DNA of 32,000 bases. Origin: Vibrio cholerae ATCC 14035 (GTDB lineage: Bacteria; Pseudomonadota; Gammaproteobacteria; Enterobacterales; Vibrionaceae). The notes below the pieces were generated by a model. It was not told the DNA's origin and ran no database searches. It saw nothing but the letters and a program-made list of their open reading frames with translations. This document shows positions 1-32,000 of the stretch, piece after piece. The stretch covers positions 30,001 through 62,000 of the forward strand of contig NZ_JHXR01000015.1 of assembly GCF_000621645.1 (NCBI RefSeq). The letters are read 5' to 3'. The position numbers were made by a program, and so were the translations under genes. Position 1 is the first letter of the stretch. The number at the start of each line of letters is the position of its first letter.

Positions 1-627
1 CCTGATTTTGAATCGGATTTCGTCAAACTCGCCGCGCGTATCGAGCCACAATACGCCCCGAAAATTGCCAAGCAGAATTCACAATTCTGGCTTTCGCAAG
101 CCAAAATTGGCCTAAGCGGTATTGAAAACGTGCAGAACCTGTTGGGACAAAGCATTGAAGTACAACCTGGCAATGGTGAAAGTCGTTTTGAGTTTGAACT
201 GCACAAAGAGGCGCGCCATGGTGGTGCTGGCAATACTTACACTTTGCAGAGTGAAAAACGCGGCTCGGTGAGTGTGGGCACCCCGATTCTGTATCGTGAT
301 ATTGAAGTGGGCAAAGTGATTGATGTACGTTTAGGTGAATTTGCCGACCGCGTGATCACCACCATTCGTATAGCTCCGCAGTACACCTATTTGCTGCGTC
401 AAAACAGCGTATTCTGGAATGTCTCTGGGCTCGATATGTCGATTGGTATTACTGGTGCGAATGTGAAAGCCGGTACTTTTGACAGCATGTTGCGCGGCGG
501 GATCACCTTCGCGACGCCAGAGCAGAAACAGCTAACGCCGGCGGCGCCTGAAGGGCATACTTTCTACCTCTACCCTCAAGCCCAAGAGGAATGGACCAAG
601 TGGCGCACACCGATCCCTAAGCCTTAG
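1..627 (+). CDS. MCE-domain intermembrane lipid-transport protein (PqiB/LetB-YebT family), C-terminal fragment; continues off the left edge
   Basis: Frame 1 is open from nt 1 (PDFESDFVKLAARIEPQYAPK...) into the listed ORF 130..627. The VGTPILYRDIEVGKVIDVRL...GGITFATPE segment is typical of a terminal MCE domain. It sits directly upstream of rsmF, as yebT does in E. coli (order recalled from memory). Confidence 0.75.
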   Translation, partial: PDFESDFVKLAARIEPQYAPKIAKQNSQFWLSQAKIGLSGIENVQNLLGQSIEVQPGNGESRFEFELHKEARHGGAGNTYTLQSEKRGSVSVGTPILYRDIEVGKVIDVRLGEFADRVITTIRIAPQYTYLLRQNSVFWNVSGLDMSIGITGANVKAGTFDSMLRGGITFATPEQKQLTPAAPEGHTFYLYPQAQEEWTKWRTPIPKP

Positions 628-646
628 TCGCAAAAGATAACGTGAA

Positions 647-680
647 GAAAAGCAGCCTTGTGCTGCTTTTCTACTTTTCG
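647..680 (+). terminator. Rho-independent terminator after the MCE gene
   Basis: Perfect 10-bp stem gaaaagcagc(647-656)/gctgcttttc(662-671) with loop cttgt, followed by T-rich tacttttcg. It lies 20 nt after the stop at 625-627. Confidence 0.6.
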
Positions 681-747
681 GCGATCCTTTATGTCACCGC
701 CTTATCTGGTTATAATCGCCGCCCTTATTCATCTACGGAACTCGCTT

Positions 748-2169
748 GTGCATCCGAACATTTCCCTTCCCGAACCATTCATCGCGTCGATGGCGAAAAT
801 ACTGCCAGATCCCACTCAGCTTGCTGATTTTATTGCAGCTTGCCAAAGGCCTCTGCGCAAAAGTATTCGCGTTAATACACTCAAAATTTCTGTCGCAGAG
901 TTTTGTCAGCGCGCCGCTGAGAAAGAGTGGCAACTGACGCCAGTACCTTGGTGTGAGAATGGGTTTTGGATTGATGCCGATGAAAGCTTAGTCCCGCTGG
1001 GTAATACCGCTGAGCATATGGCTGGGCTGTTTTATATCCAAGAAGCCAGTTCGATGATGCCCGTTTCAGCCCTGTTTATGGGGAATGCGCACTATGACTC
1101 TGTGTTGGATATGGCGGCGGCTCCGGGCTCGAAAACCACGCAAATGGCCGCCTTGATGGACAACCAAGGCGTGTTGGTTGCCAATGAGTTTTCCGCAAGC
1201 CGAGTGAAAGTGCTGCACGCCAACATTGAGCGCTGTGGGATTCGTAATACCGCACTAAGTAATTTTGATGGTTGTGTGTTTGGAGGTTGGTTGCCTGAGC
1301 GTTTTGATGCGGTGTTGATCGACGCGCCCTGCTCTGGTGAAGGTACAATTCGCAAAGATCCTGATGCGATGAAAAACTGGAGCCTTGAGTCGATTCAAAG
1401 TATTGCCAACACTCAAAAAGCCTTAATTGAAAGCGCATTTCAGGCGCTCAAAGTGGGCGGCACGCTGGTGTATTCAACCTGTACCTTGAGCCGTGAAGAA
1501 AATCAGCAAGTGTGCTGGCACTTAAAGCAGACATATGGTGATGCGGTTAGCTTTGAATCACTGGGTAATTTATTTGAGCACGCATCGCTCGCCCTTACCG
1601 AAGAAGGCTTCCTGCACATTTTTCCGCAAATGTACGATTGTGAAGGCTTTTTTGTCGCGAAAATTCGTAAACTAGCCTCCGTGCCAACGCCAGAGGTCAA
1701 CAAGCGATTAGGCAAGTTTCCGTTTAACAAAGCGAGCCATAAGCAGCAAGCGGAGATTGCTCAGCAACTTCACAAGTCTCTTGGTATCGAGCTGCCCTCG
1801 GATGCACAGGTCTGGTTGCGCGATAATGATGTGTGGCTATTCCCCGAAGCTTTAGAGCCCTTATTGGGTGAGCTACGCTTTTCTCGCATGGGAATAAAAA
1901 TTGCTGAAGCACATAAATCGGGTTATCGATGGCAGCATCAAGTGGCGACTTGTCTTGCATCCTCAAGTGCGAGTCACAGTGTCGAGCTGGATACCACGCA
2001 AGCACGAGAATGGTTTATGGGCAGAGATGTCAGACCAGAAGGACAAAGTGGTCAAGGCGAAGTGATCATCCGTTACGCTAACGATGTGATTGGGTTAGGA
2101 AAATGGGTAGGCAATCGCGTGAAGAATGGACTGCCAAGAGAGCTAGTTAGAGACAAAAATCTATTTTGA
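748..2169 (+). CDS. rsmF: 16S rRNA (cytosine1407-C5)-methyltransferase RsmF (YebU)
   Basis: The protein matches the RsmF/NOL1-NOP2-Sun family (FIAACQRPLRKSIRVNTLK, AAAPGSKTT SAM motif, DAPCSGEG, STCT). I moved the start to GTG 748 (VHPNISLPEPF...) by alignment to my recollection of the E. coli RsmF N-terminus. The listed start at 658 lies inside the upstream terminator hairpin. Confidence 0.9.
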   Translation: MHPNISLPEPFIASMAKILPDPTQLADFIAACQRPLRKSIRVNTLKISVAEFCQRAAEKEWQLTPVPWCENGFWIDADESLVPLGNTAEHMAGLFYIQEASSMMPVSALFMGNAHYDSVLDMAAAPGSKTTQMAALMDNQGVLVANEFSASRVKVLHANIERCGIRNTALSNFDGCVFGGWLPERFDAVLIDAPCSGEGTIRKDPDAMKNWSLESIQSIANTQKALIESAFQALKVGGTLVYSTCTLSREENQQVCWHLKQTYGDAVSFESLGNLFEHASLALTEEGFLHIFPQMYDCEGFFVAKIRKLASVPTPEVNKRLGKFPFNKASHKQQAEIAQQLHKSLGIELPSDAQVWLRDNDVWLFPEALEPLLGELRFSRMGIKIAEAHKSGYRWQHQVATCLASSSASHSVELDTTQAREWFMGRDVRPEGQSGQGEVIIRYANDVIGLGKWVGNRVKNGLPRELVRDKNLF

Positions 2170-2291
2170 TTGGCTGAACTATAGTATTAAATTCTAAAAA
2201 CCTGTCGCTAATTTCAGTATCTGTACTAGGCTTAGAACTAAGCAACTGACTAGATTTTCCATTAGCGCAGGCTCTTTGGAGCCATTCCCCT

Positions 2292-2326
2292 AGGCCCTAA
2301 AACCTTACGTTTTGGGCCTTTTTTTC
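2292..2326 (+). terminator. Rho-independent terminator (plus strand), about 120 nt downstream of the rsmF stop
   Basis: Stem aggccctaaaac / gttttgggcct (one bulge), loop cttac, followed by a T7 run (2319-2325). Confidence 0.6.
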
Positions 2327-2350
2327 GGGTTCTTTTTACGAAAGATAGGG

Positions 2351-3184
2351 TTAGGCTAAACGAATTCCATCATTTTCAATGACGATTTTGCCTTGCTTAT
2401 ACAAACCGCCGATGGTCTTTTTGAACGTGCCTTTACTGGTGCGAAAAGTGGCAAAAATGGCTTCAGGTGTCGATTTATCGCTCAGCGGTAAGAAACCTCC
2501 TTTCTTCTCTAAGGTTTCTAAGATCTTAGTACTGAGCTCATCCATTTTTTCTACCCCTACTTTTTGCAGGGACAGGTCGATTTTGCCATCTTCGCGTACA
2601 CTCTTGATGTAGCCCTTGAGCTTCTTACCGATGAACAGCTTGCCAAAGACATCTGAGGAGAAAATCATGCCCCAATGTGTGCCATTCACAATCGCTTTGA
2701 AGCCAAGTTCAGAACGTTCCGCAATCAGTAAATCAACTTGTTGGTTTGGCGTGTATTTCGCTGGTGTTTTATCAAGCCACTTGTTGAACTTGGTTGTGCC
2801 GACAATACGCCCCGATGCTTTATCGGTGTAGACGTAAACTAAGACGGTTTGGCCAGCGGTAAAACGGGCACGCTGCTCACTGTATGGAATAAGCAGATCT
2901 TTGTTTTTGATGCCCCAGTTGGCAAACGCCCCAGTGCTATTTACGCCCTCGATCTTCATTAAGCCCCACTCGCCGACTTGCGCGATTGGCGTTTCAGTTG
3001 TGGCAGCGAGTTGGTTTTCAGAGTCAAAATACAAGAAAACGTCAATAAACTGCCCAATTTCAATACCTTCTGGCACGAAACGCTTAGGCAGCAAGGTAGT
3101 GCCGTATTCTCCTGCATCCAAAAAAACACCAAATTCGGCGAATTTCACCACTTCTAAACTATTAATTTGACCAATGTTAATCAT
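2351..3184 (-). CDS. S1 RNA-binding-domain protein, CvfB/YitL family
   Basis: Repeated S1-like segments (GEWGLMKIEGVNSTGAF..., GQTVLVYVYTDKASGRIVGT) and a C-terminal winged-helix-like tail. The start is set at ATG 3184 (MINIGQINSLEVVKFAEFGVFLD); the upstream extension in the ORF track has no family support. Confidence 0.8.
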   Translation of the reverse strand: MINIGQINSLEVVKFAEFGVFLDAGEYGTTLLPKRFVPEGIEIGQFIDVFLYFDSENQLAATTETPIAQVGEWGLMKIEGVNSTGAFANWGIKNKDLLIPYSEQRARFTAGQTVLVYVYTDKASGRIVGTTKFNKWLDKTPAKYTPNQQVDLLIAERSELGFKAIVNGTHWGMIFSSDVFGKLFIGKKLKGYIKSVREDGKIDLSLQKVGVEKMDELSTKILETLEKKGGFLPLSDKSTPEAIFATFRTSKGTFKKTIGGLYKQGKIVIENDGIRLA

Positions 3185-3285
3185 ATAAAACTGTCTCACA
3201 GCAAATTTGCAGAGATTATACGTTATCTCTGTTATGCTTTCTCGCATTCGAGCAATAAATCGGGCAATTTTTACAGGAGTTTTCG

Positions 3286-4635
3286 TTGATTACCGTACAA
3301 CAGCAAGATGCGGCAACCTTGACGATTGTCAGCCAGATGACGGGCAGTAAAGAGCTCGATCTTAATTTGTATCTCTTTATTCCTGGCGAGTTGGATATTT
3401 CACCCGAAGTCATTTCGGAGTCGGAGTTTTTCTACAGTTCAATCCACCAGCAGCGTGCCTATTACAGCGACCAGATCCTTTTACCTCTGGTTCACAGCCG
3501 CCTTGCTCAACGTGGCCATCTCTCGACGACCCAATATCGGGTGAGCTTGAGCTTGTTTGCTTATCAGTATGTGATTGCGTTGGATAAAGCGGTTTCTCAG
3601 CTCAACAACACCAGCGATACGGTGACGGCAGAAGAAGTCGATAGCGTAATTGAGCTTTCGCTGGATATTTTGCGTCGCCTGCGCCGCAGTATTCCTTACG
3701 AAGAGCAACTCAAGCGTTACTACGCCAACATTGATAACTACCTCTCTTGGTACACTGAGCAGAGCTTCTTATCCATGATTGCGCACATGACCCGTGATAA
3801 TGAATACAAAACCATTAAAGACAGGTTGATCACGCTGGTTGAGAAAGAGCAAGCACATCGCACCCTTAACCAGTACAACTCAGATAAGGCCAACCATGAT
3901 ATTACTCGTCTCAGTAATAAAATGCGGTTACTGCGCCGCCTGATTGAGCACCCGGTCATCCTCAATGAAAAAGTGTCATCGCTGGGGAATAACACCAAAC
4001 GTGCGGTGAAAGGTTTAGCAACAGGTTTAGTTATGGTGGCAGTGACCATTACCGCCATTTCCGCGCGTGACTACTGGGGAGAAATTACCGCCTCATTCAT
4101 CATTGCTATGTCCTTTATCTATGCTCTTCGGGAAATCTTTAAAGACGACCTGCGCGATATGCTGTGGCGCTGGATAAGCAAAGGAAAAGCAAAATGGCGA
4201 CGTCACTACTTCGACCCGACGACCGGTAAGCAAGTGGGCGACAAAGAAGAGTGGCTGGATTACAAAAAGCTAAGTGAGCTGCCGGATCGCATTCAAGCGA
4301 TTCGGAAAAAACGTATTGTGCAACGTGAAGAACAGATCCTGCATTATCGTTCTCATACGGAAATGTCGACATCCCGTTTCATGAGTGGCTATGAAGAGAC
4401 ACGAGAAACCATGATGATTGATTTGCGCGCCATCATGCGCCAGATGGATAAAGGCTCAAATCATATTTATCAGCTCAACAACGGACAAGTCAGTCGCGAA
4501 TCGGTGGAAAAACGCCATCTGTTAAATCTGATCGTGAAAGAAAAACACCATAAAGGTGAGCCGACTTACTACCGCTGGAAAATCGTGTTGAACCGTAGTC
4601 GAATTGTGGACATCGAATCTATTCCACTTACTTAA
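3286..4635 (+). CDS. Hypothetical 449-aa protein with a central two-helix membrane hairpin; function unknown
   Basis: Long ORF with a TTG start 6 nt after a strong SD (AGGAG 3275-3279). There are two adjacent hydrophobic helices (GLATGLVMVAVTITAISA / ITASFIIAMSFIYAL). I recognise no family motif. Confidence 0.7.
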   Translation: MITVQQQDAATLTIVSQMTGSKELDLNLYLFIPGELDISPEVISESEFFYSSIHQQRAYYSDQILLPLVHSRLAQRGHLSTTQYRVSLSLFAYQYVIALDKAVSQLNNTSDTVTAEEVDSVIELSLDILRRLRRSIPYEEQLKRYYANIDNYLSWYTEQSFLSMIAHMTRDNEYKTIKDRLITLVEKEQAHRTLNQYNSDKANHDITRLSNKMRLLRRLIEHPVILNEKVSSLGNNTKRAVKGLATGLVMVAVTITAISARDYWGEITASFIIAMSFIYALREIFKDDLRDMLWRWISKGKAKWRRHYFDPTTGKQVGDKEEWLDYKKLSELPDRIQAIRKKRIVQREEQILHYRSHTEMSTSRFMSGYEETRETMMIDLRAIMRQMDKGSNHIYQLNNGQVSRESVEKRHLLNLIVKEKHHKGEPTYYRWKIVLNRSRIVDIESIPLT

Positions 4636-5104
4636 CGATTTTCAGTGAAAGGGTTAACCAAAACTCCGCCATTGGCTCATCACCATGCAGCGTAGGACAG
4701 GTCGCAATAATGTGTACTTCTTGGTTAACCCGCTCTCCGGTACGCGCTGTTTCGTCTAGCATGCGATCAATCTTCTCACCTTCTACACAATGAAAATGCA
4801 CCGCAGCTTCTGGGCGTTTGTGAAATTCGCCTCTCACCGATTTGAACGCCAAGGAAACCGATTTACCGCGTTGATTGGCTTTGTGCATCGCCATGTAACC
4901 ACCCGCGACATCGGCGCCCACCGCAAGTACACCGAAATACATACTATTGAGGTGATTTTTATTGCGTCTTTTCAGAGGGATACGCACCTCAACCGCTTGA
5001 TCGTTTAGCGAAAGAATTTTCGGACGACACGCCCAGATCAAAGGGACTTTGAAAAAGCCGAACAGATTAAGACAGAGGTTGGCTTTTGCTAAGGGTGACA
5101 GCAT
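4628..5104 (-). CDS. Hot-dog fold thioesterase-like protein (DUF4442-like, name from memory)
   Basis: 158-aa ORF. The segment NHLNSMYFGVLAVGADVAGG...SVSLAFKSVRGEFHKR resembles PaaI/DUF4442-type hot-dog proteins. Its 3' end overlaps the convergent 3286..4635 gene by 8 nt. Confidence 0.65.
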   Translation of the reverse strand: MLSPLAKANLCLNLFGFFKVPLIWACRPKILSLNDQAVEVRIPLKRRNKNHLNSMYFGVLAVGADVAGGYMAMHKANQRGKSVSLAFKSVRGEFHKRPEAAVHFHCVEGEKIDRMLDETARTGERVNQEVHIIATCPTLHGDEPMAEFWLTLSLKIVK

Positions 5105-5379
5105 AAAAACTCCGCAATAGTAAGTTGTCCGACCACTTCAATCGATCGCCGAATAAATGTCAAACAAATGTTAACAAAATGCTGAGCCACGACGCTTTCT
5201 GAGCAAAGTGAAGAGATAAGTCTGCTTGGTTGTGATGGGGTTACGCAGGCGGTTTGGTCAAATGCTCGGTTTTTACTTCAATTTACACCCCTTTCCGCAG
5301 CTGTTTTCGGCGTAATGGTTTATTCTCGTTGACAAATTCGTTATCTTTAGCGCTTCGCAATAAAAGGACAGGCGCTCCT

Positions 5380-6441
5380 ATGCCACTGAAAACCGATGAA
5401 TTAAGAACCCAAGCATTGGGACCTATGCCTACTCCGGCAGAATTAAGTCACGCACATCCTATCACTGATGAAGTTGCGCTACGGATCGCGCAGTCTCGTC
5501 GCCAAATTGAAAGCATTCTTACCGGTGAAGATGATCGCCTATTAGTGATAGTGGGGCCTTGTTCGGTGCATGATACCGATGCCGCACTCGACTACGCTCG
5601 CCGCCTTGCTGCGCTACAAGAAAACTATACTGATGAGCTTTTTGTGGTGATGCGGACCTATTTCGAAAAACCACGTACTGTGGTGGGTTGGAAAGGACTG
5701 ATCACCGATCCAAACTTAGATGGCTCTTACGCTTTAGAAACCGGTCTCAATAAAGCGCGAAAGTTGCTGCTTGATGTAAACAAGCTCGGATTGGCTACCG
5801 CGACCGAGTTTCTTGATATGATCACAGGCCAATACATCGCGGACCTTATCACGTGGGGCGCAATTGGTGCGCGTACCACTGAGTCGCAAATTCACCGTGA
5901 GATGGCCTCTGCGCTCTCCTGCCCTGTGGGTTTTAAAAATGGCACTAACGGTAATGTGAAAATCGCGATTGATGCGATCCGCGCGGCCAAAGCGTCACAT
6001 TACTTCTATTCACCAGATAAGAATGGTCGTATGACGGTTTACCGTACCAGTGGTAACCCATTTGGTCATATTATTCTGCGTGGTGGTGATAGCGGACCAA
6101 ACTTTGATGCGGCTTCGATTAATGAAGCTTGCCAGCAGTTGGCGCAATTCAACTTACCAGAGCGTTTAGTGGTGGATTTCAGCCACGCGAACTGTCAAAA
6201 ACAACACCGTAAACAAGTGGATGTCGCGCGCGATATTTGCCAGCAAATTGAAGCTGGCAGCCACAAAATTGCGGGCATCATGGCGGAAAGCTTCCTTGTG
6301 GAAGGCAATCAGCCAATGCACGATCTCAATAATCTGACTTATGGTCTGTCGATCACCGATCCTTGTTTAGGATGGAAAGATACCGCCACCATGCTTGATA
6401 TGCTGGCTCAATCGATCAAAGTCCGTCGTTCTCGTCATTAA
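5380..6441 (+). CDS. aroH: 3-deoxy-7-phosphoheptulonate (DAHP) synthase, class I-alpha, AroH-like (Trp-sensitive type)
   Basis: The sequence is near-collinear with class I DAHP synthases ([51 protein letters not shown]). The N-terminus (TDELRT) and [17 protein letters not shown] resemble E. coli AroH more than AroG or AroF, judged from memory. The start is set at ATG 5380 behind AAAAGGACAGG; the 5254 extension is not conserved-looking. Confidence 0.85.
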
Positions 6442-6452
6442 GGAAATACCTC

Positions 6453-6935
6453 ATGCCTTCTTTTGATATTGTTTCAGAAATTGATGCGGTTGAGCTGCGT
6501 AACGCAGTCGAAAACTCAACGCGTGAACTCGCTAGCCGATTTGATTTTCGTAACGTAGATGCGAGCTTTGAGCTGAAAGAAGAGACCGTAAAACTGGCCG
6601 CCGAAGATGATTTCCAACTCGGTCAGATGATGGATATTTTGCGCGGTAATCTCGCCAAACGCGGTGTGGATGCTCGTGCGATGAAAGCCAAGGATTCTGT
6701 GCATATCGGTAAAAACTGGTACAAAGAAGCAGAATTCAAGCAAGGTTTAGAAGCGCTACTGGCGAAGAAAATCGTCAAACTGATCAAAGATGCCAAAATC
6801 AAAGTGCAAGCTTCGATCCAAGGCGACAAAGTACGCGTCACGGGCAAAAAGCGCGATGATTTGCAAGAAGTGATGGCGATGCTGCGCGAGGCCAACCTTG
6901 AGCAACCGCTGCAATACAATAACTTCCGCGAATAG
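6453..6935 (+). CDS. yajQ: YajQ-family nucleotide/c-di-GMP-binding protein (UPF0234)
   Basis: 160 aa with the [34 protein letters not shown] signature N-terminus of YajQ. Confidence 0.9.
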
Positions 6936-6978
6936 TTTGAGATAAAACACGTGTATTGAAGTACACAGTTTCGCTTTA

Positions 6979-7010
6979 AACAAACGCCCCGTTTTTGGGG
7001 CGTTTGTTGT
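6979..7010. terminator. Bidirectional rho-independent terminator between convergent yajQ and cobB
   Basis: Stem aaacgcccc(6982-6990)/ggggcgttt(6997-7005), flanked by an A-run on the left and a T-rich stretch on the right. Confidence 0.7.
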
Positions 7011-7069
7011 TGCTGTGAGTTAAATGCAAGTATTCTTGCTCAAGTCATCACATAAATAACCAACGGCAC

Positions 7070-7810
7070 TTAAGCTGCACTCTCTTTCGCTCGCGCCTGA
7101 GCGGCTAAGATTTCTTCCACTAACCTTGGCACTTCAATACTGGCTTTACCATAGCGCTTCTCAGCAAACTCGCTTTCCACTGCACTTGGCTCCAAATTGA
7201 TCTCTATGGTGTGCGCGCCATGCATACGTGCGTCATGCACAAACCCCGCCGCAGGATAAACCACCCCAGAGGTGCCAATAGACACAAACAGATCTGCTTG
7301 TTCAAGCGCGGCGTAAATATCGCCCATGCGTAGCGGCATTTCACCAAACCAGACAATGTGTGGGCGCATCTGTGCAGGCATTTGGCAGCAGTGGCACAGA
7401 TCGCCATGACGGATATCCTCTTTTTGCTCGACCGTTTGATTGGACTCAGGACAGCGCGCTTTCAGCAGCTCTCCATGCATATGAATAATGTTCTGGCTGC
7501 CGCCACGTTCGTGCAAGTTATCAATGTTCTGGGTAATCACAGTGACACTGCCCTGCAACTCTTTTTCCAGTTTGCCAAGAGCAAGGTGTGCAGGGTTAGG
7601 CTGAATAGCGTCAGAGAGTAGCTTACGGCGGCGCTGGTTATAAAACTCCAACACCATATCGGGATCACGCTGAAACCCTTCGGGTGTCGCCACATCTTCG
7701 ATTCGATGGTTTTCCCACAGCCCATCCTGAGCACGGAAAGTTTGAATACCAGACTCCGCAGAGATGCCTGCTCCAGTCAGTATCACAACATGTCGATACG
7801 GTAAGCTCAT
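7070..7810 (-). CDS. cobB: NAD-dependent protein deacylase/deacetylase, Sir2 family (CobB)
   Basis: [30 protein letters not shown] and a Cys4 zinc module (CPESN...CHCC). The start is set at ATG 7810 ([15 protein letters not shown]). Confidence 0.9.
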
Positions 7811-7900
7811 AACCCATTCCTTTTCTCGGCTTTTGTTTAAGCTTAACACCGAAGCGTTATCAACCCTAGAATACGGGGATTAGACCATAGTAGTAACAAG

Positions 7901-7930
7901 GATAAAAACACCCAGCGAGTGCTGGGTGTT
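7901..7930 (-). terminator. Rho-independent terminator ending the FDH operon
   Basis: Stem aacacccagc(7907-7916)/gctgggtgtt(7921-7930), loop gagt. On the minus strand it is followed by TTTTTATCC. It lies 17 nt after the stop of the 7947..8369 gene. Confidence 0.65.
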
Positions 7931-7946
7931 GAACGCTAGACCTGTA

Positions 7947-8369
7947 TTACAAATTCGGCCCTTTGGAGGGAGAATGCGGTAAGTTATTTTGATACTGCTG
8001 CATGCCTTGGATCATCCGCCAGATCCAAATAGAGATGGCTCCAACGGCAATGAGTGCGCCCACATAAGGAATGCCATGCCCAAGTTTGGCAAGCCAATGC
8101 TCCGGCATCCAGTAGCGATTCACACCCATGATAATGCCGTTCGTGGTCGCTACCGTCACAATCAATACCACAAAGAATGTGAGATAGAGGAAGAAACTGC
8201 GAATGAGCCCATAGTAATGGGAATTCGCTATCTCACCGTCTTGGTTCTTATCCAATCGATAACCCGCATAGATAATGCCAATCACGCCCGAGAGCAAGCA
8301 GGTGAATGGCGTCAGCAAGCTTGCAATGTAGACAAACCACACTGACTTGTGCGCTCTATCTTGATTCAT
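7947..8369 (-). CDS. Small polytopic membrane protein (140 aa), last gene of the FDH operon; function unknown
   Basis: Strong SD (AGGAGAGG) 6 nt (TGAGCC) before the ATG at 8369. Its start overlaps the gamma-subunit stop by 14 nt (ATGAATCAAGATAG). It has 3-4 predicted hydrophobic helices. Confidence 0.75.
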   Translation of the reverse strand: MNQDRAHKSVWFVYIASLLTPFTCLLSGVIGIIYAGYRLDKNQDGEIANSHYYGLIRSFFLYLTFFVVLIVTVATTNGIIMGVNRYWMPEHWLAKLGHGIPYVGALIAVGAISIWIWRMIQGMQQYQNNLPHSPSKGPNL

Positions 8370-9429
8370 GGCTCACCTCTCCTTTCGTTTGATTGAATGA
8401 GGCCGGTTGAGATTCCGTACTGGCTTCTTCAATTTCACCGCGGCGTTTCACTTCTTCATACCAAAGGTCATGATGCTCTTTCGCCCACGTTTCATCCACT
8501 TTGCCGGTCACCATGCCTTCTAATGCGCCTTCCATACCAAACAGACCGATATAAATATGGAAGATAAAGCCACAGATTAAGATCAACGCTGAGAGCATAT
8601 GAATGAGGTTCGACAGTTCCATATCACGACGTGTTTGACCAAAGATCGGGAAGTCGAGCACCAAACCACTAATGGCCGCAAAGGTTCCAAACACAATCAG
8701 TAACCAGTAAATGGCTTTTTCCCCAGCATTGGAAAAGCCTGCTGAAGGATGTGTGCCTTTGTATTTTCCAACCATGCCACCGAGTTTCATAAACCACTGC
8801 ACATCCACTTTATTGAAGATGGATTTGCGCCACCACTTGAGCAGTACAAACATCAGCAAAATGAAAAACAGTGGTCCCATGTAGTTGTGATACTGCTTCG
8901 CGGCATAGATGATCCAGCCCCACAGCTCACTCGGGATATACGGTTTTAAGAAGTGCTTACCGTACACCAGCATCAAGCCACTGAATGCCAAGGTCAGGAA
9001 GGTAAACGCCATGCTCCAGTGCAGCGCCCTATCTGAGCGTGACCAGCGATTGAGCTTACGTCCGGTGCGCGGCTTACTCAGCATCAGCGGACCGACTGCG
9101 ATATACGCTAGCACGACCATTGCTATGCTGCCGAAAATCGCCACCGCACCAGCCGGAGACATCCATTTCTCTTTGAGGATAAACCAAGTTTCACCCGGTT
9201 TACTGATCAACACGCCATGTTCAGGAGACTGAGACGTGGTGTACCCCGCTTCGCCTTGTCGTACCTGACGCCAAAAGTCTGCACCCGCCAGTTGGGTCAT
9301 CTCTTTTTGCACCACATCCGGTTTTGCGTTCTCTTCTGCCATCACGGGTTGAGCCAACCAGCACAGCAGTGCTGCCAATAAAGGCAGCACAAAACGAGTG
9401 GCGCGAGAAAGTTGTTGTCTCATAGCCAC
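8356..9429 (-). CDS. fdhC: Formate dehydrogenase gamma subunit (di-haem cytochrome b, FdnI/FdhC family) with an N-terminal periplasmic extension
   Basis: Signal-like N-terminus (LPLLAALLCWLAQPVMA), then 5 helices with the conserved His-bearing segments (RALHWSMAF, QYHNYMG, HMLSAL, FHIY). The listed start is GTG 9429; ATG 9423 is an alternative. It abuts the fdhB stop. Confidence 0.85.
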   Translation of the reverse strand: MAMRQQLSRATRFVLPLLAALLCWLAQPVMAEENAKPDVVQKEMTQLAGADFWRQVRQGEAGYTTSQSPEHGVLISKPGETWFILKEKWMSPAGAVAIFGSIAMVVLAYIAVGPLMLSKPRTGRKLNRWSRSDRALHWSMAFTFLTLAFSGLMLVYGKHFLKPYIPSELWGWIIYAAKQYHNYMGPLFFILLMFVLLKWWRKSIFNKVDVQWFMKLGGMVGKYKGTHPSAGFSNAGEKAIYWLLIVFGTFAAISGLVLDFPIFGQTRRDMELSNLIHMLSALILICGFIFHIYIGLFGMEGALEGMVTGKVDETWAKEHHDLWYEEVKRRGEIEEASTESQPASFNQTKGEVSHESR

Positions 9430-10038
9430 TTAACTCCGAGTTGCGTCATAGGCGAGATCTTCACCGTTCGTCCAACCGGCACCTTTCGCACCGCGTTCTA
9501 CTACGCGTTGACGGAAAATATCGGAGATTTTCTCCGCATCCCCCGCTAGCAGTGCTTTGGTAGAACAGAGAGAAGCGCACATGGGCAGTTTGCCTTCCGC
9601 AATACGGTTGGCTCCGTATTTACGACGTTCCTCTTCCGAACCCGGCTCTGTTTCAGGGCCGCCAGCACAGAAGGTACATTTGTCCATCTTACCGCGCTCA
9701 CCAAACGCCGCCTGTTTCGGAAACTGCGGCGCACCAAACGGACAAGCAAACAAGCAGTAACCACAACCGATACAAAGATCTTTGTTGTGCAGCACAATGC
9801 CATCTTCGGTATGGACAAAGCAGTCTGCTGGACACACCGCCATACAAGGCGCATCGGTACAGTGCATGCAAGCCACGGAAATCGAGTTTTCACCCGGCTC
9901 ACCATCGTTGAGCGTGACTACGCGGCGACGCTGGATGCCCCATTCCAGCGCATCATCGTTTTCATTTTTACAGGCCGTGACACAGCCGTTACATTCGATA
10001 CAGCGTTTGGTGTCACACAGGAATTTCATTCTTGCCAT
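9430..10038 (-). CDS. fdhB: Formate dehydrogenase iron-sulfur (beta) subunit, 4x[4Fe-4S] ferredoxin type
   Basis: Cys clusters CIECNGCVTAC, CMHCTDAPCMAVCP, CIGCGYCLFACP and CTFC...C; 202 aa with no C-terminal membrane anchor. Confidence 0.88.
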   Translation of the reverse strand: MARMKFLCDTKRCIECNGCVTACKNENDDALEWGIQRRRVVTLNDGEPGENSISVACMHCTDAPCMAVCPADCFVHTEDGIVLHNKDLCIGCGYCLFACPFGAPQFPKQAAFGERGKMDKCTFCAGGPETEPGSEEERRKYGANRIAEGKLPMCASLCSTKALLAGDAEKISDIFRQRVVERGAKGAGWTNGEDLAYDATRS

Positions 10039-10049
10039 GGGTAAGCTCC

Positions 10050-12905
10050 TTACGCTTTACGAATGTTACAGAGGGTGACTTTGGTTTCTTGCATCAAGGT
10101 GACAGGATCGTAGCCGTAGGTTGTGGCGGTGTTTGCCGCTTCCCCAACCACATAAGGCTGTGTCCCTTCTGGGTATTTTGGACGCAGATCTTCCCCTTGG
10201 AACTTGCCACCAAAGTGGAATGGTAAGAACGCCATGCCCGGTTTCACCCGACGAGTCACCATGGCTTTGACTTTGATGCGCCCTTTCTCTGCGCCTTCAA
10301 CCCAAACCATATCACCATCCATAAAGCCTAAATCGTTGGCATCTTTCGGGTTCACTTCAACAAACATCTCTTGTTGTAGTTCGGCTAGCCAAGGGTTAGA
10401 GCGGGTTTCTTCACCACCGCCTTCATACTCGACCAAGCGACCTGAAGTGAGAATGATCGGGTATTCCACTGATTTATCTTGCGCTTGAATCGATTTGTAC
10501 AGGGTTGGCACACGGAAAATAAACGCTTGATCGTCCCACGTCGGGTAATCAGCGAGTAGATCACGACGTGGTGTATACAGCGGTTCACGGTGCAGCGGCA
10601 CGCGGTCTGGGAATGTCCACACAATCGCCCGCGCTTTCGCGTTACCAAATGGAATACAGCCGTGTTTGATCGCGACACGCTGAATGCCGCCAGAAAGGTC
10701 AGTTTTCCAGTTTTTACCTTCTGCAGCCGCTTTCTCTTCCGCAGTTAAATCATCCCACCATCCGAGTTGTTTCAGCAGCTTATCGCTAAATTCTGGATAG
10801 CCGTCTTGCAGCTCACACCCTTTCGAGTAGCTATCTTCAGCCAGCAAACTCTTACCTTCAAACTCCACACCAAAACGGGTACGGAAGTTACCGCCACCTT
10901 CGGCTACGGTTTTCGAGGTATCGTAAAGAATGTGTGTGCCGGGGTGTTTCATCTCTGGCGTTCCCCAACATGGCCAAGGCATACCGTAAGTATCGCCATG
11001 CGCAGGGCCACCTTCGGCCGCCAACGTAGTTTTGTGGAAGGTGTGCCAGTTCTGTTGGTGTGTTTTCAAGCGCTCTGGGCTTTGTCCGGTGTAACCAATC
11101 GTCCACATACCGCGGTTAAATTCACGGGTGATGTCTTCAATCAGTGGCTGATTGTTCTCAACCCGAATGTGTTTACACAACTGATCTGCAATCCCCAGTT
11201 TTTGACTGAGCAGATACATGATTTCGTGATCAGGTTTGGATTCAAACAGCGGCTCAATCACCTGATCACGCCACTGAATAGAACGGTTAGACGCCGTCAC
11301 ACTGCCGTATGTTTCAAACTGAGTGGTCGCTGGAAGCAGATACACTCCATCGGTGCGATCGTTCATTACCGCCGCAACCGTTGGGTATGGGTCAACAATC
11401 ACCATCATATCCAGCTTTTGCATCGCCTTTTTCATTTCCACGCCGCGGGTTTGCGAGTTCACCGCATGACCCCAATAGAACATGGCGCGGATGTTTTCAC
11501 GTTGCTGAAGGTTGTCTTTGTTTTCAAGTACACCATCGATCCAACGAGAGACAGGGATCCCCGGAGTTTCCATTGGCAATGCGCCGTTATAAGTGCCTTG
11601 GTCAAAGCGGTTTTTGATCCACTCGAAATCCACGCCCCATACGCTTGCCCAGTGTTTCCATGAACCTTCGGTCAAACCGTAGTAACCCGGCAATGTATCG
11701 GAAAGCACACCTAAGTCGGTTGCGCCTTGCACGTTATCGTGACCACGGAAAATGTTGGCACCGCCGCCTGATTTACCGATGTTGCCCAGCGCCAACTCAA
11801 GGATGCAGTACGCACGAGTATTGTTGTTACCTGTGGTGTGTTGCGTACCGCCCATACACCAAATCACACAACCCGGACGGTTTTCCGCTAGGATTTTCGC
11901 TGTGGTGTAAACTTCTTCTTCGCTTACGCCAGTGACACGCTCAACTTCGGCTGGTGTCCATTTGGCCACTTCCGCGCGGATTTCATCCATACCGAAGACA
12001 CGTTGACGGATGTACTCTTTGTCTTCCCAGTTATTTTTGAACACGTGCCACAGCACGCCCCAAATAAAGGCTACGTCACTACCCGGGCGCAGGGAAACAA
12101 AGTAATCCGCTTTTGCTGCAGTACGGGTACGACGAGGATCGGCAACCACGATTTTGCAGCTGTTTTTCTCTTTTGCGATCAAAATGTGCTGCATCGCGAC
12201 TGGGTGAGCTTCGGCGGGGTTAGATCCAATGAACAGCATCGACTTACAGTTGTGCATGTCATTGAATGAGTTGGTCATGGCACCATAACCCCAAGTGTTT
12301 GCTACACCCGCAACCGTGGTGGAGTGGCAAATACGCGCTTGGTGGTCAACGTTGTTGGTGCCCCACAGGGAAGCCATTTTACGGAACAGATAGGCCTGCT
12401 CGTTACTGTGCTTAGCACTGCCGAGAAAATAAACCGAATCTGGGCCTGACTCTTCACGGATCTTCAGCGCTTTGTCACCAATTTCATTGATGGCTTGTTC
12501 CCAAGAGATCTTCTTCCACTTGCCGCCTTCGAGCTTCATTGGGTATTTCAGGCGACGTTCACCGTGGCCGTGTTCACGTAACGCTGCGCCTTTTGCACAG
12601 TGACCGCCCGCGTTGAATGGGTGATCAAAAGCCGGCTCTTGGCCAGTCCAAACACCGTTTTGTACTTCAGCGTAGATACCGCAACCGACGGAACAGTGCG
12701 AACAGATGGTACGCTTCACTTCCGTTTTTGCGCTGCGATCCACGTCGCTGGCCTGAGCTTTACGGATCATGCCCGGCGTAAACAAAGAGGCACCAACCGC
12801 CGCTCCGCCCGCTGCCAGTGACGTGTTTTTCATAAAGGCACGACGGCTAATACCGAGCTGATTTTGCTCTTTGGTCACGCTGTCTGAACGTTTGATGAGT
12901 CTCAT
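10050..12905 (-). CDS. fdhA: Formate dehydrogenase catalytic (alpha) subunit, bis-MGD molybdo/tungsto-enzyme, Tat-exported, Cys-type
   Basis: Twin-arginine signal (GISRRAFMKNTSLAAGGAAVGA...AQA). N-terminal FeS motif CSHCSVGCG...C. The active-site segment HQARICHSTTV carries Cys where Sec-type enzymes have U, and there is no in-frame TGA. SD TAGGAG precedes the ATG at 12905. Confidence 0.93.
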   Translation of the reverse strand: MRLIKRSDSVTKEQNQLGISRRAFMKNTSLAAGGAAVGASLFTPGMIRKAQASDVDRSAKTEVKRTICSHCSVGCGIYAEVQNGVWTGQEPAFDHPFNAGGHCAKGAALREHGHGERRLKYPMKLEGGKWKKISWEQAINEIGDKALKIREESGPDSVYFLGSAKHSNEQAYLFRKMASLWGTNNVDHQARICHSTTVAGVANTWGYGAMTNSFNDMHNCKSMLFIGSNPAEAHPVAMQHILIAKEKNSCKIVVADPRRTRTAAKADYFVSLRPGSDVAFIWGVLWHVFKNNWEDKEYIRQRVFGMDEIRAEVAKWTPAEVERVTGVSEEEVYTTAKILAENRPGCVIWCMGGTQHTTGNNNTRAYCILELALGNIGKSGGGANIFRGHDNVQGATDLGVLSDTLPGYYGLTEGSWKHWASVWGVDFEWIKNRFDQGTYNGALPMETPGIPVSRWIDGVLENKDNLQQRENIRAMFYWGHAVNSQTRGVEMKKAMQKLDMMVIVDPYPTVAAVMNDRTDGVYLLPATTQFETYGSVTASNRSIQWRDQVIEPLFESKPDHEIMYLLSQKLGIADQLCKHIRVENNQPLIEDITREFNRGMWTIGYTGQSPERLKTHQQNWHTFHKTTLAAEGGPAHGDTYGMPWPCWGTPEMKHPGTHILYDTSKTVAEGGGNFRTRFGVEFEGKSLLAEDSYSKGCELQDGYPEFSDKLLKQLGWWDDLTAEEKAAAEGKNWKTDLSGGIQRVAIKHGCIPFGNAKARAIVWTFPDRVPLHREPLYTPRRDLLADYPTWDDQAFIFRVPTLYKSIQAQDKSVEYPIILTSGRLVEYEGGGEETRSNPWLAELQQEMFVEVNPKDANDLGFMDGDMVWVEGAEKGRIKVKAMVTRRVKPGMAFLPFHFGGKFQGEDLRPKYPEGTQPYVVGEAANTATTYGYDPVTLMQETKVTLCNIRKA

Positions 12906-12916
12906 CGGGTTGGCTC

Positions 12917-13114
12917 CTATAGCGTGTTGTAGTAATCACGAATGTGTTGAGTTTCGTGATAGCCTTTTTTCAGCGGCTCTTTGCTCTCGGTACTTGCTTC
13001 ACTGGCGACCGTTTGAGTACTGACCCCCGCGACGACAGCGCCAGCGACAGCCGCTGTGCCTAACCCTTTAAGCAGATCGCGTCTGCTTTGGTTTACTTGG
13101 TTCTCTTTTTTCAT
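12917..13114 (-). CDS. Small (65 aa) twin-arginine-signal protein of the 'formate dehydrogenase region TAT target' type (name from memory)
   Basis: NQSRRDLLKGLGTAAVAGAVVAG is a canonical Tat signal. SD AAGGAAG precedes the ATG at 13114. The stop lies 11 nt before the fdhA ATG. Confidence 0.75.
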   Translation of the reverse strand: MKKENQVNQSRRDLLKGLGTAAVAGAVVAGVSTQTVASEASTESKEPLKKGYHETQHIRDYYNTL

Positions 13115-13190
13115 CGATTGCTTCCTTATTGCTTAAGTTTTAGCAACTTAGCTATGCGTCTTAAGACGTCTGCTTTTAATTCCGGTTTGT

Positions 13191-13877
13191 TCACTGCTCA
13201 GCTTTATCGGTCAGGTTTTTCACCTCGATCCGATAACGATTCTTGCGACTGCTTGGTGCTTGTGTCATCGCCACTTGTTCTAAACTCAAAAAAGCGTCCA
13301 GAAGCTGCGCGACGGCTAAATAAAATTGGGCATGAGGAGCCTGACGAATTTGGCTCACCAGTTTGCCAAACCAAGGGGCGATATGGCGATTGAAGAAGGC
13401 TTGTTGCGTCTGCTCATCCGCGTTCTCGTCACCACTTTGCTCACATAAATAAGCCATGGTTTCGCACAGCGCCGAAATGTGATCTTCTGGCTCGCGCACT
13501 TGCTCATCACGCTCTAGCCCTAAGCGGCTCAAATCATGACGAATCTCAGCCAGCGGCTTTTCCATCAATGAACCAGTTAGATGCCATGAGGCAAAAGGCA
13601 CCACTTCACCACGACCGATACCAATAAACAGCTCTTGATACTCTTCAGCCAGATACTCGTCCGCCAAAGAGTCCGCTTGAGCGTTGTGTGCGGCGGCGGA
13701 TATCGCCTGCCACGCTTTCGCCATTTCGGTGCCATTGGCCTCAAAGTCCAATTCGGCTAGAAAGGTGCGCAGCTCTGCTGAGGGCACATCACGCAGCAGT
13801 GTGGCGAGCAGCAGGTAAATGTCTGAACGCATTGACTGTGAATGTGTTGACTGTGAACGCATAGATTGCTCTTGCAT
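13191..13877 (-). CDS. TorD/DmsD-family redox-enzyme maturation chaperone (putative FDH-specific)
   Basis: All-helical, with DIYLLLATLL...ELFIGIGRGEVVPFASWH typical of the TorD family. The start is set at ATG 13877 because TAAGGAGAAAGCAATG provides a strong SD that overlaps the upstream stop. Confidence 0.75.
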   Translation of the reverse strand: MQEQSMRSQSTHSQSMRSDIYLLLATLLRDVPSAELRTFLAELDFEANGTEMAKAWQAISAAAHNAQADSLADEYLAEEYQELFIGIGRGEVVPFASWHLTGSLMEKPLAEIRHDLSRLGLERDEQVREPEDHISALCETMAYLCEQSGDENADEQTQQAFFNRHIAPWFGKLVSQIRQAPHAQFYLAVAQLLDAFLSLEQVAMTQAPSSRKNRYRIEVKNLTDKAEQ

Positions 13878-13887
13878 TGCTTTCTCC

Positions 13888-15549
13888 TTAATACTTGAGC
13901 TGCTGCTCAGGGTCATGTGCCATGGCTTCAAACATGTCGACTACCCGGCAGTCTTCGCACATCGCAATACGATTGAGCGCTTCCGGTGTAGCGAAATGTG
14001 AGTGACCGCGTAACTTGGTTTGCAACATGGTAATCATGGATTGTGGCGCGAAAGGTTTATGGCAACGCAGGCACTTAGCGGGTTCTTCTTGATGCAAAGT
14101 CACCACACCTTGGCGTGCCGCTTTGTTCCAGTTGAGTTGTGGCGTCGCGCTAAGCGCTTGTTCAGGGCAAGCTTTGACACACAAGCCGCACTGCACACAG
14201 TCTTGTTCAATAAAGCGTAGTGCTGGGCTATCTCCCGCCGGATGCAGTGCACGCGTTGGGCAAACCGCAACACAGCTCATGCATAAAGTACAATCGCTTG
14301 CTTGGCATTCAATGGTGCCGTAAGGCGCGCTAATACTGAGTGGTTGAACGCTCGGTTGTGCATTGAGTGTTTCTGCTAACGCATCCAGCGCGGTAAACAG
14401 ACGTTCGCGCTTATTACCGATTAAGTCACCCAACTTAAGCCCAAGCGGCTGTTCACACAGTACCGGCATCCCCTCGCGTAGCGATTCGAGATAAAGAATA
14501 TCAATCGTCTCTTTGGGCAAACCCAAGTGAGTCAGCAAGCTCTGCGCCATGCTCATTTCTTGGTTGAGAATACGCTGGATAGTGGGCGGCATATGACGGC
14601 TCGCGGCAAACAACACTTGAGTTGCACCGTTAACTAAAGCAGCAAACCAGCTGTCGATACCGACAGAAGGCAGCTCTTCTACCACCACAGGAATCACGTT
14701 ATCTGGTAATACCTTAAGTGCCATGACGTTGTAACTTTCATGTCGAGAACTGCAGATCAGCACGATCGGTTTTTCACCGCCAGCTTGGTGGTAATTCGCC
14801 AGTAATCGCTCAATAAATTTTTGCGTATCGGTAGGATTAGGCAGCGCGTAGTGAATCGCTTCCGTCGGGCAAGCGGTCGCACAGGTTCCGACGCCCTGAC
14901 ACAGGTAAGGGTTAATTTGAATCCGATGCCCTGTTTGCTCTGAACCTTCACTGGACAGTGCGCCAGCAGGACATGCATCCACACAGCGTTCACAGCCTTT
15001 CACACCGCGTGAACTGTGCGCGCACAAATCGGGATCCAAGCGAAAATACTTAGGTTTATCGAAAGTGCCCATCAGAGTTGGGATCTCTTCCAGCGCATCC
15101 GCCAGCTTTGGATAACCGCGTCCTACTGGAAAATAACCGGGTACAGGTACTTCTTCACTCATTAAACCGTTGAGTGACATATCCAATACGATATCAAAGC
15201 TGTTTCCACCTATCGCGGCTTGCGCCAAATTGACTCGTTTACCGTGGTTTTCTACGTTCACCGAGAAGGCGCCGAGGAAACCGCTGATTTCTACCGTATC
15301 GGCATAGTACAAATTGCTTTGTGTGCCAGGCTCACCATCCACAGAAAGGAGCGTGATTGAAGCCATACTGCTCAGTGGCTCGGTAATACGCTCAATGAGC
15401 ATAGTGGGTCCAATAATTAAGGTATGGCCGCCACTTTCGTAACTTACGGTAGGAGGAATAAGATTGGTCAACTCAACCGTATGCTCAATCGCATACTGTC
15501 TCGCCCGACCGTTTGGAGACGTCGCTTGTTGTAGTAGGTTGTTTAACAT
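13888..15549 (-). CDS. Cytoplasmic multi-cluster 4Fe-4S ferredoxin-domain protein (553 aa), FDH-associated, function unknown
   Basis: Four ferredoxin-type Cys motifs (C..CERCVDACP; CQGVGTCATACP; CQASDCTLCMSCVAVCP; CVQCGLCVKACP) plus a C-terminal CLRC...CEDC knuckle pair. No signal peptide. It is the first gene after a sigma-54-like promoter. Confidence 0.85.
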   Translation of the reverse strand: MLNNLLQQATSPNGRARQYAIEHTVELTNLIPPTVSYESGGHTLIIGPTMLIERITEPLSSMASITLLSVDGEPGTQSNLYYADTVEISGFLGAFSVNVENHGKRVNLAQAAIGGNSFDIVLDMSLNGLMSEEVPVPGYFPVGRGYPKLADALEEIPTLMGTFDKPKYFRLDPDLCAHSSRGVKGCERCVDACPAGALSSEGSEQTGHRIQINPYLCQGVGTCATACPTEAIHYALPNPTDTQKFIERLLANYHQAGGEKPIVLICSSRHESYNVMALKVLPDNVIPVVVEELPSVGIDSWFAALVNGATQVLFAASRHMPPTIQRILNQEMSMAQSLLTHLGLPKETIDILYLESLREGMPVLCEQPLGLKLGDLIGNKRERLFTALDALAETLNAQPSVQPLSISAPYGTIECQASDCTLCMSCVAVCPTRALHPAGDSPALRFIEQDCVQCGLCVKACPEQALSATPQLNWNKAARQGVVTLHQEEPAKCLRCHKPFAPQSMITMLQTKLRGHSHFATPEALNRIAMCEDCRVVDMFEAMAHDPEQQLKY

Positions 15550-15605
15550 TGCTTGCTTCCGCTTATAAGAATCACGAGCGTGTTGGCTCGTTTTACATAA
15601 GCTAA

Positions 15606-15621
15606 AGCAAATAGCGTTCCA
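15606..15621 (-). promoter_or_regulatory. Sigma-54 (-24/-12) promoter-like motif upstream of the FeS/TorD/FDH operon
   Basis: The minus strand reads TGGAAC-GCTAT-TTGCT (consensus TGGCAC-N5-TTGCW) with GG-N10-GC spacing intact. It sits 57 nt upstream of the ATG at 15549. Confidence 0.5.
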
Positions 15622-15687
15622 AATTTATTTTATTGAAAAATCAGAGAATTTATCGATAACTGGGATGAGAAATGAAAAGCCACAATA

Positions 15688-15712
15688 AGAGTGAGACATT
15701 ATGTCTCACTCT
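15688..15712. promoter_or_regulatory. 25-bp near-perfect palindrome AGAGTGAGACA-TTA-TGTCTCACTCT; candidate enhancer (UAS), or alternatively the terminator of the DUF3305/3306 unit
   Basis: It has 11-bp perfect arms. Its centre is about 80-95 bp upstream of the -24/-12 motif at 15606-15621. It lies 36 nt past the DUF3306-like stop. Further TGTCYC half-sites occur at 15735-15740 and 15763-15768. Confidence 0.4.
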
Positions 15713-15747
15713 ACCTATTGAGGAGTAAGTCAAAATGTCCCTAATCT

Positions 15748-16350
15748 CTATACGGTATATTTTGTCTCACTGTTCAGTGTGTCAGATGCCGCAGTATCGC
15801 AAGAAGAAAGCGTATTGTGATCAGAAAGCCGCGCAGAATCCTCAGCGAATTCGGGCGCAGAAGCTGTCGTTTCATCAGGCATGCTTAAATCAGTCATAGT
15901 TTGGTCAGACATGGCTTTTTCCGGTATAGCCTGTTCAGACTTAACCTCTGGCGTCGTTTCTAGCTCATTACACCATTGGCGTAAGGTTTGTGCGACTTGC
16001 GTGGTGAGGGTTGCTGTGTTGCTGTAATCCGCGTTGTAATCATCCAGCATACACACTTCGCTAAACTCGCCGCTTAAAAACAGCTTACGCAATGCCGCTT
16101 TCTTCAGTTCTTGCGACGCATCGGATACCAACAAACTCGCTACGCTGGGTTCTTCATTCTCTGCTGAATGAGGTTGTTCGAGCGAGTGGCTCTCCAACCC
16201 ACTTTCCGTTTCTACAGCGGACTCACTTTCTATCGGCTCCTCTTGCACAGGCTGAGAGTCAAAACTCTTTTGGGTATCAAGCAGTTGGTCTGATTCTGCG
16301 GTTAATTTACGTTGTGACCAACGAGAGAAAAACCTGTTTTCAGTTGCCAC
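15748..16350 (-). CDS. Acidic low-complexity protein, DUF3306-like (name from memory)
   Basis: The start is set at GTG 16350 (VATENRFFSRWSQRKL), 4 nt after GGAGG. It overlaps the upstream stop by 11 nt. The middle is a Glu/Ser-rich linker, and the conserved-looking C-terminal block is LRKLFLSGEFSEVCMLDDYNADY. Confidence 0.65.
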   Translation of the reverse strand: MATENRFFSRWSQRKLTAESDQLLDTQKSFDSQPVQEEPIESESAVETESGLESHSLEQPHSAENEEPSVASLLVSDASQELKKAALRKLFLSGEFSEVCMLDDYNADYSNTATLTTQVAQTLRQWCNELETTPEVKSEQAIPEKAMSDQTMTDLSMPDETTASAPEFAEDSARLSDHNTLSSCDTAASDTLNSETKYTV

Positions 16351-16816
16351 AAGACCTCCCCGCGCCTTCACGTTTCTTGCGGCGAATTTCCAGTAGCTCA
16401 CCGTGACGACCAATATAGGCTTCCATCCACGCCTGAACGGGTAGCGGCATATCGGCCGACAGCACCAGATAATCGCTGTCCATATAGCGGCTGGCGACGG
16501 CTTGCGATGCGGTCAATTGCACGACTTTAAGCGGCTGATCTTCAATCGGATCTTCGGCAACCAAGAACAGCTTTGGCGCTTGTGAACTGAGGTTAAAGCG
16601 ATAGTCAGTACGCTCGTCACGATACAAGTGCAAGGTTGCGACATATTGACTCTGCGCCTCTGGCGTTAAACTGAAACCGTGCAACATCCACTGCGTGGTT
16701 TGCCAACGGCCACGTGAGACCAAACGCGGCTCAAGGTTGCAAGCGAGCGGCCAAGCGCTGTCGGTTTTACTATGAGCACCATCCGTTAAGGATTCAGGAG
16801 AAGTTTGTTCAGTCAT
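16340..16816 (-). CDS. DUF3305-like protein (158 aa), FDH-cluster associated, function unknown
   Basis: A clean ORF immediately downstream of a sigma-54-like promoter and translationally coupled to the next gene. I recognise no catalytic motif. Confidence 0.7.
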   Translation of the reverse strand: MTEQTSPESLTDGAHSKTDSAWPLACNLEPRLVSRGRWQTTQWMLHGFSLTPEAQSQYVATLHLYRDERTDYRFNLSSQAPKLFLVAEDPIEDQPLKVVQLTASQAVASRYMDSDYLVLSADMPLPVQAWMEAYIGRHGELLEIRRKKREGAGRSCGN

Positions 16817-16852
16817 AACTCATACTAAATTAACAATCAGAGTTGAAATTAA

Positions 16853-16868
16853 AGCAATAATTGCGCCA
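16853..16868 (-). promoter_or_regulatory. Sigma-54 (-24/-12) promoter-like motif upstream of the DUF3305/DUF3306 genes
   Basis: The minus strand reads TGGCGC-AATTA-TTGCT with correct GG-N10-GC spacing. It sits 37 nt upstream of the ATG at 16816. Confidence 0.5.
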
Positions 16869-16932
16869 TGGGTACCAGTACCTTGCTTTAAGTAGAGCAA
16901 CATCATCACTTTTGTGCAGTTTGTTTTTGATT

Positions 16933-16948
16933 CGGCACCCTTTTTGCT
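16933..16948 (+). promoter_or_regulatory. Sigma-54 (-24/-12) promoter-like motif upstream of fdhD
   Basis: The plus strand reads CGGCAC-CCTTT-TTGCT with correct spacing. It sits 93 nt upstream of the fdhD GTG at 17041 and back-to-back with the 16853-16868 motif. Confidence 0.45.
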
Positions 16949-17040
16949 ACATTGACGGCACTTTTTCTTATTCGCTCTACCGCAAGATTTGCACTGACAG
17001 ATCGGCGGTGAATAAAGCGAGCAATACACAGGAATCCAGC

Positions 17041-17874
17041 GTGGCTAAACCTTCCATCATCAAAACCAGCGAAAATCCTCTGCAAACCATTGAGGTTGAA
17101 GTGTATGACGAATACGGCGAAAAACTGGTGAAATCGATCGCCTGTGAACGCCCTCTCACTGTTCTGCTCAACTGGAAAGAGATAGTGACCTTGATGACGC
17201 TCGGTTCGCGGCCAGAAGCTTTAGTGCTGGGTTATCTGAAGAACCAAAGTTTTATTTCCGATCCGGAAGCGCTCGATTCCATCATCATCGATTGGGAAAC
17301 TCATTCGGCCGCGGTGGTTACGCGTGAAAACATTGACCATTTAGAGCCTGCGCTGAAGAAAAAAACCGTCACCTCCGGCTGTGGCCAAGGCACCATGTAT
17401 GGCAACGTGATGAAGCAGCTTGAACATTATCAAGTGCCGCAACAGCCAATTAAACAGTCACAAATCTACGCTGCTCTGGAAGCATTGACTCACTACAACG
17501 ATACCTACAAAAAAGCCGGCGCGGTGCATGGCTGCGCAATTTGCCAAGAGGATCGGGTGCTCTCTTTTGTGGAAGATGTCGGTCGCCACAATGCAGTGGA
17601 TACTTTGGCCGGTGAAATGTGGCTCAATGGCATGCGTGGGGATGACAAAATTTTTTACACCACAGGTCGTTTAACCTCCGAGATGGTGATTAAAGTGGCG
17701 CAAATGGGGATTCCTGTGCTGCTATCGCGCTCGGGTGTGACTCAAATGGGGCTTGAGCTTGCGCAACGTTTTGGCATTACCACGATTGCTCGCGCTTCCG
17801 GTCGTCGCTTTCATGTGTACAGTGGCGCAGACAAAATGGTGTTTGATGTGAAAGGCCACAGTGAAGAGGCATAG
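17041..17874 (+). CDS. fdhD: Formate dehydrogenase accessory sulfurtransferase FdhD
   Basis: FdhD family motifs are present (SGCGQGTMYG cysteine loop, VEDVGRHNAVDTL, RLTSEMVIKVAQMGIPVLLSRS). The start is moved to GTG 17041 behind AGGAA, giving 277 aa, the usual FdhD size. Confidence 0.88.
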   Translation: MAKPSIIKTSENPLQTIEVEVYDEYGEKLVKSIACERPLTVLLNWKEIVTLMTLGSRPEALVLGYLKNQSFISDPEALDSIIIDWETHSAAVVTRENIDHLEPALKKKTVTSGCGQGTMYGNVMKQLEHYQVPQQPIKQSQIYAALEALTHYNDTYKKAGAVHGCAICQEDRVLSFVEDVGRHNAVDTLAGEMWLNGMRGDDKIFYTTGRLTSEMVIKVAQMGIPVLLSRSGVTQMGLELAQRFGITTIARASGRRFHVYSGADKMVFDVKGHSEEA

Positions 17875-17920
17875 CAACGTCTTTGCACCATAGAGGTTTT
17901 TAACGTGTTTCGGATAGCAA

Positions 17921-17943
17921 AAGAGCCTCACATAGAGGCTCTT
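17921..17943. terminator. Bidirectional terminator hairpin between convergent fdhD and ybiT
   Basis: Stem aagagcctc(17921-17929)/gaggctctt(17935-17943), loop acata. Confidence 0.6.
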
Positions 17944-17980
17944 AGTATTATTTAGCATGCAAAATATTGGCTTAGGAAAC

Positions 17981-19573
17981 TTAGCCTTCAACGCCACGTG
18001 ATTTCAGGAACTCAGCGTAAGTGCCTTTGAAGTCAGTGATTTTGCCATCACGAATTTCGATGATGCGAGTCGCCAAAGAGTCTACGAATACGCGGTCATG
18101 CGATACGAAGAACAGCGTGCCTTTATATTGCTCTAAGGCGTTGTTCAAAGACTCGATCGATTCCATATCCATGTGGTTGGTTGGCTCATCGAGCAGCAGC
18201 ATGTTTGGCTTGTGCATCATGAGTTTGCCAAGCAACATACGACCTTGCTCACCACCCGACAGTACCTTCACGGATTTCTTGATGTCATCTTGGCCAAACA
18301 GCATACGGCCCAAGAAGCTGCGAACCACTTGCTCATCATCGCCTTCTTGACGCCACTGACCCATCCACTCCATCAGGTTCAGATCTTCTGCGAACTCGTG
18401 AGCGTGGTCTTGCGCATAGTAACCAATATTCGAGTTTTCAGACCACTTGTACATACCGCTACGTGGCTCAAGTACGCCAGCTAGGGTATTCAGCAATGTG
18501 GTTTTACCCACACCGTTCTCACCGATGATGGCAACACGCTCACCCACTTCAAAAATCGCGTTGAAGTTGCTGAACAGGTCATGATCAAAACCTTGGCTGA
18601 GGTTTTCAACAATAAGGGCGTTACGGAATAGCTCTTTCGATTGCTCGAAACGAATGAATGGGTTCTGACGGCTTGATGCCTTCACTTCATCCAGTTTGAT
18701 CTTATCAATCTGTCTTGCACGAGAAGTCGCTTGTTTTGCTTTCGATGCGTTCGCCGAGAAGCGCGCTACGAAGGTTTGCAGTTCAGTAATTTGCGCTTTC
18801 TTCTTCGCGTTATCAGATAACAGACGCTCACGCGCTTGAGTGGCCGCAGTCATGTATTCGTCGTAGTTGCCTGGGTAAATACGCAGCTCACCGTAATCCA
18901 AGTCAGCCATGTGGGTACAGACTGAGTTTAAGAAGTGGCGGTCATGCGAGATGATGATCATGGTGCAGTTACGCGCATTCAGCGTATCTTCCAACCAGCG
19001 AATGGTGTCGATGTCCAAGTTGTTGGTCGGTTCGTCAAGCAGCATGATATCTGGATCTGCAAACAGGATTTGCGCCAGCAGCACACGCAGTTTCCAACCC
19101 GGAGCCACACTGCTCATCAGGCCGTAATGTTGCTCAAGAGGAATACCCACCGCGAGAAGTAGTTCACCCGCTTTGGATTCTGCCATGTAGCCATCCATCT
19201 CGGCGAATTCCACTTCGAGATCGGCAACACGCATACCATCTTCTTCGGTCATTTCGGGCAGCGCATAAATACGGTCACGCTCTTGTTTTACCTTCCACAA
19301 CTCTTTGTGACCCATGATAACGGTGTCGATTACCGTGAACTCTTCGTACGCAAACTGATCCTGATTCAGCTTGGCAACGCGCTCGTTTGGATCGTAGCTC
19401 ACATTACCGCCACTTGGTTCGAGCTCACCACTGAGGATTTTCATGAAGGTGGATTTACCACAGCCATTTGCCCCGATTAGACCGTAGCGATTACCTTCGC
19501 CAAACTTAACTGAAATGTTTTCAAACAGTGGCTTAGCGCCAAATTGTTGAGTGATATTCGCTGTAGAAATCAA
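17981..19573 (-). CDS. ybiT: ABC-F family ATPase (two ABC domains, no membrane domain), YbiT homologue
   Basis: 530 aa and near-collinear with my recollection of E. coli YbiT ([37 protein letters not shown]..., two Walker A/B sets). TTG start at 19573. Confidence 0.9.
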
Positions 19574-19784
19574 AGCCTGTACCTTAGTGCGTTAACATTC
19601 CCGCCCACTTAAAACGGCGCACTTCGAGTGGCTAAATTAAGCTGACAGGGATCACAAATAGAAAAATCTGCGCAACGTTACTTGTTCAGCGCCCAGACTA
19701 CAAGCCCTGATTTACATAACGCGCATGAAAGTCAGTCATCTCAAGTGAAATGACCAACAAAATAACGAGCTTTTCGTAGGGGGA

Positions 19785-21818
19785 TTATTGAAGCAGCAAG
19801 GTCTCGCGAAGTTTCGCTTCATTTTTGGAAGGCAGGAAGATACTGAAAGTGCTACCCACGCCCAATTCAGACTGCACTTTAATTTCTCCGCCAGACTGGC
19901 TAAGCAAACTTTGTGAAACCGAAAGCCCAAGCCCTGTCCCCTCACGTTTGGTGGTATAAAACGGATCGAAAATACGTTTGAGGTTTTCTGGCTTAATGCC
20001 ACAACCTTGATCTTCAATGTGGATCACCGCTCCGCGGTTTTGCCCCTCTTCAACCCAATCTTCGCTACGTATCGTGATGCGGCCTTTGCCGTTCATGGCA
20101 TGAATCGCGTTCATCTGTAGGTTAACCAGAATTTGCAGCAGTTGATGGCGATTCACCTCCACCGAATTGTGCGCTTTCAGTTCCAGCACAAATTCAATAT
20201 CGCGCTTTTTCGAACCAGTTTTGACTAAGGTAATACTCTCATCAATGATCGGATTGACGTGTTGCCACGTGATTTCGTCCTGCACTCCGCCTTGGCGACT
20301 GTATTGCAACAAGCTGCGCGTGATGTTTCGGATCCGCTCGATTTGCAGCAAGATGGCATCAATTTCTTCTTCGACTCTGCTCGCATCAGCACCAAGCTCA
20401 AAACGAATTAACTCGGTATTACCGAGAATCACGGCGGTAGGGTTATTGATTTCATGGGCAATCCCCGCGGTTAGCTCACCAAGTGCCGCCAGTTTTTCAT
20501 GCACCACTAACTTATTGCGCGTTTGGTTAAGCAAGGCAATGTGGTGCTCAAGCTGCGCGGTTTTCTCTTGCAAACTGGCGGTGCGCGATTGCACTTTTGC
20601 TTCTAACTCATGCGCGGCTTGCACGATTTCTTCATTCCGTTGCTGCAACTGATCCAGCATGTTGTCGAATTGCTTCGCAAGCTGAGCGAGTTCATGTTTG
20701 TCATCAAGCCCAATTTGACCAATACGCTGGTTTTTACCAAGTTGCACCATTTTCACTACACGGTGAATGCGCTCGATAGGACGAAACAGATCGCGCGAGC
20801 CACGGTACACAAACAGGCCTGAAATCACCAGCAGGAAAAGCGTGATGATCCCGACTTCTAAAATATTGGTCACGTAAGCTTTTAAAAACGGCCACATTAA
20901 GTAGCCGGTGTACAGCATGCCAATTTCGTTGTGGTATTGATCGCGAATCGGCTCATACGCGGTGATGTACCAAGCATCATACACATACGCCAGATTAACC
21001 CACTGCTGACCACCTTTGAGCACTTGATTAAACACTTCGGATGACACCCGTGTGCCTATCGCGCGACCTGCATGGATATTACTGTCTAAAGGCACGTTGG
21101 TGCTGACGCGTAAGTCATCCAAAAACAGGGTTAAAGTGCCCGTTGGGCGAAGCTGATCTTGATGACTTGGGTAGATGAGATCTCGAATTTGATCGACTAA
21201 GGTTGTGCTGTTATTGAGCAGTAAACCACCATCCAAAAAACCTATGATCTCACCGAAGTCATTGCGCACTGGAATCACGGTACGACTGACTAATCCCCGA
21301 GTTTCGATCTGTTGAGAATTAAGAATCGGGATTTGCGCTTGCTTAGCTAAATCCGGATCGAGCTTTTCTAGCTCATCGGCACTAAGTACATCAAAGAAGG
21401 ATTCACGCTTGGTGAGATCGAGATAGCGAAACTTCTGCTCTAAGCTATCCACACGCTCAAAACTTAAGAAATCTAAGCCATAGCGATTTTTTTGATTTTG
21501 CACCCAACGTGGCAAAGTACTGAGGGTTTCCGGCTCTTGCAGACGCTTGCGAAAATCGTACGATTCTGCAAACGCGCGAACGTGATTGGCTTGTTTCTGT
21601 TGCAGTAGAGTTACACTGTTTTGCGCCACGCCTAACCGCTCAGACACATCAATTAAAGCACTGTTCCAGGTGTAATGCAGTGACCAGTAAATGGTGATCG
21701 CAATCAGCGCCAGCAGTGTGAGAAAAATTGGCGCTGAGGTCAGAATCCACAGCCGATAGCGCACGGTGGTTTGAAAACGGTGTCGCCATTTTTGCCACCA
21801 AGCCCATTTAGCTTTCAT
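19785..21818 (-). CDS. Sensor histidine kinase with a large periplasmic Cache-like domain, HAMP, coiled coil, HisKA and HATPase_c
   Basis: TM1 (ILTSAPIFLTLLALIAITIYW), an extracytoplasmic domain of about 270 aa ending in IGMLYTGYL, TM2, H-box LAALGELTAGIAHEINNP, then N/G boxes (QILVNLQMNAIHA, DQGCGI, GTGLGLS). It overlaps the upstream response-regulator gene by 11 nt. Confidence 0.88.
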   Translation of the reverse strand: MKAKWAWWQKWRHRFQTTVRYRLWILTSAPIFLTLLALIAITIYWSLHYTWNSALIDVSERLGVAQNSVTLLQQKQANHVRAFAESYDFRKRLQEPETLSTLPRWVQNQKNRYGLDFLSFERVDSLEQKFRYLDLTKRESFFDVLSADELEKLDPDLAKQAQIPILNSQQIETRGLVSRTVIPVRNDFGEIIGFLDGGLLLNNSTTLVDQIRDLIYPSHQDQLRPTGTLTLFLDDLRVSTNVPLDSNIHAGRAIGTRVSSEVFNQVLKGGQQWVNLAYVYDAWYITAYEPIRDQYHNEIGMLYTGYLMWPFLKAYVTNILEVGIITLFLLVISGLFVYRGSRDLFRPIERIHRVVKMVQLGKNQRIGQIGLDDKHELAQLAKQFDNMLDQLQQRNEEIVQAAHELEAKVQSRTASLQEKTAQLEHHIALLNQTRNKLVVHEKLAALGELTAGIAHEINNPTAVILGNTELIRFELGADASRVEEEIDAILLQIERIRNITRSLLQYSRQGGVQDEITWQHVNPIIDESITLVKTGSKKRDIEFVLELKAHNSVEVNRHQLLQILVNLQMNAIHAMNGKGRITIRSEDWVEEGQNRGAVIHIEDQGCGIKPENLKRIFDPFYTTKREGTGLGLSVSQSLLSQSGGEIKVQSELGVGSTFSIFLPSKNEAKLRETLLLQ

Positions 21819-23262
21819 GGCTGAGATCCTCGCTTTCCCACTCTTTGTATTTACGCTCCAACGTTTTACGTGCCACGCCTAAATCGCGGGCGGCGGCCGA
21901 TTTATTGCCCTCATGCAGCGCCACAATTTGCTGAATATGTGCTTTTTCCACCGCACTCAGAGGCCAATCGTTGGGATATCCCAAGCTGGGCTGCGTGACA
22001 TTGTCACCAAGTGAAATTTCAGAATTATTACTCTGTGACATTGTCACCTCGGGTTCTGCATAAATAGGCAGACCATTGAGCTCTCGCCAATAATGCGCAG
22101 GCGGTTTGCCCAATAACAAGCAGCGCTCAATTAAGTTTTTCAACTCGCGAATATTGCCCGGCCAATCATAGTCTTGCATCGAAGAGATATCTTCATACGC
22201 CCATTTAGGCATTGGCATCCCCAGTTCCGCACAGAGCATTTTGGTGAAAAACGGCAACAGTTCATGCAGATCTTGCTTGCGCTCACGCAGTGGGCTCACT
22301 TCGATTTTCAACACATTAAGCCGGTAGTAAAGATCGCCGCGGAAACGGCCATTTTCGACTTCTTGTTGCAGATTACGGTTGGTGGCGGCCACCACTCGCA
22401 CGTCCACATTCACCTCTTTTTCCGAACCCACTGGGCGCACCGCGCGTTGTTCTAAAACCCGTAATAGCGAGGCTTGCATGGTCAGTGGCATTTCGCCGAT
22501 TTCATCCAAAAACAGAGTGCCGCCGTTAGCCACGCGAAACAGCCCTTCACGACTCTTCTTCGCGCCGGTAAATGCCCCAGAGGTGTGCCCAAACAGTTCA
22601 CTTTCCAGCAGTTCTGGCGCAATCGCGCCGCAGTTGATTGGCACAAAAGGACCTTGGCGACCACTCGCTTCATGGATGCCGCGTGCGACCAACTCTTTGC
22701 CCGTCCCCGATTCCCCTTCAATCAGCACCGAAGCGCGCGACGGAGCAAATTGAACAATGCGCTGCTTGAGTAATTCGGTTTGCACTGAACTGCCGATGAT
22801 TTGTGTTGTGCAGTGGCGTTGAAAATCACGCTGCAAGGCGTACTGCAAACGCTCATTGAGGCGCTTATTCATACAGCGTTGCACCGCTTGCAGCATTTGT
22901 TCGAGGTTAAATGGCTTGAGGATAAAATCGCTTGCCCCCAGTTTGAGAGCGCTGATGGCGGTCTCAAGATCCGCGAATCCGGTCATAAAAATCACATCCG
23001 CGCGGTGATCCGGATCGGTAAACGCTTCTTCCCATTCAATCCCTGAGCGTCCCGGTAGGTTGATGTCTAAAATCAGCAAGTCGTAGTGATGCTCACCACG
23101 CAGCACCTCGGCCTCTTCAATGCTGCTGGCTAAATCGACGCGCGAAAACCATTTACTCAGCGCTTTTTTCAGTACCAGTTGCATACCGACTTCGTCATCA
23201 ACAAGTAAAACAGAGAAGGCTTGATATAAATGGGTTTGATTGAGATCCAAAACTGGTGACAT
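21808..23262 (-). CDS. Sigma-54-dependent response regulator (REC + AAA+ enhancer-binding domain + Fis-type HTH), NtrC family
   Basis: REC domain with LLILDINLPG, Walker A GESGTGKE, the GAFTGA sigma-54 contact loop (GHTSGAFTGA), and a C-terminal HTH (NKSAAARDLGVARKTLERK). Confidence 0.92.
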   Translation of the reverse strand: MSPVLDLNQTHLYQAFSVLLVDDEVGMQLVLKKALSKWFSRVDLASSIEEAEVLRGEHHYDLLILDINLPGRSGIEWEEAFTDPDHRADVIFMTGFADLETAISALKLGASDFILKPFNLEQMLQAVQRCMNKRLNERLQYALQRDFQRHCTTQIIGSSVQTELLKQRIVQFAPSRASVLIEGESGTGKELVARGIHEASGRQGPFVPINCGAIAPELLESELFGHTSGAFTGAKKSREGLFRVANGGTLFLDEIGEMPLTMQASLLRVLEQRAVRPVGSEKEVNVDVRVVAATNRNLQQEVENGRFRGDLYYRLNVLKIEVSPLRERKQDLHELLPFFTKMLCAELGMPMPKWAYEDISSMQDYDWPGNIRELKNLIERCLLLGKPPAHYWRELNGLPIYAEPEVTMSQSNNSEISLGDNVTQPSLGYPNDWPLSAVEKAHIQQIVALHEGNKSAAARDLGVARKTLERKYKEWESEDLSHES

Positions 23263-23328
23263 AGAGGGATTCCATAACTTATTGAGACAGAACGACTCAA
23301 TTAACCTTACATTGGCTAGGCGTAATTT

Positions 23329-23343
23329 GCGACATTTTGTCCC
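23329..23343. promoter_or_regulatory. Palindrome GCGACA-TTT-TGTCCC, candidate enhancer-binding site upstream of the tup promoter
   Basis: It matches 12 of 15 positions of the core of the 15688-15712 palindrome (GAGACA-TTA-TGTCTC). It is centred about 100-115 bp upstream of the sigma-54 motif at 23438-23453. A further GAGACA half-site lies at 23284-23289. Confidence 0.35.
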
Positions 23344-23437
23344 ACACGGTTTAAAGTGTCACTATCTTTAGGCCAGATTTGCCACAAATCACCGACTTTT
23401 TGCAGGGAAAATAGCCCTCAATGAGTAAGAATGACGT

Positions 23438-23453
23438 TGGCATCCCATTTGCT
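23438..23453 (+). promoter_or_regulatory. Sigma-54 (-24/-12) promoter-like motif upstream of tupA
   Basis: TGGCAT-CCCAT-TTGCT, one mismatch to TGGCAC-N5-TTGCW with correct spacing. It sits 100 nt upstream of the ATG at 23554 and is divergent from the sigma-54 activator gene. Confidence 0.6.
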
Positions 23454-23553
23454 ATACCTCTGTTTCGTATAAACTCATCAGCAATTGATTTCATTCAGTG
23501 TTATCAGTGTATTAGCTGATCTAGATCGCTGACTTTACCTCCAACGTACCGTC

Positions 23554-24381
23554 ATGGAATTCACAATGAAAAAAACAACCTTTACCCTCGCAGCCGCTTC
23601 GTTAATTTTGGTCAGTTACTCGGCTTCTAGTGCCGATGACGCTCGTATTCGTCTTGCGACCACCACCAGTACTTACGATTCTGGCTTGCTTGATTACCTC
23701 CTGCCAAAATTTGAGCAAGATACGGGTTATAAAGTGGATGTGATCGCCACTGGCACAGGTAAAGCGCTGAAAATGGGCGAAAATGGCGATGTGGATTTGG
23801 TGATGACCCATGCACCGAAAGCCGAAGCCAGCTTTGTTGAGGCAGGTTTCGGTGTTCTACCACGTAAACTGATGTACAACGACTTTGTGGTGGTTGGCCC
23901 AGAAAGTGATCCGGCTAAAATCGCCGATGAAAAGAACATCGCGAAAGTATTTGAAAATATTGCTAAAAGCGGCGCTGTATTTATCTCACGTGGTGATGAT
24001 TCCGGCACACACAAGAAAGAGCTCGGCATTTGGGCACAAAACAAGATTGAACCGAATTTCGGTGGCTACCGTTCTATTGGTCAAGGCATGGGTCCAACAC
24101 TGAATATGGCGTCAGAAATGCAGGCTTATACCCTGACCGACCGAGGGACTTGGCTGGCTTACAACAATAAGTTGGCTCTCAAGATTCTGTTTGAAGGTGA
24201 TGAGCAACTGTTTAACCCTTACCAAGTGATCATTGTCAACCCTGAGCGTTACCCAACCACCCAATATCATGCCGCTAAAGTGTTTAGTGATTGGCTGGTG
24301 AACCCTAAAGGCCAGCAGTTGATTAACGAGTTTAAAGTCAATGGCCAACAACTCTTTGTGGCCAATGCGGACAAGCAGTAA
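23554..24381 (+). CDS. tupA: Periplasmic tungstate-binding protein, TupA-like (ABC substrate-binding)
   Basis: Signal peptide (TLAAASLILVSYSASSA) and a mature N-terminus RLATTTSTYDSGLLDYL carrying the TTTS motif characteristic of TupA-type oxyanion binders. ATG 23566 (MKKTT) is an alternative start. Confidence 0.8.
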   Translation: MEFTMKKTTFTLAAASLILVSYSASSADDARIRLATTTSTYDSGLLDYLLPKFEQDTGYKVDVIATGTGKALKMGENGDVDLVMTHAPKAEASFVEAGFGVLPRKLMYNDFVVVGPESDPAKIADEKNIAKVFENIAKSGAVFISRGDDSGTHKKELGIWAQNKIEPNFGGYRSIGQGMGPTLNMASEMQAYTLTDRGTWLAYNNKLALKILFEGDEQLFNPYQVIIVNPERYPTTQYHAAKVFSDWLVNPKGQQLINEFKVNGQQLFVANADKQ

Positions 24382-24387
24382 TCCTCG

Positions 24388-25086
24388 ATGAGTCTTTGGC
24401 AAACAACCCTAGATGCCTTGCATCTGTTGGTGAGTCTAGATCCTAAGCTATGGGAGATCGTTGCGGTCTCCTTTAGTGTTTCGCTAACGGCCATTGCTCT
24501 GGTGCTCATCCCCTCTGTGGTGCTCTCTTTTGTGCTGGCGTACACCAATTTTCGCGGTAAATGGACTCTGCTTTCGCTGATCAATACCCTGCAAGCGGTT
24601 CCAACTGTCGTGATAGGTCTGCTGCTGTATATGTTGCTCTCACGCGCAGGCCCGCTGGGTGATTGGCAGATGCTGTTTACCCAGCAAGCGATGATTTTAG
24701 GTCAAGCACTGATCTGTTTTCCGATTCTGGTTGCCATGATGCATGGTGCGTTGCAATCGACTGATCGCCGCTCGCTAGAAACTTCAATGACGCTGGGAGC
24801 TTCCGTACCTAGGCTCTTTGCAACCTTAGTCTGGGAAGCGCGCTTTCCTTTAATGGCCGCAACCATTGCGGGTTTTTCCCGTATCGTGACCGAAGTTGGC
24901 TGCTCAATGATGGTCGGTGGCAATATCATGGGCTTGACCCGCAATATCCCAACGGCCATTTCATTGGAAAGCAATAAAGGCGCTTTTGCGCAGGGGGTGG
25001 CGCTGGGTATGGTGCTGCTTGCCTTAGCGCTAGGGCTCAACTTTCTGCTCTCTTCCCTACGGGGCAAAGGCTATTTAAGGACATAA
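24388..25086 (+). CDS. tupB: ABC transporter permease, TupB-like
   Basis: 232 aa with 5-6 hydrophobic helices and an EAA-like loop (SLETSMTLGASVPRLFATLVWEARFP). It starts 6 nt after the tupA stop. Confidence 0.8.
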   Translation: MSLWQTTLDALHLLVSLDPKLWEIVAVSFSVSLTAIALVLIPSVVLSFVLAYTNFRGKWTLLSLINTLQAVPTVVIGLLLYMLLSRAGPLGDWQMLFTQQAMILGQALICFPILVAMMHGALQSTDRRSLETSMTLGASVPRLFATLVWEARFPLMAATIAGFSRIVTEVGCSMMVGGNIMGLTRNIPTAISLESNKGAFAQGVALGMVLLALALGLNFLLSSLRGKGYLRT

Positions 25087-25094
25087 GGCCAATC

Positions 25095-25817
25095 ATGACG
25101 ATCAAACTTACCGCACAGCAGCTTTCCATGCGTTTTAAAGATCGCGTGTTATTTCATATTCCCGAGATCGCCATCGGCCCTAATGATGCCATTTACCTTA
25201 AGGGCGACAATGGTGTGGGTAAAACCACCTTATTGAAAATTCTCGCGGGCTTGTTAGAGCCGAGCAATGGTAGAGTGCTTGGCCGTAAACCTTGGTGGCA
25301 GCGCTTGTTTTTGACTTCCGCGACCTCAGAAGTTGTCTATCTTCATCAAAGCCCCTACCTGTTTGATGACACGGTTTATCAAAATGTGGTGTACGGCATT
25401 CGTTTCAGTGGCTTGTCTGCGCATGAAAAGCGCGCGCAAGTGATCACTGCCTTGCGTATGGTCGGGCTAGAAACGCTGGCCGATGAGCATATTTCTGTGC
25501 TTTCCGGCGGAGAAAAACAGCGCGTAGCGATGGCGCGAGCGTGGATCCTCAAGCCCTCTATTTTGTTGATGGATGAGCCGAGTGCGTCATTGGATCAAGA
25601 ATCTATCGAGAGATTGGTTATAATGGCGCGAGATTTATTAGAGCGCGGCTCCAGTCTTGTCATCACTAGCCACCAAACCAACGCCCTCACGGCGCTGTGT
25701 AAAAAGCAGTGGTGGATTAAAGAGCGTCAACTGATTGAGTCGCCTTTGCTGCAGATTGTGAAAGAAAACAATGATAACCACACAAACACTTCCCACGCTT
25801 CAACCTTCCGACACTAG
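25095..25817 (+). CDS. tupC: ABC transporter ATP-binding protein, TupC-like
   Basis: Walker [10 protein letters not shown], signature LSGGEKQR, Walker B ILLMDEP. The non-conserved-looking C-terminal tail overlaps mobA. Confidence 0.8.
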
Positions 25818-26382
25818 CTGGGTGATTCTTGCTGGCGGACAAGCCAGCCGCATGGGAGGACAAGACAAAGGCCTGATCCAGTTGAATGGTCAGCCCCTGG
25901 TTCAACATGTGATCGATAAGTTGGCCCCACAAACGCCGACTTTGCTCATCAACGCCAATCGCAACCAAAGCCAATACCAACAATTTGCGCCGGTGATCAG
26001 TGATGAGTTTCCAGATTATCCGGGACCGTTAGGCGGCATTCATGCCGGTTTAAGCCATGCACCAACCGATTGGGTCGGCTTTGTCCCTTGTGATAGCCCG
26101 TTAATTTGCGATGATTTAGTCGCCCGTTTCTGTCAGGCTGTCAAACCCGAGAGCGATATTTTAGTGGCTCATGATGGTGAACATCAGCAACCTGTGTTTA
26201 CCCTATTTCATAAACGCGTGTTACCCAAACTCAGCGCCTTTTTAGCCCGTGGCGATCGCAAAATCATCTTGCTTTACGATGAATGCCATACTTCTTACGT
26301 CGATTTTAGCGATGCACCAAGCTGCTTTTTTAATTTGAATACGCCACAAGAGTTGGCGCAATTTGGAGCGTTACATCCATGA
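25771..26382 (+). CDS. mobA: Molybdenum cofactor guanylyltransferase MobA
   Basis: [27 protein letters not shown] and FVPCDSP motifs. ATG 25771 overlaps tupC by 47 nt; the in-frame GTG at 25822 is a possible alternative start. Confidence 0.88.
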
Positions 26383-28199
26383 TTGCTTCTGCACACCAGA
26401 ATCCTCAACGCCCTAACCTGCCACTACTCGGTTTCGCTGCCTATTCTGGCACCGGAAAAACGACGCTGCTAGAAGCCCTGCTGCCTAAACTGACAGCAAC
26501 TGGTTTGCGCATTGGTCTGCTGAAACACGCGCACCACGATTTTGATGTCGATAAGCCAGGCAAAGACAGTTATCGCTTACGTAAAGCGGGAGCGTCTCAA
26601 ATGCTGATTGCGTCGCGTAACCGTCATGCGCTAATAACCGAAACCCCCGATGCCGAAGCGGAGTTTGATTATCTGTTGACTCGATTTGATGCTGAAAAGC
26701 TCGATGTGATTTTGGTTGAAGGCTGTAAAAATATCGCTTTTCCAAAAATTGAACTGCACCGCGCGGAAGTCGGTAAGCCTTGGCTTTACCCTCATGATAA
26801 AAACATCATTGCGATTGCTGCCGATGAGACGGTCGCAACGGATCTGCCGCAAATGCACATTAATGATCTCGATGCGATCGCTGATTTCGTTTTGGATTAT
26901 GTCAATAAGTGGCGCGCGCAGCAGATTCAACCACACACAGTGTCAGATTCCAAAAACAATGCAGCGGCATGCTGCGACACTTTATCCCCTGCTTTCCTTT
27001 CTGTAGAACAAGGCCGCGAGAAGATCCTCTCGCTCATCTCACCTTTGGCAGAGACAGAATCGGTAGCGATTCAAGAGTGCTATCAACGCGTACTGGCGCG
27101 TGAAGTTTTCTCTCCGAACAATGTGCCCGCCTATCGCAACTCAGCGATGGATGGCTATGCGCTGCGCAGTGATGATCTTGAACGCGATAGCTACCGTGTA
27201 GTGGCGGAAGTGCTCGCCGGTAGTCATTATCCGAAAACGGTTGAACGCGGCGAAGCGGTGAAGATTATGACTGGCGCACCAATGCCACTCGGTGCTGATA
27301 CGGTAGTAATGCGTGAGCAAGCCACGCAAAACGGCGAACTGGTCAGTTTTGCGGGTGCCAAAATCAAAGCAGGACAAAACGTACGCCAAGCAGGTGAAGA
27401 TTTGGCGCAAGGCCAAGCGGTCTTTAGCATAGGTCAGCGTGTGCTTTCTCCAGAAATGGGCATGTTGGCGTCACTGGGTTTTGCGCACGCGGACGCATTT
27501 CGCTCGCTTAAAGTCGCGATTTTTTCGACAGGCGATGAAGTACAAGCGCCCGGCGGTGACATTGAGCCAAACTCTATTTTTGATTCCAACCGTTTTACTC
27601 TGACAGGATTACTCAAACAGCTCGGCTGCCAAGTGATCGATCTCGGTATCATCGAAGATGACGAAGCAAAAATGATGCAAGTGCTTGAGCAAGCAGCAAA
27701 ACAGGCTGATGTGGTGATCACTTCCGGTGGTGTTTCTGTGGGCGATGCGGATTTCATCAAATCCGCGCTAGAGAAGCTGGGACAAATTGATTTTTGGCGG
27801 ATCAATATGCGTCCGGGACGCCCACTGGCGTTTGGCCAGATTGCTGGAAAACCTTTCTTCGGTCTACCGGGCAACCCTGTCGCGGTAATGGTTTCTTTCA
27901 TCAACTTTGTGGAACCTGCTCTGCGTAAAATGCAAGGTGAACAAGGTTGGCAACCACTGAAAGTCAATGCGATTGCGTTGGAAGATCTGCGCTCTCGCCA
28001 AGGCAGAACTGAGTTCAGCCGTGGGGTTTACGCTTTTAATACGCAAGGACAACTGACAGTACGTACCACGGGCAAACAAGGTTCGGGGATTTTGCGCTCA
28101 ATGAGTGAAGCGAACTGCTTGATTGAAATTGCTCCGGCGATTGATACGGTAAAAGTCGGTGAAAGCGTGACAATCATCCCACTTCAAGGCAGAATCTAG
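26379..28199 (+). CDS. Fused MobB (MGD-biosynthesis adapter GTPase) and MoeA (molybdopterin molybdenum/tungsten insertase)
   Basis: Residues about 1-180 are collinear with MobB ([16 protein letters not shown]...[19 protein letters not shown]). Residues about 200-606 are collinear with MoeA ([44 protein letters not shown]). It is a single uninterrupted ORF, with an ATGA start/stop overlap with mobA. Confidence 0.88.
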
Positions 28200-28288
28200 T
28201 GTGTTCACTCCCTATACTTGCTTCTCTTCATAGTATGACGTCAATATAGGGACTCTTTACCAAAAGCGGCAATCAAGAACATCCATCA

Positions 28289-29068
28289 TCACTCAAGATA
28301 TTTACCTCCATGCTTTGAGTGAGCCTCCTCTCTGAGTGCTCCAATTTCTCGCCATATCTGTTCTGCAATCTCTGCATTCGCATCATAAAATTGGTGACTA
28401 AACACTAAGTAGTAATCTTTGGTGGTGATTGCAGGTTCTACTTTCGTGATGTTTTTGATTTTTTTACTACTGAGAAACTGCTGAGCGGTAGTATCTTGAA
28501 CGGCGACAACAGGTAAGCGACCCAGTTGTAACATTTGGAAAAGTTGTTCTGTGGTGGTGACTTCTTGAACATTCAATTGTTTTTTCTTCAACTCATTCAC
28601 AATCGAAAATCCTAAGTGAGCACCGACTTGTTGTTCGGTATTCAAAATTTTCTCTCCATCCCAATCCAATTTCTGATCTTGAAGCGTGTAAAAGTAATAA
28701 CCGATCGTGGCAATCCGTTTTTGGCTATCCGGACTATCATCTTGCATTGGATAACGAGCATACTGAGCTCGTAGTGTGTTGTAAGAAAAGATAAAACCGC
28801 CATCTACTTTGCCTGTATCAATGTAATCCAATACCCGTTTACCAGGAAGACGAACATATTCAATTTTCAGTTCCAACTTAGTTGCGACATCATTGAGGAC
28901 ATCTAACGCTAGACCAGGAGGATTGGCAACAGACTCACCATTGCCCATCTGAAACGGGTAAGATTCAATATCTGAGTAGGCTAATCGAAGAGTCGTTGTA
29001 GCTGAAACATGAAAAGAACTTGTGACTGTAAAGAAAAATAACCAAGACTGACGAATGAAATAGTTCAT
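28289..29068 (-). CDS. Orphan periplasmic solute-binding protein, family 3 (amino-acid-type SBP fold)
   Basis: Signal peptide (WLFFFTVTSSFHVSA) and an SBP_bac_3-like layout (LRLAYSDIESYPF..., GKVDGGF, LPVVAVQD). No adjacent permease or ATPase. The gene is visibly AT-rich (about 35% GC in the single 60-nt stretch I counted). Confidence 0.7.
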   Translation of the reverse strand: MNYFIRQSWLFFFTVTSSFHVSATTTLRLAYSDIESYPFQMGNGESVANPPGLALDVLNDVATKLELKIEYVRLPGKRVLDYIDTGKVDGGFIFSYNTLRAQYARYPMQDDSPDSQKRIATIGYYFYTLQDQKLDWDGEKILNTEQQVGAHLGFSIVNELKKKQLNVQEVTTTEQLFQMLQLGRLPVVAVQDTTAQQFLSSKKIKNITKVEPAITTKDYYLVFSHQFYDANAEIAEQIWREIGALREEAHSKHGGKYLE

Positions 29069-29283
29069 AGACTAGACCTCACACATAACTAGAGAAAGCA
29101 TAGAGCTTGAGTGGAAAAATAACCATAAACTCAACCTTTAACTCACCAAAAGTCACAATTACCCTATCTCTGTTCATCGCAAAGAAAGTCGAGAATATTG
29201 CTGCAATACCGCTTTTGGCTTGTGCTATCATCGCAGTCATAAAATCTTAACGACATAAACGCTGCTCAGCGTCGAGAGAAAAC

Positions 29284-29559
29284 ATGGCTCGTACAATTAT
29301 TTACACCTACAAAAACCAAGAGAAAACGCTGACTTTCTCATACGAAAAGCATCACAACATTCATGAAGCGGTAGCCGAAGCGGAAGGCATTGACCTGACC
29401 GAATTTCTGAAGATGGAGATGCAACTGGAAGCGATTTCAGATACTAAATCGGTGCGTAACTTCCGTGATAACCACTTCAAAAAGCTCGGTTTCGGTATCA
29501 TCACGCTACAACCTAAAGAGAATTTTGGTGTAGGCAAAAAACCAAAAGCGACTCGCTAA
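29284..29559 (+). CDS. Small conserved hypothetical protein (91 aa), possibly DUF2960 family (from memory, unverified)
   Basis: ORF with a purine-rich leader (GAGAGAAAAC) before the ATG. MARTIIYTYKNQEKTLTFSYEKHH...AEAEGIDLTEFL resembles small Vibrio/Shewanella proteins I recall. Confidence 0.55.
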   Translation: MARTIIYTYKNQEKTLTFSYEKHHNIHEAVAEAEGIDLTEFLKMEMQLEAISDTKSVRNFRDNHFKKLGFGIITLQPKENFGVGKKPKATR

Positions 29560-29591
29560 GCCAATATGCTTTAGCTGTAATTTTAAAATAC

Positions 29592-29718
29592 CGATACCCA
29601 AACGACTTGGAGTTGCAGGTAGGCGGCAAGCGAGTGAATCCCCATGAGCATAGACAAACTATGTGATTGGGGTGAATGAACGCAGCCAACACCGCTGCAA
29701 CTTCAAGTAGGAAGGGGA
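29592..29718. repeat. ERIC / IRU (enterobacterial repetitive intergenic consensus) element, about 127 bp imperfect palindrome
   Basis: The core GAGTGAATCCCCATGAGCATAGACAAACTATGTGATTGGGGTGAATGAACG parallels the ERIC core GTGAATCCCCAGGAGCTTACATAAGTAAGTGACTGGGGTGAGCG. The arms CTTGGAGTTGCAGG...GCTGCAACTTCAAG pair with each other. Confidence 0.8.
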
Positions 29719-29719
29719 A

Positions 29720-29742
29720 AAGGGCTTGCAGTGCAAGCCCTT
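29720..29742. terminator. Terminator hairpin between the 91-aa gene/ERIC element and convergent nagK
   Basis: Stem aagggcttg(29720-29728)/caagccctt(29734-29742), loop cagtg. The flanks are T-rich when read in either direction. Confidence 0.6.
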
Positions 29743-29765
29743 AATTTATTCTGTTGATCTTCAAC

Positions 29766-30674
29766 TTATTTAATGTTGAGGAAAGCCGCTCCGCGCACGC
29801 CGCCGGAGTCGCCATGTTTGGCTTTAACGATTTTCGGGCATTTCGCAACAGAGAGCAGATGCTTAGGCACACGCTTTGGCATTTCTTCATAAATCAGATC
29901 GTAGTTTGATAATCCGCCGCCTAACACCACCACGTGTGGATCGTTGGCAGTAAAAATATTGGCGAAACAGATCGCCAGCAATTCCATAAAGCGCTCAACG
30001 TGCTCAACGGCTTTGGATTCACCCTCTTTCTGTGCGGTGATGATATCAATCGCTTTTTTCTTTTCGCCGTAATAGTGCTCGTATAACAGCTCAAAGCCAC
30101 GGCCAGAGAGATAGTTGTCCATACAACCTTTATTGCCGCAGCCACAGCCCAGTAATGGGGCTTTTTCACCAAGATGGAACCAAGCATCAATCGGTAGGCG
30201 CATGTGGCCAATTTCACCCGCTACGTGGTTACGACCTGAGAACACTTTACCTTCGTAGACCAGTCCGCCACCAAAACCGGTACCTAGAATCAAGCCCATC
30301 ACGGAAGCCGCTTCTTTTAGCTCATCATCCCAAGCTTCAGAGAGCGCAAAACAGTTCGCATCATTTTCCACTTTCACTACGCGGCCGAGTTTGGTTTCCA
30401 AATCGGCACGCAGCGGTTTGCCTTTGGCTGCAGGCACGTTAACGGTCAATACGCAGCCATTATCGGCATCTTCCATGCCCGGAATACCCAGACCAACCGT
30501 ACCTTCGACGCCAAATTGCGCATCGTATTTATGGACTAACCCGGCAATAGTCTCCACCAATTTGGCATAGTCATCCGTTGGTGTCGCGACGCGTTCCGTG
30601 GCAACGCGTTCTAACTGTTCATTGAACGCACCAAATTCAATTTTGGTTCCGCCCACATCAAAGCCGTAATACAT
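29766..30674 (-). CDS. nagK: N-acetyl-D-glucosamine kinase (ROK family)
   Basis: [39 protein letters not shown] and the [17 protein letters not shown] zinc motif; collinear with my recollection of E. coli NagK. Strong SD GAGGAGAG. Confidence 0.92.
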
Positions 30675-30836
30675 GGCCTTCTCTCCTCAATTTCCTATCC
30701 CAGCCTTGGGAAAAAATAAAAACACAAAAGTGAGGCGTATTATCCACAAGCTACCCTCAACAGTCCGTGACAAAGCACTTATTTATCTGGCCAATGGCAC
30801 TGATTGCACAATAAGCGACCAAGGTCACACGCAAGT

Positions 30837-31574
30837 TTAGAGGCAGTTCGCGTTTTGTTGATGTGCTATCCATCGTTGCAATGCGGGTTTAGTAATACTC
30901 GGCTTATTGCGCGATTTGCAGGTCAGGTAAGTTTCTTTAAATGCTTCGAACCACAGCGATAACGTACTTGCGGAGTGTCGATCACCGAACATGTCCAACA
31001 CCAAGCTAGCCACTTCTGCCGTTGCCAAGTGCTGTTCGTTTTCCGATTTACGCATGATGTATTGCGATAAGCGTTCCGGCTCCACCGATACCAAAGGCAA
31101 TGATGCAAGATACGGAGATTTGCGAAAGATGCGTTTCGCTTCACGCCAACTGCCATCAATCAATACCAATAATGGTTTTTTGCCTGCAAACTCAGTGGGG
31201 ATTGGGCTTAACACGCGAGTTTTGTCCTCTTCCGTTTCCGCGGGAAAAATCAGCACCGGATAATAGGCAGGGTTACTGAGTAACGCGAGCATCTCTGGGT
31301 TTGGCTCCGTACGACTCCATTGATATACATAGGTCTCTTTCACCGTGTCTGCAATTAAGCGCCCAGTGTTGCTGGGTTTAAATACTTCGTTTTCAGAGAC
31401 GATCAGCAGTACCGCCACTTGGCTTTCAATATCAGGCTGATGGGCACACAAGCAGTGCGTCAACTCAACCAGACAGTACAAGCAGCGTTTAATCTTGCCA
31501 CCCCGCGCTAAAAATGGCTTGGTTGAACGTTCTAGGCGATATTGATATAAGTGATGAAACGCGTGAATTCTCAT
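30837..31574 (-). CDS. tapT: tRNA-uridine aminocarboxypropyltransferase (DTW-domain protein TapT/YfiP)
   Basis: RCLYCLVELTHCLC Cys motif, KPSNTGRLIAD, and DGSWREAKRIFRKSPYL (the DTW/DxxW motif). The start is set at ATG 31574 (MRIHAF...) by comparison with YfiP length. Confidence 0.85.
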   Translation of the reverse strand: MRIHAFHHLYQYRLERSTKPFLARGGKIKRCLYCLVELTHCLCAHQPDIESQVAVLLIVSENEVFKPSNTGRLIADTVKETYVYQWSRTEPNPEMLALLSNPAYYPVLIFPAETEEDKTRVLSPIPTEFAGKKPLLVLIDGSWREAKRIFRKSPYLASLPLVSVEPERLSQYIMRKSENEQHLATAEVASLVLDMFGDRHSASTLSLWFEAFKETYLTCKSRNKPSITKPALQRWIAHQQNANCL

Positions 31575-31683
31575 GGCTCGGACTACTGGCGGAAAAATGG
31601 CTGCGATTTTACTGACCACAGGGCTTTTGCGCCAGTAAAGATTCTCGACGTGGCCCAAATCAAGGAGAACCCAATGAGTGAAC

Positions 31684-32000
31684 AAATTGAGCTGATCCGC
31701 TTAGCGATTTTTTTCTCTGTATTAGTGATTTGTGCCTTGTGGGAATCGAATCGTCCACGCAAAACCTTGTCGCAAAGCAAGCGGGTTCGCTGGCTGAATA
31801 ACCTCGGATTGGTTGGCTTTAATAGTCTTTTGATCACCGCGCTGATGCCAATTTTAGCCTTCAGTGCCGCGCAATGGGCGCAAAGCCAACAGTTTGGCTT
31901 GCTGTATTGGTTGGAGATCCCACCTTTCATCGCGCTCTTCGTTGCGGTGGTATTACTGGATGCGGTGATTTATTGGCAGCACCTGTTGTTTCACCGTATT
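31684..32000 (+). CDS. Fatty-acid hydroxylase / sterol desaturase family membrane protein, N-terminal fragment; continues off the right edge
   Basis: Not in the ORF track because it has no stop in the window. ATG 31684 follows SD AAGGAG (31672-31677), and the frame stays open to 32000 by my manual translation (MSEQIELIRLAIFFSVLVICALWE...). It ends in the first His box, YWQHLLFHRI. Confidence 0.7.

Follow-up and report, generated by a model that had tools for sequence, protein, structure and literature searches.

Content and limits of the VC1510–VC1527 cluster

The window analysed here, a continuous stretch of 32 kb of DNA, contains a gene cluster which exact protein matches identified as V. 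cholerae VC1510–VC1527; the kinase is identical in sequence to Q9KRW3, the 140-aa protein to Q9KRX3, and FdhA to ABQ20552.1 of V. cholerae strain O395. Searches against Pfam and NCBIfam recovered all 18 genes listed in an initial annotation of this DNA, at or near the coordinates assigned there. Housekeeping genes flank the cluster at each end, and downstream of the gene for the 140-aa protein the FDH operon ends at a predicted intrinsic terminator (7907..7930, minus strand), which consists of a 10-bp stem (6 GC pairs) and a run of T residues; this position agrees with the published VC1516–VC1510 transcription unit. The gene order was conserved across the cluster in the 68 Vibrio loci covering at least 20 kb. 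With the terminator and the housekeeping genes as its bounds, this is a conserved chromosomal cluster and not a mobile island. Calling it self-contained was also too strong, because none of moaA-E, moeB and mogA lies within the cluster and the molybdopterin synthesis genes are located elsewhere in the genome.

An ABC importer is encoded on the plus strand (23554..25817) by genes for TupA-like (23554–24381), TupB-like (24388–25086) and TupC-like (25095–25817) components. The TupA-like protein contains TTTS and SGTH motifs and matched 3MUQ (2.8e-129), the Geobacter tungstate-binding protein 3LR1 (5e-75) and 5MY5 (2e-67). Because TupA and TupB missed the NCBIfam equivalog cutoffs (245 vs. 400 and 179 vs. 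320, respectively), we infer tungstate as the presumed substrate from these PDB relatives and the tungsten content of the orthologous Shewanella enzyme. The importer genes are followed on the same strand by those for MobA (25771–26382; TIGR02665, 239 bits, above the cutoff) and a MobB-MoeA fusion (26379–28199; NF011060, 1037 bits, cutoff 532), which by family assignment insert the metal into molybdopterin and add GMP. We regard the gene for the ABC-F ATPase YbiT (17981..19573, minus strand; NF011646, 1016 bits), judging from the compared loci, as a passenger outside the system. No sigma-54 site was found for it in the survey of Vibrio loci, and its position varies; the loci of V. cincinnatiensis, V. 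metschnikovii and V. injensis lack it and have the kinase gene directly next to fdhD.

The formate dehydrogenase and candidates for its maturation

The catalytic subunit FdhA (10050..12905, minus strand; 951 aa) is of the Tat-exported Cys type, with SRRAFMK as its Tat motif and Cys193-His194 in the Sec/Cys ligand position. It matched S. oneidensis FdhA (9VAP_A) over its full length with 1593 bits, and the RICHS motif containing Cys193-His194 aligned with the same motif of SoFdhA, whereas the Cys position reads X in the chain of the F420-dependent FDH 9T1S. Shewanella SoFdhAB is the closest relative of the Vibrio enzyme. It is a proven Cys-tungsten FDH (PDB 9VAP) containing 0.78 W and 0.05 Mo per protein (PMC13066108). 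By analogy, Vibrio FdhA probably holds a tungsten-bis-PGD cofactor. The four-cluster iron-sulfur beta subunit FdhB (9430..10038, minus strand; NF038355 FDH3_beta, 338 bits, cutoff 240) matched 9VAP_B at 5.8e-108 and is short, with 202 aa compared to the 294 aa of E. coli FdnH; its sequence shows no C-terminal membrane helix. The cytochrome b gamma subunit FdhC (8356..9429, minus strand; TIGR01583, 297 bits, cutoff 116; PF01292) matched FdnI of 1KQF at 7e-25 and has an N-terminal extension of ~125 aa, which carries a signal/anchor sequence.

Two known maturation factors are encoded in the cluster. The TorD/NarJ-family chaperone for FdhA (13191..13931, minus strand; PF02613, 5.6e-35) is named FdhT here after its Shewanella equivalent SO_4507, and FdhD (17041..17874, plus strand; PF02634, 1.5e-79) represents the sulfurtransferase and bis-PGD carrier. 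The start codon of fdhD is most likely GTG 17041, which follows an AGGA ribosome-binding site and gives a protein of 277 aa, and not the codon at 16861.

Three further proteins may act in the same process. The polyferredoxin VC1516 (13888..15549, minus strand; 553 aa; Fer4 families) is a cytoplasmic protein encoded by the first gene of the main operon, and its cysteine motifs delineate two ferredoxin modules, next to two unassigned domains and a C-terminal CxxC...CxxC knuckle. VC1518 (16340..16816, minus strand; PF11749) belongs to family DUF3305 and VC1517 (15748..16350, minus strand; PF11748, 6e-25) to DUF3306. The latter has an acidic low-complexity middle between conserved N- and C-terminal segments, and its most likely start is GTG 16350 behind a GGGAGG ribosome-binding site, which gives an 11-nt overlap with the DUF3305 stop. 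An AlphaFold2 model of the DUF3305 protein gave a confident alpha/beta fold (pLDDT 88.6), for which Foldseek returned no PDB match better than E = 0.3. The N-termini of all three proteins contain no twin-arginine or other signal-peptide-like sequence. DUF3305 also occurs fused to MobA in proteins encoded next to fdhD, and this MobA::DUF3305 fusion points to a role of DUF3305 in cofactor maturation. Contig L084 groups a polyferredoxin-like gene with fdhD and MobA::DUF3305; FDH genes are lacking within 10 kb of this group.

The 65-aa "formate_TAT" protein FdhX (12917..13114, minus strand; TIGR02811, 86 bits) begins with a Tat signal and a signal-peptidase-type site, followed by a variable linker and a C-terminal GY[HR]E[TS]xH[IV]xxYY motif, which was invariant when 18 Vibrio sequences were aligned with a distant one. 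It has no relative in the PDB and is not a chain of 9VAP, yet it was co-expressed with SoFdhAB (PMC13066108). The 140-aa protein VC1510 (7947..8369, minus strand) contains three predicted TM helices and gave no match in Pfam, NCBIfam or the PDB. Its gene is the last of the FDH operon and shares its first 14 nt with the end of fdhC. VC1510 is present in 66 of the 68 full Vibrio loci at 55–97% identity, the motifs YAGYRLDK and HYYG being invariant, and its expression is RpoN-dependent (22-fold; PMC3439928). We regard it as a candidate for an extra membrane subunit or an assembly factor. The gene order DUF3305-DUF3306-ferredoxin-chaperone-Tat-FDH was described in 2015 (PMC4464133). Beyond this synteny note, we found no literature on the DUF3305, DUF3306, polyferredoxin, 65-aa Tat and 140-aa membrane proteins, in line with the initial annotation, which had called their roles unestablished.

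Sigma-54 promoters and a conserved palindrome

Four sigma-54 promoters with -24/-12 elements serve the cluster. They precede the operon from the polyferredoxin gene to VC1510 (TGGAACGCTATTTGC; 15607..15621, minus strand), the DUF3305-DUF3306 genes (TGGCGCAATTATTGC; 16854..16868, minus strand), fdhD (CGGCACCCTTTTTGC; 16933..16947, plus strand) and the tupABC-mobA-mobB/moeA operon (TGGCATCCCATTTGC; 23438..23452, plus strand), the second and third being arranged back-to-back with 64 bp between them. Using RpoN ChIP-seq and RNA-seq in V. cholerae V52, Dong and Mekalanos reported the same four sequences in 2012, letter for letter, as the ChIP sites of VC1516-10, VC1518-17, VC1519 and VC1523-27, with RpoN-dependent expression of 22- to 69-fold, 7.5- and 10.9-fold, 3-fold, and 2- to 5.7-fold, respectively (PMC3439928). 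V. parahaemolyticus VP1510-1515 are likewise RpoN-dependent; RpoN alone did not bind the VP1510 promoter of this species in an EMSA, which is a weak test because core polymerase was absent (PMC9817140). The initial annotation was thus right to suspect that this locus had come up in studies of the RpoN regulon, while the view that a regulated unit was not established does not hold, given that sigma-54 control with all four promoters was already published.

Sigma-54-type sites were found in Vibrio loci upstream of the polyferredoxin gene (74/78), tupA (24/24), DUF3305 (67/79) and fdhD (54/79), compared to only 0–4 of ~77 internal genes. The association also recurs in distant genomes: locus L089 joins tupACB, fdhD, MobA::DUF3305, DUF3306, a chaperone, a 65-aa protein and FdhABC, and in L090 moeA-mobB-mobA, fdhD and the full core are accompanied by a sigma-54 regulator that shares 46% identity with VC1522. 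Together with the four promoters and the order kept in the 68 Vibrio loci, this bears out the proposal of one functional, regulated unit.

A palindrome, TGnGACAwwwTGTCnCA, precedes the FDH promoter in 74/74 Vibrio loci and the tungstate-uptake promoter in 23/24, at a distance of ~70–110 bp. At the FDH promoter, the predicted activator binding region (15692..15768) comprises a proximal perfect palindrome (TGAGACATAATGTCTCA; 15692–15708), a middle site (GACATTTTGAC; 15729–15739) and a distal half-site (GAGACAAAAT; 15759–15768), spaced by ~33 bp. With at most one mismatch, the palindrome was present in all 74 loci vs. ~6% of shuffled controls, and in 69 of them it was located 80–89 bp upstream of the -24 element. 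The corresponding site of the tup-mob promoter (TGCGACATTTTGTCCCA; 23328..23344) lies 72–106 bp upstream of the -24 element in the 23 loci containing it. Perfect GACAwwwTGTC sequences occur only twice in the window, both upstream of the FDH/tup promoters (expected: 0.07), and 103 of the 120 perfect GACAnnnTGTC sequences in 1.57 Mb of Vibrio loci fall within the FDH and tup intergenic regions, corresponding to 4.76 per kb there vs. 0.016 per kb elsewhere. The same palindrome/promoter arrangement is kept in L081, a distant metagenomic relative. At the DUF3305 and fdhD promoters, the palindrome is rare (8/67 and 12/54).

The sensor kinase and a model of formate switching

The palindrome is likely the binding site of VC1522 (21808..23262, minus strand), an NtrC-type activator of sigma-54 promoters with REC, Sigma54_activat and HTH_8 domains as well as GAFTGA and Walker motifs. 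The presumed partner is the sensor kinase VC1521 (19785..21818, minus strand), in which a TM segment, a Cache domain, a second TM segment, HAMP, HisKA and HATPase domains follow each other. Its bimodular Cache domain (residues ~49–315, window positions 20874–21674) was assigned by Pfam to sCache_3_3 (5e-25) and Cache_3-Cache_2 (1e-13). The highest-identity matches of a Foldseek search with the VC1521 model (pLDDT 85.3) were the formate-bound structures 8PY0 and 8PY1 (E ~5e-7), which were also matched by a kinase-family profile (E = 3.9e-4 and 1.1e-3, respectively); the alignment to 8PY0 is limited to the C-terminal half of the module. The essential formate-binding Arg aligns with Arg237 of VC1521, which is invariant in 40 homologues together with Thr240, and Tyr288 is retained in at least 90% of them. 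The pocket-size-limiting residue is Phe175 in 8PY0 vs. an aligned Tyr in VC1521. In a 2025 study, formate was the only one of 760 compounds that bound to PacF, a member of the Cache_3-Cache_2/sCache_3_3 family, and the key residues of PacF were 98–99% conserved in 744 homologues (PMC11804620). From homology and the structure model, we predict that VC1521 is a formate sensor. In our literature search, we found no study addressing which signal VC1521/VC1522 responds to.

We leave room for a metal signal instead: the regulator gene is tied to tupA, which it adjoins divergently in 24/24 loci, rather than to the FDH genes, and TunR-like regulators also occur in the distantly related loci L089 and L090. 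The conserved formate-binding residues of VC1521 speak for formate, and a V. cholerae formate regulon represents the best explanation for VC1510–VC1527. The cluster itself is real and mostly already known; what is new is a testable model of formate switching, which we consider fairly probable as a whole. According to this model, VC1521 would phosphorylate VC1522, which would act from the palindrome on the FDH and tup-mob promoters and fire the two further promoters directly or via weaker sites. This would turn on the TupABC-type oxyanion importer, MobA and MobB-MoeA for the supply of a tungsten (or molybdenum) bis-PGD cofactor, FdhD together with DUF3305 and DUF3306, and the operon for the polyferredoxin, the TorD-like chaperone, FdhX, FdhA, FdhB, FdhC and VC1510. 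DUF3305, DUF3306 and the polyferredoxin may serve as cytoplasmic maturation factors between MobA, FdhD and the chaperone. The product would be a Tat-exported, Cys-ligated and most likely tungsten-containing FdhAB, which would dock on the cytochrome b FdhC and pass electrons from periplasmic formate to quinone. The FDH and tup loci co-vary in Shewanella transcriptomes, and VC1510-1518 and VC1523-24 co-vary in V. cholerae.

Gene content, boundaries and sigma-54 promoters of the cluster

By combining an ORF listing with profile searches, we recovered every gene which the initial annotation had named, each at its assigned position. On the minus strand, an operon-like run starts with the gene for the DUF3305 protein (VC1518; 16340-16816) and continues with that for the DUF3306 protein (VC1517), followed successively by the genes for a 553-aa polyferredoxin (VC1516), a TorD/NarJ-type chaperone and a 65-aa "formate_TAT" protein (FdhX, VC1514). 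The run ends with the genes for the formate dehydrogenase (FDH) subunits FdhA (951 aa), FdhB and FdhC and for a 140-aa protein (VC1510), which contains three hydrophobic helices and was not assigned to any family by the profile searches. The fdhD gene (VC1519) is divergent from this run, and ybiT and the genes for a Cache-HAMP kinase (VC1521) and a REC-sigma54-HTH regulator (VC1522) lie beyond it. Divergent from the regulator gene are tupA-, tupB- and tupC-like genes, mobA and a mobB-moeA fusion (VC1523-27). Many neighbouring genes of the cluster overlap by 4-47 nt, which suggests translational coupling, and a strong terminator is present 3' of the gene for the 140-aa protein. The start codons of fdhD and of the DUF3306 gene should better be placed at GTG 17041 and GTG 16350, respectively. 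Exact-sequence look-ups identified the kinase as Q9KRW3 (VC1521), the 140-aa protein as Q9KRX3 (VC1510), FdhA as that of strain O395, and the species as Vibrio cholerae.

The cluster is flanked by genes for RsmF, DAHP synthase, YajQ and CobB on one side and for a ROK kinase and a DTW protein on the other, and the GC content is even across the window. Because of these housekeeping flanks and the even GC content, we regard the cluster as chromosomal and not as a mobile island, a reading which was also rejected because the cluster occupies the same chromosomal place across the genus Vibrio. An Rfam search detected no Moco or other riboswitch inside the cluster. Outside of it, the same database yielded an SdsR/RyeB small RNA at 2232-2325 (+) between the rsmF-like and CvfB-like genes (RF00111, 46 bits vs. 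a gathering score of 38) and a Vibrio RNA AS5 at 29592-29716 (+) (RF02818, 102 bits), which directly follows a DUF2960 gene and lies near the point where the convergent ROK kinase gene (29766-30674, minus) ends. A 449-aa ORF with a TTG start at 3286-4635 (+), also outside of the cluster, matched no Pfam family at E ≤ 1e-4. The gene for the FDH alpha subunit (VC1513; 10050-12905) is termed a "pseudogene" in a transcriptome table based on strain N16961 (PMC5816637). The ORF is intact here, coding for 951 aa identical to ABQ20552.1 of strain O395, so that the label reflects either a lesion in N16961 or a wrong old annotation.

Scanning the window for TGGCAC-N5-TTGC resulted in seven matches, four of which are intergenic and face the genes for DUF3305, FdhD, the polyferredoxin and TupA. 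All four intergenic 15-mers are entries in Table 2 of Dong and Mekalanos 2012 (PMC3439928), which lists RpoN ChIP-seq sites with RpoN-dependent transcripts in V. cholerae V52, and their -24 GG and -12 GC elements agree with membership in the RpoN regulon of this species. The same study reported RpoN-dependent expression of VC1516-10 (22- to 69-fold), VC1518-17 (7.5- and 10.9-fold), VC1519 (3-fold) and VC1523-27 (2- to 5.7-fold). These regulon entries represent the same locus with identical -24/-12 sequences, and the published extents of the operons fit the terminator and the gene overlaps found here. The authors named no activator, signal or upstream site; in their list, VC1510, VC1517 and VC1518 are hypothetical proteins, and VC1523-27 are described as no more than "ABC transporter and molybdopterin synthesis". 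VP1510-1515 of V. parahaemolyticus are RpoN-dependent as well, with log2 changes of -3.2 to -4.75 in an rpoN deletion mutant (PMC9817140), and VC1510-1518 and VC1523-24 co-vary in an unrelated V. cholerae transcriptome (PMC5816637). Because the four promoters of the window are published RpoN sites, the initial assumption that co-regulation of the cluster as one unit had not been established does not hold at the level of the sigma factor. The functional grouping of the genes proved to be right; the modules share a sigma factor, a palindrome (see below) and co-expression.

The same promoter arrangement was found across the genus by a genome scan seeded with a seven-sequence alignment of DUF3305, which recovered 80 loci, all from Vibrio. 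Sigma-54-type sites were present upstream of the polyferredoxin gene in 74 of 78 loci, of tupA in 24 of 24, of the DUF3305 gene in 67 of 79 and of fdhD in 54 of 79, and they were almost absent upstream of internal genes (0-4 of ~77). The locus, its sigma-54 promoters, the type of enzyme and the synteny of the accessory genes are all in the literature already. Our analysis adds specific predictions for the signal of the activator (formate) and for its binding site (the palindrome), which fill gaps in an already mapped locus and do not overturn current views.

The enzyme, its metal and the accessory proteins

In the PDB, SoFdhAB of Shewanella oneidensis (9VAP) was matched by FdhA in its chain A (1593 bits) and by FdhB in its chain B (E = 5.8e-108), and FdhA is ~83% identical to the Shewanella enzyme over the aligned N-terminal region. 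Its Tat signal SRRAFMK and [4Fe-4S] motif CSHCSVGCG align with SoFdhA, as does the motif RIC193H194S, the position of which is X in the F420-dependent FDH chain of 9T1S. The FDH3-type beta subunit and the TIGR01583 gamma subunit both scored above the curated cutoffs. The Shewanella genes for FdhA1B1C1 (SO_4503-4511; 9VAP; PMC13066108) follow the same order as those of V. cholerae, coding for FdhD, two hypothetical proteins, an Fe-S protein, FdhT, FdhX, FdhA, FdhB and FdhC. In Shewanella, however, the FDH genes are duplicated and the tup genes occupy a separate locus (tupABC, SO_4719 onward), whereas the Vibrio genes form one 20-kb block with a gene for a 140-aa membrane protein after fdhC. SoFdhAB contained 0.78 W and 0.05 Mo per protein despite the presence of 0.5 mM molybdate in the medium (PMC13066108) and is listed as a Cys-W enzyme in a 2026 review (PMC13397495). 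The Cys ligand is common to V. cholerae FdhA and SoFdhA, the metal having been measured for the Shewanella enzyme only. This closest relative is an oxygen-tolerant CO2-reducing catalyst of biotechnological interest.

The binding protein of the transporter matches the PDB entries 3MUQ (2.8e-129), 3LR1 (5e-75) and 5MY5 (2e-67), and we read the motifs ATTTSTYDSGLL and RGDDSGTH in the alignment, with the anion-binding TTTS retained. Both TupA (245 vs. 400) and TupB (179 vs. 320) stayed below the NCBIfam equivalog cutoffs, and therefore we call the transporter Tup-like. Because of this shortfall of TupA, the use of tungsten in Vibrio counts as well supported rather than measured. Molybdenum may be considered instead as the metal of the V. 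cholerae FDH, with the importer being a general or molybdate carrier that feeds all bis-MGD enzymes and with a merely nominal link to tungsten. The low equivalog scores, a TupC without TOBE domain and the fact that mobA and mobB-moeA serve any bis-MGD enzyme are compatible with this assignment. Some related FDHs take either metal. We nevertheless consider a molybdenum enzyme unlikely, given the metal content of the close Shewanella enzyme even with molybdate supplied, the proximity of the binding protein to the structurally characterised TupA group with its TTTS motif, and the Shewanella equivalents, which are annotated for tungstate uptake and co-vary with the FDH genes.

Compared with FDH-N of E. 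coli (FdnGHI, 1KQF), the Vibrio enzyme shares Tat-exported alpha and beta subunits on a cytochrome b, quinone reduction and an FdhD-dependent sulfuration of the cofactor. FDH-N contains selenocysteine and Mo, carries a membrane helix in its beta subunit and requires FdhE, whereas the Vibrio enzyme contains Cys and probably W, has a short beta and a long gamma subunit, and is encoded without an fdhE gene. In the place held by FdhE in E. coli, the Vibrio system has the DUF3305 and DUF3306 proteins and the polyferredoxin, the proposed maturation module, together with FdhX.

The structure model of DUF3305 reached a pLDDT of 88.6, and a Foldseek search of the PDB with it gave no match better than E = 0.3. 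Fusions with DUF3305 attached to the C-terminus of MobA also exist (NCBIfam NF011058; proteins P0186 and P0226). In L084, one of the contigs compared, the gene for such a MobA::DUF3305 fusion overlaps with fdhD and is oriented towards a polyferredoxin-like gene, and this contig contains no structural gene for an FDH within 10 kb. None of the DUF3305, DUF3306 and polyferredoxin sequences has an N-terminus resembling an export signal. From the fusion, the context in L084 and the missing export signals, we infer that the three proteins form a cytoplasmic maturation module around MobA, FdhD and the chaperone. A search for homologues of the polyferredoxin returned almost exclusively V. fluvialis duplicates. 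The same synteny as in the V. cholerae cluster was reported for DmsD(fdh)-linked FDH operons, ~60% of which contain genes for DUF3305, DUF3306, a ferredoxin, a NarJ-family chaperone, fdh-tat and fdhGHI (Bay et al. 2015, PMC4464133). DUF3305 and DUF3306 were called putative membrane proteins in that study, whereas sequence, structure model and the MobA fusions indicate soluble cytoplasmic proteins here.

That earlier description would fit better if the three proteins were redox partners of the mature enzyme, for example in an electron route facing the cytoplasm, rather than maturation factors. With its iron-sulfur clusters, numbering at least three to four, and with a gene that heads the structural operon and is the most strongly induced one in it, the polyferredoxin would be suited to such a role. 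FdhAB is exported by the Tat system, however, whereas the three protein sequences show neither a signal peptide nor a hydrophobic segment, DUF3305 is fused to an enzyme of cofactor synthesis, and L084 groups the polyferredoxin-like gene with fdhD and the fusion gene, away from any FDH genes. Moreover, a plasmid with only fdhT, fdhX, fdhA and fdhB yielded active W-loaded SoFdhAB, although SO_4504-4506 were still provided by the chromosome of the host. On balance, a function as redox partners seems improbable to us, to about the same degree as the use of molybdenum.

The Tat motif SRRxLLKG of FdhX is invariant; it is followed by an AxA-type cleavage site, a variable linker and an invariant tail, GY[HR]E[TS]xH[IV]xxYY, which is kept even in L081, a distant metagenomic relative of the cluster. 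The protein is absent from 9VAP though co-expressed, and direct PDB sequence searches with FdhX and VC1510 gave no significant match. VC1510 is conserved, RpoN-dependent and translationally coupled to fdhC; the simplest guess is that it is a membrane partner of FdhC. Taken further, the cluster may possibly represent an assembly line for a tungsten enzyme that is set going by formate and works just in time, a proposal which we make only tentatively. It would employ the first kinase with a formate-specific Cache domain, the DUF3305 and DUF3306 proteins and the 553-aa polyferredoxin would replace FdhE at the hand-off between MobA, FdhD and the chaperone, and FdhX (a Tat-targeted peptide of ~25 residues with the invariant tail GYxETxHIxxYY) and the 3-TM protein VC1510 would be new components of the mature or exporting enzyme. 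Knowing which of the five uncharacterised genes are needed for maturation would help heterologous production.

The sensor kinase VC1521 and its predicted signal

The periplasmic region of VC1521 (residues ~49-315), which is flanked by hydrophobic segments as read from the sequence, scored 88 bits with sCache_3_3 (cutoff 28.8) and 52 bits with Cache_3-Cache_2 (cutoff 27.7). An AlphaFold2 model of the sensor built from 40 homologues had a pLDDT of 85.3 and was bimodular. A direct PDB sequence search with the sensor domain returned no significant match; with a profile of the kinase family, 8PY0 (E = 3.9e-4) and 8PY1 (1.1e-3) were the best hits. When the PDB was searched with Foldseek, the sensor as a whole resembled LuxQ-type sensors, and the highest sequence identity was again found with 8PY0 and 8PY1, which are sensor domains crystallised with formate.

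A sensor of the same Pfam families as VC1521 has been characterised in the chemoreceptor PacF, a Cache_3-Cache_2 protein for which formate was the sole ligand among 760 compounds; an essential arginine and two threonines reach 98-99% conservation across 744 homologues (PMC11804620). That study treats chemoreceptors only, with kinases and FDH absent from it, and the families are shared by PacF, Atu0526, 8PY0 and 8PY1. In the profile alignment, Arg237 of VC1521 falls on the essential arginine (R142 of PacF, R111 of 8PY0) and Thr240 on the threonine three residues further on (T145 of PacF), both being invariant in the 40 homologues. Tyr288 falls on the hydrogen-bonding tyrosine (Y160 of 8PY0) and is conserved in at least 90% of the homologues, while Tyr303, aromatic though not identical, takes the place of the pocket-floor phenylalanine (F175 of 8PY0); the mapping of these two positions includes an 8-residue offset between the numbering of the paper and the deposited chain, which we deduced from the residue spacing. 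Thus, the VC1521 sensor is bimodular like that of PacF and has the conserved Arg and Thr common to the formate Cache sensors and probably also their Tyr, with a Tyr apparently in place of their pocket-floor Phe. These comparisons suggest that the signal of VC1521 is probably formate. The known formate Cache sensors are chemoreceptors, whereas the Cache domain of VC1521 drives a histidine kinase and its binding of formate is a prediction. We found no publication on the signal of VC1521 and VC1522, and VC1522 appears in the literature only in lists.

In E. coli, the AAA+ activator FhlA is bound upstream of sigma-54 promoters, which are turned on by formate. Both the FhlA regulon and the V. cholerae cluster link formate, predicted in our case, to sigma-54 promoters for a formate-oxidising enzyme and its accessory genes. 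FhlA is a one-component cytoplasmic GAF sensor controlling the cytoplasmic FDH-H and hydrogenase 3, whereas in V. cholerae the control of a respiratory FDH in the periplasm, and with it of metal uptake and cofactor synthesis, would lie with a periplasmic Cache kinase and an activator with a REC domain. VC1522 scored only 236 bits with the FhlA family model NF011958 (cutoff 830), matching in the AAA+ core only, and has a REC domain at its N-terminus. The cluster would work like the FhlA formate regulon with an activator outside of the FhlA family, and would be a further case of a substrate-induced sigma-54 regulon for a respiratory molybdo- or tungsto-enzyme. In gut and sediment environments, formate ranks among the major electron donors. 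If formate acts via VC1521, VC1522 and the palindrome, this would provide the first signal and DNA site for an orphan two-component system of V. cholerae, a kinase counterpart to the newly found formate chemoreceptors, and a clean system for studying how cells choose and insert tungsten over molybdenum. Because V. cholerae is genetically tractable, the model can be put to a direct test.

A different signal would be metal supply, if VC1521 reported periplasmic tungstate or molybdate, either directly or via loaded TupA in the way LuxQ reads LuxP, and the tungsten enzyme were turned on only with tungsten available. The regulator gene is indeed tied to tupA, from which it is divergent and adjacent in all 24 loci with both genes visible, while its distance to the FDH genes varies by kilobases. 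In addition, the best whole-domain structural matches of the sensor are periplasmic domains of LuxQ, which signal via a binding protein, the distant relatives of the cluster on contigs L089 and L090 carry TunR-like regulators, and stand-alone homologues of the Cache domain are encoded ~5 kb from tupABC on two of three Deltaproteobacteria contigs. These two tup-linked contexts represent one lineage, however, and the third contig lacks tup genes. To date, formate is the only ligand found for the sensor family, whose pocket does not offer enough room even for acetate, and the essential Arg and the Thr are invariant in the kinase family. Importers for trace metals are usually repressed, not induced, by their substrate, which also counts against a metal signal. 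We therefore judge it quite unlikely, more so than either alternative discussed for the enzyme and its accessory proteins, and retain formate as the probable signal.

The palindrome, VC1522 and conservation of the cluster

Counting k-mers upstream of the conserved promoters revealed ACATTTTG in 74 of 74 FDH regions and 22 of 24 tup regions, which resolves to the palindrome GACA-N3-TGTC with the extended consensus TGnGACAwwwTGTCnCA. Allowing up to one mismatch, the palindrome was present in 74 of 74 FDH and 23 of 24 tup regions, compared to ~6% of shuffled controls. For 69 of the FDH promoters, the palindrome precedes the -24 element by 80-89 bp; at the FDH promoter, it is accompanied by two more related sites, ~33 bp apart. 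The 32-kb window contains only two perfect palindromes with an A/T spacer, at 15695-15705 and 23331-23341 (0.07 expected), and 103 of the 120 perfect palindromes in 1.57 Mb of Vibrio loci lie within the FDH and tup intergenic regions. Even in the distant L081, the palindrome occurs 82 bp upstream of the polyferredoxin promoter. At the back-to-back promoters of the DUF3305 gene and fdhD, it was mostly absent, and our search gave no clear site; in a few species, a comparable motif occurs downstream of the promoter of the DUF3305 gene.

At 72-118 bp upstream of the FDH and tup promoters, where ~80-150 bp would be expected for an activator of the NtrC type, the palindrome looks like a site for an enhancer-binding protein and is a candidate activator site for VC1522. 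This protein consists of a receiver (REC, PF00072), a sigma-54 AAA+ domain (PF00158, 1.6e-69) and HTH_8 (PF02954), and contains the motifs SGAFTGA, GESGTGKE and, in the receiver, LDINLPG, as expected of an NtrC-type activator. Because VC1522 is the only enhancer-binding protein encoded in the cluster, we predict that it binds the palindrome. A ChIP peak of the quorum-sensing regulator AphA is listed for the VC1522/VC1523 region at 23263-23553 (PMC6855506). The palindrome is located ~70 bp from the start codon of VC1522, so that autoregulation or cross-talk is possible.

The nine core genes from VC1510 to fdhD are present in the same order in 66 of 68 Vibrio loci spanning 20 kb. Cross-genus contexts were taken from look-ups of single contigs. 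The metagenomic L081, beyond Vibrio, has the same core; L089 contains tupACB, fdhD, a MobA::DUF3305 gene and those for DUF3306, the chaperone, a 65-aa protein and FdhABC, and in L090, the full core is joined by moeA-mobB-mobA, fdhD and the gene of a sigma-54 regulator that shares 46% identity with VC1522. That the adjacency of the modules is a by-product of chromosome history, with each regulated and used independently, is close to refuted: in many Vibrio species the modules are set apart by kilobase insertions and by ybiT, and the FDH and tup loci of Shewanella are ~200 gene numbers apart, yet the latter co-vary in two transcriptome studies, one sigma factor and one palindrome serve both modules, which are co-expressed in two species, and the association recurs in distant lineages.

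The ybiT gene is a passenger. The loci of V. cincinnatiensis, V. metschnikovii and V. injensis lack it, the kinase gene there abutting fdhD within 100 bp, and in other Vibrio species it is accompanied on either side by kilobase insertions coding for an MscS-like channel with an AAA protein, a chemoreceptor or a GGDEF-EAL protein. Both sides of ybiT act as insertion hot spots. A recurrent two-gene insert between the kinase gene and ybiT or fdhD, present in several Vibrio species (L004:5429-8689, L011:1711-4963 and L016), codes for the MscS-like channel and a ~785-aa protein with an AAA_22 domain. Between ybiT and fdhD, many Vibrio species contain a gene for a 620-aa chemoreceptor (L011:6865-8727 and equivalents), and V. 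mimicus (L003) has in its position a 468-aa gene that matches HAMP and not the MCP signalling domain. We considered the fdhD-adjacent chemoreceptor as a formate sensor and rejected this idea because its ligand-binding region is helical and unrelated to the Cache domain of the kinase.

The VC1522 orthologue of L090 (6416-7834) has a degenerate receiver, with VVNLDL in place of ILDINL in Vibrio, no kinase gene within 10 kb and an adjoining TunR-like gene, and it may be a kinase-independent variant. The stand-alone Cache proteins of the Deltaproteobacteria metagenome contigs (L086:8001-9062, L087 and L088) comprise 353-356 aa with little beyond the Cache domain, which is 37-47% identical to the kinase sensor, and have no kinase-domain Pfam on record. 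They are always encoded beside a carboxyltransferase and GreA, and one of the two contigs with tupABC also carries a gene for a TunR-like regulator.

Follow-up and report, generated by a model that had tools for sequence, protein, structure and literature searches.

Four -24/-12 motifs in the formate dehydrogenase (FDH) island of Vibrio cholerae are almost certainly functional sigma-54 promoters. The explanation that we favour as a whole, in which these four RpoN promoters of the island are activated by the VC1522-VC1521 pair via a palindrome, is very probably correct. The promoters were already known, and what is new here is the palindrome, for which we infer a role as an enhancer.

Four RpoN promoters of the formate dehydrogenase island

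The window, that is, the whole 32,000-nucleotide stretch analysed, was assigned to VC1510-VC1527 of V. cholerae chromosome I because the 20-mer of an AphA site listed within VC1522 (PMC6855506) has an exact copy at 23077-23096 and the gene order and counts agree. When the letters of the window were checked directly, the four motifs proposed by the sequence-only reading were found at their coordinates and on their strands (Table 1), and GG-N10-GC spacing and TTGCT were present in 4/4. All four are intergenic and point at the downstream start codon, from which they are separated by the claimed 37-100 nt (ATG 15549, ATG 16816, GTG 17041 and ATG 23554). Two of them had been described as a divergent pair with a 65-bp offset, which was confirmed, 64 bp separating both motifs. 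Starts of transcription are predicted ~12 nt downstream of the GC doublet (Table 1). The further claim that a motif precedes every transcription unit held for these four units and failed for two others inside the island: upstream of the EBP/HK operon (VC1522-21) and of the ABC-F gene (VC1520), the best position weight matrix (PWM) scores were only 2.6 and 4.0 bits, respectively.

Table 1. Promoters, regulatory genes and candidate enhancers in the window
Feature	Position	Strand	Description
Sigma-54 promoter, FDH operon VC1516-10	15606-15621	-	TGGAACGCTATTTGCT; 18.4 bits, rank 1; predicted TSS ~15595
Sigma-54 promoter, DUF3305-DUF3306 operon VC1518-17	16853-16868	-	TGGCGCAATTATTGCT; 15.4 bits, rank 4; predicted TSS ~16842
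Sigma-54 promoter, fdhD (VC1519)	16933-16948	+	CGGCACCCTTTTTGCT; 16.2 bits, rank 3; predicted TSS ~16959
Sigma-54 promoter, tupABC-mobA-mobB/moeA (VC1523-27)	23438-23453	+	TGGCATCCCATTTGCT; 16.8 bits, rank 2; predicted TSS ~23464
VC1522, NtrC-type enhancer-binding response regulator	21808-23262	-	Receiver, AAA+ with GAFTGA at 229-234, HTH_8
VC1521, cognate histidine kinase	19785-21818	-	Two TM, periplasmic sCache_3_3, HAMP, HisKA, HATPase_c
Candidate UAS, tupA side	23329-23343	.	GCGACATTTTGTCCC; 21.1 bits, window rank 1 (other-species PWM); centre ~128 bp upstream of predicted tupA TSS and 67 bp upstream of EBP start codon
Weaker palindrome copy, tupA side	23284-23298		
Candidate UAS cluster, FDH side	15693-15768	.	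Three copies upstream of the FDH-operon promoter
Exact palindrome, FDH side	15693-15707		GAGACATTATGTCTC; 20.2 bits; centre ~-105 from predicted TSS
Weaker copy, FDH side	15727-15741		13.1 bits; centre ~-139 from predicted TSS
Weaker copy, FDH side	15754-15768		12.2 bits; centre ~-166 from predicted TSS
UAS-like sequence inside DUF3305 ORF	16638-16652	.	GCGACATATTGACTC; one mismatch; 15.5 bits; weak

The FDH operon comprises genes for a polyferredoxin, a TorD-like chaperone, a 65-aa Tat-signal peptide and the FDH alpha, beta and gamma subunits, together with a 140-aa ORF, and its product is a membrane-bound, Tat-exported Mo/W formate dehydrogenase. VC1523-27 encodes an ABC transporter for tungstate and includes genes for the MGD cofactor (mobA and mobB-moeA). 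The 'tupA' product matched NCBIfam NF041772 over its full length, as its sole and best match, with 244.9 bits, which is under the cut-off of 400; the protein can thus be called TupA-like, with 'tupA' as a plausible and not a certified name. The transcripts would carry leaders of 80-100 nt, and a search of the island at the gathering thresholds of Rfam found no Moco or other riboswitch. Further -24/-12 motifs occur within genes of the window, at 14535-14549 and 8266-8280.

The motifs were scored with a PWM trained on 32 V. cholerae RpoN sites from the literature (median 15.9 bits), independent of the four examined here. They took ranks 1-4 among ~64,000 positions of the window, with 15.4-18.4 bits. 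Across 500 dinucleotide shuffles, the mean was 0.51 matches of at least 15.4 bits per window, and at least four were reached in 0.2% of the shuffles. Oriented positions that are both intergenic and no more than 250 nt before a start codon make up 4.15% of the total, giving 0.021 expected matches in such placements and a Poisson P(at least 4) of ~8e-9. Consensus counting by itself was weak evidence. At two mismatches or fewer from TGGCACN5TTGCW, 22 sequences were observed against 24.2 expected; at one mismatch or fewer, the limit within which all four motifs fall, 6 were observed against 2.04 expected, a number reached in 2/100 shuffles. Since these counts were little or only modestly enriched, the PWM and the placement test were used instead. 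The counts at two mismatches, together with the finding that a single 15-bit match arises somewhere in 32 kb in ~40-50% of shuffles, are what could be said for the motifs having arisen by chance as matches to a consensus that is short and degenerate. That reading, to which we assign hardly any probability, is refuted by the placement of the four top-ranking scores, by conservation in other genera and by the coincidence of the motifs with published ChIP peaks.

In fact, the same four 15-mers appear in Table 2 of Dong & Mekalanos 2012 as motifs of RpoN ChIP-seq peaks in V. cholerae, in a study in which peaks were validated by qPCR (PMC3439928). RNA-seq reported there gave RpoN dependence of 22-69x for VC1516-10, 7.5/10.9x for VC1518-17, 3.0x for VC1519 and 5.4-2.1x for VC1523-27 (PMC3439928). 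Seven intragenic ChIP peaks are also mentioned in that paper. The sigma-54 promoter reading is therefore backed by published in vivo occupancy and RpoN-dependent expression; the promoter finding is correct and already known, because ChIP-seq and RNA-seq had mapped all four in 2012. In an unrelated transcriptome, VC1510-18 and VC1523-24 change together.

Conservation of the promoters was taken from the PWM scan because MAFFT misaligned the -24/-12 elements of the EBP-tupA spacer in several taxa. The scan located motifs at orthologous positions in Vibrio, Photobacterium, Shewanella, Aeromonas and Thiothrix, with variable spacers. The FDH-operon motif was conserved in the orthologous loci L001 and L004, the DUF3305 motif lay at the same place in both and also at VP1508 of V. 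parahaemolyticus, and fdhD was preceded by a motif in L001, L004 and L007. Similarly, tupA or mobA was preceded by a motif in 8/10 orthologous loci. A 15-mer in L005 that is identical to the FDH-operon promoter was excluded as unrelated; it precedes an ammonium transporter gene and has NtrC-like repeats upstream.

In V. parahaemolyticus, deletion of rpoN lowered the expression of the orthologues VP1510-15 by 9-27-fold (log2 -3.2 to -4.75), and the same study lists -24/-12 motifs for VP1501, VP1508 and VP1510 (PMC9817140). Purified RpoN alone produced no EMSA shift of the VP1510 promoter, for which reason its authors called the regulation indirect, while stating themselves that the holoenzyme may be needed for a shift (PMC9817140). 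If the same applied to V. cholerae, RpoN control of the island would be only indirect, leaving the motifs as sigma-54 sites that are silent or arose by coincidence, which we regard as very improbable. Sigma-54 without core RNAP binds many promoters poorly, and the position and orientation of the motifs are kept across genera. Moreover, ChIP-seq places RpoN on 4/4 sites in vivo, with a dependence of up to 69-fold (PMC3439928). Direct control through the four promoters is thus the reading that we retain.

The regulator VC1522 and the kinase VC1521

The sequence-only reading had placed a sigma-54 activator gene within the locus, and VC1522 indeed encodes a complete NtrC-type bEBP with all the needed domains (Response_reg, 2e-23; Sigma54_activat, 1.6e-69; HTH_8, 1.7e-8). 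The VC1521 gene overlaps that of VC1522 by 11 nt, so that the locus combines a receiver, a GAFTGA-containing AAA+ domain, a Fis-type HTH and an adjoining histidine kinase, as in NtrC-family two-component bEBPs. The best NCBIfam matches of VC1522 were AtoC (366 bits, cut-off 714) and NtrC (362 bits, cut-off 559), and scores so far under these equivalog cut-offs indicate a distinct subfamily. Identification as FhlA was rejected, given 235.9 bits against an NCBIfam cut-off of 830 with only the AAA+ core aligned (residues 125-386) and a receiver domain instead of the FhlA GAF region at the N-terminus. The sensor domain of VC1521 had no solved homologue detectable by sequence.

Judging from the sequence, VC1522 is likely to be the activator of the four promoters. 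In the available text of PMC3439928, neither an activator nor an enhancer nor a signal is given for them, and our literature search found no paper linking VC1522 or VC1521 to these promoters. According to one study, VC1522/VC1521 expression is altered during infant-mouse infection.

A candidate enhancer palindrome

A 15-bp palindrome, GnGACA-N3-TGTCnC, was found upstream of two of the promoters, those of the FDH operon and tupA, at a distance of ~70-150 bp; our literature search returned no paper describing it. With a UAS PWM trained on other species only, 23329-23343 and 15693-15707 were the top two positions in the window. The exact pattern occurred twice in the window, both times 70-110 bp upstream of a promoter, against once per 566 kb in paralogue loci, the background for these counts being L012-L047. 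Loci L012-L080 were treated as paralogues on account of their opposite HK-EBP gene order and their lack of FDH, tup and mob genes. GACATTTTGTC was present in 12/84 loci, each of which is an orthologous one, and in 0/72 others. Within the EBP-tupA spacer, no block was better conserved than the palindrome (8 taxa), and on the FDH side all three blocks recur in L001 and L004 with position and order unchanged. Orthologues of VC1522 have the palindrome next to them in taxa that range from Vibrio to Thiothrix and Rhizobium, and loci of paralogous activators lack it; in Rhizobium terricola, an orthologous EBP-HK pair is followed by two UAS copies and then by TGGCAT-N5-TTGCT. From these patterns, the palindrome is probably the binding site, and hence the enhancer, of VC1522. 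Scanning of all promoter regions gave no match to the IHF consensus WATCAANNNNTTR between UAS and promoter. UAS-like sequences within mobB-moeA (26974-26988 in the window; a pair of copies at the corresponding position in L002-L004) were set aside as most likely reflecting coding constraint from the Asp-Thr/Asn-Leu-Ser codons at the MoeA-domain start.

An alternative accepts the sigma-54 promoters as real but denies that VC1522 activates them or that the palindrome is where it binds; activation would then fall to a different bEBP, and the palindrome would be a terminator (15693-15707) or the operator of another factor. Several observations would fit. In the DUF3306 transcript, 15693-15707 forms a hairpin of -21.3 kcal/mol (z = -4.5), after which comes the U-rich stretch CUUUUCAUUU, and this palindrome could therefore be, or also be, a terminator. 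Our literature search gave no experimental link to VC1522. Furthermore, the UAS PWM scan detected no palindrome copy between the divergent fdhD and DUF3305 promoters or close by. The sole candidate enhancer near this pair is the weak sequence at 16638-16652, which lies upstream of fdhD at ~280 bp from its -24 element and has no counterpart at the same place in L001, L004 and L007. However, the tupA-side copy is flanked by divergent genes and a terminator is not needed there, and what is conserved is the sequence (GACA...TGTC) and not pairing via compensatory changes. In addition, the palindromes stand 85-200 bp upstream of the -24 element, a typical enhancer distance, and accompany VC1522 orthologues in alpha- and gamma-proteobacteria while being absent from the 72 paralogous-EBP loci. 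We consequently judge this alternative unlikely and favour VC1522 acting through the palindrome.

Under the mechanism that we propose, RNAP-sigma54 would wait at each promoter as a closed complex until VC1522, phosphorylated by the Cache-domain kinase VC1521, opens it. VC1522 would most likely bind GnGACA-N3-TGTCnC, at one strong copy at tupA and at one strong and two weak copies at the FDH operon, and from there would touch sigma-54 through DNA looping. As for the signal of the kinase, what the regulon contains (enzyme, maturation factor, metal uptake and cofactor synthesis) points to formate, or possibly to the supply of tungstate/molybdate. More broadly, we lean slightly towards the palindrome being the enhancer of an uncharacterised VC1521/VC1522-type system that, from alpha- to gamma-proteobacteria, couples FDH to tungstate uptake and MGD synthesis via sigma-54, with the divergent pair activated without a nearby enhancer, by a regulator that is bound far away or within a gene or that acts from solution. 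The conserved palindrome opens the orphan two-component system VC1522/VC1521 of this major pathogen to direct testing, and would help to define how a respiratory FDH is coordinated with metal and cofactor supply in Vibrio and its relatives.

Comparison with known systems

The promoters are no different from those of the published V. cholerae RpoN regulon, which includes the same locus and the same four 15-mers (PMC3439928). The V. parahaemolyticus island VP1501/VP1508/VP1510-15 is orthologous and carries -24/-12 motifs at the corresponding genes, with different spacer sequences (PMC9817140). Reading of the raw sequence alone thus recovered four experimentally validated RpoN promoters, and the value of this part of the work is confirmation.

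The island resembles the formate regulon of Escherichia coli in combining FDH and maturation genes, several sigma-54 promoters including a divergent pair, and, probably, one dedicated bEBP. In E. coli, FhlA activates the sigma-54 promoters of fdhF and hyc/hyp (a divergent pair) from upstream enhancers and senses formate directly via N-terminal GAF domains, without a kinase partner. In contrast, V. cholerae has a bEBP of the response-regulator type, with a phospho-receiver, and its partner is a periplasmic Cache kinase. Unlike the cytoplasmic FdhF, the V. cholerae enzyme is a respiratory, Tat-exported FdnGHI-like complex, and the V. cholerae set also holds tungstate uptake and MGD synthesis, unlike the E. 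coli regulon.

A likeness in regulatory architecture also exists to NtrB-NtrC/glnAp2, AtoSC and ZraSR, in which a kinase phosphorylates an activator of RR-AAA+-HTH type that acts from palindromic enhancers ~100-150 bp upstream to open the sigma-54 closed complex. VC1521/VC1522 is likewise a kinase and RR-AAA+-HTH pair with candidate palindromic enhancers. NtrC itself recognises TGCACC-N5-GGTGCA, which is not the same as the candidate site GnGACA-N3-TGTCnC.

Four sigma-54 promoters of the formate dehydrogenase island

The sequence-only reading had described four -24/-12 motifs facing downstream genes, and all four were found in the window sequence exactly as written, at the claimed coordinates and strands. 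Each of them carries GG-N10-GC and the TTGCT -12 element and lies 37-100 nt before the start codon that it faces (ATG 15549, ATG 16816, GTG 17041 and ATG 23554), while the fdhD and DUF3305 motifs form the divergent pair proposed, with 64 bp between them. We counted matches to TGGCACN5TTGCW in the window and obtained 22 (24.2 expected) with up to two mismatches and 6 (2.04 expected) with up to one. Taken alone, these counts are not convincing evidence for the four motifs and, therefore, a position weight matrix (PWM) was built from 32 distinct RpoN ChIP-seq motifs of other V. cholerae operons (Dong & Mekalanos 2012, PMC3439928), with the four sites under test excluded from training. When both strands of the window were scored, the four motifs occupied the top four positions (18.4, 16.8, 16.2 and 15.4 bits) and the fifth-best score was 14.0 bits. 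In 500 dinucleotide-preserving shuffles, scores of at least 15.4 bits occurred on average 0.51 times per window, and four were reached in 0.2% of them. Of all oriented positions, 4.15% are intergenic with a start codon ahead within 250 nt; by chance, 0.021 hits would be expected among them, and at least four would occur with a Poisson probability of ~8e-9.

Table 2 of PMC3439928 gives RpoN ChIP-seq peak motifs together with the RNA-seq fold changes of RpoN-expressing over rpoN-deleted cells. Its entries for this locus are identical, base for base, to our four motifs, and the published operon sizes (7, 2, 1 and 5 genes) agree with our gene map. In these published data, RpoN occupies all four sites and expression of all four units depends on it. 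Since the motifs are identical, the finding is correct and had been shown experimentally before, the four promoters being known since 2012. By all the sequence criteria tested and by the published ChIP and RNA-seq data, they belong to the sigma-54 -24/-12 class. The original observation is thus confirmed and its reading supported, save for the link to the activator and the claim that every transcription unit has such a motif: none was found before the operon of the NtrC-type enhancer-binding activator (EBP, VC1522) and its kinase (VC1521), where the best PWM score was 2.6 bits, or before the ABC-F gene, where it was 4.0 bits.

Deletion of rpoN in V. parahaemolyticus lowered expression of the orthologous operon VP1510-15 9-27-fold (log2 -3.2 to -4.75), and -24/-12 motifs were given for VP1501, VP1508 and VP1510 (PMC9817140). 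Purified RpoN of that species gave no shift with the VP1510 promoter, possibly, according to the authors, owing to a need for holoenzyme or co-factors. An unrelated riboflavin/iron transcriptome showed that VC1510-18 and VC1523-24 co-vary. Among ten orthologous loci (L001-L010, from Vibrio, Photobacterium, Shewanella, Aeromonas, Thiothrix and two gammaproteobacterial MAGs), an oriented PWM motif preceded tupA or mobA in eight, fdhD in three (L001, L004 and L007), and both DUF3305 and the polyferredoxin gene in two (L001 and L004); the GG/GC elements were conserved and the spacers differed. The Vibrio albus locus (L005, 13599-13613) carries a 15-mer identical to TGGAACGCTATTTGC in front of a gene for an ammonium transporter, where NtrC-like GGTGCGC repeats occur further upstream, indicating that one sigma-54 core sequence serves an unrelated regulon too.

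Features of the island and its regulatory sequences, with published RpoN motifs and fold changes (PMC3439928)
Feature	Position	Strand	Details
FDH-operon motif TGGAACGCTATTTGCT	15621-15606	minus	VC1516-10, 'Formate dehydrogenase': TGGAACGCTATTTGC, 63.9 to 22.3
DUF3305-DUF3306 motif TGGCGCAATTATTGCT	16868-16853	minus	VC1518-17, hypothetical: TGGCGCAATTATTGC, 7.5 / 10.9
fdhD motif CGGCACCCTTTTTGCT	16933-16948	plus	VC1519, fdhD: CGGCACCCTTTTTGC, 3.0
tupA motif TGGCATCCCATTTGCT	23438-23453	plus	
Candidate UAS GCGACATTTTGTCCC	23329-23343		~128 bp upstream of predicted tupA start
Candidate UAS GAGACATTATGTCTC	15693-15707		~105 bp upstream of predicted FDH-operon start
Weaker palindrome copies	15727-15741, 15754-15768, 23284-23298		
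UAS-like junction sites	26974-26988 (window); L002 5657-5671; L003 6084-6115; L004 6098-6129		
FDH operon	15549 down to 7947	minus	first to last gene (gene map)
Polyferredoxin		minus	FDH operon gene 1, 553 aa
TorD/NarJ-type chaperone		minus	gene 2
65-aa protein		minus	gene 3, twin-arginine motif
FDH alpha	10050-12905	minus	gene 4, molybdopterin, Tat signal, 951 aa
FDH beta		minus	gene 5, 4Fe-4S
FDH gamma		minus	gene 6, cytochrome b
140-aa ORF		minus	gene 7, no family
DUF3305 + DUF3306	16816-15748	minus	
fdhD	17041-17874	plus	
ABC-F ATPase	19573-17981	minus	
Cache/HAMP histidine kinase	21818-19785	minus	
NtrC-type enhancer-binding response regulator	23262-21808	minus	
TupABC-like transporter, mobA, mobB-moeA fusion	23554-28199	plus	

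Other sequences in and around the island

The fifth-ranked sigma-54-like motif, TGGCATTATCTATGC (8266-8280, minus, 14.0 bits), lies inside the 140-aa ORF and faces a Sir2/CobB-like gene (7849-7070). Intragenic RpoN peaks are mentioned in PMC3439928, and TGGCATTATCTATGC could be one of them or a chance match. On the sense strand of the polyferredoxin gene, TGGCGCAGAGCTTGCT (14534-14549, minus) is one mismatch from the consensus, but its GC-rich spacer limits its score under the V. cholerae PWM to 11.4 bits. A terminator scan flagged a small GC-rich hairpin, ACGAGCCAACACGCTCGT (15574-15591, minus), near the start of the predicted leader of the FDH-operon mRNA (~+5 to +22). Promoter regions contained no IHF consensus, and Rfam revealed no riboswitch in promoter or leader regions; outside the island, Vibrio RNA AS5 (29592-29716, plus, 101.8 bits) and the SdsR/RyeB sRNA (2232-2325, plus, 46.3 bits) exceeded their gathering scores.

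Regarding the genes, the solute-binding protein is TupA-like, with 245 bits, below the curated TupA cut-off of 400. The FDH alpha ORF is intact; it encodes a twin-arginine signal and has, in ARICHSTT, a Cys at what we take to be the selenocysteine position of FdnG-type enzymes. VC1513 was labelled 'pseudogene' (N16961 annotation) in a transcriptome paper.

A candidate enhancer palindrome

A recurring 15-bp palindrome, GnGACA-N3-TGTCnC, was found upstream of the orthologous promoters, and two exact copies are present in the window. Several observations point to it as the probable site of VC1522. The exact pattern appeared once in 566 kb of loci with paralogous activators. Of 84 loci retrieved, 12 contain its core, GACATTTTGTC; these 12 are without exception orthologous, and the remaining 72 lack it. 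In a scan with a matrix trained on other species only, the two copies of the window took the first two ranks. In addition, the palindrome is the most conserved block of the EBP-tupA spacer in eight taxa, and the order of the three-site cluster before the FDH operon is kept in Vibrio sp. Y2-5 and Photobacterium sp. Ph5. The mapped coordinates place its centre ~85 to 200 bp from the GG doublet, a spacing that is enhancer-like. In Rhizobium terricola, the EBP-kinase orthologues adjoin an NAD-type formate dehydrogenase and fdhD, which lie upstream, and are followed by two palindrome copies and TGGCATGCGGGTTGCT, a perfect TGGCAT-N5-TTGCT (L011, 13356-13461 for the copies and this motif together), and then by an MFS transporter gene; owing to its GC-rich spacer, this promoter escaped the PWM trained on V. 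cholerae sites.

The window scan revealed no palindrome between or near the divergent fdhD/DUF3305 promoters, the sole candidate (16638-16652) having one mismatch, lying within the DUF3305 ORF and having no conserved counterpart at this place in other genera. The FDH-side palindrome sits in a longer inverted repeat (15670-15725, minus) that, as RNA of the DUF3306 transcript, forms a hairpin (-21.3 kcal/mol, z = -4.5) followed by the U-rich CUUUUCAUUU. This palindrome may double as DUF3306-operon terminator and candidate enhancer; a simple terminator scan did not flag the hairpin. In several genera, the fused gene also contains UAS-like sequences at its MobB-MoeA junction, with two adjoining copies in Photobacterium. 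Coding constraint is their probable cause, the alternative being an internal regulatory site. With the promoters themselves already known, what the palindrome adds, as a candidate enhancer of the orphan VC1521/VC1522 system, is modest and testable.

The probable activator and its relation to FhlA

As claimed, a sigma-54 activator gene lies within the locus, its product having the full domain set: receiver, AAA+ with GAFTGA at residues 229-234 and Fis-type HTH. Thousands of assemblies encode an identical protein, among them ~2.96-Mb replicons that share the gene order of the window, and its nearest non-identical relatives are from Vibrio species. Similar to NtrC and AtoC, this response regulator scores under all NCBIfam equivalog cut-offs and, therefore, belongs to an unnamed subfamily. 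We found no paper testing VC1522 or VC1521 on the four promoters. As the island's own NtrC-type response regulator, VC1522 would most likely be their activator, and it appears to be translationally coupled to the Cache-domain kinase. Regulon content suggests that the kinase signal is formate or tungstate/molybdate availability; for the sensor domain of the kinase, a sequence search gave no homologue of solved structure.

A sigma-70-like consensus match, GTGACA-17-CAAAAT (23362-23334, minus), precedes the EBP/kinase operon and overlaps the tupA-side palindrome, which makes autoregulation of this operon possible. Inside VC1522, a 20-mer was reported as a ChIP-seq site of the quorum-sensing regulator AphA (PMC6855506), and its exact copy lies at 23077-23096 (plus), in the 5′ part of the activator gene. 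Together with the assemblies and Vibrio relatives of the activator and the two flanking RNAs (AS5 and SdsR), this copy identifies the window as V. cholerae DNA.

The EBP reached 236 bits against the FhlA model (cut-off 830), indicating that it is not FhlA, and it has a receiver domain in place of the GAF domains of FhlA. Nevertheless, the E. coli FhlA regulon functionally resembles the island in that one bEBP is combined with several sigma-54 promoters, which serve an FDH and the genes for its maturation.
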